Assembly: GCA_964304625.1 (NCBI GenBank)
Contig: OZ199838.1
Location: 1,086,809-1,150,808 of the forward strand
Length of the DNA: 64,000 nt
Origin: Kudoa neothunni
Taxonomy: Eukaryota; Animalia; Cnidaria
Direction: 5' to 3'
Part shown: positions 1 through 64,000 of the stretch, in pieces
Layout of the letters: each line of letters opens with the position of its first letter
Numbering within the stretch: position 1 is the first letter of the stretch
Translations under genes and position numbers: made by a program
The notes under the pieces: generated by a model
Databases searched by the model: none
Told to the model about the DNA's origin: nothing
What the model saw: only the letters and a program-made list of their open reading frames with translations

Positions 1-1372
1 GTTATGGCCCTAGCTCCTAAACCTAACGAAAAAATTCTTGACATGTGTGCTGCTCCAGGTGGAAAATCGTCCTACATTGGTACTCTTTTATTTTGTGGTT
101 TAATTTATTTATTCATTATTTTAGCTACACTTATGAAAAATACTGGAATACTTATTTGTAACGACGCCAATCAGGAACGTCTTCCATCACTGTATGCCAA
201 TATGCACAGAATGGGTATACTTCTAGAAGAAATTTGCATTATTCTTTTATTTGTATAAACTATTAAACTTAATTGTATCATATCTTCAATATATAATAAT
301 CCTTATATTGATTTATTGTGTTTATTATTCTTATCACTTTTTTAGGGGTTTCTAATTGTATAGTTACTCATTATGATGGAAGGTCGTTCACAAAAGTGAG
401 CATTTATTAATTATAATAATATTGTGACATTAAATAATAGATGGGAGACAAATATGATCGAATATTATTGGACGCGCCTTGCACTGGTACTGGAATTATT
501 AGTAAAGATCCTGGAGTGAAAATATCAAAGGTATGTGATGTTTGAAAGGCGAAAATATTTTGTGAGCGTGCATGTGAATCGGTTATTTCTTTTCGTAACT
601 AGAATCATGATATTTAAGTATTTAATATATATAACATGTGTTTTAATATCTGTAAAATTTATAATAAAAATGTAATTTTGCGAAAACTCTCTGATGAATT
701 TAATAATTATTATTTTGATTATTAAATAAGATAAGTAGACTAGAATATTTTTATTATTTTTGAATCCATCTTTACCGTAGATAAATAATATTTTTATATT
801 TTTACGCGTTATTGAATTTTCGTCCTTTATTCATTTCAATAGAAAATTATTGTGCCTTGTACACCAATTTTAATTAGGACCATAACGACCTGAAGATATG
901 CTCTCAAACCCAAAAAGAATTAATATTGACCGCCATTGACTGCCTTGATGCTAAATCATCCTCTGGAGGCTACTTAGTCTATTCCACTTGTTCTGTTATG
1001 ACTGAAGAAAATGAGGCTGTCATTGATTATGCTTTGAAAAAGAGAGACGTCAAAATTGTTGAAACTGGTCTGGCTTTTGGTTGTGAAGGATTCACCAGCT
1101 TCCGTGGAAGCAATTTCCACCCCACACTCAAACTCACAAAACGCTATTTCCCACATGTGCATGATATGGATGGATTCTTTGTTGCAAAAATTAAGAAAAT
1201 GTCTAATAAAGTTGATAAAATTTCTGATAAATCTCAAACTAAAAATTCTACGGACGTTCCAAATCCTTCTGATAATGATGAGACCAAATCACAAAAAGCT
1301 AATAAAGTAATAAAACCTGTTGGCAAAAAACAACTTTCTAAACCTGTGAAATCAAAGAAAAACAAAAAATAA
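1..1372 (+). CDS. NOP2: 25S/28S rRNA m5C methyltransferase NOP2/NSUN1, 5'-truncated by the window edge
   Basis: Spliced exons <1-79, 125-214, 346-395, 441-530 and 878-1372 (all GT-AG introns) join in frame. They give [12 protein letters not shown] (motif I), [13 protein letters not shown] (motif IV), LVYSTCSV (motif VI), [16 protein letters not shown] and a Lys-rich C-terminal tail typical of Nop2. Confidence 0.95.
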
Positions 1373-1574
1373 TATTATTAAATAGATTATGTGTAGATTG
1401 TACCTTTGTTTACAATGTTTTTTTTTCTTTGAGTGCTACTTGTGGGCCATTTACGTTGTTTGTGGATTTTACTCTTCCATTAACTCACAAAGTGTTTTAT
1501 TATGTTTTATTTCAAGCAAAAATGTTAGTCTATATGTCCATGATAGTTTTATTTCTATTGTTGTCTCATCCATA

Positions 1575-2699
1575 TCTACTACCTACTATACATATAAAGC
1601 TGATGTGTCAGCAAATACGCATATACGTCAACATTTTTTCCTTATAGAGAAACATTTATGAAATTTTTTAAGAATCGAAATGTTCAAAACAAATCTTTAA
1701 ATCGTTTTTATATTACAAAATGTTCCTAAAAGTGTTTAGAAAATAGTGATTTTGTCTTTTCAAGTTTGTTTAACGGATTACTTGAGTTCAACAATAGGAT
1801 TAACACCTGCCTATGACCTACTGATGGTCGGTTTAAGTTAACTTTCCTCCTTATATACTTTATTAAATTTAAATTAAACAATATCATCTGACTTTGTATA
1901 TAATGTTGGCATTTCTATTTAGGTGTTTAGGTAGATTTACTCCTTATTTGTGGAATTTTAACGTATTTGATTTGATAAGTATATTTAAAAAGTTCTATTA
2001 ATGGTTTAAAATAAGGTAAAAATCTATATATGTTTCATAAATAACGAATTGGTGGGGAACGTTAAAATTACATTGATTGAAGCTTTATAAAGGATATACT
2101 GTTCCCGTAGATTTTATTGAAATCGTCCGCTAAGTTTAACTTTCTGTGAATATATTCAATGCAGGTAGTTGTACTTTTACTTCACCCAATTATTTAAGTT
2201 GGTTGTGTTGGTTTTGACACGATTTGTGGTTGTTTATGAGAAAAAGCGCATTAATATTTATGTCGGACCAAAGGAAATTTATTTGGCAATAAAAATTCAT
2301 TTTCTTATGTTTTCTTCAATCTCTACATTTTTTCTATTTATCTCACGTAAACAGTGGTGTACAAACTTTCTGTGCCTGGCCAAACATAACGTTTAGGGTA
2401 ACATTTTAAGGTAATTTAAATAATTTTAGAATGCAAAAATATGACGCGGAACTTAAATTATTTAGCGTTGGTGCCGGGACACGAAATCGTTAATTGAACG
2501 CTGGGATTAGTACATCCCTGCACTGAAACGATCAGGATTTAAATTTCAAAATCCAAGTAGTTAAATATGATGCTTTAAATTTTTTTAGTTTTACTGCTTC
2601 TATAGATTAATTTTAAACATCCGCATATTTTTTGGAATGTAATTAAGAAACGTCTCTATACGAAATGGTTCCGAAGCATCACTGGGCAGTTCGCGCTAG
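1575..2699 (+). mobile_element. Non-autonomous Helitron-like element, copy A
   Basis: Begins A|TCTACT...ATATAAAGCTGA and ends in a GC-rich subterminus followed by CTAG|T (2696-2700). Its first ~270 bp align with 28015-28260. Confidence 0.6.
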
Positions 2700-3841
2700 T
2701 TTTATCCAAATGCATTATAATCTATTCAGTATGTATCTCTGAATTTTTTTATATGGTAAATAATTGTATGAAATAATAAGATTAATATACAGATGAGTTA
2801 TGCTGAATTTAATTAGCTCTAATCGAAAAAATTGGCCTACTATTTATAAAACTTTTTCGTAGCGAACAAATAATATTTGCTAATTATTTATGTAAGGAAT
2901 TTTAAATATACTGAGATATGTATTCATTTACAATTATATTTATTATTTTGCAATTATTCAAAGTGATGAATTTTGGCTAAATATTTTGACTTATATATTT
3001 TTAGAGAGCTTAATTAAATTAATAAATTTCTAGTTTATTAAACATCTAATGTTTTATTACGATAAAAATAAACGGTAATATGAGAGTAAGCATAATATAA
3101 ATATCAAAATAGTATATATATGATACATAAATGTATTCATTATTAATGCTGAATGAAAGAAATCGTATCAATACAAAATTTTCACCATATTATGAATGCA
3201 TTAATCTATTACATTGATGATTTTGTGATCTGAGCTTTATATTTTTATATAATAATTTCACGTATGGTTTATTATAAATGTTTCTGCTTTTATCCAAAAA
3301 TCAAATTCAGGTTTTTGCTGTAGAAGTATGTATATATATAAAGTAATTATTTTAGAATAATTAAAAGTTATTATTTTATGTCTTTCAGGCCACATTCAAA
3401 AAAATACTCAGTTAACGCTTTTTAGAGTCGTTCCACATTGGTTCAATAAACGGAATGGACAGGTGTTTACTGGGACACAATGTTTATGTATCTAGAAACT
3501 TAACTCGGTTAAAAAATGGCTCGAAAAATACTAAATACTCTTTATAATAAATACTATTACCATTATTTTGATAAAGGTTAATATTTTATTTCGATGTTAC
3601 CCTAAAAAACAATGAATCGTGGAAAAAATTTAGATTCCATTAAAAGCTCTAAATAATTTTCCACATCGATATGAGCTAAATTGCAAAAATATGTTTAAAT
3701 TAATTTTTTAATAACGAGTAATTATTTCCTAATCTATGTTTTATCATCTCACATTAAATGAATCGTTATATTCACAAATGAGTAAAATTCGGATCAATTG
3801 TATTCCGAATCATCAATTGGTAGGTCATTTAATTGTTAATC

Positions 3842-6831
3842 ATGAAAATAGGTGGATTTCTCTATTTCGTTTTGGGTACCTTCCCGAGTGAATTTTAATA
3901 CTAATGTAAGTTTAGGTGTTTTCATATCAGGAACAACCAAAACTGATGGACGTTCAAGTTCTCAAGCTCCTGGTGCAGTTACACCTCCAACGAAAACACT
4001 GAAGTATCAGATTGAGAGGAAAACTGATGGCACGGACGAAATTAAACTCACTCTTGAAGGCTCTGATTATGCTGCCAACAAAAAGTGTCGTATAATGCGA
4101 TCTAACGAAGCAGAAATTGCAGCTGCTTCAAACACTGGAACACCAGCTGCGTTTGTAAACATCGTAAGCTGTCCCCCTAATGAAAGTGCTGCTGGAAATC
4201 AATGTGTCGTCCCTTGTAATACTGATACGAATAAAATAACTTATGATAAACTATCACCAAAAACAAGATACATATACGTTTACGCTGGCGATGACACGAA
4301 TTCTGTTAAAGAGAAAGTTAAAGGAGCGGGATCAAAAGTATTCGGATATTCAATACGTAAATCAACTTAATTATACATAAAAATAACAATAATTTAGCAT
4401 TATTGGCTAATCCACAAATTACCATGTCTACAGATGTTAATCAACTGAAATTCTTAGCAAAACCATGTGCTCCTGTAAATTGTCCTATTTATTACAAAGA
4501 TGTCAAATACGCCAATGGTGCCAAAGCGACAAGTTGTAATGCTGAGAATTTAGAAAACAAAGTTGAATTTGATTTATTTCTACCACATTACGAAGTAAGA
4601 TGCGAATATTATCCCAGTTTCTTTTACAATATGCCCAATCAATATATGAAGAACACCATAGATATTTATCAGCCTCAGTTTTATGCTGTTGCAAAAACTG
4701 GAGACAAAGTGGGAATTAAATTTACTAATTCACTATCATCTGAAATATGCCTATTCAGTCTTAAAAATGGTCAGGGTGCAACAAACAACGAACCATACAC
4801 GTCTGATTGTGGTGGTACCGGTAAAAAGTGTTATGCTCCTTGTAAGTATGTCGAACTCAATGGCCTAACGGGTAAAAAGATTTATAAAATTTTAATTCAA
4901 ACAAGGCATCACGACATAAAAGCCACTGAAGGTGATTCTAGAGGTCACGAACAAACTAAATTTGGTAATCCTTATATTAATATACATTCTTTACGATTCT
5001 TATTAGCAATTACTGAACCGACTGGTGGATTCCTCTCTTCTTATACCAAAGTTGGTGTTACGTTTGGAGGTACCGCATTTAAAGGAGCAAATGATCCACA
5101 AATTACTAAATGTGTTCTTAAACATAAACTGGCGGACACAATCACAGCAGGATCTGCAACTGAAACGAAATGCGCAGCTGGCAGTACCGTGGAAGGTTCC
5201 AATGATAATAAATGCAAAAATGATTGTACACAATTGGTGATTAATGAACTTACAGCAGGAAAGGCATACATGATTCAGATCACATTCGAAGAAATTACGG
5301 ATCCAACCGGTTTTACTGAAAATATATTCATAAGAACAGGTAAGTCATTTTATTTATTTTATAAAATAATGAATTATAAAGAACATGGAGATAGCGAAAC
5401 ATATGCAACTACTGATCCTACAAAGACAGACACAACAGTCTCTCTTGTAGTTATTGGTGGAACTCCACTTGTAGACAAGAGAACTGAACCTACCTGCGAG
5501 TATTTGATAAGCCCTGCTGGACTGGATAGCTTTTACCACGCGAAGTGCAATGGCTACACACCGTGTAGAGTAATTTGTAGGGATCAAGTCACGATAGAGG
5601 ATCTTGAGTCAAACACACCTTATGACATCAGAGTTATCGCACATAAGGGTTACGGCATAAAAGATTACAAAAATATACGAACAGGTTATTGAAGATATAA
5701 TTTACTCATTAAATTTTCAATAGCATTAACAACATTAACGATAACACACAAGGTAGCATTGGATGGTTTGTCATTGAAGGCACGATTAACTGCTGTGGAT
5801 CCAAATGCAATATGCAGTTATGTCATACAAAAGAAGAATGGTAACGATTATACAGACTATTACACATGTCCAGAGGTGCCAAAAGTAATGACACCTGTTA
5901 CCGCTCCAGTAGCACCAACACCCGCTCCAGCTGCTCCCTCTAGCTTAAGTTCTGCAAATCTAAACATGGCTAGAATTGCTGTACCAATAGTGACAGATAG
6001 TGATCTAATGCCAGCGGGGAAGTCTTCAGTTCCAGATAATTCAGATACACAACGTGCTGGTGTCGCTAAGAGCACAAACACATGCTTGTCAAATCCCCTT
6101 TGCAGTTCCATAACATTTCCCGAGTATGAAGCAGCAAATACATACAAAATTTTAGTCACAGCTATCGGAAAATCTTCACAACAAGAGCATATCATAGAAT
6201 CAAGTATTACAATTAATGCTTCAGTTAATGTCACTATTACGAATTTATTAAACGAAACTTACATTAGGTACACCAAAAGTAAACCCAACTGACTCCTCAA
6301 AATTGATATCAGTCGTCATTACACGTGATGGGAGTAGTTTCATTGTAACCACGACATATCCAGCCAGTATGAACGATAAATCAAAATGCAAATGGGAGTT
6401 ACGTAACAGCAGTGTCAAATCTAATGCGATAGTAAAATCTTGCATGGGTAGAGGCGTTGACGGATGTACTGCTTTTGAGACATGTAAAGAATTCAAAATA
6501 AATGGTTTAACTGATGGAAATAACTATTATTTGACTGTTTACAGTGCTCATGATAATAATATTTTTGGCGGTGCTGACATACAACAAGGTATATTATTTG
6601 TTCACAATGTAATTTAATGGTATATATCGTAGGAGCAAAGAGTAGTTCAGGGTGAACTTAGTAAAAAAATTTTTTTAATTTAATATTTTTTAGGGATAAA
6701 ACGAAACTTATGTAAACATTTTAAAATTCTGATATTTGAACTAACCGTTTTATAGAATCATTATTGTGTGCGTTGCCGTGGTTGTGGTCGGAGGGATAGT
6801 TGGAATCGTGATGTTGAAGAAAAGAGGTTAA
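3842..6831 (+). CDS. Cys-rich FN3-like repeat type-I membrane protein, paralogue 1 (most divergent; about 863 aa)
   Basis: Exons 3842-3875, 3916-4356, 4398-4964, 5007-5339, 5382-5684, 5724-6203, 6268-6588, 6633-6651, 6694-6711 and 6756-6831 total 2592 nt and are open in frame. Signal peptide MKIGGFLYFVLGVFISG; repeated L-x4-5-Y-x-[IL]-x-[VI] FN3-like motifs; TM IIIIVCVAVVVVGGIVGIVML then KKRG-stop. Confidence 0.85.
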
Positions 6832-7864
6832 ATTAATTTTCGTCAACTACAGTTAATAGGTAGTATTTACAATAGAAATTATTCGATCACATAGCATTAT
6901 TTGAATTTTTAAGTCATTAGCCGAATTTATTGTTTTTCGAATTTCGCTTTCGGCCTTAGAGGGAAAATAAGATTTCCGATGTTTCTTTTTTTAGAACTAT
7001 ATGATTTCACAAGATGTTTCTCCATTTTATATTGATTAGAATTTGTTTTTTTTTATTCTAACTGTAGTTACAGTTTCTGTTAGTTTGAAATCTGATCAAA
7101 TTATGTTAACGAATTTCCAGGTCAAAATATTAATAATTTGAGCTTGATATTATTCGACATAATTATTATAAAAAACTTAAATAAGAAAATTTGTTTATTT
7201 ACAAATAATACAAATATATAGTCAAAATAAAATAAATGAATCTTCAAATTATCGCGATGCATTAATTTACTGGCTTTTGAACTTTTAGCGAGATTTTTAT
7301 AATATTAAATGAAATCTTATAGAATTCTTTAGTGAAAAATTTTATTTTTATTTAGCAATTATGAATCTTTAAAAATTCATTTATACTCAAAAAAAGATAA
7401 ATGAGTGTTCACATTTTCAAACTTGTAACTGATAATTGACTAATTAAAAATTTTTAATTTTTTTTATAAGAATCCGTTTTATTTAAAATGTTTAAAATAT
7501 ATTTGGGTGTAATTTTACACATAATATGAAAATATTTATTGTTTATATAATGATAAGCTGGACATTATTTCGTTAAATGTAAGAATGAGATTAATATCAT
7601 GTACGTTGTACCGAAACAAAAATAAACTACGAAAAGAAACATGAACGTTTTAAATTACACTTTAATTATATTGTCGTAACGAATGACCGGGGACGAGGAT
7701 CGCACACGTTATCTTTGGTCACATCCCTTAAATAACCAACCATTACGATCGTACTCTACTAATAAATGATTAAAAATTATGTTATATAAGCTAACTTACA
7801 AAATAATGGAATAATAAATATTTATCGTTTATATTTATTGATATTTAAATTATAACACCTGTTA

Positions 7865-8298
7865 TATATAGGTTGTGAAGTTCGACTGGTTAGGCCTTCT
7901 CCATTGACGCTTTAGGCACTGCAGCGTCATATTAAGGCGACTTACGTTTATGCAATAATGTGGAATTTTAACCCATTAAACATCCTCATTTCGGAGCAAC
8001 CACAACCCCAACCATACCCTGGACTAACCCAGAATTAGTCTGGAAAGTCGTCTGAATGCAGGCGTCAGCTCTACGGAAACCCCCTACTGGGTTGTATTTC
8101 GTTCATGTACCCTGGCGTTTATGAACACCGAGTTCTACCCTACCACCAGGCTCCACACCCAGTTGCAAGCAAGACCATGATAAATTGTAGATCGTTGCGA
8201 TTACTACAATACAGCCTTCCTATTTAATTTCGGATTAGGCAACGAACTCACAACCTCAAGGTATGCGATCTCGACCTAACACCATTATGCCATATTGT
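7865..8298 (-). mobile_element. Probable tRNA-headed SINE (GC-richer structured island)
   Basis: The minus strand has an A-box-like TGGCATAATGG (8292-8282) and a B-box-like GAGTTCGTTGCC (8249-8238). Several internal hairpins follow, then a 3' GTAAGTCGCC... stem-loop reminiscent of L2-type SINE tails. Confidence 0.5.
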
Positions 8299-8321
8299 CG
8301 AAGTTTATAATAACTGTTATA

Positions 8322-9060
8322 CCGTCGAGATTGGATACTGCGTGACTGGATATTGCGTAATTCCAAAATTTCGACGTTATTCTTTTTTGAGAGAAACCTT
8401 TTTTTGGTATTGTTATTATTTTATCATTTTGTAAACATAGTTAACATTAAAAAATAAATTTAATTATTTATACATTAAGTCTCGTTATTGCGTGGTGTTT
8501 GTGGCCGATTTATGTAAATCTAAGAGTGTTTTCATTATGCCCCCTAAAAAAGTAATAGTTACGAGAAAAGAGAAATCATTGATTATTATAATTCGATATA
8601 AATATTGAAAGTTGTCGAAAAAATCACAATTTCTAAATTTAAATTGAATGATATGATTATCTATGTTGAATACTAATACATTGCCATGTTTAAGATTATT
8701 TAAAAATTGATAGAATTCGTTCACACGAGTATAAATTCAAAACTACGGATATTGAAACTAAAAGGAGGACATATTTGGGGAAAATTGAAAATATAGATGG
8801 TGAACTGTATGATTGTCTCGTTAAACAATGGTCAGATGATAATGTTCTGCTGAGATATGTTATTGTCGAAATTGCTCTATATATTGCAAATAACAAAGAA
8901 ATTTCCGATTTAAAGTCTAGTTAAGGGTGGTTTTCAGAGTCCAAGTCAAAATATGGGATAGCTTTCGAAATGTTACACGGTGAGGTTGCGAATACAGACA
9001 TTTGATCTATTGACTCATGGACTATTGAAAACACTCATTTGGCTGAAGCATGTTAGGAAT
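8322..9060 (+). mobile_element. Degenerate pogo/Tigger left end with CENP-B-type HTH remnant
   Basis: TA|CCGTCGAGATTGGATACTGCG...CTGGATATTGCGTAATT resembles the TIR at 32342. Positions 8760-9000 translate as ...NIDGELYDCLVKQWS...KSS*GWFSESKSKYGIAFEMLHGE. Confidence 0.65.
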
Positions 9061-9090
9061 CCCATGCATTTATTTTATCACTATAAATTT

Positions 9091-12000
9091 GGGCAATAGG
9101 GTAGGACATGGCACCTAAAAAACCCCTTCTGTGAATCGTTTTTTCGCCGATTCTTTCATGAATGTTCATAATAAAGTAAAAGAATACAGAGAGGAAGTAT
9201 TCAGCTAATTATGGTAACACCGAATTTTGGTGCAAAATCCCCAATACAACACCGTCGGCTCACGTGACATCTTCGTTAAGTTTCCAATAACCAGTGAAAA
9301 CCCACCTTATTGTGCACGCATTAACTTCTACATTTATTATACGCCTTCATAACATTTTTTGAATGGGTCGTTTGAAAATTATACGACTCAGACGTTTAGT
9401 CAAACCTTACACATATTATTATAAATTGTCTGCTCTATCATTTTGGGTATACCGATTATGAACCTTTTAAAAGAAAATTACAATTAATTATCATTTGTTG
9501 TAGTTTTTATATTTTTTTGGTTAATTTATTTGAATTATAAAAAAGATTATAAACATTTTATCATTAAATTTTTATAGTGACAATACAATAAATCTCCAAT
9601 TTACATTGCATTCGATATCTGTCCAAAGAAATCTTATAACAATTAATGTTTAATGGATCATTATTAACGAAAGTTAATTGTACAAAATAAAAGAAGCAAC
9701 GTAAATAGGAATTTAGTAATGTAATATTAGACATATACAACACTCTTCATTTCATTTTTTAGATATATGTATGGTCTTTTAATTTGATATTCAATCTTTT
9801 ATCATATTTATAAAACTAATGATCATATTTTAAGCCTTAGATGCTATAATGTACTTATTTTGAGGAAAGTTTATAAGTAAAGATGTTTTTTTTTATATTT
9901 CTCAGGTGCTTCACCATTTTGCCAGTTGATTTATCATTGTATTATATAAAATTTAACATTAATTCTTTGGTTTAGGCTGTGTTCCGAAAATCTCCCTTTA
10001 AATACCAGTCTCGATTATTTTTGCGCTTCCCGCGAAGAAGCGTCTCATAAATCTCAACAACATACCCTCTGCCACCAGATGGTTTTTGTAGATGAAAATA
10101 GTTTTATCCATGCTCCAATAATAAATAATTTTATATATTTTATTCACCGTTATGTTGGGGGAGGGATGAAACAAAGTCAAACCTAAAAAGAACGTTCTAC
10201 TTCGAGGAGATACCTTAGTTTTACGTCTTCGAATTGCGAGACTCTAATATTTAGGTACAAAATAATTACTTTTTAAAATAATAAATGAATGAATAATCCA
10301 CATCATTCCTTTTATGCGATTTAATTTTAGATATTGGCCTTTGAACGTTCATATTCGTTTTGGTGAGGCAAAAACAATTGAATATGTAACAATTGCTACA
10401 CCTAAAATGAAGAGGAAACAGACACTATTTCTCTACGAGCATATTAAACAATTTAATGAGATTATTTGTAGTAAAGTGACAATAACGACCACTACCGTAA
10501 GTAATAATGAGGTTACTATTGGTGGGTGACGTGATATCGTTACATTATTTAACAACTATCGCAAAAGCCCCCCTTCGCGAAGGCTTCCTTGCCCAGCCAA
10601 GTATGCTAACACCTGGCGCTGACTATAGCCTTTTTGATTTTTATGTAAATAGCGCTAATGCCCAGTTTTTCCTGGTACAATGTGATGGAAAATTTAACTT
10701 TAATTTAATTTTCCTATTTTTATTTATTCATTTTAAAGCTTGTCACTATTTTTGCAATGTGCTGATTTAGATAAACTAAATTATGCCCGCACTTTCTATT
10801 CAAACATAAATAGACGTATTGGGGGAAATTAATGAGTATTTCTAAATTTATTTTACAAATTATTGACTAAAATTATGATGATCTTAATTTTAAGAGAAAT
10901 GTAATTAGCGATTAGAGTTCAGTTATTTATGAAACAAAATTATTAAGTAACTTAAATAGGACTTCCAGTTCTTTTTAAAATTTTGCGATGCAAATTAATC
11001 CTTCTAGTTATAAAATTTATTATTAGTCTACAAATGATAAAAAAAATAAAATCAACCTAAGATGCCTCCGAAATATAAATATTAATTGTTACTCCTTTTT
11101 TCGCAATTTTATAATGATGCCAATAATATTTTGAACTGCTGTGAGCAGTAACTTACGTATTCACTATTGTAACAAAATTCTCTCATTTATAAATAAATCC
11201 AACCTTGCTTTTTATCAAGAATACTTATTGGTTCAAAAATATATACATTTAATTATCAAAATCCGATTAAATAAAAAATGTAAAGGTGTTTTTAGTTTGA
11301 AAAATTACAGTAATGCTTAAACATCAACTGGTTTTCTTGAAGGATGCACCCTTTACAAATTAACGTATTGTTTGATTGCACTCAAAAAAATTTCTTTATA
11401 TTGAACTATTCATAGATTAACAAAAACTTTTTGAAAATATCTCTTAGATCGAATAGACCATTAATTTCTAAGTAACTTACATGGCACGCATTGAGAAGGG
11501 ACTGTATTTTTATGCAGCTTTTATATCATAATGAATTAATGCGAGCCCCAAGAAAACAGTATATTGATTTGAATATTAACCTCAAGGTCTGGGGTAAGGA
11601 ATAATTAGGATACATAGAGAGACTCAAATTATTCCAACGTGGTAACAACTTGTTATCTCAAATTATGTGTTTTATTTAAAATGATCATAATCTATTTTTC
11701 TTAACTATATCCGTAACGCTCGAAAAGAAAAAATACATACCAAATAACTTGTTTATGCTTCAAGTTTTAAGGGAAATGCGACAACTCTTGTAAATGTGAC
11801 GTTAATAGTTTTATTTGTCTCAAATTAGCTCCGAACAGGCATATGTAAAATTTTTAGAGCATTCTATACCATAATTAAGAGACTCTTTTCCTATGTAGTG
11901 AGTAAAAGTTCATTTTATTTGGCTATCAATTAGAAGTAAACAAATATCAATATTATGCAAGTGTATTTAATCTGCTATTTGTGAAGACAACCAGAAAATT

Positions 12001-12572
12001 CCTTACTTCGGACTGCGTTATTGACTATTTTTATACTTCTAAGTGAATGATCGATTTTCATTAATAGTTTTATCTATTAAAATACAAACTTACAGCTATA
12101 TTTAAAGAAAATTTCTCCGCGGCACATGCGTACTACTGCAAATTGACACACACGGGCAGACATAAGAACTTTGTTATGTATAGAAGATAAAAAATTGCCC
12201 TCGTTATTAAAACTCAAAGAAATCATTTTCTCTATCGCGCGAGAAATTTGATAAACTCCTCGCTTAAATATTTAACATTTTGTTATTTAAATCAAATATT
12301 TCATCCAACAAATGTTATTAAGGCGTATAATAAATATAAAAGTTAATGCGTGCACAATAAGGCGGGTTATCACTGGTTATTGGAAACTTAATGAAGATTT
12401 CACGTGTGCCGACTGTGTTGTATTGGGGATTTTGCACCAAAATTAGGTGTTACCATAATTAGCTGAATACTTCCACTCGGTATTATTTTATTATGAACAT
12501 TCGTGAAAGAATCGGCGAAAAAAACGATGCGCAGAAGGGTTTTTTTAGGTGCCACATCCTACCCTATTACCC
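9091..12572 (-). mobile_element. Merlin (IS1595/ISXO2-like) element with ~270-bp TIRs and a decayed transposase
   Basis: 9091-9365 (GGGCAATAGGGTAGGACATGGCACC...) is the reverse complement of 12302-12572. Minus-strand remnants near 9990-10230 read VSPRSRTFF...IYKIIYYWS and GGRGYVVEIYETLLRGKRKNNR, matching the transposase at 31.3-32.0 kb. No TSD was recognised. Confidence 0.85.
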
Positions 12573-12985
12573 TTTTTATTGTATCAGATAGTTTGGAATT
12601 TTCTGGTAATTTGATCTATCTTTTGTTGTAATTGTGGAAGCTCTGGGGTAGGTCTACAATCAGTAATACTTTTCATTTTTTCTTCACACGAAGGTTTTAA
12701 AAATTCTTTAAAATATTCACTATTATTCATGTTTCGTACGGCCATTTTTAAAGCAAACAAAACAGGGATTAACGATTAGAATTTAATTATTAAAAAATGA
12801 TTTACTCCGTAAAGTATAATGTCTAGTATTCCTATAAATAAAAGACAAAAAATTTATTAAGTTGAAACTGAAAGAACCAATAAAAGTTGTCAAAAAACGT
12901 ATAACAATTTTAATTATGAATATTGAACCGAAAGTATTGAGAGGCAGCGAAGATTCTGCTTCAGAAACCAATGACGCGTCGTGTA

Positions 12986-13586
12986 CATGGCTACCAGCGG
13001 GATTTTAGAAAAAACCCAAGGATGGACGGTGAAGAATCCCAAGTTTAAGTAAAAAAACCCAAGGTCGAGAAAAACGCTAATCTAAAGTACAACAGAAAAT
13101 ACAATCATATATATTAAAGTTTTTAATCATCTTCCGAGTCTTCAAATACGTCTACAGACATTAAATTTAAATTTATCGTCGTATTATTGCAATTTATTAT
13201 TGCGAACACTCATTCAAACTTAATGTCTAGTATAGATCAATATGCTCACAATGAATTAATTAATTCATAGTTCAAGACATATTTTGAAATAAAGTTAAAT
13301 TTTCAAATAATGTGCGACAACGTTAACTGAACAAATGTGCAATCGCGTCACGTTAAACAATCTATTGTGCTGTCGTTCAATATCGTAAATTTTTAAACCC
13401 TGCGCGACATAATCTGAGTAGGATACGTTATTAAAAATATAAATATTAATGTCGCGCATAATAAAATTTGTGTTATTATTCAGTGTTGACAGGTTTTCAA
13501 TAAAAACCCAAGATTTTACAGATGAATGAAAAAAAACCCCAAGAACCCAAGGTGACCACAAAAAACCCAAGCAGTGGACGCCCTGG
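12986..13586. mobile_element. MITE-like element with subterminal (A)nCCCAAG direct repeats
   Basis: Seven A-rich CCCAAG units form two clusters (13011-13063 and 13502-13571). Imperfect termini are CATGGCTACCA and TGGACGCCCTGG. Confidence 0.55.
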
Positions 13587-13874
13587 TCATGTGTTAACTG
13601 GAGAATGAGACATGTGCTAGTTCTGGATGGGCTTGTGGAATTAATAGGGCGGCCTGGAGGTACCATTAGTTTGTATTTATGCTTTCAAAAAATTATCGAA
13701 CTTTTTACAATTTTATGCAAAATAAGAGGATATATCAACATAACAATATTAAATTAAAACTATTTTTACAAGAAATTTTTTAATCTTGTTTTGTACTCTT
13801 AAGGTAGGCACTGCTTACCCTGACCCCCCGTGCCTGATGAAGCAATCCTAAGGGAATTCCTGACCACTGGCCCT

Positions 13875-14283
13875 GATGGTATTTTTTCAGGGCATATTGA
13901 AGTTTATTCTGAACCCTGATGATGGTTTGTCGAGAGACCTTAACGGATTATTTCTCGAAGACCTTTTCAGATAATTGTTTAAGGGATATCGTACAATTGT
14001 CATTCATCTCATTAATAATAAATTGTTTTTGATCATCATTCAATAATGAACGGCGGTCTTTACCTGTTGCCAGTCTTTCTTCTGAACCCGTTTCATTTAT
14101 CCTTTTGACAATTCTACTTATCGTAGATTTGTGAATACCCAGGGACTCAAATATTTGACGGTTTGCCTTCCCATTCCGAATGGCTTTAGAAATTATATCA
14201 AAATATGAATGCCTGGAGTTTTTGGAAAATCTTTTCTCTATCTTCCTTATTTACAATTTCGTATTTTCTTCTGACTTTATTAA
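13875..14283 (-). pseudogene. Tc1/IS630-type transposase N-terminal (paired-like HTH) fragment, interrupted by the adjacent Tc1 insertion
   Basis: Translates as KVRRKYEIVNKEDREKIF / LGIHKSTISRIVKRINETG...RRSLLNDDQKQFII...TISLKQLSEKV*SVKVSRQTIIR...YALKK, with a frameshift and a stop. Confidence 0.75.
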
Positions 14284-14285
14284 TA

Positions 14286-16112
14286 TAGGGCTTCTCAATT
14301 GAACTCGGCACCATTTTGGTTCCAACAGTAATTCATATTTAAACATTAATGATATTTTTAGTAAATGTTTATTAGTGGTTCTCGTAAAAAATAAACAAAT
14401 ACCAACGGAAAACACATAAAATATTACATGTTAAAAACAAGTTTAATTCGATTTCCCCAATAAATTTTTGTGTAACCTTTAATAGGTACCCTATAATAAT
14501 TCCTCTTTAAAATTTATTTTTAAGAAAATTATATCATGGAAAGAACCAATATAATATCAACTTTAGACTCAGGAACAAAAGACCTCGTATAAAAAATACG
14601 ATTAAAGGATCGAGGCAGCGCATTAAAAATATGGTAAACTGAATATGTTTCTTTCGTATCTCAGATAATGGTCTTATCATCAGAATTCTCTTATTCTATC
14701 AACTATGTGTGACGTTTTCTGAGCGAACTCATTGGTTACCATAATTGTGTTGTCGCAAAGAAATTTCATAGTGCATTGAATCCAGAAGAGAGAAATAACA
14801 ATTTTATTGAGTCGGATGGTTCTATTTCCGTTGATAATGAAGTTCTAATTACTTCGGAGCCTAAAAAATGAGTTCAACGGAAAACAATATCATCCGAACT
14901 GAGAGAGCAAATGTTCAACTTTTTTGAAAAGGGGAGGAGTGATACCTATATTGCATCGGAGATGCGTCTGCCTCGGTCTACAGTATGATCTATTTTATCC
15001 AAATTCAGGATGAGTAGAACTCTTGAACTGAAACCTAGAGGCGGAAATAGACGACCTGTTCTTTCTCCTGAACAGAAAGAAAAAATTATTAGCTGGGTAG
15101 ACGAAAATTCCTTGATCTCCCTAAAAGAAATATAAAATAAAGTCCATGAGGATTTTGGAATTGTTGTGTCGCTTAGTACAATTGACAGGGTGATTAGACA
15201 ATTTCATTATACTCTAAAAAATTAAGTGAGAGTGTCAGAAAGAAGAAACTGCGAAACCACTATTCATAAAAGAAAGAAAAACGCAGAAATGTTCAGGGAA
15301 CTGGAAACGACGGTGACTCATGAGAGTATAGTTTTCCTTGATGAAGTAGGGTTCTCCGTTGTGACGCGACCTAAAGGAGGTAGATCTTTAAAAGGAACGT
15401 CAGCCTATTGCTTCGTTTCGGCCGCTAGAAGCAGGAATATTTCTGTTGTAGCAACTGTAAATAAAAATGGAATAATTTACAGCAAAATACACGACAAGGC
15501 GGTTACAGGGGAAGACTTTAAGATTTGTTTAGAAGAGCTTAAGAATTCCTGTATAGCGAAAGATGTACATCAACCTATTTTCGTAATGGATAATGCCAGA
15601 ATCCATCATTATACGGGATTAAAAGATTTGGTTGTTAGAGAAGATATCCTAATAAGGTATTTACCACCTTATGGTCCTTTTCTTAATCCCATAGAAAATG
15701 TCTTCTCTGTTTGGAAGAACCTGGTCATCCGTAGGCAATCCAAAAATGAAAATGAATTAAGAGTGGCCATTAAAGATTGCTTTAAAGAAATTACTCCACA
15801 ACAATGCGATGGATTCTACCGCAAAATGTTGGGATACATTACCAGGTCATCCCATGGAGAAATTATCTTAGAATAAAAAATATATAAATATCGGATTTAA
15901 AGTTTTGTTGTTTCTTGTTTCTATTTATGTAAGAAATTTAGTAACACTATTTAACACCAAACTTAATATGGATATACGCTCTAATCTTATAATAATATTT
16001 AAAAATATGTTTAAAAGAAAAATAATTATTTAAATTGCAAAACATTAATTTTACAGCAAAACGATTCGAGTATGTAGAGTAGTGTCATCATAATTATAAG
16101 TTACGAGATATG

Positions 16113-16143
<31 letters not shown>

Positions 16144-16260
16144 TCTTCTAATTATTCGTTATTAAAAATTAAATTTATAGTTACATCTAAGTGATTTAAA
16201 CGTCTAAATATGAATTATTGTTGGAACCAAAATGGTGCCGAGTTCAATTGAGAAACCCTA
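14286..16260 (+). mobile_element. Full-length but inactivated Tc1/IS630-like (DD34E) transposon
   Basis: About 55-bp TIRs (TAGGGCTTCTCAATTGAACTCGGCACCATTTTGGTTCCAACA... and its reverse complement at 16205-16260) with a TA duplication on both sides (14284-85, 16261-62). Confidence 0.93.
14850..15876 (+). pseudogene. DD34E transposase with several in-frame stops in the HTH half
   Basis: Catalytic motifs VFLDEVGF, FVMDNARIHH and YLPPYGPFLNPIENVFS, with 34 residues between the second D and the E. In-frame stops lie near 14869, 14986, 15133 and 15223. Confidence 0.9.
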
Positions 16261-17166
16261 TAATTTCTAGTTCAATAAGCATATCTGAATCTTAATTCTT
16301 AAAAACTGACTAGCGCGCGCTGTTTGCATTTTGGTCATGAAATATTGTAATTAAAAATATTCATTTTATTAAATAGAGAGTTATTCAAATATGTATCATT
16401 AAGTAATTTAATTTAGCTAACGATATTTTATTCAACAATCATACGGAATTGGTAAACGAGTTAAGATCGCATTTAATTTTTCGAATTTTTTGTAACAGTT
16501 AATAAATAAAAATTTTGAAATAAATTAATCAGTATCCTTATTAGAATGAAAATACTTCTTTAATATGTAAAAGAAAATTAGGAAAATTTAATTGAGTTAA
16601 AATTCATTTCTCCTAATTATATTACAACAACTATTCCATGCATACCAAATTCTATCTATGATATTTATTGGCTACATGAATTTCAAATATCCAATTAGAT
16701 GGTATATTTGTTTAATTCATAATAGTTTATATATAAGAATCCCAAAAAATTTAACAACCAAATGAATTATTATACAACATATGTTTTAATTTTGAGAAAG
16801 ATTTATTTAATAATTTCTTAATGAAATAATTATCGTATTAACCATCTTTTGTTTAGCTATATTTTAATTAATTCATCCCATTAATAGTCCAATTATAATG
16901 AGTTTTTTATGTCTAATTTTATTAAATTTTGTCATTGTATTTTTTTGTCATAGATGATAAAAAGATACGTGATTGTATATTTCCATATAAAATAGTAATA
17001 ATATTTGCAAAAACCAGAAGTTTTCGATTTATATTTGGCCATTTATAATTGCTTGTTTCTTGCGAATTTTAATCCCATTCATACCATTCATTACAGTCAA
17101 ATTGAAATATTCAGTCTGATAAATGCAACGATAATTTTTCGTATGAACATTATACATATGATAAGA

Positions 17167-20091
17167 ATGAAGTTATTGGTACATTTATTTGAAATATGCT
17201 TGATTTTTTCCTGTAATTAACAATTAAATTCTTTTTATTAATAAAATATAGCTAAATTTGTTTCACTTGATGCGGAGACAGGTGGAGTACAAACTCCGGC
17301 TGTACCGCAAGCTCCAGTTCTAGCACAAGTTCCTACTAAGGCACTCAATTACTCTATCGTAAAAGATAACAGTGGTGGAAGAGAAGTACAATTAAAATTA
17401 ACTGGTAGTGATTTCGCTGGATCCAAAAAATGTTATATCAAGAAATCTGCTGAAAACCTTGGAAGTTATACAGACATAGATACTTGTCTTCAAGGCAATG
17501 ATCAATGTGGAAATAATAATTGTTGTAGAACATGTACGGGAAATGGAAATAAATTTACCTTCGATAAATTTTCACCAAGAACTAAGTATGTAGTTGTATT
17601 TGCTGGGGATAATGCTTCAGCTCCTGTCTCGAAAACTAATGATGGGGCAGTTTTTGGACTTGAAATAGGTAAATTAATGATATATTCTTTTTTTTAAACT
17701 TGATATTAGCACTATTGATTAATCCAAAAGTTACAATAACTGTTACAGAGGATAAGAAACTTAAATTGAGCACATCTACATGTGAACCGGTTGAATGCCC
17801 CATATATTATAAAGATGTGAAATATGTAGGAGGAACTGCAGGGGATACCTGTATTGCTGCAAAAAATAGTGAAGATGAAGTCGAATTTGATTTGATGATA
17901 CCTCATTATGAAATGAGGTGTAAGGATTATCCAAGTTTTTTTTATAAATTGCAAAACGCTTATACATTGATGAGTATGGATGTTTATAAACCACAATATT
18001 ATGTCAAATATAATGATGCTAGTAAAAATAAATATTTGTTAAAGTTTACAAACAAATTTCCATTCGAAATATGCCGATTCAGCATTAAAGATAAAGATAC
18101 TCAAATTATTGCTGGTAAGAGCGATGAATATACTTCCAATTGTGGCGGAACAAATAAAGATTGTTACGCTCCTTGTAATGACGTCGAACTAAAGTTTACT
18201 GCTTCAAAAACCGTAGTTGATGTATTGATCCAATCCAGACATTTTCCTTTAAATAAATATAACAATAAGTATTATGGATACGAACAGAAAAAGTTTGGTA
18301 ATTTGAGTACTTATGAATTCAACTAATTCCGTTTAGTTGTAACTGAACCTTCCCCTCCTGGGAATGATTTATTATCAGATATCAAAAATAATGGTGTCAC
18401 TCTGAATGTTCCTCTATTTAACCATCAGTAAACCCTAAATTTTCAACGTGTACAGTGAAATATTATCCGGCAGACAAACCACCACCAAGTGACGGAGCAG
18501 GAACTAAGTGTGGAAATTCTGATACCGACTGTTAAAACTGACTGTCTGGCTACTTTAAAAATAACCGAACTTTTGAGTGGTAAACCATATATACTTACAA
18601 TTGCAGCTGCTACAACACATGACGTGCCAGAAAACTTTAAAGAGCATATATTCTTTCGAACAGGTAAGAGATATAAAGAATAAATAGATTTTATTGATAA
18701 TTATATAGAAAAAGGAGAATCAAATACATTTCCTACAGTAACCCCAACGATGGGAGAGAGAACTGCTTCGATCAAGGCCTTAGATGGACAAGAAACTTTA
18801 TCAAGTTCTGACATTACATGTTCTTATTATGTTAGTCCCAGAGGAAAGGATGTGTACGTCTGTGCAATGTGCGTCGATAGTTATCCATGTCGAGGTTATT
18901 GCAGAGAGACTCAAACAATTGTTGGATTTAAAATCAGGAACAGAATATGATCTTAAAGTTGTTGCTCACAAAGAATATGGCACCAAAATACATCAGATCA
19001 CAACAGGTATAAAATTAGCTACAAAAATAAATAATGAATTTTTAGTGAAATCAAGACTCACACTTGAGAAACAATTTGTTGATAAAGGTTTCAAAATAAT
19101 AGGCACATTATCTACTCCGGATGATACAGCTGAGTGTCATTACAATGTGGAAAATTAAAAATGGAGACAAATATAAATTGGTTTATCAATGCCCAAGAGC
19201 ACCCATTTCTACAGAACCAGCTAAAAAATCCTCCAGTAAATCGAAATACGATAAAATCACTGTAGCTAGATCGTCTGCTGATCTATCTACCTCGACAACA
19301 AAAAAAACTATTTCACCATCATTAGCTACATGCACCGAGATTGCTTTGTGCTCCGAAAATATTATTCACGAATAATTATGATCGATTAAAAAAATATCGT
19401 GTAGTGGTAACATCAGTTAATGGAAAAGTACAAACAAATATTGTAATTCCTGAAAGTAGAATATTTTTTAATTTGATAATTTTATTATGAAAATAAATAA
19501 TGTAAATGATTAAAATTAGATCCACTACCAACAAACCAGGATATAAACAAACAAATTATAGTAAGTATTAAGCGCGATGGAAACAAATTGAAGATCACAA
19601 CAGTACTACCACAGGAAGTATCTGAAAGCACTTGTGGTTGGGAATTAAGAGATTCAACTAAACCTGATAAAGTTTTAATTAAATCATGCAATGGGGAAAA
19701 CGATGGAGGTTGTGAAAGTTTTCCAAAATGTAACGAATTTGAAATCACTGATGTTGAAGACACAAACGATTATCATCTGACGGTTTACGTAAATAATGAC
19801 AAATCAATCAAAGGAAATAGTGAAATTAAGCAAGGTAAATGTGAGTCGTTCTTTCGATTAATAATTTTATTTTAGGAGAAACGTTTGATACAATGAAATC
19901 AACGTAATTTGACATGTATATATAATTAATTAATTTATAATTATATTATAGGTCCAAAAATACCATGTAAAAATATATATTGTTGTTATATATTAAAATA
20001 ATTATTATATAGAATAATTGTAGTTGCAGCGGTTGTAGGTGTAATTGTCCTTACAGCAATTATCTTCGTTATTATAAAGAAGAAGAATTAA
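17167..20091 (+). pseudogene. Cys-rich FN3-like membrane protein paralogue 2 (four single-base frameshifts; pseudogene or assembly error)
   Basis: Same 10-exon layout: signal MKLLVHLFEICLIFS, TM IIIVVAAVVGVIVLTAIIFVII, KKKN-stop. Relative to copies 3/4 it has -1 at ~18422, +T at 18927-29, +A at 19151-54 and +A at 19356-59. Confidence 0.75.
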
Positions 20092-20842
20092 CCAACTAAT
20101 ATTTAATTATTTAGTATTTATTCAGAAAACTTTATATTCGAATATTTGAACTTGTTTTCTTATTTTTTTTTATGATTATTCTTAAAATAATAAAATTTGA
20201 TACTTATAATGGGTTACTGATAGTATGCAATTAGATTTGACCGCTATATTCATTATTAATACAGATATTTAAGTTTAAAATATTTTTATCATAATAATAA
20301 TAATGAATAATTTTCTTAATTTTTTTTGGTTTAATCTAGTGAATTATTTATACATTAGGTCATCTAGCCCACAAATTATTGGTTTTTTTTCAGATTAACT
20401 ATGTCGATTTAATTTTGGTGGTGACTATTTTACAATTGCTAAATTATTCCATCGTGGAACTTGGAATTTAACCAGAATTAACATTTCTTAAGCAAAAGGG
20501 TAGAGTTTTTTAAAATTTTATGACTATTGTTTTTCACATATTTTTAGATAAATGCATTAGATTTATACTTGTAGTAATGTGAAGATAGTCTAGTTCTGAT
20601 CTGAACTTGAATACAATCATTAGAAATCGCAATGACTCAACCAATAATAGTTTATTTTCATTTTAATGTATAAACATATCAAAGTAATAATCAGAAAATC
20701 CGGCAGTTACTATAAATTATAGACTACGTTAAAATTATTTAATTTTTTATAAATATATACTTTCATAAAAAAAGATGAATTATTTTTATCACAAAGTAAA
20801 TAATATAATGAAATGTAAATAAAAAAAAATTTGCATGTTTAT

Positions 20843-21253
20843 TTTTACGAGTGCCTCAAAATTTACTATACACTTTATGCTTTTTGGGGTCTATTTGACC
20901 CCACGTTTTTATTGAACGCCGGTATTAAGAAATTAATTGTGAGGGAAACGTTTTACAATGTTTTATTAATAAGGAATTAGATTTTTATTTATTAAAACAA
21001 CATTAGATTCAAAAAGTCATTAAAATCGTTGAATTTTACGTTTATTTTAACGCTGAAGCTCCTTGGTAATCATCGTTATAAATCGGAAACGTGATATTCG
21101 TTATATTTTTTCAATATTTTATCGATAATTTTTTTATATATTTTTGAAAAATAATTCTTTTATTTTTTTCATAATTCAAGCTAAAAAAAATTTGAGGTCC
21201 ATTCGACACCAAAAGAAGGAATGTGTAAAGTCGATTTTCAGGCGCTCGTAGGG
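20843..21253. mobile_element. piggyBac-like MITE
   Basis: The right end reads ...GGCGCTCGTAGGG|TTAA. The left end TACGAGTGCCTCAAAATT...TTTTGGGGTCTATTTGACCCCA is a decayed reverse complement of it over about 60 bp. Confidence 0.6.
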
Positions 21254-22157
21254 TTAAATACAAATACAAATTAGCAATACATTATTTAAGAAATAATCAT
21301 CTCTTGATTTTTAGAGGTGCATAATTTTTAGTTTAGAAAATTTCGAATGCAATTTTTTTGTTTAAAGGTACGGTCTTATGAGTTTGTAGGAGTATTCTAA
21401 GAATTCTACAGAAAAAAAATTCTCGTGCTTTGAGTAAAATAAAAAATATTTCTTTTGGAGTATGGCGAATAACCCAACCCCGAAAGGAAAGATTAATCGT
21501 ACATTTATATGAACGTACTATGTAAATTGTAACAATTAACAGCCAAGAAATCTTAGTAGATCATATATTCGCATATCATACTTTGGTATTTTAGTAGATA
21601 AAAAACGACGTAAACTTACATCTTAGAACGAAAATCTAGTTAAAAAATGCTTTAAACATATATTGCTTCTATAATAGACCTATCTTTAATTACAATGAAA
21701 TCGTAATTTTTATTTGTGACGATTACTCAACTATAAAGTTAATTTTACTTGAAAAATTCTCAACATATATTTTTTTACGAGTTAATAAATGTATTTAATT
21801 GAGGAGATAACTAAATAAAATAAAGTAAAAATTCGAATGTTTGAATTTTGGAATAAATTTTATCATAAATATTTTGCATCAAGAAAAAATTACTTAATAA
21901 ATTTATTGGAAAATGCTATTGTTAAATTTAAAAATCTTTGTTCTGATTGTAAATAGAATAAATCAGAAAGTTCTGTTTTTGAAATACGAAGTCAAAAGAT
22001 TGGACCTTTACACCTTTATTACTAACCGATACAAATAAAAAAATCGAAGAACGATTATTGAATAAGAATAATTTTTAAATCACGGAAAATTATAAATTAT
22101 TTTGAAGTATTTCTCAACAATATGAGTACTTCATGTGCATCAGAATGTGATCGACTT

Positions 22158-22360
22158 AAGATTTATTTCCAATATACTAGTTAATTCTTATTGCTCTAAA
22201 ATTTAGTAAGTCTCAGGTATTTTTTGTGATAAAAACAAAAATGACAAAATTTCGAAGAAGAAGAAGAAGAAGAAGTGTGTTAACAGGACGAATTGTGCGG
22301 AACAACTTGATTTCCGATTGCATACCTGAACTCCGTACACAGATACTGCAGTTTAAGCGG
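22158..22360 (+). repeat. Partial copy (right half) of the MITE at 28281-28686
   Basis: AAGATTTATTTCCA... and TTAACAGGACGAATTGTGCGGAACAAC...TTTCCGATTG align with 28497-28640. Confidence 0.55.
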
Positions 22361-23011
22361 AAAAAGATGTTTAAAAGTTTGTGATTATCGAAAAAGTTTA
22401 CGAGATAATATCTTCTCTACATTCTCATAATTTTGTTGATACCCCATGTTAGAAAATATATAAAAAATATGTTGCGAGCTAAATGACTAATTGGAAAATT
22501 CAAAAAGTGTGAATGATGAATCTCTGATTTAATATTTAAAAAATAAATCTAAGATATTATGAAAAATTATAATTTCGAAAATTTAATAATATTAATAAGA
22601 CTTTCATTTCATACCATCTGTCCTAGAATTATTAGAAAACATATAATCCAGATAAATCATAATATTGAATTAAACGTGTAAAACTATAATTAATTTCTTA
22701 GTTGGACGATACATATATTTTTAATGTGGGAAAACCACCTTTACAATAATTACAGTAATAGATAAAAATAAAAATCTTCTAATTTTATGTAAGGACCAAA
22801 AAATTGTTCTTTTCACATTTAATGAGAAATAAAGAGAGGGATTACTTATTATTTCCTGGATTAACAGATATTTGAAATTTTAAAAGATTAAAATACATTT
22901 TTTTGTTATTCGCGACCAACGAATTTTAAATCAAAATGCATTTAATGTTATAGGATTTATTCAACGTGGGCACAAAAGTTTTAGAATTCTACTGAAATAC
23001 AAGGTTCATAG

Positions 23012-23577
23012 CAGGGGTCGGCAAACTACGGCCGTCGGGCCTAATCCGGTCCTCCAGTTATTTCTTTACCAACCAGCCATACATTGACTAGCATAAAATT
23101 TTTTCTTTAGCGTCTAAAATACGTAAATAATTTTAAGGTTTTTATCTAGATCGTTTTCTACATGTTAAAATGTTGTCGATATAAATATTTCAGCCAAATA
23201 ACATTCATTTTCATTAAGTCAGAAAACTGGAAAAATATAAATATCAAAATAACGTTAAAATAGTTTTTTGGAAAATATAAAATATTTTTAAATATACATA
23301 TAGATACATCTGATAATACTTGACATCAGAATAAATAGTGTTTCCACCAGTTATGTAAGAGTTGTTTACACCGGAAATGAAAATTATTAGCATATAATAA
23401 TTTTTATTCAACGTAATTTTTTAGTTAAAATGACTTATAATTTTTAATTTCTATGTTTATATTCAATATTTGAATTATAAATAATTTTAAATTTTTGTAA
23501 ATTAATTTTGATACGGCTTGCATTAAAGTTTGGGCATACTAGTTTGACCCGACACTCAAAAAGATTGCCGACCCCTG
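23012..23577. mobile_element. hAT (Charlie-like) MITE, 566 bp
   Basis: Perfect 13-bp TIRs CAGGGGTCGGCAA / TTGCCGACCCCTG. The 8-bp flanks GTTCATAG and GTTTAAAG match at 6/8 positions, consistent with a decayed TSD. Confidence 0.88.
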
Positions 23578-24850
23578 GTTTAAAGCCTAAAAACAGTGAG
23601 TTGCCTTATTCGATAATCAACGGCATATCAAACGTGAATATATTTTAAATTTAATATTATCTCTCTTTGGTGACTATTAGAATTAAACTAGGTTAATGGG
23701 CACAAACAAGTAATAAATTACTCGTAAATAGAATTAATATTATAATATTTCAATCATATAACATTTTCTCCTAACCTAAGTGTTATGTAGATTATTACAC
23801 TCTCAATTTCTATTTCGCACCTTTTTCCTAGTCTCAAAAGAGTGTATCAAGTGTTATTTAGTGTATTATGTTTCCATTGATAGAGTAAATATTCTAATGA
23901 TATATAAAGAAGAGAACTTTATTTAGTATTTATTCATCCGTGGATGAATTAATAATTAAAAATATTTACTTAACTAAATAAAGAATTATTTAAATATCTA
24001 TCAAGGAGTAAATTGGGTTTACTTTAGCTTACGAAACATAAATATTTTATAAAAGTTAATTTATTACTATTAGCTGATAGTAATTGTGATATTAGTTGAA
24101 ATAAGATAACAATATTTAATCAGCAATCATATAGAATTAGTAAACGAGTTAAGATCTCATTTGAATATTAGAATTTTTTGATAACCACTAATAAATAAAT
24201 GTTTAAAAATAAATTAATTAGTATCTTCATTAGAATAAAAATACTTCTTAAATAAGTTGAAGGAAAATTCATGGAATTTAACTAAATTTAAATTTATTTC
24301 ACCTTAATTTATTACAACAATTATTCTATGCATTCAAATGCTATCTATGATATTTATAGGTTGCATGAATTTCAAATATCTAATTAGATAGTAAATTTGT
24401 TTAATTCATAATAGTTTATACAGAAGAAATCCAGGAAATTTAACAACCAAATGAATTATTATACGACATATGTTTTTATTTTGAGAAAGATTTATGTAAT
24501 ATAACCCAAATGAAATAATAATCGCATTAACCATCTGTTGATTAGCTATATTTTAATTAATTTATTTTATTAATAACACAACTTTAAAGAGTTTTTGTCT
24601 AATTTTATTAAATTTTTTCATTGTACTTTTTTTCCATAGATGATAAAACGGTATGTAATTCTACATTTACAAATAAAATATTAACAATATTTTCAAAAAC
24701 AGAAGTTTTTTAATTATATTTAGTCATTTATAATTGTTTGTTTCTCGCGAATTTTAATCCCATTCAAACCATTCATTACAGTCAAATTGAAATATTCAGT
24801 CTGATAAATGCAACGATAATTTTCGTATGTACATTATACATATGATAAGA

Positions 24851-27777
24851 ATGAAGTTATTGGTACATTTATTTGAAATATGCTTGATTTTTTCCTGTAA
24901 TTAACAATTAAATTCTTTTTATTAATAAAATATAGCTAAATTCGTTTCACTTAATGGAGAGACTGTTAGGGTACAAACTCCGGCTGCACCACAAGTTCCA
25001 GTTCCAACAGAAGTTCCTACAATGGCACTCAGTTATTCTATCGTAAAAGATAACAGTGGTGGAAGAGAAGTACAATTAAAATTAACTGGTAGTGATTTTG
25101 GTGAATCCACAAAATGTTATATCAAGAAATCTGCTGAAAACCTTGGAAGTTATAGAGACATCGATACCTGTTCTCAACCTAATGAACAATGCGCAAATAA
25201 TAATTGTTGTAGAACATGTACGGGAAATGGCAATAAATTCACCTTCGATAAATTTTCACCAAGGACAAAATACGTAGTGGTATTTTCTGGAGACACTACT
25301 TCAACTCTTGTCTCGAAAACCAATGATGGAACAGTTTTTGGACTTGAATTACGTAACTAATGATACTTTAAGTTTGTTTAACTTGATATTAGCACTATTG
25401 GTTAATCCACAAGTTACAATAACTGTTACAGACGGTAAAAAACTCAAATTAAGCACTATCACATGTAAACAAGTTGCATGCCCCATATATTACAAAGATG
25501 TGAAATATGTAGAAGGAACTGCAGGGGATAGTTGTACTACTGCACATGCTAGTGATAATGAGGTGGAATTTGATTTGATGATCCCACATTATGAAATGAG
25601 GTGTAAGGATTATCCAAGTTTCTTTTATAAATTGCAAAACGCTTATACATTGATGAGTATGGATGTTTATAAACCACAATATTATGTCAAATATAATGAT
25701 GCTAGTAAAAATAAATATTTGTTAAAGTTTACAAACAAATTTCCATTCGAAATATGCCGATTCAGTATTAAAGATCACTCAACCACCGTCGATGCTACCA
25801 CGTCCAACGAATATACATCAAATTGTGGTGGAACAAATAAAATTTGTTACGCTCCTTGTAATGACGTCGAACTAGCTTTTACTGCTTCAAAAACCGTAGT
25901 CGATATATTGATCCAATCTAGACATTTTCCTTCAGAAAAACAAACCAATGTTTATCTCGGATACAAGCAGAAAAAGTTTGGTAATTTTAATATTTTTAAT
26001 CTTAAATAATCTCCCTTAGTTGTTATTGAACCCTCCGCTGCTGAGAGAGCATTATTCTCAAAAATCACAAAAAGTGGTGTCACATTGAATGTTCCACTAT
26101 TTAATCCATCAGAAGACCCTAAATTTTCAACTTGTACAGTGAAATATTACGCAGCAGATAAACCACCACCAAATGATGGAACGGCAGCTAATTGCGAAGA
26201 TCCTAGTGCCGTTTGTCAAAAGGACTGTCAGGCTGCTTTAACAATATCAGGACTTTTAAGTGGTAAACCATATACACTCACAATTACACCAGCGACTACA
26301 AATGGCATACCAACCGACTTTAAAGAGCATATATTCTTTCGAACTGGTAAGAGATATAAAGAATAAATAGATTTTATTGATAATTATATAGAAAAAGGAG
26401 AATCAAATACATTTCCTACAGTGACCCCAACGATGGGAGAGAGAACTGCTTCGATCAAGGCCATAGATGTAGATGAAGGCGGAGTTTTATCAAGTTCGGA
26501 CATTACATGTGCTTATTATGTTAGTCCCAGAGGAAAGGATGTGTACGTCTGTGCAATGTGCGTCGATAGCTATCCTTGTCGAGGTTATTGCAAAGAGACT
26601 CAAACAATTGTTGGATTAAAATCAGGAACAGAATATGATCTTAAAGTTGTTGCTCATAAAGAATATGGTACCAAAATACATCAGATCACAACAGGTATAA
26701 AATTAGCTACAAAAATAAATAATGAATTTTTAGTGAAATCAAGACTCACACTTGAGAAACAATTTGTTGAGAAAGGTTTCAAAATAATAGGAACATTATC
26801 TACTCCAGACGATACAGCTGAATGCCATTACAATGTGGAAATTAAAAATGGAGACAAATATAAATTGGTTTATCAATGCCCACGAGCACCCATTTCTACA
26901 GAACCAGCTAAAAAATCCTCCAGTAAATCGAAATACGATAAAATCACTGTAGCTAGATCGTCTGCTGATCTATCTACCTCGACAACAAAAAAAACTATTT
27001 CACCATCATTAGCTACATGCACCGAGATTGCTTTATGCTCCGAAATATTATTCACGAATAATTATGATCGATTAAAAAAATATCGTGTAGTGGTAACATC
27101 AGTTAATGGAAAAGTACAAACAAATATTGTAATTCCTGAAAGTAGAATATTTTTTAATTTGATAATTTTATTATGAAAATAAATAATGTAAATGATTAAA
27201 ATTAGATCCACTACCAACAAACCAGGATATAAACAAACAAATTATAGTAAGTATTAAGCGCGATGGAAACAAATTAAAGATCACAACAATACTACCAAAG
27301 GAAGTAGCTGAAAGCACTTGTGGTTGGGAATTAAGAGATTCAACTAAACCTGATAAAGTTTTAATTAAATCATGCAATGGGGAAAACGATGGAGGTTGTG
27401 AAAGTTTTCCAAAATGTAACGAATTTGAAATCACTGATGTTGAAGACACAAACGATTATCATCTGACGGTTTACGTAAATAATGACAAATCAATCAAAGG
27501 AAATAGTGAAATTAAGCAGGGTAAATGTGAGTCGTCTTTCGATTAATAATTTTATTTTAGGAGAAACGTTTGATACAATGAAATCAACGTAATTTGACAT
27601 GTATATATAATTAATTTATTTATAATTAAATTTTAGATCCAAAAACACCATGTAAAACTATATATTGTTGCTATATAATAAATTAATTAATAATATAGAA
27701 TAATAGTAGTAGCTGCAGTTGCAGGTGTAGTTGTCCTTGTAGCGGTTATATTCGTTGTCATAAAGAAGAAGAATTAG
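24851..27777 (+). CDS. Cys-rich FN3-like repeat type-I membrane protein, paralogue 3 (apparently intact)
   Basis: ATG at 24851 starts a signal peptide. GT-AG introns of mostly 39-42 nt fall at the same phase-1 positions as in copy 1. There is a 28-nt and a 15-nt (27637-27651) micro-exon, and a TM exon ending KKKN-TAG. Confidence 0.88.
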
Positions 27778-27973
27778 CCAACTAATATTTATTTTATCAT
27801 TTTTATTTATTATTTATTAACCTTTCTGTTTGATTATTCGAATTTTTCTTCGTCTTTTTTTATAATTATTCATAAAATAATAAAATTTGATAATTATAGT
27901 TGGTAACTAATAGATCGTACTTTAATTGAATTCGCGTGAGCACACAAACACAATTTAAATAATGGCGAATTAA

Positions 27974-29615
27974 TCTGTCTATATCTATATCTATCTTCGT
28001 TTTCTATCTATGTTTCTACTATATATATATATATATAAAGCTGAAGTGTCCGTGCGTGTGTCGGCAAGTAAGCATGCGAGTCAAAATTTTTTAAAAATTA
28101 TAATTTTTCAAAAAATCTTTAATTCGTTTTCACATTATCAAATGTTCCCAGAAGTGTTTAGAAAATGGTTATTTCGTCGATTCAAAGTTTGTTTATTGGA
28201 TTACTTGAGTTTAACAATAAGATTAACACCTGTTTATAACCTGTTGATGGTCGGTTGAAGTTTATTAAAATACACTTTAAGGCTAACTACAATAACTGTA
28301 TACGAATTTGGTGCGGCACCGACATGCAATCGGAACAAAGTCGTTTCCTACAATTTGTCCTACTAATTTATTTCTCATAAAAAATTTTCAATATTTCTTT
28401 ACATCATAAAAAATTTATAATTATAGAAAAATAACAATTTTTAAAGTATTTATCAACAGCATTAAGGTTTCACGTGAATCCGAATATGTTCCACGCAAGA
28501 TTTATTTCCAGTTTAGGAGATAATTCCTTTTGGTGTAAAATTTATTAAGTTATTCTTTTAATGATAAAAAAAAGAGAAAAATTTTCAAAAACGTAGTATA
28601 TTAACAGGATAAATTGTAGGAAACAACATTTCCGGTTGTTTATGAGATACCGCCCGAAATTGGCACACAAAATTGTAGCTTAGTCCAATTCTGTGTAAAA
28701 CCGCAGTAGAGACTTTATCGGTTGATATTTGCTAGATTAGTCTTAATTGGTCTTTTCCTAGACCACACGTCGATATTTTCTTACATTCAAGCTGAAATGA
28801 TCTAAACCTTTACGCTTTTTATACTTTAGTAAAAGTTAAATTTTTATCATAAAAACGTATCTGGCTATTTAAATGACATTTGAAATGAAAACGATTGATA
28901 TTTACTTCTCTTATTTTTCCTTTTTTATCCAATATTTATTAGAGTTTACTTTTCAGCATAACATCAGGGTCATATTCAAAATATGCCATAACAAAGTGCA
29001 TGAGATCACATGATGTTATATTTATATGATTAATATTATTCTTCTGTCTGGACGATAATTTGGTTTATTTTATCACGTATCTAGGAACTTAAAAAATACG
29101 TTTCATATAGCCATTAATGATTAATCATATTTTTCACTAGCCCATTCTTTTTTCTTATGTAAAAATAACGTGAACAAATTTAACGGGAGCATGTGATGAT
29201 TAATTAAATTAAATAATCTGATTATTCGATTTAGATATTCTGATTAAGCATTTAAATAATAAAAATACGTCGCATAAATACACCAATGTATTAACATCAT
29301 GAAACAGCATTTAATTTAAATTGTCGAAAAGAATTTTATGGAGACATCAGCTTCAGAATTCATAGTTAAACAAAACATTATGTTTTTACACGGGGACAAT
29401 CTAATTTTGTATTAATCTGATTTGTGCGCTATCAAAGTGACTGTATTAAATTTGATCCGTATTCAAGTTGTGATATTTTATTGATTAAAAAGAACCTTTC
29501 CTCTCTATGGTTTATTTCCTATATTTTTTAATAAATTGTTACAAATTACTACAAAAAATTTGTTACGTAAAAACATTGGGCAAGGAACCTGAGCGTGAGC
29601 CAAAGTTTGGGCTAG
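27974..29615 (+). mobile_element. Non-autonomous Helitron-like element, copy B
   Basis: Stuttered TCTAT/TCTACT(AT)nAAAGCTGAAG 5' end; homologous to 1575-1840; GC-richer subterminus then CTAG|T at 29612-29616. Confidence 0.6.
28281..28686. mobile_element. MITE with ~110-bp imperfect TIRs nested in Helitron copy B
   Basis: GGCTAACTACAAT...GTTTCCTACAATTTGTCCT at the left end is the reverse complement of AGGATAAATTGTAGGAAAC...ATTGTAGCTTAGTCC at the right end. Confidence 0.65.
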
Positions 29616-31199
29616 TTGAATATATGTCTAAAGTTAATTAATTTTAAATAATCTTGGCTAAAACTAGCTAACAAAAGTTTAATCAAAGATCAAACATAAT
29701 TAATATATGGGTTTAGGTCACATTTAATTTTTCTGGATTATTTAATAGCTACTAATAAATATTTTTAACTTAACACATTATTTTCTTTGTTTGAATAAGA
29801 ATGTTTCTTTAACTTTTAAATGAAACTCCGAAGAACCTAGTTAAATAATCATTCATTATTCTAAATAAATTAATGTATATTTTTTATGCATAAAAATCTA
29901 TATGGGAGAAACAAAAGTTCTAAAAATGAAAAATTATACAATGTACGCTTTAATTTCTAGAAGAGTTAATTTAACAAAACATCAATGAAACAATATAGTA
30001 TTGACCTTATTTGTCTATGGTTTAATTCTTTCAGTCTATGAATAATTCGATTTTAGAATCTGTGTATGGCTAATACAATTTAATATTTTAACCTTCTAAA
30101 GACCAAAAAACACAGTAATGGGGGAGTGTACAGCTCCCATTTTTCACCTCTTTGCGCATATCCGACAATCCCAGTTTTAATTTAAATCAATTATTCACTA
30201 TTTAAACTTTTGACCGAACAGCAATTAACCCCATAATTCACTTCTAAGAATTTTGCTAACATTCATTTTCGGATTAAATCGGCACACGTGTGAGTGAATT
30301 CGCAAGGTAGTTTTGTTCTGTTTTCCATATGAATTTACCTTATTAGCGATGAATAAGCATTGTTTAACGTTGCTTTAAATTTAATATGAATGGTTGCAAC
30401 GTCGTGGAAACTAATAATAACTGTTTATAATTGCACGAAATAATTAATGTTTATTAATTTCGTTTGCTACAGCTCTCTAACTTTCTGCTTTTGTATAATC
30501 ATTTTTCATAAATTTTTTTAGTTTATATATTATTTTTAATATTCTATACCTGCAAGACAGCGAAAGAAGACACAATTTGAAATAAGAACACAGGATTAAC
30601 AAATATATTACATGCATTATTATTTTTCTTTCAAAAACATATTAACTAAGAATTAATTCACATAAACTTTTAATATTGAATATGAAAACCGTAAATTTGC
30701 AGTTTTATACGGGGTTTAAAATTTTTTATAAAGTCGTTATGAATTTATAAATTGATTCCATAGGAACTCTCTGTAAGCTTTTATTCGATGGTATTTTTTA
30801 CCAAGATATTTTTTGTAAATAAGTCATATATGGTAGAAAAAGCATGTTTTTATTTTTATCATTTTAATTCTATCGACAAATTAAGTTTTGTGATTTCATT
30901 TATAGTTTTCAGTTTTCTACATTAAAAATATTACTTAAGATAATTTAAAGTTTGTATTTCAGGTATTATAACATTCTTATGAGATTAAAAAGTTAATATT
31001 ACGATAATCGATGATTCCGTTTAAAAATAATTCAAGAATATAAAGGATAATACAAAACTCTTAATTTAAATATTATAGTTATTTTCAATTTAGCAGTGCG
31101 CATAGAATAAAAACATAAATTTAAAGAACCAAAAAATGGAATTATTATTCAATTAATTCTAAGAGATAGGGTAGAGTGTGTTTATTGAATTTAAATAAA

Positions 31200-32298
31200 A
31201 TTGAAAAATTCCCATTTATTGCTGAACTTCGATCGCATCCATTCTTCGTGAAGATATGAATTAAGGTACGCTATGGGGACACCACTCATCCGTCGTAATA
31301 ATTTGGTCATAAAATGGTATCACACAACTTCCACTGTATTTGTGTGGTGACTTTCTATTGTGACGAATACCTTGGAATAGTTACCACTTATGTGGGTAAA
31401 TCCATACATTCCAATGGTTGGATATGCTTTCCATTCTTCAGTAAAGATTGTGGAACCAGACTCAACTTCTTGACGTCTTAATGGTATCAATGTACTTGCA
31501 TCCCTTCTTTGAGCAATAAAATATCTAGACTCTAATAGACTTCTTTTGCCTTCACAATCGACGGAGTATTCGCATATTCCCGCCACCCAAGGCCCTTCGA
31601 TACGAATACCATAACGCTCAACAGTGTAGGAATTTTCCCTCCTTTCAGTTAAGTCATTCTTCGATTCAGATGGATTATAGGTTTCAATAGGGGCGTTTCT
31701 CCACCAATCATATGCCAAATATCGTCCACGATTATTTTTTCGCTTTCCTTTTAGGAGACATTCATCAGTTTCGACAACTTTTTTAGGGCCACCAAATTTT
31801 GAACGCAAATAAAACGATTCAGTTGAAATTATCCAAAATTTGGAAAGCCAATATGTAACCGTTTTTCCAGATAATTGCGCCAAACTAACTGTTTTGCATC
31901 GCTGTTCTTCGAAACTCCATAAATATACAATCTCAAATATTTCCTGAATTGTTAAATTTGAACAATTATTGCCAAGTACGTTAGTTATTGAAAAGAACGT
32001 TGATGTCTGAGGAGAACAATTAGTTTTGTAGTTTCTATCGTAGAAAATAAAATATGTTTTACTAACAACATTACTTGGAACATATATATGAAAATTTTTC
32101 AGCTAAGTTATTTTTTCATTCATGCAAAGCATTATTATTTAATTTTCTTTTAATAACTTTCAGTTTAAAATTATGTCTTCCACAATTTCTGCACCTTGTA
32201 GAAATTCGGATAAGGTTTTTGTCAATTTACAAATTTGTTAGTTTCTCGTTTCTGAGTAAAAAGCTGTAAAATTGGTGTTGGCTACAGATTAACACCAT
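31200..32298 (-). pseudogene. Merlin/ISXO2 (DDE_Tnp_IS1595-like) transposase, disrupted
   Basis: Motifs GGPKKVVETDECLLKGKRKNNRGR, WVAGICE, RRDASTLIPL, GSTIFTEEWKAY and HTNTVE, plus downstream YLNSYLHEEWMR and upstream RCRNCG. Stops and frameshifts are present. Confidence 0.88.
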
Positions 32299-32341
32299 AA
32301 GGTAAATTCAGTAAATGTCTTGTTAATTAAAATGAAAACTA

Positions 32342-34225
32342 CAGTCGAATCTGGATATTGCGTAATTTATTTCCATCCTCAAAAAATTACGCAATATCCA
32401 GAAATTACTCAATATAGGTATTGGCGCAAGCGCATTGTGTAAGAACAAAAATTTATTTTGGTTTAAAATAACTAGTAATTTCAGTCTGTTTATGCTTTTT
32501 TTGGATTATTTCAGGTATGAAATTCATAACTGGATGCGTTGAAAATAATGCTTTTGGGTTTTCTTGCATAAAAGCTTTTCTGATTAAATTGATCGCTTTT
32601 TTAAGTTCCGAAGTTGACACAAGCGTTTCATCTTTTACAAAATCCGGATTGACATTCTCTTAAAATTTATCAGTTTCGTGCGTTTCAGGTAAATCTATCT
32701 TTTTCTCCTCTTCAATGTTGTTGATTTCGTCAAATTTTTTATCTAAAAAATAAGGTTGATGTACAATGTAAAAGTGTGAAAAAATTTTCACCATCTAATA
32801 ATTTTTAATTCAGGGTTATAAAGGATGGAATTACAATGCTCAAAAAGTCTAGATTTTCTGAAACAATTTTGAATAGTAATCGAAGATACGTTTTCCCATG
32901 TCTACTTCAAAGTTTTTATACAGTCCAAAACGGTATACTTAATTAAATTTGAACTGTTGTCTTCAGATAATTGATAGGTTGTCAAAATTTTACAATACTG
33001 GCATTTTAAACCGCGTATGACACCAAGGTCCATTGGTTGTAGTACACTTGTGGTGTTTTTAGGTAAAAATACTAGTTTAACATTTTCAAAGTGATGGAGG
33101 TTTTGTGGATGCACAGGGCACTGATCCAATAATATTAGAACTTTCCTTTTTCTTCTCGTATTTTTTATCATAGGATTTAAGGATATCGTAAAAAATTTCA
33201 GAAGACATCCAAACATTTTTTATGCATAATTTTTCAAAGGAAATGACTCTGATTTATTAAAACACCTGGGTTTTTGATACTTCCCTATTACAATATGTGG
33301 GAATTTTTTCCCTGTTAAAGACGCAGACACAAGAACAGTAACCTTTTTCTTGGATTGTTTCATTCCTTTTACGTCGGATTCGTCATTTAGAGTATACGTG
33401 TGTAAGAGTAACTGTTCATAAAAACGAGGCGTTTCATCCATGTTTATTATGTAGCATTTTTTGTATCCTAGTGAAATTCCTGGAAATTTAACCAAAAAAT
33501 CCAGTACAGTTTGATTATTCACACTGCTGGCTTCACCATGCAATTTTTATAATGAATACAGTATCTATTTTTAAATCCCACGAACCAACCATTACTACCG
33601 GAAAATTCATCAGGCCCTATAGATTTAGCGATACTTTTGGCCTTTTCAACAATTAAGTATGCAGGGACAATCTTCTTCTGATTTCGTATTTTAGTGATCC
33701 ACGTATAGAGTAAATTGTCCAACTCCTTGTATTTGCCTTCTTTCATTCTTTTTCTTGAAGTTGAAACAGTAGAATTAACAATATAATTTTGATCAGCTAT
33801 AATCCTATCATGTGTAAAGTGCCCTGCAAATATACTTTAATGGGGTTAGATAATTTTATATTACTAGATAGCGTGAAATGTTTAACAGTCATTGCTTTTG
33901 CTCCTTTAAGAGATTTAATTGAATTATAGTATTCGATAATTTCAATTTTTTCAGCCACCATTCGCTGGTTCCTTGTCATTTTTGTTTCGCAGAATTCGAA
34001 AAGAAGATTAAGGGGGATTAAACTAAACAAAATGGTAAGCAGTAGAGATATTTTAGTTTTAGCTCAAAATCTTAAATTTTTACATCGTTAATAACAACTT
34101 TTTATCTTAGCTTGCTTTGTTAACATCTATTTAAATACTATATACGCAATGTTTAATTAAAAGATCTAAAATATACGTTATATTTCAATAAACTTGTGAA
34201 ATTACGCAATATCCAGGTTCAACTG
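32342..34225 (-). mobile_element. pogo/Tigger element (DD31D) with a frameshifted transposase
   Basis: TIRs CAGTCGAATCTGGATATTGCGTAATTT and AAATTACGCAATATCCAGGTTCAACTG, with TA on the left and CA on the right. ORF pieces 33797-34030, 33519-33746 (CENP-B HTH, FSGSNGWF), 33220-33543 (HGEA, NMDET) and 32902-33216 (LLDQCPVH, FLPKNTTSVLQPMDLG). Confidence 0.93.
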
Positions 34226-34967
34226 CATTCTGAAAATGTAAGAATTTGTTATTAATGTTTGGATACGAATAAAGAATACATTAATTATTAGGAGTTCATA
34301 AAATAAATTATAAATATACTAGAATTAATTTTAGGTAAAAACCAAAACTTAAGCGAGATATCTTTTCAAAGTTTCTTCTTAGTGAGCTTCAAAAAAATTG
34401 ACGGAATCAAAGTGATGCAGTTAAAGCGAAAATGTTTTCCATTATAATCGACAGAAAGATTAACACTTTATTGAAATAATGTCGATAAAAACACATTATA
34501 AATTTAAAACGACGCAAAACCATGCTTAATCATGTCTAATAAGTTAAATTCATATTGAAAATAGAACAAAACTACCTTGCGAATTCACACGCACATGTAC
34601 CGATTGAAGCCGAACGTAAATTTTAGCAAAATTCTTAAAAGTGAATAATGGGGTTAATTGTTGTTCCACAAAAAGTATAAAAAATGAATAATTGATTTAA
34701 AATAAAATCCGGATTGTCGGATATGTGAAAAGGGGTGAAAAATGGGAGCTGCACACTCCCCATTACTGATTATATAAAGGTAAGTAATTCTATATTTTCA
34801 AACAAATTATCTAAAATTATTTTTAAAAACAGAACGGCGATTTTTTCTCATTCGATTACAATTTTTTGGCGAATTTTGATCCTATTCTAACTATCCATTA
34901 ATCTCATATTGAAATAGTCCAATAAATGCAACGAGAATTATCGTATAAAAAATATATACAGGGTTAA

Positions 34968-37867
34968 ATGAAATTATTAGCATACTTTTTTGGAATATGT
35001 TTAGTTATTTCATGTAAATTAACAATTATGTTGTATTTTCTAATAAAATATAGCTAAATCCGTGTCATTAACTGTGGGGAATGATCAGGTTCCAGCTGCG
35101 GCTCCAGCGGAAGCTCCTACAAAGACACTCAGCTATAAAATTCTAAAAGAAGATACTGGAACAACGGTTCAGTTAAAACTGACTGGTAGTGATTTTGATG
35201 GATCCAAAAAATGTTATATCAAGAAGTCTGCTGAAAACCTTGGAAGTTATGCAGACATAGATACTTGTTCTAGAACTGGCAATGAATGCGACAGTAGTAA
35301 ATGTTGTATAACATGTAATGAAGGGGGAAATAAATTGGCATTCGATAAATTTTCACCAAGAACAAAGTATGTAGTTGTATTTGATGGGGATAGTGCGTCA
35401 ACTCTCGTCTCGAAAACTAATGATGGAACAGTTTTTGGGCTTGAATTGGGTAAGCTAATGATATTTTTTTGTTTTATTAACTTGATATTAGCATTACTGG
35501 TCAATCCAAAAGTTACAATAACTGTTACAACTGAAAAGAAACTTAAATTAAGCACTATTACATGCAAACCAGTTACATGCCCTATATATTTCAAAAATGT
35601 ATTATACGCAACCGGAAATGCAGGGGGTAGCTGTATTGCTGCACATGCTGATAATAATGAAGTGGAATTCGATTTGATGATACCTCATTATGAAATGAGA
35701 TGTGAAGGATATCCAAGTTTTTATTATAAATTGCAAAACGTATATACTTTGATGAGTATGGATGTTTATAAACCACAATATTATGTCAAATATAATGATG
35801 CTAGTAAAAGTAAATATTTGATAAAGTTCACCAACAAATTTCCCTTCGAAATATGTCGATTCAGCATTAAAGATAAAGATACTCAAATTATTGCAGGTAA
35901 GAGCGATGAATATACTTCCAATTGTGGTGGAACAAATAAAGATTGTTACGCTCCTTGTAATGACGTCGAACTAGCTTTTACTGCTTCAAAAACCGTAGTT
36001 GATGTATTGATCCAATCCAGACATTTTCCTTTAAATAAATATAACAATAAGTATTATGGATACGAACAGAAAAAGTTTGGTAATTTTAATATTTTTAATC
36101 TTAAATAATCTCCCTTAGTTGTTATTGAACCCTCCGCTGCTGAGAGTGCATTATTCTCAAACATCAAAAATAATGGTGTCACTTTGAATGTTCTTCTACT
36201 TAATCCATCCGACGGCCCCAAATTTTCAACTTGTACAGTGAAATATTATGAAGCAGATAAACCACCAAAAGAAGGAACACAGGCTAAATGTGGAAGTTCG
36301 CCCACCAACTGTCCTACTGACTGCAACGCTGCTAAAGCAATAACTGAACTTTCAAGTGGTAAACCATATATACTCACAATTACACCAGCAACATCGAGTG
36401 GCCTTCCAACCGACTTTAAAGAGCATATATTCTTTCGAACTGGTAAGAGATATAAAGAATAAATAGATTTTATCTAAAGTTATATAGAAAAAAATGACAC
36501 AAAGACATTTCCAGAAGTAACACCAACGTTAGGTGAGAGAACTGCTTCAATTAAGGCTATAGATGAAGGCGGAGTTTTATCAAATGAGGACATTACATGT
36601 GCTTATTATGTTAGTCCCAGAGGAAAGGATGTGTACGTCTGTGCAATGTGCGTCGATAGCTATCCTTGTCGAGGTTATTGCAAAGAGACTCAAACAATTG
36701 TTGGATTAAAATCAGGAACAGAATATGATCTTAAAGTTGTTGCTCATAAAGAATATGGTACCAAAATACATCAGATCACAACAGGTATAAAATTAGCTAC
36801 AAAAATAAATAATGAATTTTTAGTGAAATCAAGACTCACACTTGAGAAACAATTTGTTGAGAAAGGTTTCAAAATAATAGGAACATTATCTACTCCAGAC
36901 GATACAGCTGAATGCCATTACAATGTGGAAATTAAAAATGGAGACAAATATAAATTGGTTTATCAATGCCCACGAGCACCCATTTCTACAGAACCAGCTA
37001 AAAAATCCGCAAGTAAGTCGAAATATGATAAAATCACTGTAGCTAGATCGTCTGCTGATCTATCTACCTCGACAACAAAAAAAACTATTTCACTATCATT
37101 AGCTACATGCACCGAGATTCCTTTATGCTCCGAAATATTATTCACGAATAATTATGATCGATTAAAAAAATATCGTGTAGTGGTAACATCAGTTAATGGA
37201 AAAGTACAAACAAATATTGTAATTCCTGAAAGTATAATTTTTTTTAACTTGATAATTTTATTATGAAAATAAATAATGTAAATGATTAAAATTAGATCCA
37301 CTACCAACAAACCAGGATATAAACAAACAAATTATAGTGAGTATTAAGCGTGATGGAAACAAATTGAAGATCACAACAGTACTACCACAGGAAGTAGCTG
37401 AAAGCACTTGTGGTTGGGAATTAAGAGATTCAACTAAACCTGATAAAGTTTTAATTAAATCATGCAATGGGGAAAACGATGGAGGTTGTGAAAGTTTTCC
37501 AAAATGTAACGAATTTGAAATCACTGATGTTGAAGACACAAACGATTATCATCTGACGGTTTACGTAAATAATGACAAATCAATCAAAGGAAATAGTGAA
37601 ATTAAGCAAGGTAAATGTGAGTCGTCTTTCGATTAATAATTTTATTTTAGGAGAAACGTTTGATACAATGAAATCAACGTAATTTGACATGTATATATAA
37701 TTAATTAATTTATAATTATATTATAGGTCCAAAAACACCATGTAAAACTATATATTGTTGCTATATAATAAATTAATTAATAATATAGAATAATCGTAGT
37801 AGCTGCAGTTGCAGGTGTAGTTGTCCTTGTAGCGGTTATATTCGTTGTCATAAAGAAGAAGAATTAG
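34968..37867 (+). CDS. Cys-rich FN3-like repeat type-I membrane protein, paralogue 4 (apparently intact)
   Basis: ATG at 34968 (MKLLAYFFGICLVIS), first intron 35014-35053, the same exon layout and micro-exons as the other copies, and a TM exon ending KKKN-TAG. Confidence 0.88.
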
Positions 37868-40800
37868 CCAACTAATATTTATTTTATCATTTTTATTTAT
37901 TATTTATTAACCTTTCTGTTTGATTATTCAAATTTTTCTTCGTCTTTTTTTATAATTATTCATAAAATAATAAAATTTGTTGGTTTGAGTTGGTAACTGA
38001 TAGCATACAATTTCATTAATACGCAGTATTCATAGATAATATTGGATGCGATGTTTTAGGGTATTTTCGTAACAATTACGTTTTAAATATTTTCTCCAAT
38101 TTTTTGGTTTAAACGAGTGAATTATTTGTGTAGTACCTCATGTGCCTAACTAAAAATAGACTTTTTCAGTTGATTCATGTGGATTTAATTCTTGTTTGAT
38201 TGAAATGATGGTACAATTTAATGTTTTGTGTTTGAATCATGAAGATAAGTAAAAAATAATGTAATATTATGTCAGGTTGTATAAAAATATCCAAAAATTA
38301 TCGTTATAAACGTTTTGGAATTTACTCTATCCAAATTGACTAAAAAGCTTCAAAAATAATTAGGTTATTGATCAATTTCGCACAAAACCAGTAAAACACC
38401 GTGAAACTAAATATATTATTACTTGATTAGGCCTTATATTCCATTCAAGCAGAAAATGTAGACAAGGCTGAGTTGATAAAATAATTATAAAGAACGAGTT
38501 AGTTACTGCAGTAATAGCTTAATTGTACCCCAGAATTATCCCCCTGTCGCAAAATGAATAAGATACCGAATGCATGTTTTCACTCATAGTATGTTGATGT
38601 TAGTACAAATATAACTAATAAATGCTTCACCTATCTTACAGAGTTCTTTTACGTTAATTTTAATATTATACGTATAATTGGGATGAGAATGTCAAATTTG
38701 ATCCGAAATGGTCTAAAAAATTCATTAAAGGAAACAAAAATTCAGGAAGCTGAGCAAGATGCAGTGTGAGCTTTACTAGACAAGAATAAACCTGATCCTA
38801 CGATAAATGATCAATATGCATTTAGAATATTTAAATCGAGTCAGGTGTATAAAAATCACTTGTGAATTCGTCTATGGCAGTAGAATGATGTTTAAAATAT
38901 TAAAAAACATCAACTTTGTGAAATTATATATATTAATAAACTAAATTATATTACAATATAATGTTGTGTCAATCGCAGAGTGATATAATAAATACATTTT
39001 TTTAAAAATATTAAAGTTCAAAATATGATTATTTTAACAATGTTTAGAGAAAAAACGGAAGAATTAATTTTTTTTCAATTCTTGGAACTAAACATTCACA
39101 TCATTTGAATTTAGTGAAAGGTGGTATAATTTTATATCAATGATTATTATTTAAACTAAAATTAATAATTATATTTTAATGCGATTATCTATGATATCTA
39201 CTTTACCTTATTTGAACTTAATAAATAGTCTCAAAATACACGTAGATTATAAAAATACAAATATTAATTGGTGCGAAGGGCAGTTTATTGCGCATTATCG
39301 GTTACTCATTGTACTCTTATTGTTTTTAGTGATGTTTAAAATAAAAAGTTCAATCGGATATTTCCCAACTATATGTCTAAATCATTACTCATTATTAAGC
39401 CTCTTAAATAACTATATATCACTCACGATATTTACTATTTGATGATTTGTATGGTAATAGAAGTAATCAATAAGTGCTAAAGTTTTAATAAAATATGTTT
39501 ATTAAATTAAACCAAATATTTATGTGAGTTGAAATTAAAGCGTTATACGGATAATAACGTAAGTTACGTTCAAAAAATTATTGTTTACAAAAAAATATCA
39601 TTGATAATCTCTCAATATTTCATTAACGATACTAAAACTTTTTTTACGCCATCATAAATAAAATTTTGTTCGAAAATAATCATTTATAATAATCAAAGTT
39701 TAATTTGGATTCTTTATAACTATCGGTCTATCACGAATACTTTAGAATAGTAAAAATTTGTCACACGAAATTAAATGAAATTTTATTCGCCTCAAACAAT
39801 CTTTTGACATAAAAACGTTTTCAACTTTATATGTAGTGACAGATATCGTTTCCCTCTCACTTCAAATTATATTAAATCATATATAATATTAATTACTTGA
39901 TTATAATTATAGCTTATAATTTAAGAGATTATTAATAATTTATTGAAGTATACAAAATTATATATTTATTGCCAACCTTTGATATATTATCTTTGGGGCA
40001 TGTCTAATAAATAATTTAAAAATATGTCAACAAATTAGATTAATAAAGCGATTTTTGTTAAATCGCTAAGGGTATTTAAAAAAATGTATTCTTTACAAAC
40101 AACATTTTAAAACTTCAAAAATTAATAATTTATACGGTGGTATTATTAATTATAAAAGTCCTAACGTATCATTTTGTAAATAAAAAATTTGACTAACTAA
40201 GAATTTATAACATGGAATGTAATTTTTAAATTATAATTTGGACCATTATTTAGTAAAACACTATTTAATTTCTTCGATCTTATTTTTCTGGTGTTGTCAA
40301 CTTATTAAGTTAAATCACAGTATATAATATTTTCTATCGATAAATATCTACTTTTTATTAACACTATTACTTAATAAATTAATTAATACTGAAGAAATTA
40401 TAACCCTACGATTATATAAAGAAATTCTTCATATTAGTTAAATGATAATATTTAAAACAATTTTCAATCTTTATTGACTTTATAATTCTCGGAATTCGAA
40501 ATAATAATAAAAACAGATTATTTCAGATAAATTTTTAACGAAAAAATGGAAGCAATTACAAGTAATAATAAAATGTAATTAATTAATTAATTAATTAATA
40601 TCTATAGTTTGTAATTTTCGGAGTTTATTATGTCCGGCGAACGCCGTGATCTTATACTCTGTGAGAAAAGGTTCTAACCTCAAAAAAATAAGAACAAATT
40701 GTGACAATTTTAATTATCGCTTCGCTCTGAACAACATATAAATGCAAATAATGCTAGAATACACTTAAAACGTGGTCATTAGAATAGGTGTACATAATAA

Positions 40801-43800
40801 ATGCGACAACCTTCCAACCCTAATTATGACGTCATTTAATAATACAAATTTGGTTTATTTTAATTAAAAATAAATTTTGAATCCAACGGTAGTATTTATA
40901 TCCACCCCAAATTATTAACGATCAGACTATTATTAATTTTGTCCACATTTCAAAATCATTATTGAATTGAATATACTATCCAATGATCCTAGATTTTTCT
41001 TCATAAACAATATCATACCTTATTATATTTCGTAAAATAACTCTATACTTTAGAAAGTATTTTTGTAAACCTTCATACGGAAACCATATTTATTTTTTCG
41101 TCTAATACAGCGATAAACTAATTTTTTCCATAATTATAAAAATAATTAAATAAATGACTCCACTATTTACTTTAAAAAATTTCAAAAAACAGAAAAATTC
41201 CAGAATTTTTGAATTATTTTTTTCATATTAAAAAATGACAAATCCACACGAATAATTTACGCTATTATAAAGAAAAATAGTTTAAAACGTAGAATAGTGG
41301 CCGCATTTTCCGATAAAAGATTATAATTGGTTCGTAGATTAATCCTGAATTTTGTATAACAAATTATTGTTGATAATGACGTTATGCATTTGAAAAAATT
41401 TAACACCTAATACTTGCAGAAAATATGAATTTCTTATTCTTATAGATATAGAATTAATAATAGGCAATAGCTAAGAATGAAATATGACAAACGATAAAAA
41501 TCATAGTTGTCACACTCTTATTTATTAAGATAAATAAAGAAATCTTTACTCGGTCGATTAAATGATATGGCCTTAGGAAATAGTTGCGAGGGGCTAGCAG
41601 TTATTTATACGATAGGTTACAGCAACTATTATCGATAACAAATGCAATGCCGAAAATAACCTCCTGGTGATGAAACAATGATAAATAAAAAAAATTCAAA
41701 TAATTCAAATAATCAACAGGTTCGATTTTCATCGTGGTCTCTGATTTGGATTACGACCATTATTCCACATTTTAACCCTAGTATCAAAATATTGAAATTT
41801 ACGAATTAATTAATAGCAGCGATCCTAAAGATAAATAACGGAATTAAAAATTTTTCTAACAAGAAATTAATGTTTTATAGTGAAGTGGTTATCCAATGTT
41901 TAGATAAATTCTAAAATCATCATGGTGTGCGCGCGTCGTTTATTTTGAAATCACGTCATGGGTAAGGCTGAGTTCGAACCATATGCCCCTTTACCGGGAA
42001 CATTAAAATATAAGTAACCTTCTCAAACGATACCGTCCATAAATTTGTTATATAGGATTCAACAGTTATTTTTCACAAAAAATCGGGTGATTTCCAAAAA
42101 TCCGCTATTTATTGAATGATTCGATTTTAGATTGCATTTTTAACGTTCTCATTGATCTCCTTATATTTATACGACAGGTCCAATCGTTCTGATATCAAGT
42201 CAAAGATAAATTATATGCAAAAAAATATGGAAATAGTTGAAGAGACTCAGATTCACTCTCCTGAGCGTCGTAGATTGCTCTATCAACTGTTCAACGAATT
42301 CGTAGACTTTTGATTTTGTTCGTTTACTCTCAAATACACTCAATTACCTTACAAATATTGGATATTTTCATTGAAATTTGTTCCATCTTTCGTGCTCTTC
42401 ATTTTGAATTCAATGTGCGTGTATTGTCGTTTAAATTTGTTATAAATGGCGCAAAATTCTAAATTTATTGGATTATCGAATTTCGTATACTTCCCCCAGA
42501 AAGAATATTCTCAGTCTTTCACGATAGGATTATTTAATCGTTAAAGAACTACAAAAGTTATTAGGATAATTTTCATCGTTTCTTGAGGAAACACATTAAC
42601 CTGTCTAATGTCTGAATGAATCAAATGCTTAGAACTTTTAAATATGAACGTATATAGAGTCCATATGATCCAATAAATCAACGAGTATAATCGTGAAATT
42701 AATTGAACAAGAATACTCAAAGAGTTTATCGTATTTCTAAGATTTTTATAAATAAATTGAAAATTAACATATAGCTAGATAATTCAATTTTTCTAATTGA
42801 TTAAATAAATTCATTAGTATAAATTGTGGAACGCATATAACTCCTAATACAAAACTTTCTCAAACGATAAATAAATTTTTTCCAATACAAACACAAACTG
42901 GTTCATCAATTAAACAACTAATGTTTGCTTAAAATCCTGCATAATAAATTATTTGATAAAAAAATGCGTATTTATCAATATTAAATTATTTTTTATCGGA
43001 ATTTGACTAAATAATTGATTCTATTTCAATAAATTAATAAAATCAGATAGAAATAAACGTTCACAAAACCCCTCAAATTTAATAATGACATGCACATGCG
43101 TATAACAAAAATTGTTGTACTTCTATCATTTAATTTCTCTTAATTCCTATCTACATTTCAATACTTCATTTAATTAAAATTAATCTCAATATATTTTGTA
43201 ATAGTTGCATTAAAACACAGATATATGAATCGCACAAATCTGAGAGCTTGTTATTTTTTACAGCGACATCAAAATGTTCCCTAATCTCAATACAGATAAC
43301 TGTAAAAACCACCACAGTTATAAATTGTGTGAAAACTAAATTTAGAATGCGCGCGCATTGTCAATAATTTTCAGGTCACTTCTTTTGTCATTAAAACTCA
43401 TAAATTATTTCACTATCAATTCACATTCAATTTAATTGATATTTACAATATTAATTAAATTATTCGAAAATTTTTGTTATTATCGAATAAAAACCCGAGG
43501 TAATAGCATATTTTTATAAATATAATCACATCAGATTATTAAATTAGATTTTTTTAAATTAAATAATTATTTTGAATCTAATCAAATATCATGTGACCTA
43601 CTTTATCCCATCCCCTTTATTCAAAATTTCTCTGATTAATATAATATGTAAATTAAATTTCCTAATAATTAATAATAAAATTTATAATATATAAATATAT
43701 ATAATTATTAGTAAAAAAATTCTAAATTGAGGAAATTTTAGTTAGAATTTACGACAACCCCGAAAATTATAAATACTTAATTTAGTTGATTAATTAAAAT

Positions 43801-44420
43801 CGTTTTTATCGAAAATGATAACGCATCTATTACTCGGCTTTAAAATTAGATTAATTGTAATATTTCCACTACAATATAATCTCGAATGTTCTAACAGTCA
43901 AATATAAGGAGGAGTTAAAAAATTCGTTGTAAACGGTGAAATAACTAATAGAAATTTAAAAGATTTAATTAAACTCTTATTAATATACGTGAAACTATTT
44001 ATTATTCAAAATTGGTTTACATCTTTTCTATTCAAATACGTATATTCGGATTAAATTTATTTTTTTATCAGAATAACAATTGTCTTTAAATTAATCTGAG
44101 ATTTATTGTCAAATAAAATAATATTTTATAATTTAATTTCGTTAATTGATCAATTAAATAAATATTACATTGTATTTCTAATACTTGATCCCAATCAATA
44201 AATAATTTATTAAAATCTCAAAATTTTTATTTTTATGTAAAGGGAAAAATTAATAAGATAAACCAAAAGAAACAAATTCCATATAATTCCAATTTTATTT
44301 AATTTAAAAATAATCCACTATATTTTTAAATATATTAAAAGATTAGATTAGATTCATTCCATTTCTAATTATTATAAATTAAAATTAAAAAAATGTATGA
44401 ACACTAATAACAATCGAAGA

Positions 44421-44429
44421 CATGCGCAG
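44421..44429. promoter_or_regulatory. NRF1/Ewg-like CATGCGCA site just upstream of the huntingtin ATG
   Basis: CATGCGCAG lies about 22 bp before ATG 44451 in otherwise very AT-rich DNA, and the motif recurs near other putative starts. Confidence 0.4.
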
Positions 44430-44450
44430 TTGCATGGTAGAGATTAATTG

Positions 44451-47400
44451 ATGTCCCAAGATGTATTACACAAAATACGACATTCTCTCGTTGTACTTTC
44501 ACTTCACAAATGTGCGCGTGAAAATATTGAAGTGACTGAGATTAATATCAAATCAGAATTAGCAAACCAAGCACAGTAATATATTGTTTGTTTGGTCAAA
44601 ACATTAATTCAGGAGAGAAATAATATCACATACATTTTATGATTATTATTTATTAATGTAGTGATGGAACAATTAAGAATGACCCCATTGAAGCTATATA
44701 CAACCTAAATTATTTATTAACTGCCCCTGAAATCAGGCAATTATATATTAGTCAATATTTTTCAATTTAGAATATAATTTTAGAGAAATGGTGGTGGAAA
44801 ATGGAATTTTCATTTCAATTGTTTCCATTTTATTCGGATTTTGTGACACCAACTCGAGCGATCTAAGACACAACTCTCACGAGTGTCTTGTCCGACTATT
44901 CAAGGTGGCATTGTTTGTGGTTAGTAGTTCCTTAGTTGGAATTATTTATATCTATAGGAATATCAAAAAACCCATTGTGGACTGTTGTTAAATGTGCTCT
45001 ACCATAGAATAACTGATGTACACGATTTATGAAAAAATTAATTAAACAAATAAATATTTTTATATAGAGCGATACCAATTCAGTTAAAGTTGCGTTAATA
45101 TTATTTTTCCAGCTGATCAATAAAATTCGAATAACTGATCAAAGGTCTTTTTAGCTAACATGCTTAACAACTACAAAATTCAATTCAATTCAATATATTT
45201 TGCATTTTGTATTTTGCATTTTGTAGAAATGTTTTGGGATTGTTTCAATCGAAAATAATAAAACTAATTCAATACGACAATCCAAATATACAAGTGATAT
45301 TTTTATTTTTGAATCAACTTGATTATTGTTTAGAGTGTTATTTTAACAGAAGCTGACGATTATTTTCAGTCTGTAGCCATCTTCGATTCGGCTGGAAATA
45401 ATTTAGCAGTATTTAACAGTCATTTAATTAAAATTGTATTGTTTATAGACTATCGTTAATGCGTTTCTTAATTCATTTAACTACGAAAAAATATATTCGA
45501 TCCTCAAAATACGTGTAGCTTCAAGTGTTATTCCAAAGTTGTGTACTGTTAGTGGAAATCCAATAATTTTTATATTTTATACAATAAATGAAATCAATAG
45601 TAAGCGTATTTTTATAAAAAAAAATAATTTTTATTTTTCAGAATGTTTGGAGGTTATCCATCAAAACTACCGAACAACTAACATTTTATTGGTGAATTTC
45701 CGAGATCAGATTTGTGGCATGTTCAACTGTGTGGCTCAGTTGATTCGAAATCTCGCGTCCATCATTTACGACAAAAAACCTGTCAATGAATGTGTCGAAT
45801 TAGTTCAGTTGAGAAATTGGATTCAATTCGGGCTCTATTTTAACAAATTTCGATCTTTTTTCTTGAAGGTATTTTTTATTATCAAAGTTAACTACTCTCT
45901 AGATTATCATTATTGTTTCTCATTAGACATTTGAAACAATATGCACCGGTTTCCAATACAACAATCATAATATTACAAATGCTGTGTTACACGCTCTATC
46001 ATCGTTTTTGGAATTTCGTCAAATGAGCCGTTTGGTTCTTTGCCAAACATCTCACTCAGCGTCATCCACTTCTAGTGAATTTAATGTGGGTGATAATTCA
46101 AGGGAGTCTATAGAAAATATGGTTGAAACTCTTTGCACCTTTGATCTCGCAGAAGACGATTCGTCTGATTTAGGGGGTGATTAGTCATATTTTTCAACAT
46201 TAACTTATTACATTTGCTAGATCGTCAAAGTAGCTTCGATATTCTTAACAACAGTTTAGACGGATCACAATCCACCACCTCAACAGATGCCAATAAGATT
46301 ATGGAAAAAATAATGATGCTATTGGATTTTCTTCTGAAACAACCTTCGCCACAAAATTCCGAATTCATCCTCAATCAAACTAAAACTCAAACTTTAGTTT
46401 CTACTCCATCAAACTCTTCAGAGATATGCCCTTCGAACAATATTCATCCTTTTTTATCATCCAATTGCTTACAACATAATTTAGTTGATACTGAACAGCC
46501 ATTGATAGACACTTTGGTGAGTAGAAATTATTTTTTAAATTGAAAAATTAATTGAAACTTGTTTGCGTATAGTGTGCTTATTTGGCCCTTCAACTAGTGA
46601 ATCCGTTTGATGGATCTGTTTTAAACAACACTTTGGTGAAGGTTTCGGTGAAAATAAGCATTTTCCAGTGTTTATCAATGGCTGTTTCAATAGTTCCTAG
46701 TTTGTGTGATAAAACTCTGAAATTTTCGTTATGTGAAGATTCTATGAATTGTTTTCCAACTAGAATAGCTAATATAAACTTGAAAGATCTAATAAAGATT
46801 CTACCATTTTATGAGGATTTTAACTTGGTGGCCGCAGGCGTCACACTTTTAGTTCAAATATTGATGAGTGTTTATGCTGGCTATAATCCGAACGAGCTTC
46901 CTTATTATTCGAGTGGTAAAGTTTTAAAGATAGTTATAAATCTTAATTTTTATAATTAATGAAGAAAACGATGAAGTCGAACTATTGTTGGATCAAGTTT
47001 ATCATTTTTTCATCAACAATAAACAACCCCTTGTCCACAAACAGTTAGTTCATTCATTGAAAGTGCTCTTAGTATTTTTTTAAAATACGAATAATACTGT
47101 GTATATAGAATCAAATGGTTATTCTACTATCAAATTATAAATATATTTCTTCTGTTCTCCGACTGATAAAAACCGTTTGTTCGGTATCTCACACTACAAA
47201 ATATTGGCTGCTACAAGTGATCATTATTAATTTATATTTTTTTTGATGCACAATATAAATTAAAATACAATAACAGGTAGAAATAATCGATTTTTTGAGT
47301 TGTCTCAACTTAAGACAGCTTCAAAAATTGGAGCTACAAATCCAAAATGATGTCATAAACGTACTTAATCTGTTTTATGCAAATTTCTCATTTTAAATAA

Positions 47401-50400
47401 GTGTCGTGTGAGCGTGATGGAATTGATTTTGGAAACCTTGATGAGATTGGTTGGATTTGAGAATGCGAAAGTTCAGGAGAAACTAGCCCAAGCAATGACA
47501 ATGTGAAATTATTATAAAAATTAACGTTTACTAAGATTTTTACCGATAGATTGGCTTTAAATATTCCATTTGAGCAAAGTTGCACCGAATCAGCATTCTT
47601 AGAAAGATGTTATTTGTTTGAGGAATTTCTAAAATTGAAAATCACCGAGAGCAATCTCACATACGATTCTATCGCCAAGAATTTGGAATGGATTGACCAT
47701 GGATGTGGGGAATTGTTGAGAAGATTGAATATGGAGTTTGTGACACGTTTATCTGATCAAAATTCGCTGGTAATATTTAATACATTATCTTCCGAGCGTT
47801 TCCTTATATTTTTGGTCTGATCTGATAATTAAAAATTATAATTTTATTATTGTTCGAATTTTAAAAATATTTAATTTTTTTCTTAATATTCCAACTTTTA
47901 TTAATTTATAAAAATAATTTTTAATAATTCTAGATAAAACGTGTTTTATACAAGTTCCTCTAGTGATTCTTTATTTCATTGAAATATTGAGTTTAATTTT
48001 TTTAAAATAATAGCTCTTATCGATGAATTTAACTTGAAATTTTTGAGTTATATTTGGAAGGAATAAATATTTAAAACTTTCCTTTCAAATCTAGCTATCT
48101 TCTAAATAATATTATTCTTAGAGAATGCTTACCTTTAATTCTTTATAATATTGAGATAATGGAATAATTGCATTAAAAATCTTTTCAATTTTCACCGAAT
48201 TTAATTATAACTTTGGTAAATTTAGATAATAAACAATTTTTTTTAATATTAAATAATAAACTTGTAATCAGTATTGTTATATATATTAATTAATACGCTT
48301 ATTTTAAGTTATCAAACATAAATATTATAATTAAAGTAACTTTAAGCCATGTCTTCACATCTTGTTTAATTATGACGGTATAGTCAAATTTTTTAATTGT
48401 CTTAAATATAATTTAGTTGTTAAATAATTAAATTATTAATCGGTTTTTAAATTTGTAGTATTTTAATATAATTGTAAATTACATAATCAGTATTATGATT
48501 GTAATTACCTTTTTTAATGAATATATTTAATTTTTGTGTTTAATGAATTTTTAATTTTATTATAATTTGATGTTATAATATTACGTGTCGAATTCCCTTA
48601 TTTTTGCGAATATTATTTATTAAAGATTTTAAAAAATATAAAAATTAATTAATGAAATAAATTAATTTGGAAATTTATTGATTATAATGATCAATTATGT
48701 TGTAAATATTATTGTTGGAATTATCGTATGTATTCAAATATTATTTAATATATATATTTACAAATATTTATGTATATAATATTGACAAATAATGTAAGTT
48801 TGAAATTAAATTGTTAAATATACAAAATTGGAATATAATTGTAATTTCTAATTTAAAAATGATGAGTGGAATTACTTCAATTATTGGAAAATTATTAAAT
48901 GAAAATATGCGTAGTATTTTTTGTTACATATAAATAATTGAAGAATTAAATAATTGTACGTACCAATTTTTAGTAAGATTGCAGTTTAAAATATAAATTT
49001 TTGACCAATTTTTGTTTAATCAAAATTATAATCTAGATGGATATTATAATATAGCTATTCTACGTGGAATTATCGTATTTATTCCATTATAACGCAACGC
49101 AACGCAACGATAAAAATTTTCTAGCTAATAGACAACTCAAATTTTACATGTGCGTTTTACTCGAATAAATTCGTTAATCCAAAAATAAATATGTATAAGT
49201 CATTGTCCTATCATGTTATGAATCGAACATTGAAAAATTCTAATTAAACAATAAAAGTTTTAGTTCGATATTTCGTTCAAAGTTAAATTTGTTCTGCCAA
49301 TAAACTCTTCATCATGGCTTTTATGATTAATCGACTGTTGACACTTATTATTCTTAGTCTAAATCGAAGAAAGGTATAAAAACATTTTTACTGATTTTTA
49401 GCCGAGAATTAAGAATATGTGTTCTAATTTAATATACATGATTAATATTTAAACATTTTTAATTAATAAAATTAATTTTATCTTTGAATTTATATTATTT
49501 TTTGAATAAAACATTGGAATTATATTTTTACAAAAAACAGCTTAAAAATCATCAAATTTAAAGATAATATTTTTTATGACATCCCCGGAAGGTCAATTGA
49601 ATAATTAATTACTATATAGATTGGCTTGGTTGGAGCTATATTTGTGATCTCGCGCAATTTCAGTCCACTACATTTTATGCATGCATGGAGAATTAATTGG
49701 TTCGAAAACTACGTTACAATTAAAGCGAAACAACTTGTGGATATGTTGGTTGAAAGTTCAGGTTATGAGCTATATTTTTCGTTGCTCAAACATACGAATA
49801 CTGGTTCGGATACTAACTGTCATCTTCAATTAATTAACGTATGATTAAAATATTTTAAATCTTCAGAAAGAATAATCGGTCTGAATCATAAATTATAGAT
49901 TTGTGCCGATTTACTGCTGTCCATTAAAAGCACACTTACAATAAACACCTCTGGCAGAGATGATTATCGATTTATGATGAATCATTTTTCAAAGTATTGG
50001 CTGCATCTCTTCAAGCACATTCTAAAGTATTTTTTTGGTAGAAATTTGATTATATTTATTCGCTCAGGTTGCTTCAGTTGTTAATCGCAGCATCTTCTAA
50101 CAATGAAACCATTTCTAAAATTGAAACTGTAAGTTTATGCTGTTTAAATAATTTTATTGTATGATTTAGCAAATTTCCAAATCGAACCGTCTATTTTTAA
50201 GCAATCCAAGCGATGTGGTTAGTTTTGAGAGTGCTATTGGGTTTAGCTTGAGTTGTCGTGAATTTGAGCTAGACGTCAATCCATACGAACCTACTAAGTT
50301 TGATCGAACACAGGATAACAAATCGTTGCTTGGCTCTGATAAAAACCATCCTCAATCGAATTTCTATCATCGAATATACTTAAATTTGTGCGCACTGTTT

Positions 50401-53400
50401 TCCAACTATCAACGTTGTTTGGTGGACAAAGAAACCGATAAATATCTGCATTTTGGTGTTGGTCTTTTAAGCGGGTTGAAAGTGTTGATACAATGTGGAG
50501 TTGATTCCACACTGTTGCTCTATTATATGGAAGAGCTTGTGAGTTGGTTGTCAATTGTAGTGGCATACTTTCCAACAATAACTCTAATGATTTTTAAAGA
50601 AATCATACGTTGTTTCAGTTCCACTTCTACCTACGATGAAGTTTATAACCAAGTGTATTGTACCTCATGGTTTGATAACAGGAAGCCCATTCCCAGCTCT
50701 ACACATTTGTCTGCAATCCACGCGATTTACGCTTATTATAGCCCCAAGCGAATCACCTTTAAACAGTCTGAGCGTACCATAGAAGCTGTTGACTTCAACC
50801 TAACGGAATTAGTTCTGTTTTGGAATATCAGTTCTCAAGCTACTCACACCAACCTAGTTGCTACCAACCAACAATTAACTCGTTCGTTCTACGCTCATTC
50901 TTTTGATCGGTCTGTATTAAGATCAGTTCTCGCACTGTTTGATCCAGTGGTAAAGTACGCCCAAAATTCCTATCTCAAATCAAATGATATCACATTGGAT
51001 ATAATGATTTTGGACGTTATGTGTGCACTTTTGGTGCACGATGATCGGGGAAATTATAGCACTGAGTTTGATCCTATATTCAAGTTGATTAGACAGCAAC
51101 TATGTGATGTGTTTGTTAGTGTGAGTGATGAGCCAATCAAAGCTTTACGCTCGTCAGTAAGAAGTTTTCATCGGAAATGTCCTACATACATTATGTTTTT
51201 ATTCAAATATTTGATATTTCTCGGCCATACTCTAAAGTTGAATTCGTCTGAAAGTGTATTTTTGGAAAATAACCCTAATTTCCATAATAATTTCCTCTCA
51301 GCAGACAGTCTTATATCATTGTTAGCTGATTACTGTTCTCAAAAGGAGTATTCTGAGTTGTGCGTGGTCTCCATAGCCATTAATTTGTTGTTCAAAATAA
51401 CTGAGTTAGAAATGGTGCCTATAGAGCACCCCCAGCTGAATCTTTATTTGAATTATGCTATTGGTAATAACATACGCAATGAGAATAACCCCTCGATAAC
51501 GAACACTACTACAGATGATAGTGTATTTGAAGTTTGCTTAATGATTCTTTCATCAAACGTCAATCTTGTGTATATTCTCGAGTTGGTAGGGAAGTTAACT
51601 GTCTATTTTGAAGGCAAGAACCAAACCACTTTATCGGAAAGAATAGTGTCAATAGTTTGGCCCCATTTGCAGCGGTGGCTTATTTCATACGAATGTGCTC
51701 TTGAAGTGGAGGAAATTTATTTTAATGTATTTAAGTTGTTGGATTTGTTTTCAACATTTTCGTATATTCGTCAAAACGATCTCTATTCAAATATTATATT
51801 AAAAAATATGAATTTCATAACGACTGTTGAAAATAATGAGACAGGTTCTAAAAATTTCACCCTCCCAATTAATTTTAAAAAAATTCGTGCTGTCCTTCTA
51901 TCAACTCTGATGTTTTCCCTGGTTTGTCGAAGAATGAATGCACATTTGTTATCCAGTCTATCGTTTGATGTATCATTTATAGTGAATTCGTCTCTTAAGC
52001 TTATTTCCGACCCTACTCAGTTAATCCTAATGTACGGGACTATTTTAGTTGAAAATGGATTATCTATTATCAACAATACTATCACTTCTAACGAGCACTC
52101 CTTAGCGATAGATTCGCTACTGTTAAATCTATTGAAAAACGAAATATCCACCGCCATTTGTAACATATCGTTATTGTGTAATGGAAACACTGTATTGAGA
52201 GAGTTTTATACTGCGTATCAATCATTTATTGTCGATGGTAAAAACAATGAGGTAGCTATGCTTTTTAAAGAGAAAGTTGACCAAATAACCACACATCTAA
52301 TGCACAATTTGAGCTATTATCTCGAATCTGCTTATATTTGGTTAGTCAGTATGTACGACTATGACTATGATGAATTTTCGAAAATAAAGCGCCTTGTGAG
52401 CAAAAACGAAGCATATGTTATATCGGAACTTATAACCACATTTACTTGGTTCAAAATTGATCAAATTTTTCATAAATCTAGCTGTTCGGCTGTATGATTT
52501 TACAGCATATTCGAAATCATGATGTTTGTAATTGTTTTTGAGGCTGAAGTTAATTTCAATCATTTATAAGTATCTCTAATTATTCAAATGAGTTTAAAAT
52601 CTTAAATATAACACTTCATTCTTTTTATTATATTTTTTTTATATTCTTTGATTAAAATTTATACTCTTAATAAAAGTAGATTTTATTATATAGAAATCCC
52701 AAAATATTAAAAAATAATATATAAAACATATTTTATAAATGATTAATTATGATTATGAATTTTTATTCGTATAAATACGGATTATAAGCAATATATTTAA
52801 TATATAATTTTATTTTTTTATATTATAATGTAGCAATTTATGGTCCAATTACAATATTTTATCTCAGCCGGAATCACAATTACTCCAATTTAAGTTAACT
52901 ATATTTTGTAATATAATATGTAGATCAATTCATCTGCCCAGTTTAACGACATTAATATAAGTGCTATTGAGAATATGCTCCCACCACTCTGCCCAATTAT
53001 GTCGTTCAAGAAGCATTCGTGCGATCAGAAACTAAAGTTGTTAGTGTATATTCTTAATTATAAATGGAAATTAATTCAAAAGTTTTACATATATCTTATA
53101 TATATATATATATATTAGATACTTAATGAAAATTGGTTTGATGGGAAACGAAGCATATATGAACTGCTTGATTGAGGATATACTCAATAGGAAACCATTA
53201 GAGAGCGTGAAAATAATACACCAACTAACACATTTTTCGTCCGAGTTGTTATCGAAAGAGCAACTTATTCAATATTTTTGTTTTTTCATCTCAAAAATAC
53301 CTTTACAACCCAAGTACATTGTGGTGTTAAATTGTGTGGACGAGTGGATCTTCCGTCTTGCTGAAAATGGCAGAATAATTGATGTGAGTTCTGGCTTGAC

Positions 53401-56400
53401 AAATATTAATAGATTTAATTTTCTCCATAATAGTTATCAAAATTAATAGATAATTTGGATTTATCTAGCATAAAAAATTAGTAAGCCTCCATCTTAATTA
53501 TTTTAGAACTTAACAATATTAGTTTTCCAAAATTGGAGCGTGTATTATCAACCCAAACCCCTCCTAATCATTTATTTCACACCAATAGCAATAAGAGCAA
53601 TGTTAGTATCGATTTTATGATGACACACATTAACGACTCATGTATTACTTTTCAACAAATTAAATATTCATTTTATTCTTTATTGTAGTTAAATCTTCAA
53701 CTTTCAATCCACTAGATATACCCCTTATATTGCCGTATATACTAAGAATGGATGTCTCCTCGCTGATCAATGTCTTTAATGCTACATTGGTAATTCAATC
53801 ATTATAAAATTTATTTATTTATTTAATTTATGTATATATGAAAGAATTCTAATGTATTGCAACTTCTCTATAACACAATGGGTAGTTTTATGAGATTATT
53901 GTGTGGGAAACAACGCAAATCATTTTCTATGGTACTTATAAACTCAATGATATATACAGAAAGTATATTTGTGGAATAGGATGCTGAAGTGACTGATCAC
54001 AGCAACGACTCCATTCATACCAGTAGTTTTGTGGCCGACCCCAACTACACCAAATTACTCGCTCTTATGGATATCGTTGAAGATATAGTTTATCAATTAT
54101 TTCTGGATATCAATTATGATGAGAACCTTTTTTGTATTTCCTCTCCATCTCCGCCTTATGAGCATCTCTCACACATAACTCAAACTCAACTCGAAATATT
54201 CTTTCATCTAGTTCGTATTGTCGACATGATCGTCTACACTATGATTATGTTCAATATAAAATGGGAATTTTGCGACACCTTTCTACATATTGGACTTCAT
54301 TCGACAAATATACTGACTAACGTATTGTTTATATAAACAATTTTGATTAATAATACACGTATAAAGTTCTATCGATATCAATCCAACAAACAATCCTCCG
54401 TCAATTTCAAAGCGTACTGTTATGATTATTACATGGTCGCTTGCTTAGATATGGCTAACTGTGGTAAATAATCTTTTGTTCTCTCTCAGCTTATTACTTG
54501 TTAGATTTCCAATTGCAATTCTATTAGAGCTCAACTCTCCGATCCTCTTGTTGTCAGCATCTACAACAATGTCATCCGCACTTTATTTCATCGTTTTTTC
54601 GAACGTGTTTTCTTGATTTAATTAATTCTATTTTAATCAATGTTATTTAGCATATGTATGTTATGATGATGCATGGATGAAGTTGCTGAACAATATTACT
54701 CATTTATCTACGTGTAGTTTCAATTTTTGAAGTCTGATAAAAATTTGCTTCTTAGTGCTAAAGAAACCAGAAAATTCGGTGATACAGTTGTGCTATGCGA
54801 TTGGAATAAATGCAAACATTCCTCAGTTTGCCTAACCTTAACAACTGCTGTTGCACTGAAAATACGTTTTCATTTGCTCCAAAACATGATTCCCTTTTCC
54901 GCTGCCAACATCGAAAAAATTTCAAACTTTTCCAAAGTTTCCCATGGCTGCTCATTAGGGCTGTTGACATGCATCAAGAGATTCATATATTCGCTATCGA
55001 GACACTTACATTTTAGTGTTTTTGTTAGAATGCCGTTTTCAATTTTTAACGAAGATATTTCCCAATGGGGGAACTATTTTGAATTTGTGGATAAACAACT
55101 CGAATATTCTCCTTCTTGTATCACGGCCAAGTCGAGTATTTCCACCGAATCGACATCCAACCATACCAAGATCTATCCCAACTTTTCCATGCCCATAATG
55201 GACATATTTCTTTTGCTCAACAACAAACAATATCTTTGTGATTTCATTATGAAATTTATCTATTTTGGTAATGTTATTTTTTTCTATATTTCCAATCATT
55301 CACAATAGGTTGGAATGAGGCCACTGATTTTGAAGAACAATCACTTATTTTATTGGGCCTGTTCAACTCAACCAACTCCGACGAAACTCAACACTTGGAA
55401 GAGTACTATGAAGAGATGGAATTTTGTGATTTTCTAACCAAAGTCGTCACCCAGTTTTTGCGATTGTCTAAAACAACCCGATTCCCTGGAAACCCCTTAT
55501 TCAGATGTGATACGTTCGCTGTGAGTGAAACGCTGAAAAATATCCGCCCTAACGATCAACAGTATTAAGCAGGTCTATCAATAGTTCTTAATTTTAAAAC
55601 TAATAACAGAGTGGACAAAATTGTCGATACTACGGGGGTTTACAATGGTTGCCTTTGTTATGCGATGGCATCTCAATTCTCCCAACATTTTCATTGCCAG
55701 AAACAATATAAGATATCACAACTCACCCACCAATAGATCCAACTTTAATCTCGAATGCTATGCTTCCACTAACAGAATTTACTATTACAGTGATGTATTT
55801 GGAATTTTAGTGTATTTAAATTAACTGTTGTGTTGGTTGACGTATGTAGAGTGTGGAGAGAGTTTTTAAAAATCTGGAATCAGCCACTCCACAAAACTCC
55901 TTACTCCCCGTCAGGAATAGCAACATCAAATCAACCATCAGTGTTCATTCTCTGTGTATATATCTCTTGGAGTTTTATCTTTCTATTATCACAAACAAAC
56001 TAAACAACGCATCTTTCGATTACTCGAACCCGCTTCAACTCAACATCATAAAACAGGTTTATTTGACTATTGAATAGAATAATGAAACGAAGTTCTTATT
56101 TTGTTTCTCTAATTGTAGATATTTTATATAATGGATTTTATCAGTTCGACCAAAAATGTGGTAATGGTCGCAGATATTTGTTTGTGTCTTTGTTCACCAA
56201 AATATTTAGAATATTGAAAATGAGTTTGTATACGGCCTTCTTGTGTTACTTTTCACAAAGGTGACAGTGGTTTTTAAGTCAGGTTGGATTTTACTCAACT
56301 AGGATAATTTGTATTTTTTCCTATTTAGCTCAATATAAAACATAAAATCGGCGAAGTGGTTGTTGGAATGTACGATCAAATCTCCAACAAACCTGTTTCT

Positions 56401-57952
56401 TCTCTTTCTGGTTGAACTAACGGTATTTACCATACCTGGAGAGTAGTATTGAAGATATTATAGTTTTATTTGACCGCCTCGCTGACAATAATTGCTAGAA
56501 TGTCAACTCCCTTCCTTCTTAAAGCCACAGTCTCAAAACTTGTTCACAACTTAATCAGCTTCAATTTTCCAAGACAGTAATTTTCGATGGACTTGTGTTC
56601 AATGTAGCTATTCATATTATAAATAGTTGTTGTCTGTTGTACAGCGTATACACTTGGGCACTGTGTTTCGAAATGCACAGAACCTATCCAACCGACGGAG
56701 AATGTTTGGCAAACCACCTTAACCTCTTTCGAGTATACTTTTTAGTTGAGTTTATGTTGAATTTCTTCGCTAAGATGTACTCTACTGGTAACAATGAATC
56801 TCATAAGGGCCTAAACACTTTCCAATGTGACGTCCTCAACAATCACAGCCCCATCTTACTCAACCGTGTGCTGTCAATGTTGGTAGGGTTGTACAACATG
56901 AAAGAAATTTTTCTGAATTCCTTCAAACAATCTCAAAGCACCCAATTGTAAGTCCAAATTTTATAATTTCAATACGAATTCATTTTTATTTGTTGTTTAA
57001 GTCGAAACGTTATCGATTCTATTCCCTACCTTTCGATCACCATCATGTTCAAATATGTTATGAAGTATGGCGATCCTTCACCAGAGCAAATTGATGCGTC
57101 TGGCGAAATTAATTCTATCAATAACGATATGAGTGCGGTAGAGCAATCATTATCCAACGCCAACATTTTGATGGAGAAGTACCAGCTTTTTCCTGCAACT
57201 TTTCAAAACTTTGTTTGTCATAGATTGAAAACAGGGAACCACGGCGAAAATGTTGTAGTGACTGTTCTAGTTGAACAAACCATGATAAACTACTACAATG
57301 TGTTGACTTATATCAATAAAATTTTTGCTATGGTAGTCAATAGTCAAGTTTACGATATTAGAATATGTGTCAAATTGATGTTCGATGTAATTTGAAAGTT
57401 ACCTGTTGTCATTTCCACTTTCTTAGATGTTCGAAATGCTGTTGAATTCAAATCAAGGAGTGTGTTTGAAAACTTGGTTGTTGGTTTCTTTAACTCACTG
57501 CATCAATCGGTATAATTTTGATTAAAATTTAAAATCGGATGAGCTAATTATTGTTTAGACCTGCCTCATCACACTCAATATGGTGTGCTAGTTGTTTCTT
57601 GACTGCAGCTTCAAACAATTTCCACATACGAAATATGTAGTTATTTGTCGATTGGTTTCTCTCTTCATTGATTTCCTATCATTATCTATCTTATTAATTA
57701 ATAGGTTCGAATGGTTGTTAGTCCGCAGAGATAAAATCGAAGAATATGATCTCATCTATTTCATGTTGATTTGTACTAATTTGATGAAGGATCACGTACG
57801 TCTTTATGAGGTTTTTTGGGTTAATCTTTGAATAATAGGATTTGTCAACTGCCCAAAAATTAGACTTTATTCTTGGTCTTGAAATCAGCTCAAAATTCTG
57901 CAAATTCTATGGTCTAGTTGCGAAACAATGTCGTAAAACACTCGAAATGTAG
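44451..57952 (+). CDS. HTT: Huntingtin (highly divergent, multi-exon HEAT-repeat protein)
   Basis: Colinear matches to recalled HTT landmarks: LFGFCDTNSSDLRHNSHECLVRLFK ([26 protein letters not shown]), YNNHNITNAVLHALSSFL (HQDHNVVTGALELLQQLF), AIFVISRNFSPLHFMHAW, GWNEATDFEEQSLILLGLF (GWTSRTQFEETWATLLGVL), FPGNP and INKIFAMVVNSQVYDIRICVKLMFDV ([26 protein letters not shown]). The stop is TAG at 57950-57952. Not every internal exon was resolved. Confidence 0.88.
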
Positions 57953-58039
57953 ATCTCCAATCTGATAACCACTTTCACATCATACATTTTCTATAAAATA
58001 CAAACGCTTCATTCCTCATATAATCTATAATCATTTTTC

Positions 58040-59228
58040 ATGTTTGTCTCGTAAAATATCTTGAAAGATATTTCCATTCAATCCAATCTGACTGATATCT
58101 ATTCTATTTTTGAGGTTACAAATAATAAAGGTAATAAAAGTAAAAGTACGATGGTTGACCGATTTTTCGCACTTTTCGAAATCATACAATAGACGTTATA
58201 GAAACGTTCAAATATTCAAGGAATTATTATAATTCCCCCTTTTATAATATTTGTGAAAGTTTACATCGGTAAAACGTTGTTATCCCTGTTATTTGATGAA
58301 AAGATGGATTAACCATTTTTCCGCCTTTATTCCTATCTTTGCTCTCATAAGCATGCGATAAAAATAATTCTCCTTAAAACTGTTTTATAAAATTCAAATT
58401 TTGTTATCTTTGATAAACGTACACATTGCTTTACGATAATTTGGACTTCCGCATGGATACAAATCTCATTGACAAACATTTACCGGCTACTTTATACTTT
58501 ATCGTGTTATTCCCTGTATTTACTGAGGGTATTCTACGTCAAGAGGAATACTAGAATTAAAATGATGTAATAATTCTAATTTTAATAAGTGTAGCTAAAT
58601 TAATAATAATTAATGCAAACGTATTGACGATAATTCTTTTTCACTTAATGTACAAGGCACACATCCTATAATTTAGATTTGTTCATAAGGACCCTTAATT
58701 ATACTATAAACTGAATGTAATATATTATTTAGAAATATAATTTAAGTAAAATGAGGGTGGAATAATCTAATTGTATAAATTATAAATTTGTGGGGACAAA
58801 CTTAATTTCCCCTATGATTATTGCGCATAAAACAGCGAAAAATCAGTTGTGACCTATTTTTCGCCCTTTTTTTAGTGGTTCCAAGGGGATTACAAAAAAT
58901 CGGTTACCCACTGTCGTACCTTACTGCCTATCTCACATAATCAAGTAAAATAAACCATCTAAGTTAAATTATTCTTCAAATCAAATTATCGATAAATAGA
59001 ATACCTCAAAATATCATAAAATATATTACAACCTTATATAATTAAAAAGAGAATAAGTCAAAATTATGCAATAAATAAATTAATTAAAGTTTATTATTAA
59101 ATGTACTCTACAATGACTCCCCTGTCCACAGTAGTAGCTTTCCACACCCCCTAGTTGCGGAATACTCTTCCAATGACAAGTAAGTCTAAAAACCCAAACG
59201 AATGATACGATACAGTCGACAAAAACAT
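58040..59228 (-). other. Possible small multi-exon gene or pseudogene, unidentified
   Basis: GC-richer blocks alternate with short GT..AG AT-rich segments on the minus strand, and an ATG at 59228 lies 22 bp downstream of a TGCGCATGCGT motif. I could not assemble a continuous frame. Confidence 0.25.
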
Positions 59229-59604
59229 AGAAATCAGGGGAGATATTTGTGCGCATGCGTCTGATAATAAACAACATAGAAACCGCCCCCGCCATCAAAT
59301 AAATTTTAAGTTTCAAAAAATTAAACTTCTGAAAATTAGTTTAAAATTTATTGAGCTTATTACAAGTGTGTGAAGCATAAAACAACCTCAGAAACTTGAT
59401 AAATTTAATAAGATCCAAAAATATTTGAATTTTATATTCAGAAAAATACACGTAAAACGTATAAAATGAAAATATGTAATAAGAACAGATTTGTATGTTA
59501 GGGTAAGGTAAGGTAAGGTAAAGTAAATGGGTTAGAGAGCCCACCAATATTCCACACCTTTCTCCTTGAGATATCTCTTGAATCTCTAACAAATAATGTA
59601 TATC

Positions 59605-59834
59605 AGTGAAAAGACTTGAAACAGCTAATCACATATAGATTGTGGTTGGTAGTGGTTTGGCGTTGGCTTTGAAGCTTTTCCTCATTGACCAACTACAATA
59701 ACCAGATTCAAATTAAGATGATTGTGTAAATATTTTACAAGGTCATCAATAAATCCGGGAACTGTCATAAGTATTCCAATTGCACAAAAGTACGCAGCAA
59801 ACGGTGGTACAAGCAGAATGAAACTGTGTCTCAT
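59605..59834 (-). CDS. Small hydrophobic protein, or the 3' exons of the upstream membrane-protein gene
   Basis: MRHSFILLVPPFAAYFCAIGILMTVPGFIDDL, then a GTAAAA..TTGTAG intron, then LVNEEKLQSQRQTTTNHNL. A TGCGCATGCGT motif lies 10 bp upstream of the ATG. Confidence 0.35.
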
Positions 59835-59899
59835 TTTAATATTTGCGCATGCGTTATGAATGCGCAAAAAATTCAAAATTCAAAATCCAACAAACATAC

Positions 59900-60700
59900 A
59901 AACTATCTACAAAAATGACCATGCATTTAACCATTATTAATTGATCGATGGGAATTTGAGTGATGGCTCGATTCTCTAAAATAATTTATAATTAATCAAA
60001 TAATCAAAATTAGTTTATTCTACAATAATTCGAAACAAATTAATTACTCGTATATCCATGTATTCGATAGTCATTGTGGTGAATTGAAGAGCAAGTAATA
60101 AACCGGATGCAACCGCAAACAACCCACCCAACATAAATATAACATTGCACTGATTTCTATAGCTGCAATAGACAGCCAATCCCAGAGCAGTATGAATGAT
60201 TGAACCAATCCCATAGAGACAGATTATTATAAGGTCATCACGTAAAAATGGAGGTAGCCGATCGTTTATCTGGAATGTGATCATCATAAAATGAGTGAAT
60301 GCGAAAAATATTGACAGAGAAGATGCCAATAAAAGACACTTTCTTCGACTGTTGGGTTTCACTGCACATTTAAAACAACAACAACACACACTTCCCGCCA
60401 ACATCATAGTGATACATAGATTTAGAAGAATAAAAAAGATTCTAATTTTGAACTCCATTGTTTGTGAATATTTTGTGATAAATCGAACCCATCTTACAAA
60501 CGCATCCAATTCACTCACTGTTTTCCTGATGTTGATATTTGGAAGAGGGATGGAAATATTGGCCGAAGGGATTTCTATACTTTTCCTTGGTGTGTGTGTT
60601 CTAGCGAGAAAATTCCAAACCATAAACACAACCGGTTTCAACCTAACTAACGCCGGATCTGGATCGGTGGATGGTGTGTTTGATTGAATGCGGTAGGTTG
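59900..60700 (-). CDS. Unidentified multi-pass membrane protein (4 predicted TM helices, CCCC cluster); boundaries uncertain
   Basis: The 208-aa ORF 60015-60641 has four hydrophobic segments and SVCCCCFKC after the first. A splice donor follows MDIR. Confidence 0.55.
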
Positions 60701-62873
60701 ATTACTTTCGGTACTGACGCTTCACTCTGTGTTACTTTCTTTAAAGAGGGACACTAATCTACGCCAGACACATTTGAATATATTCTTATTCTTGTAATTA
60801 TTGTAGTTAGTTATTGTAATTAATTATTGTAGTTTGGAAGTTCTTAACTAGTATACACATAAGTACACACTGCTCACTTGAGGGAGTGAACATGTTGGTG
60901 TAGTTGTGATAAGGAAGTTTAAACGGTTTGTGCTTAACAACAATCAAAAAGTTTTTGCGGATCTTTATTGAGTATTATTTGTATTTAGAAAATGAGTTAA
61001 TTAATTACATTTAATCTAATTTAAATTTTTTAATATTTTTAAGACTTGTTTTGCATATCGAATGTCATCTCTCATAATCATACTCCATGTAATATTTATT
61101 TATTCCATCCAATAAATAAAAAGTATAAATAAATTCCATTGGTTTTTTCACCATAAAAAAACTATTTATATTGATCTTTATCATAACATCGATTCGGTTA
61201 CCCTGTTTAAGGATTAACGATTTTTAACAAACAATGAGTTCATAGAGTAACCCATTCCACATATTATTAATGATTCCTTTTATATTATAATATATTATAA
61301 TATTAGAGGTAACTAATTTGAACTTTATGCCATCATCTAAGTGTAATTTTATAGTTAAAAAACTTGAGTGTAATCTACAACTTTGAATAAAGATGTAAAT
61401 AATTGGTGTTTTAATGTTTATTGATTCGATATAGAAGGTCTATAGTAAGGTATGATTTATAATAACTTCAGGAAGATTTCTGATAATGATTAGACAACCA
61501 AATTAATCATTTGTAATAGTCTGTCTATCACTTGGTTATGAAATTCATGCACCAATAATGAAAAACATTAATTAGTTTTAATGTGTTATTCTTTAGTTTA
61601 CAGTGATGGAGTATTAAAAGTTAAACAGAAACCTCAATCTATCACAGAAAATAAAACCTAGTTACATTCATTGCGCCTGCGCATTGGTAAAAGTTATCTA
61701 AAGCCCCCGACTACAGTCACCGCTTTGTCGGAAATATTAAAAACAAACAACAGCTACTAACTATGTAAATAAAATTAAAAATATTTAAATGTAAAAAAAT
61801 AAATAAATAAAAGTGAAGTGTCAGTATGGTTTCCTAAAAAAATTTTTTTTTTTAATCGGCTTAAAAATTGGTCAACTTTGTTTATATATTTGCCTTTTCA
61901 TCACCAAAAACTATCAAAAGAAGTCTCCCATTATAATTTATTACCATATGTAAGAAATTTGTTTATTCTATTTAGAGTTTAAGTTATATTTACGTTTTTA
62001 ACGTTGATTTTTAAAATGTACTGGGTTCGTATTATAATTTCATCATTTTTATTATAGTTATTTATTATAGTTATTATACATTTTCTAACCTTCTTTTTCC
62101 TTCGAAATAATTTTTGAAAGTTATCTACCTTCTTTGAACGTTTTAAATTGGTACGATGAAAATTAGACTAAATTAACCCTACCTTAATGCAAATTGGGTA
62201 TGATTATGAACAATAAGCGGGAAGATAAAAAATGGTTTCAAATCGCCTGGATATTTCAAAAATATGTAAAAGATACTTTTCGGAAAAATTCTTCCTATGT
62301 TATATATTACAAAAAATGTACTGAAGGCATCAACAGTGAAAAGTCTTCAATTATTATTACAATTAAATTTAATCCTCAAGATTCTGTAAATATGTACGCT
62401 CGCAAATTTCAATTCTAGCAATTCCTGCTTATTCGTCACATAAATAATTAGTTGCCATAATTCGCTATATTTAAATATTTTAAGTTCTCTATAATGTTTT
62501 TAGTTGTTTTCGGACATACATATAATCAATATTTGGCAAGAATAGCCCCCTTCTTGAGACATTCTACTGTAAAATAATTATTTCCAAAAGAGATTTCAAT
62601 AAATATAACGATACCATCGAAAAAACATCGATTTGCAGATTTTCTACTTATAATCTGGACTATATGAAAATATTCTTTGAAATTAATATGAAATTTTCAT
62701 GTTCGCAATTCAAAATTGTGATCTATCTATAACACATTCTACTTGAAGCATTAAAGTTAACTTGTGATTGAAAATTAGATAAAGTTTTCAAACCTTACCG
62801 TCCTGATTAGGGGTCCGAGATTCATACCCCGAGTCAAATAAAAATGATACGGCTGAGCATGTTCTTACCGTAA

Positions 62874-62904
62874 TACTGATACTGATACTGATACTGATAC
62901 TGAT
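62874..62904. repeat. (ACTGAT)n microsatellite
   Basis: Five tandem ACTGAT units are directly visible. Confidence 0.9.
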
Positions 62905-64000
62905 TCTCTGTAATCGAAATCATTCTCGAAATTATGTCATGTGTGATTCATGCGCACTCGAAGATGATAAAAGTGTTGTAAATAGTAGTTATTTTATAAC
63001 TTTTATTGAAATAGATTTACAATTTCAAATTATTATTTTTTATTTGTTAATCTGTACAACAAATACAATAATTTTATATTATTCATAAAATAAATAATCT
63101 TATTACAATGATTATTAATATCTAAATTAAAATTACACTGTTTAAATGATAAAAAACTTTTAAAATAGGTTGAATTAACAATAATTGCAATATACATTAT
63201 TTAAAAATAATGTATATTATAAGTAAAATATCGATGTAATTAGCATAAAAATTATTTTATTAGATTTTGTTGGTTCATTGTCAATTTTTATCCCTCAAAT
63301 TACAGTCAACTTTCATTCAAAAAATTATGTAAACTAAAACTTTACTTTATATATTGTTTCATCTGTTTATTTTATATATTTAATTTTTAACTTTATAATT
63401 AAACCGTATAACTATACAATTGGACATTCCACGCAAACACCATTAGTCACGTCTAATATTTTGCATTCAAATATTAAATATCTGGACCATTTATAAATAG
63501 TTATTGATTTTTTTGAGGTTTATTTGTAAAAAATTCGATGACTAAAATCGACGTTTTTTTGTTGGTTCTATCATGCGCACGCACATTACCGGGTTAATTA
63601 AAATTTAAAAAATTGGAACAAGATCCCCGAAAAATATTTTTTATCAGAAGCAATAATGAAAAAACATTGAGAAAAATGATAGAATTAGAATTTTTTGTAA
63701 TTTTGTCATTTTCTCTATCTCAAAAAAAATAACTGGCCGTGAAACGCTTTTTTAAGGATGTATCTTTCTTAGGCATTATTTTCTTTTAAATTCTATTCTG
63801 TTGTAGAGACAATTTCATTTTGCAATACGTACAGACTAATTCATTTTACACCTTCTCTATGTTGATCAATTCGACAAGAAAACTATCAATTTCTTCTCGG
63901 TAGATTTTGAATATTCCCGGAAAATTAACGTCGAAATTATTTTAAATTTTCGACATAAAATCGAAAACCACGAACCCCATTAATAAATCATGATTTATAA

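What the first reader, a model, noticed from the sequence alone, without database searches (positions are those of the whole stretch)
3842..37867. Tandem array of four paralogous, unrecognised Cys-stapled FN3-like surface proteins
Seen: four same-strand genes share one 10-exon plan encoding a signal peptide, a Pro/Ala-rich leader, six repeats, a short stalk, one TM helix and a 4-aa tail. Known: FN3 domains end in an L-x-P-x-T-x-Y tyrosine-corner motif, and parasite FN3 surface antigens exist (e.g. taeniid EG95/45W). Inference: this is a lineage-specific cell-surface adhesin, antigen or recognition family with no signalling tail, expanded locally between two housekeeping genes (NOP2, HTT). I do not recognise the family, and it is the best candidate for an undescribed system in this window.
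Basis: partly seen in the sequence, partly recalled or inferred. Interest (0 to 1): 0.85.

Follow-up and report, generated by a model that had tools for sequence, protein, structure and literature searches.

The report
Huge Kudoa FN3-like surface-protein gene family
The four genes are real members of an apparently undescribed family of at least about 210 membrane-anchored, FN3-like surface proteins in the tuna muscle parasite Kudoa neothunni, a plausible host-facing or recognition repertoire whose expression is still unproven.

Summary
The observation largely holds. Four same-strand genes (window 3842-6831, 17167-20091, 24851-27777, 34968-37867) share one 10-exon, all-GT-AG plan. It encodes a signal peptide, a Pro/Ala leader, a Cys-bearing beta-sandwich ectodomain, a two-microexon stalk, one TM helix and a 4-residue basic tail.

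Corrections:
- There are seven 4-Cys modules, not six, because exon 3 encodes two.
- Gene 2 is frameshifted as assembled.
- Gene 1 belongs to a different subfamily from genes 2-4.
- The family is not a local expansion.

The genome matches the published Kudoa neothunni assembly (Myxozoa). Two independent strict motifs find 209 and 214 copies, against 0 and 1 controls, on all three chromosomes.

AlphaFold models give an FN3 fold for modules 5 and 3 and an Ig-like sandwich for module 2. Pfam names nothing above threshold. dN/dS is 0.07-0.74, so the genes are under purifying selection. Genes 2-4 are mosaics of gene-conversion tracts, and modules 1 and 4 vary most.

Outside this genome I found only unnamed ORF fragments, from three public samples. 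I found no paper describing the family and no RNA evidence.

The scan had already flagged this family elsewhere in this genome (45 notes).

Best reading: a diversifying surface repertoire without a signalling tail.

The parts
3842..6831 (+). Gene 1, intact, 862 aa, subfamily A. Exons: 3842-3887, 3931-4356, 4398-4964, 5007-5339, 5382-5684, 5724-6203, 6268-6588, 6633-6651, 6694-6711, 6756-6831.
   Evidence: The model has one terminal stop and all introns are GT-AG. The closest paralogs are on chromosome 3, at 77-78% identity in exon 5. Public DNA contigs cover it, introns included.
17167..20091 (+). Gene 2, same 10-exon layout but frame broken in exons 4, 5 and 6 as assembled. Exons: 17167-17212, 17252-17668, 17710-18297, 18337-18663, 18709-19006, 19046-19455, 19520-19834, 19876-19903, 19952-19966, 20013-20091.
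   Evidence: Alignment to gene 3 shows five one-base length differences in homopolymer runs. The model has 11 internal stops. The 3' half is 92-100% identical to genes 3 and 4.
24851..27777 (+). Gene 3, intact, 841 aa, subfamily B. Exons: 24851-24896, 24936-25352, 25393-25980, 26020-26346, 26392-26694, 26734-27141, 27206-27520, 27561-27588, 27637-27651, 27699-27777.
34968..37867 (+). Gene 4, intact, 831 aa, subfamily B. Exons: 34968-35013, 35054-35449, 35492-36079, 36119-36442, 36488-36784, 36824-37231, 37296-37610, 37651-37678, 37727-37741, 37789-37867.
4398..4964 (+). Exon 3 of gene 1, encoding module 2 (Ig-like sandwich, Cys at 23/28/46/68) and module 3 (FN3, Cys at 117/137/144/148).
   Evidence: AlphaFold2 on a 22-paralog alignment gave mean pLDDT 73.9. 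VIA-align: residues 1-79 match Ig-like domains at Z 7-7.9, and residues 82-188 match FN3 domains at Z 6.2-7.2. Foldseek matches tandem-FN3 cytokine receptors at E 9e-5.
5382..5684 (+). Exon 5 of gene 1, encoding module 5, an FN3 fold with four invariant Cys (38, 55, 61, 65) and a tyrosine corner (L74, Y80, V84).
   Evidence: AlphaFold2 gave pLDDT 84.5. VIA-align Z reached 8.6 and nearly all of the top 50 are FN3 domains. Foldseek's top hits are all FN3, though weak at E 2.7e-3. ESM Atlas TM scores of 0.60-0.69 point to fn3 clusters.
37789..37867 (+). Exon 10 of gene 4: TM helix (mean Kyte-Doolittle 3.5 over 21 residues) plus the tail KKKN and the stop.
   Evidence: Across about 50 sampled paralogs the tails are 2-5 basic-rich residues, such as KKKN, KKKRD, KRKN, KKRN and RKRN.

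Best explanation
The window carries four members (three intact, one frameshifted as assembled) of a very large, Kudoa-lineage gene family encoding type I membrane proteins.

Shown:
- A signal-peptide exon.
- A short Pro/Ala leader.
- A chain of seven beta-sandwich modules, each with four conserved cysteines. Modules 3 and 5 are modelled as FN3 and module 2 as Ig-like. Module 4 is linked to module 5 by profile similarity.
- A 14-residue stalk, one TM helix and a 2-5-residue polybasic tail.
- At least about 210 copies in tandem arrays on all three chromosomes.
- Purifying selection on every module.
- Mosaic gene conversion between neighbouring copies.
- Modules 1 and 4 evolve fastest, and the membrane-proximal half is homogenised.

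Inferred:
- The proteins are inserted into the ER and delivered to the parasite plasma membrane.
- There they stand as disulfide-braced rods that cannot signal on their own.
- They act as a diversified binding or coat repertoire at the interface with the fish host, or with other cells.
- New variants arise by duplication and segmental conversion.
For: - Gene models and shared phases.
- Signal peptide and TM hydrophobicity.
- Four invariant or near-invariant Cys per module across 19-22 paralogs.
- Folds.
- Module 4 matches module 5 by hhalign at 81% probability, E 1.2e-5.
- Copy number: the exon-5 query gave 411 candidates, with all 150 scored at E<3e-16. The exon-7 query gave 321 candidates. 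A strict exon-5 motif gave 209 hits against 0 controls. An independent exon-3 motif gave 214 hits against 1 control.
- All 20 sampled loci on three chromosomes are colinear for exons 2-7.
- dN/dS is 0.07-0.74 in every exon across 10 paralog pairs with finite dS.
- Between genes 3 and 4, dS falls from 0.57 in exon 2 to 0.03-0.07 in exons 6-7. Blocks where different pairs among genes 2, 3 and 4 are near-identical alternate along the genes.
- N-x-S/T sequons number 67 observed against 175 +/- 12 expected in the ectodomain exons, but are not depleted in neighbouring non-family ORFs. This fits passage through the ER.
- The same module order appears in divergent contigs from other samples.
Against: - There is no RNA or protein evidence. 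The runs that hold the locus are DNA, since their contigs span introns, and the one RNA run laid gave 0 reads. The published annotation also had almost no parasite RNA (PMC12239612).
- Surface location, disulfide pairing and any binding partner are inferred only.
- No whole exon has dN/dS above 1, so diversifying selection is not shown.
- K. neothunni develops inside muscle fibres, where antibody pressure may be low.
- Modules 1, 6 and 7 were not modelled. They get no significant Pfam or PDB sequence hit, only weak Atlas leads.
- A C-terminal hydrophobic stretch could in principle be a GPI signal rather than a TM helix.
Confidence: 0.55

Rival explanations
1. These are parasite-parasite adhesion or self-recognition molecules rather than host-facing ones. 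On this reading the family mediates contacts between the nested cells of myxozoan plasmodia and developing spores, or allorecognition between co-infecting clones, as polymorphic IgSF families do in other cnidarians.
For: Tandem FN3/Ig ectodomains are the classic metazoan cell-adhesion architecture. The fold hits are to NCAM, DSCAM, contactin, titin and fibronectin. All modules are under purifying selection. Subfamilies appear shared with other samples rather than species-specific (weak support).
Against: More than 200 copies with conversion mosaics is far more than developmental adhesion needs. There is no cytoplasmic tail to link to the cytoskeleton or to signalling.
Confidence: 0.2
2. These are structural or internal secretory-pathway proteins. 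Examples would be spore-valve or polar-capsule wall components, or ER/Golgi residents retained by a C-terminal dilysine (KKXX) signal.
For: Most tails place Lys at -3 and -4 (KKKN, KKRN, KKKRD, KKRG). Disulfide-braced modules would suit a resistant spore structure.
Against: Whole subfamilies have KRKN, RKRN, KK or RKK tails that break the dilysine rule. What is conserved is therefore a generic polybasic stop-transfer. Structural proteins rarely need hundreds of diverging copies with variable distal modules.
Confidence: 0.1
3. The family is largely silent, decaying repeat DNA, made of dispersed duplicates carried along with transposons, and is not a working gene family.
For: Transposase relics lie between the copies. 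Gene 2 is frameshifted. Some sampled loci are partial or carry a stop (L067, L075, L080, L081). The published genome is 45.6% repeats. There is no RNA evidence.
Against: dN/dS is well below 1 at dS up to about 2. All 28 Cys are invariant or nearly so across the sampled paralogs. Intact frames with conserved splice sites are seen in most sampled copies. The layout is retained in divergent samples.
Confidence: 0.07

Closest known systems
Metazoan multi-FN3 type I adhesion receptors (NCAM, DSCAM, contactin, DCC type) and FN3 domains generally (Pfam PF00041)
   Same: Both have the seven-strand sandwich fold, the tyrosine-corner motif near the C-terminal end of the module, tandem arrangement and type I topology. 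A profile of module 5 reaches generic multi-FN3 proteins through its C-terminal third.
   Different: Every module here carries four conserved Cys. No module reaches Pfam's fn3 threshold (best 23.8 bits against a cut-off of 25). There are no Ig N-terminal domains of the I-set type and no cytoplasmic domain. The family has more than 200 copies.
Taeniid oncosphere antigens EG95/45W
   Same: Both are parasite proteins with a signal peptide, an FN3 ectodomain and a C-terminal hydrophobic anchor, and both form small multigene families.
   Different: EG95/45W have one or two FN3 domains in cestodes. Here there are seven modules in a cnidarian. No sequence relationship was seen in any search.
Giardia variant-specific surface proteins, and the VSP-like genes reported in the myxozoan Sphaerospora molnari (bioRxiv 10.64898/2026.02.11.705288)
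   Same: Both are large families of Cys-bearing type I proteins with one TM helix and a very short conserved tail, proposed as variable surface coats.
   Different: VSPs have more than 10% Cys with many CXXC motifs and are not FN3. Here Cys is 3.6%, with only 6 CXXC in 16,539 residues and FN3/Ig folds. The preprint text I searched does not mention fibronectin.
Class I cytokine-receptor homology module
   Same: Both are tandem FN3 pairs with four conserved Cys in a module. These receptors are the top Foldseek hits for exon 3.
   Different: No WSXWS motif occurs in any of the 127 exon peptides. There is no cytoplasmic Box motif, and the match is at fold level only (TM about 0.3, rmsd 12-14 A).
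Hydractinia Alr allorecognition IgSF family (PNAS 2022, cited in PMC11792419; not tested here)
   Same: Both are cnidarian, clustered, polymorphic type I proteins with tandem Ig-like ectodomains.
   Different: Alr proteins have signalling tails and number about 40 genes in one complex. No homology was tested.

Membership tests
FN3 domain (Pfam PF00041 / FN3 fold) | Seven-stranded Greek-key beta sandwich of about 90-100 residues | tested here: met
   Module 5: VIA-align Z 8.6 with 91 of 100 residues aligned, and nearly all of the top 50 are FN3. Module 3: Z 6.2-7.2 to integrin beta4, gp130 and collagen XX FN3 domains. Modules 1, 4, 6 and 7 were not modelled.
FN3 domain (Pfam PF00041 / FN3 fold) | Sequence score above Pfam's gathering threshold | tested here: not met
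   The best scores are 23.8 bits (cut-off 25) on the gene 1 ORF and 16.4 bits on gene 4. There were no fn3 hits for the module 1, 6 or 7 alignments.
FN3 domain (Pfam PF00041 / FN3 fold) | Tyrosine-corner motif (L-x-P-x-T-x-Y-type) before strand F/G | tested here: met
   Conserved L74, Y80 and V84 in module 5. SPRTKY in module 1 and Y86/L88 in module 7. The profile matches generic FN3 proteins through positions 64-95.
Giardia-type VSP | More than 10% Cys with frequent CXXC motifs | tested here: not met
   Cys is 3.6%, with 6 CXXC in 16,539 residues.
Giardia-type VSP | Single TM helix followed by a short conserved tail | tested here: met
   A TM helix plus 2-5 basic-rich residues in the sampled paralogs. 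The tail sequence is not CRGKA.
Class I cytokine receptor | WSXWS motif in the membrane-proximal FN3 domain | tested here: not met
   0 matches in 127 exon peptides.
Taeniid EG95/45W antigens | Sequence homology to EG95/45W, with one or two FN3 domains | not tested
   No EG95/45W sequence was on hand. The module count (seven) and the host phylum differ.
Dilysine (KKXX) ER-retrieval membrane proteins | Lys at -3, and at -4 or -5, from the C-terminus in all members | tested here: not met
   The rule is met in the KKKN, KKRN, KKKRD and KKRG tails. It is broken in the KRKN, RKRN, KK and RKK subfamilies.

The most novel reading that the evidence does not exclude
The family is a true antigenic or ligand-variation system in an animal parasite. 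On this reading only one or a few of the more than 200 copies are expressed at a time on the plasmodium or sporoplasm surface. Silent copies and pseudogenes such as gene 2 would serve as donors for segmental gene conversion into expressed copies. That would parallel protozoan var/VSG/VSP systems, but built from FN3 modules in a cnidarian.
Probability: 0.12. Interest if true: 0.9.

Novelty: new variant of a known kind. Interest (0 to 1): 0.62.

Why it matters
Myxozoan genomes are described as drastically reduced; the K. neothunni annotation has 5,316 proteins (PMC12239612). A family of at least about 210 multi-module surface genes would equal roughly 4% of that count. I infer, without having checked the annotation, that it could have been missed or masked, because that annotation relied on protein hints and called 45.6% of the genome repeats.

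How myxozoans persist in immunocompetent fish is an open question. This family gives concrete candidates for surface antigens, diagnostics or vaccine targets in Kudoa, which spoils tuna flesh. It also gives a testable case of gene-conversion-driven diversification in an animal parasite.

Tried and rejected
- RNA test: the single look-up of sequencing runs and read-laying runs found only DNA holders. X1-X3 contigs span introns 3, 4 and 6 without gaps, and the RNA run X10 gave 0 reads. This is no verdict on expression.
- Pfam on all exon ORFs and on paralog alignments of modules 1, 6 and 7 gave nothing above threshold.
- PDB sequence profiles gave only borderline titin FN3 hits for module 4 (E 0.0064) and module 7 (E 0.035), and nothing meaningful for modules 1 and 6.
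- hhalign between modules linked only 4 with 5 convincingly. The 3-7 and 6-7 links were weak at 30-35%, so the modules are ancient repeats.
- I tried to fold modules 2-5 together using the natural read-through ORF of gene 1 with exon fragments as rows. MAFFT misplaced the exon-4 rows, so alignment A2 was abandoned and exon 3 was folded alone.
- The long hits of the representative search with lengths like ours (P0106, P0129, P0088) turned out to be Cys-free bacterial FN3 repeat proteins.
I shortened it and reran it.
- The search for homologous proteins was not used. Its length window excludes full-length relatives of an exon-sized query, and the exhaustive profile search had already been run.
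- The spliced full-length protein was never sent to any search or fold tool. Exons were joined only inside scripts, to count length and stops and to print the termini.
- Disulfide pairing could not be checked because model coordinates are not returned.
- The stwintron readings noted elsewhere in this genome are not needed here. Exons 8 and 9 are explained by ordinary GT-AG microexons whose lengths differ by multiples of three between gene 1 and genes 2-4.
Full report
**What is there.** I rebuilt all four genes from the sequence. Each has ten exons on the + strand. Every intron is GT-AG and 39-64 nt long, and the phases are identical; exons 2-7 are all symmetric phase 1. Genes 1, 3 and 4 give uninterrupted products of 862, 841 and 831 residues.

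Gene 2 has the same layout. Relative to gene 3, however, it carries five one-base length differences in homopolymer runs, near 18422, 18538, 18927, 19151 and 19356. These break the frame in exons 4-6. It is either a recent pseudogene or a local assembly error.

Exon 1 encodes a 15-residue hydrophobic signal peptide. Exon 2 begins with a Pro/Ala-rich leader. Two microexons encode a polar stalk. Exon 10 encodes a strongly hydrophobic 21-residue helix followed by KKRG or KKKN.

Between the diverged gene 1 and genes 2-4, exon lengths differ only by multiples of three. That is comparative support for the splicing model in the absence of RNA. I joined exons only inside scripts, to check frame and stops.

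**Organism.** The window's assembly has 40,260,978 bases in four contigs: 17.15, 12.04 and 11.05 Mb plus 18.2 kb. This matches the published Kudoa neothunni assembly from yellowfin tuna. That assembly is 40.2 Mb with an N50 of 12.0 Mb, three chromosomes and a circular mitochondrial genome, and a median intron of 49 bp (PMC12239612). Earlier scan notes had suggested this species.

**Modules and fold.** Alignments of each exon across 19-22 paralogs from all three chromosomes show four invariant or near-invariant cysteines per module.
- Exon 3 holds eight cysteines and two modules, so the ectodomain has seven modules and 28 conserved Cys, not six repeats.
- Six modules share the spacing C-(17-28)-C-(6-14)-C-(3-5)-C, followed by a tyrosine-corner-like motif.
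- Module 2 has a different Cys pattern.
- Module 6 carries a 45-70-residue Pro/Ser/Thr-rich loop between its second and third Cys.

An AlphaFold2 model of module 5 (pLDDT 84.5) matches FN3 domains almost exclusively. VIA-align Z reaches 8.6 over 83-91 of 100 residues. Foldseek's list is all FN3, though weak at E 2.7e-3. ESM Atlas gives TM 0.60-0.69 to fn3 clusters.

The exon-3 model (pLDDT 73.9) has two sandwiches. Residues 1-79 resemble Ig-like domains (Z 7-7.9). Residues 82-188 resemble FN3 domains (Z 6.2-7.2). Tandem-FN3 cytokine receptors top the Foldseek list at E about 1e-4. These Z values are in the range the tool itself calls middling; the argument rests on how uniform the hit lists are.

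Module 4 is tied to module 5 by hhalign (81%, E 1.2e-5). Modules 1, 6 and 7 were not modelled and have only weak leads. No module reaches a Pfam threshold, which would explain why automatic annotation does not name these genes.

**Family size.** This is not a local four-gene expansion.
- Exon 5 of gene 1 finds 411 candidate places in the genome, and all 150 scored have E<3e-16. Genes 2-4 are too distant from gene 1 even to appear among those 150.
- Exon 7 finds 321 candidates.
- A strict DNA pattern for the module-5 motif gives 209 matches against 0 for the reversed control: 46, 52 and 111 on the three chromosomes.
- An independent module-2 motif gives 214 against 1, and includes all four window genes.
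- Twenty loci sampled across the identity range are all colinear for exons 2-7.
- Most have the same TM-plus-polybasic end. A few are partial, carry a stop, or lack a detectable TM.
- Copies sit in many tandem arrays, for example chromosome 1 at 16.44-16.56 Mb and chromosome 2 at 9.79-9.87 Mb.

**Evolution.**
- Across ten paralog pairs with finite dS, per-exon dN/dS is 0.07-0.74 at dS up to about 2. All modules are therefore under purifying selection, which argues strongly that these are working genes.
- Modules 1 and 4 are consistently the most divergent, at 50-63% identity within subfamilies where the others are 71-90%.
- Between genes 3 and 4, dS falls from 0.57 in exon 2 to 0.03-0.07 in exons 6-7.
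- A 60-nt sliding comparison of genes 2, 3 and 4 shows alternating blocks in which a different pair is near-identical. This is the signature of repeated segmental gene conversion. It explains the 'polarised variability' noted on this window without needing positive selection.
- Gene 1's nearest relatives are on chromosome 3, so two subfamilies lie side by side here.

**Relatives elsewhere.** An exhaustive profile search of 1.84 billion representatives found two classes of hit. One is generic multi-FN3 proteins, matched only through the tyrosine-corner third of the profile. The other is 16 short Cys-patterned ORF fragments.

Those contigs keep the module 4-5-6-7 order and short introns. The one contig compared (L031, from the ENA sample) is at most 69% identical in DNA to this genome, so it comes from another, unidentified species. 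A domain tree places some of the fragments inside K. neothunni subfamilies, but with limited support.

**Expression.** This remains untested. The runs holding the locus are DNA, and the RNA run gave no reads.

**Interpretation.** The topology is shown. Surface delivery is inferred. One sequence-intrinsic hint supports passage through the ER. N-x-S/T sequons are 2.6-fold depleted in the ectodomain exons (67 against 175 +/- 12 in shuffles), but not in neighbouring non-family ORFs. The paralogs are related, so this is not a clean statistic.

With no cytoplasmic domain the proteins cannot signal alone. The copy number, arrays, conversion mosaics and variable modules 1 and 4 fit a diversified binding or coat repertoire best. 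Parasite-parasite adhesion, a structural or ER role, and silent repeat DNA are the rivals.

**Novelty.** Full-text searches found no description of such a family in Kudoa or other myxozoans. The Sphaerospora molnari papers report different, VSP-, RIFIN- and ETRAMP-like families.

The scan itself has met this family repeatedly in this genome (45 notes). One follow-up (s1-690105) reached a similar 'variable module, antigenic variation not shown' reading on other DNA.

I class the family as a new variant of a known kind. The fold and architecture are known, and expanded parasite surface families are a known evolutionary pattern. The module type, the scale and the host phylum are new.

Noticed in passing
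window exons 2-7 of genes 1, 3, 4 and loci L065-L084: N-glycosylation sequons (N-x-S/T) are strongly depleted in the ectodomain exons: 67 observed against 175 +/- 12 in residue shuffles, with 0 of 500 shuffles as low. Genes 3 and 4 have 0 and 1 sequon in about 775 residues. Non-family ORFs of the same window show no depletion (19 against 13.7).
   Followed up: partly
window 18337-19455 (gene 2, exons 4-6): Gene 2 shows five one-base length differences from gene 3, all in homopolymer runs. Elsewhere the conserved protein reading survives in shifted frames, and the 3' half is 92-100% identical to genes 3 and 4. It is a very recent pseudogene still taking part in conversion, or a run of assembly errors.
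   Followed up: partly
window 15226-15876 (+), 31320-31883 (-), 32902-33746 (-): Transposase relics lie between the paralogs. One is a DDE_3 (Tc1/mariner-type) ORF at E 5e-29. One is an ISXO2/IS1595-like fragment. One is a pogo/Tc5-like element with DDE_1 and HTH_Tnp_Tc5 pieces split by stops.
   Followed up: partly
window 5724-6203, 26734-27141, 36824-37231 (exon 6): Module 6 carries a 45-70-residue Pro/Ser/Thr-rich, probably disordered loop between its second and third Cys. The loop's length and sequence vary between subfamilies, yet it holds a nearly invariant Ala-Arg pair (A82, R83 in alignment A6). That pair could be a processing or recognition site.
   Followed up: no
window 36080-36118 against 25981-26019 (intron 3), with flanking exons: Several introns (3, 5, 7, 9) are 100% identical between genes 3 and 4, while adjacent exon segments differ by 10-30%. 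Conversion tract boundaries therefore fall inside exons.
   Followed up: partly
window 37679-37788 and the equivalent in genes 2 and 3: In genes 2-4 the 15-nt microexon 9 begins with GT immediately after the intron-8 acceptor (AG|GT). The site could therefore also act as a donor. Gene 1 has GG there. Other notes on this genome propose nested introns at TM exons, but ordinary microexons suffice here.
   Followed up: partly
Its identity was not verified. The upstream gene is an RsmB/NOP2-type methyltransferase (E 1e-15 to 1e-16).
   Followed up: partly
loci L065, L076, L077, L079, L083, L084 (other chromosomal copies): Some otherwise complete family members showed no TM-plus-basic-tail exon within 450 nt of exon 7 with my simple pattern. 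They may be secreted variants, as another scan note suggests, or simply misses of the pattern.
   Followed up: no

Follow-up and report, generated by a model that had tools for sequence, protein, structure and literature searches.

Three tandem, co-oriented genes in the genome of the myxozoan Kudoa neothunni raise the question of whether each is a patchwork of the other two and, if so, by what process the patchwork was made. The genes lie in a window of 64,000 nucleotides (contig OZ199838.1; all coordinates refer to the forward strand of this window), for which a first-pass annotation had proposed that the nearest relative of each copy switches repeatedly along the gene. Copy 2 (17167-20091) has 10 exons and nine GT-AG introns, including one at 19007-19045 (39 nt) that had been overlooked, and encodes a signal peptide, FN3-like modules, a TM helix, and a 4-residue tail. 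Copy 3 (24851-27777) is intact, with the same 10-exon structure and 841 aa, as is copy 4 (34968-37867; 831 aa), whose exons lie at 34968-35013, 35054-35449, 35492-36079, 36119-36442, 36488-36784, 36824-37231, 37296-37610, 37651-37678, 37727-37741, and 37789-37867. The predicted products are thus type I membrane proteins of 831-841 aa, and, judged by synonymous divergence (dS = 0.20-0.25), copies 2-4 appear as young paralogs. Copy 1 (3842-6831; ends read by eye) is a distant paralog, with 24-47% amino acid identity per matched exon, and was rejected as an exchange partner, the longest stretch that it shares exactly with any of copies 2-4 being 14 nt. Homology searches were run one exon at a time; joined models served only frame and codon counts.

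Along the alignment of copies 2-4, the nearest partner at 517 informative sites switches in blocks. Adjacent sites carry the same label 333 times, as against 183.7 ± 10.5 in permuted data (maximum 229 in 20,000 permutations), and the clustering stays significant after thinning to a spacing of 20 nt, which rules out chance clustering or multi-nucleotide mutation. Silent sites alone give the same signal (150 same-label neighbours vs. 84.5 ± 7.1 permuted), and whole-intron identity also changes partner (introns 1 and 4 in copies 2 and 3, introns 3 and 8 in copies 3 and 4, and intron 7 in copies 2 and 4); convergent selection is therefore ruled out. The possibility that private mutation in one copy had been taken for sharing is ruled out by shared-derived sites, for which five outside paralogs set the polarity (72 same-label neighbours vs. 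36.7 ± 4.5). Eight tracts among copies 2-4, with all three pairings represented, are significant after Bonferroni correction over 28 pairs; significant identical tracts measure about 110-420 bp, and the tracts carry a few differences of their own (1-5). No single topology holds along the gene, the segment trees rejecting one another in AU tests for which the segment borders were picked after the data had been seen. Paralogs L004-L008 display the same mosaic pattern. Copies 2-4 are true patchworks of one another.

Every block named in the first-pass annotation was tested by three-way alignment of the three copies. At the 5′ end, where the promoter and exon 1 had been assigned to copies 2 and 3, these two are identical over 17147-17258 (copy 3, 24831-24942), a Bonferroni-significant tract that takes in the 5′ flank, exon 1, and intron 1 and shows 28 differences to copy 4. 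Over 18083-18304 (copy 4, 35865-36086), which holds two variable loops of exon 3 and the DKDT..YEQ block previously grouped with copies 2 and 4, these copies differ at 5 positions, compared with 47 and 44 against copy 3; 110 bp are identical, and alternative topologies have an AU p of about 0.001. Intron 3 is identical in copies 3 and 4, precisely at the positions first reported (0 differences; 13 against copy 2), and is spanned by an identical tract at 25988-26047 (copy 4, 36087-36146; 0 vs. 20 differences). The end of intron 4 and the EKGESNTFP segment do group copies 2 and 3, in a tract at 18664-18779 (copy 3, 26347-26462) that covers intron 4 and the start of exon 5 and has 1 difference between them and 20-21 to copy 4.

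Two further tracts were absent from the first-pass annotation: an identical stretch of about 420 bp in copies 3 and 4 (26499-26918 and 36589-37008; 423 bp, at 18810-19231 in copy 2 coordinates), and a 125-bp tract (19056-19180) that copy 2 shares with the paralog L006, which lies on a different chromosome (G000:C3, 4.89 Mb; 80% identity overall). The latter is bounded at both ends and runs through 30 polymorphic columns in a row, as against a null maximum of 22. Copies 2 and 3 pair again at 19349-19589 (copy 3, 27036-27275), and copies 2 and 4 at 19622-19960 (copy 4, 37398-37735; 1 vs. 5-6 differences), the micro-exon region; the proposed grouping of KITTVLPQEV and the micro-exon acceptor in copies 2 and 4 is correct in direction and is the weakest of the claims, with some eight sites and an AU test that rejects the 2+3 topology (p = 0.005) and not 3+4 (p = 0.08). 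Finally, the last intron, TM exon, and 3′UTR form a tract in copies 3 and 4 (27646-27889 and 37736-37979), in agreement with the partners first named for the TM exon and 3′UTR; in this terminal block (19961-20199 in copy 2) they differ at 2 positions from each other and at 51-52 from copy 2. Most of the long tracts fall in the conserved membrane-proximal 3′ half.

We consider it likely that the patchwork arose by repeated non-allelic gene conversion among three young paralogs of an FN3-like membrane-protein family. Stretches of 60-420 bp would be overwritten between paralogs during ordinary homologous repair, the partners being mostly tandem neighbours and occasionally a paralog from a different chromosome. 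Chiefly, this would homogenise the conserved membrane-proximal half, and now and then a tract would bring variable loops into another sequence context; some diversification does take place, since the 18083-18304 tract moves two such loops between copies. The direction of transfer is inferred.

The strongest alternative is that unequal crossing-over recurred within the tandem array as copies were gained and lost, which would build chimeric genes without non-reciprocal transfer. The copies stand in tandem and in one orientation, copies 2 and 3 have about 750 bp of upstream flank in common, and the terminal blocks (2+3 at the 5′ end, 3+4 at the 3′ end) look like single crossovers; it should be noted that, for tandem tracts, conversion and repeated unequal crossover leave the same picture, one assembly showing no paired products of one event. 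However, there are at least seven partner switches within 3 kb, internal tracts are as short as 60-120 bp, the downstream flanks are unrelated shortly past the 3′UTR, and the L006 tract involves another chromosome. The interchromosomal tract, together with tracts that start and end inside the gene, thus speaks for gene conversion and against simple unequal crossover, which we regard as unlikely; as the source of the tracts, we infer conversion and not double crossover.

Segmental exchange between paralogs, as first proposed, is therefore borne out, but nothing tested supports the accompanying suggestion that it shuffles variant cassettes in the manner of antigenic-variation or allorecognition loci. 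Under antigenic variation, segmental conversion from family members would feed an expressed copy under immune selection, like Babesia ves1 or mosaic VSG. In line with this, the family numbers at least ~145 loci and is spread over all three chromosomes, the product is predicted to sit at the surface of a parasite of fish, two variable loops are exchanged by one tract, the range of tract sizes overlaps the ves1 conversion mean of ~110 bp (PMC7485966), and the assembly and a read-derived contig disagree in one patch. On the other hand, dN/dS is below 1 in every exon (0.19-0.52 by counting methods in copies 2-4, with 13 codons of the exon 5 value coming from the 39-nt intron, counted as coding), in no 15-codon window does pN clearly exceed pS, and selection is purifying in every region. 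The tracts fall for the most part in introns and conserved parts. Copies 3 and 4 are intact and, as all three copies alternately share and differ, none stands out clearly as donor or recipient. Neither a silent archive nor cassette borders with boundary repeats were found; fixed borders were rejected because no fixed or repeated motif marks the breakpoints. Most of the 150 exon-5 matches in the family are open, and so not like a silent archive. Among 13 full models, 8 have an open frame, one of these with a non-canonical donor; open frames do not separate expressed genes from intact silent donors, as in ves1. The gene was found in no RNA run. Purifying dN/dS, tracts in the conserved half, and the lack of cassette borders or a silent archive thus leave both antigenic variation and allorecognition unsupported, and we judge the former very unlikely. 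A variant surface coat of Kudoa, in which conversion among hundreds of intact paralogs makes new loop combinations fast enough to segregate within one infection, is likewise very unlikely; if true, it would mean antigenic variation driven by conversion in a parasite that is itself an animal (a cnidarian).

The source assembly derives from about 7x HiFi coverage of a diploid and was purged (PMC12239612). In it, copy 2 carries five exonic 1-nt indels (18421, ~18532, 18927, 19151, and 19356). Read-derived (Logan) contigs, which cover copy 2, lose phase wherever ≥30 nt are identical, and probably stem from the same sample as the assembly and are therefore not independent of it, contain copy 2's own substitutions (18280-18692 and 20004-20400) and lack the indels. 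The indels are thus probably consensus errors and the frameshifts of copy 2 probably assembly errors, and copy 2 was rejected as a pseudogene donor; since frameshifts in this assembly can be of this kind, the number of pseudogenes counted in the family is likely inflated. Copy-2-specific blocks show 0-1 substitutions in the contigs, and the junction between the 2+3 and 2+4 blocks at 18074/18083 is present within one 31-mer. HiFi reads are, moreover, several times longer than the 3-kb gene. With these blocks and this junction in the contigs, few differences within the tracts, and the same pattern in other clusters, it is extremely unlikely that the mosaic reflects mixed reads of paralogs or haplotypes, despite the low coverage, the indel errors, and 3′ halves that are 97-100% identical. 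At 17848-17903, a contig has copy-3/4-like letters in a copy-2 background, a candidate second allele missing from the assembly; a second allele of the diploid, and no new mosaic within an infection, would be enough to explain the variant.

As to the proteins themselves, exon 4 models as an FN3-type beta-sandwich fold: the model has a pLDDT of 81, and FN3 domains head both its VIA-align and its Foldseek results, with a moderate Z of 8.4 and an rmsd of 2.5-2.9 over 82-84 residues. Exon 5 has weak fn3 and titin matches, and exon 3 is modelled as two beta-sandwiches at pLDDT 63; Pfam gave no useful match on exons 2-3 and no Ig match, nor did a word-indexed search with the exon 2-3 ORF, within its length limits, and distant relatives of the family occur in other AT-rich samples. 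A literature search for Kudoa with FN3 or gene conversion found no paper describing this family, and the genome report, which counts 5,316 annotated proteins in this gene-poor myxozoan, makes no mention of fibronectin domains or gene families (PMC12239612). The setting, an FN3-like membrane-protein family of at least ~145 loci in a myxozoan genome, is thus new to the literature searched. The products presumably reside at the surface and may serve in adhesion or host contact; should they form the parasite's coat, they would be obvious candidates for contact with the host and for evading immunity in fish muscle. Because conversion between loci is recent, markers or antigens from single copies will not track loci reliably.

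Compared with fibronectin type III (PF00041), the family shares the exon 4 fold, the weak exon 5 match, and one or two modules per phase-1 exon, but scores below the Pfam cut-off (16-24 vs. 25 bits), has extra conserved cysteines, and is only 8-21% identical. Hydractinia Alr proteins, encoded in one complex, have 1-3 Ig domains, one FN3-like segment, and often ITAM/ITIM tails (PMC9546547); they too are cnidarian single-pass membrane proteins with exon-by-exon domains, an FN3-like fold, and clustered paralogs. Here, in contrast, there are about seven FN3-like modules, loci dispersed over three chromosomes, a 4-residue tail without tyrosine or ITAM/ITIM, and no demonstrated sequence relation; three Alr tails are also <14 aa, so a short tail alone is not decisive. 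In Babesia bovis, one transcribed ves1 locus receives tracts from silent paralogs during infection (PMC7485966), and the likeness lies in a large surface-protein family with genes mosaic for ~100-bp tracts, whereas the present case is known from genes alone and selection is purifying. The closest parallel to gene conversion among copies 2-4 is a textbook process, non-allelic conversion and concerted evolution in tandem families, in which short, identical, partner-switching tracts that include introns are commonest between near neighbours and homogenise conserved parts; the same is seen here, and novelty is confined to the family and the lineage.

The genome analyzed comprises 40.26 Mb in four contigs, with the window at C1:1,086,809-1,150,808; the published Kudoa neothunni assembly, built from ∼7x HiFi reads of infected tuna, totals 40.2 Mb (three chromosomes and one mitochondrial contig), with ∼30% GC and (TAAACC)n at one chromosome end (PMC12239612), and we find the TAAACC repeat at a single place, ∼12.04 Mb on C2. 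The four membrane-protein paralogs in the window (copy 1, 3842-6831; copy 2, 17167-20091; copy 3, 24851-27777; copy 4, 34968-37867) are all + strand genes. Identity among copies 2, 3, and 4 is 85-89% over 3.3-3.8 kb, and each of these three has 10 exons and nine GT-AG introns of 39-64 nt, with phase-1 introns bordering the large exons. The proteins predicted from copies 3 (841 aa) and 4 (831 aa) carry a signal peptide, a cysteine-containing ectodomain, two micro-exons, a TM helix, and a 4-residue tail. The 39-nt intron at 19007-19045 can be read through in frame in copies 2-4 and contains stops in other paralogs; like copy 4 intron 2 (35450-35491) and the introns within the long ORF of copy 1 (4403-5692), it is a stop-free multiple of three, such that retention is frame-neutral.

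The window also holds an intron-split NOP2/NSUN-type RNA methyltransferase gene (1-1372; PF01189) and, on the + strand at 44750-57400, one or more long multi-exon genes that include a 760-aa ORF (50215-52497) and have no Pfam match in the pieces tested. Two terminal-inverted-repeat elements lie between copies 1 and 2, at 9091-12572 (276 bp at 90%) and 14284-16262 (64 bp at 94%), the latter surrounding a DDE_3 transposase ORF (15226-15876). A third inverted-repeat element (30113-34768; 271-bp repeats, 85%) encloses part of an ISXO2/Merlin-like transposase together with a broken Tc5/pogo-like one and stops 200 bp upstream of where copy 4 begins, at the limit of homology to copies 2 and 3.

The first-pass annotation had described copies 2-4 as mosaics, with successive blocks grouping different pairs, and in a three-way alignment every named block is present, the KITTVLPQEV block being the weakest (∼8 sites). 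At 517 three-way informative sites, 333 neighbors share the same odd copy (183.7 ± 10.5 when permuted), and this block signal persists after thinning; the same holds at silent sites only (233 sites; 150 same-label neighbors versus 84.5 ± 7.1) and at shared-derived sites polarized by five outside paralogs (101 sites; 72 versus 36.7 ± 4.5). A GENECONV-type test on eight genes, corrected for 28 pairs, found significant + strand tracts, in copy 2 coordinates, for copies 2+3 (17147-17258 and 19349-19589), 2+4 (18195-18304, 19349-19458, and 19622-19960), and 3+4 (18809-19231, 19613-19832, and 20020-20199). Trees built for separate segments reject one another's topology (AU p 0.001-0.04 for the main blocks, with segment borders picked post hoc). 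Because tracts of 100-420 bp carry only 0-2 differences against a background dS of 0.20-0.25 among copies 2-4, they must, on sequence divergence, be recent.

Could the patchwork be an assembly chimera? Copy 2 was compared with Logan contigs, rather than reads, that represent four runs of a single sample, probably the assembly source. They contain its own TM exon and 3′ UTR, continuous with its downstream flank, and one spans the junction between the 2+3 and 2+4 blocks at 18074/18083, where the diagnostic sites fall within one 31-mer; for copy 2, these blocks and this junction are seen in read-derived contigs as well, albeit in what is probably the same sample. A 413-nt contig matches 18280-18692 with zero substitutions but without the indels at positions 18421 and 18532. 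At 18927, 19151, 19356, and 19849, most or all of the contig depth is without the extra bases, although the contigs there may derive from copies 3 or 4. Since the read-derived contigs lack its indels, copy 2 is probably intact and its frameshifts consensus errors. At least 12 small indels in 17135-20383 are absent from these contigs, suggesting a poorly covered assembly region; similar frame breaks in four outside paralogs (L006, L007, L010, and L013) may be assembly errors too.

Tandem unequal crossover, the other route proposed, does not account for a bounded tract shared between chromosomes, which is what conversion is expected to produce. Copy 2 and L006, a paralog on chromosome C3, are 80% identical overall, and within 19056-19180 they differ only by a single-base assembly indel and at one other site, with derived states in common, while copies 3 and 4 depart from copy 2 at seven positions. 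Because letters of the copy 2-4 group occur in L006 only inside this tract, transfer was probably from a copy-2-like gene to L006. Paralogs L004-L008 have tracts of the same kind among themselves. The nearest outside paralogs (L004-L008 and L014; G000:C3 4.89-4.93 Mb and C1 1.345 Mb) are also mutual mosaics (L005/L008, L004/L006, L004/L008, and L006/L008); exon 2 of L005 is longer by 174-195 nt, and exon 6 of L008 is shorter by 66 nt, in frame. The copy 3 loop at 25766-25820 is closer to L004/L006 than to its neighbors (segment bootstrap 91) and may be an earlier acquisition from the C3 cluster.

At 17517-17912, one run reproduces the assembled sequence exactly and another shows 11 other letters; the eight listed (17854-17882) are all copy 3 states, seven also being copy 4 states. 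Copies 2 and 3 share no identical 30-nt stretch around the patch, and no second locus with its left flank was found in the genome, which excludes a graph chimera of the assembled genes as its source. The simplest reading of the sequences would be a second allele that differs by a patch, although the variant may instead be an unassembled paralog.

Most long tracts lie over introns and the conserved membrane-proximal half, and their chief effect is therefore homogenization, with an exception at 18083-18304, where a pair of variable loops is common to copies 2 and 4. Exons 2 and 4 and the exon 3 loops are more variable, yet silent divergence there is equal or higher.

The predicted fold of exon 4 (pLDDT 81) best matches FN3 domains (Z 8.4); exon 3 is predicted, at low confidence, to form two beta-sandwiches, and weak matches to fn3 and titin are found for exon 5. 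With an exon 5 profile, at least 150 of 324 candidates match; the candidates are spread over all three chromosomes, and most matches are stop-free. An exon 3 profile finds 16 unnamed proteins (26-54% identity). Five of them were traced, to AT-rich contigs (17-35% GC) in four other samples, and the family thus extends beyond the Kudoa neothunni genome. These distant members (L031-L035, 17-35% GC) come from unrelated public samples; the one in L035 adjoins genes for SNF5/INI1 and ribosomal protein S14, an arrangement like that of compact eukaryote genomes.

We conclude that the locus records real, recent exchange, most probably gene conversion, among paralogs of a Kudoa membrane-protein family that is very large and undescribed. 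The process is already known; the new elements are the interchromosomal tract, the read-based evidence for errors behind the copy 2 frameshifts, and the candidate segregating patch. The suggested shuffling of variant cassettes, as in antigenic variation, finds no backing in these analyses: no repeats mark the breakpoints searched, the gene was recovered from none of the RNA runs, dN/dS is 0.19-0.52 by exon across the eight paralogs (0.38-0.40 among copies 2-4), and the likeness to ves1-type mosaic families is one of DNA pattern only, a pseudogene-type archive having been looked for here and none seen. Nor do we assign the family to Hydractinia Alr, the allorecognition comparison: it is without a signaling tail or a single complex, and what it has in common with Alr is its cnidarian origin, exon-per-domain membrane proteins, and an FN3-like fold (PMC9546547).
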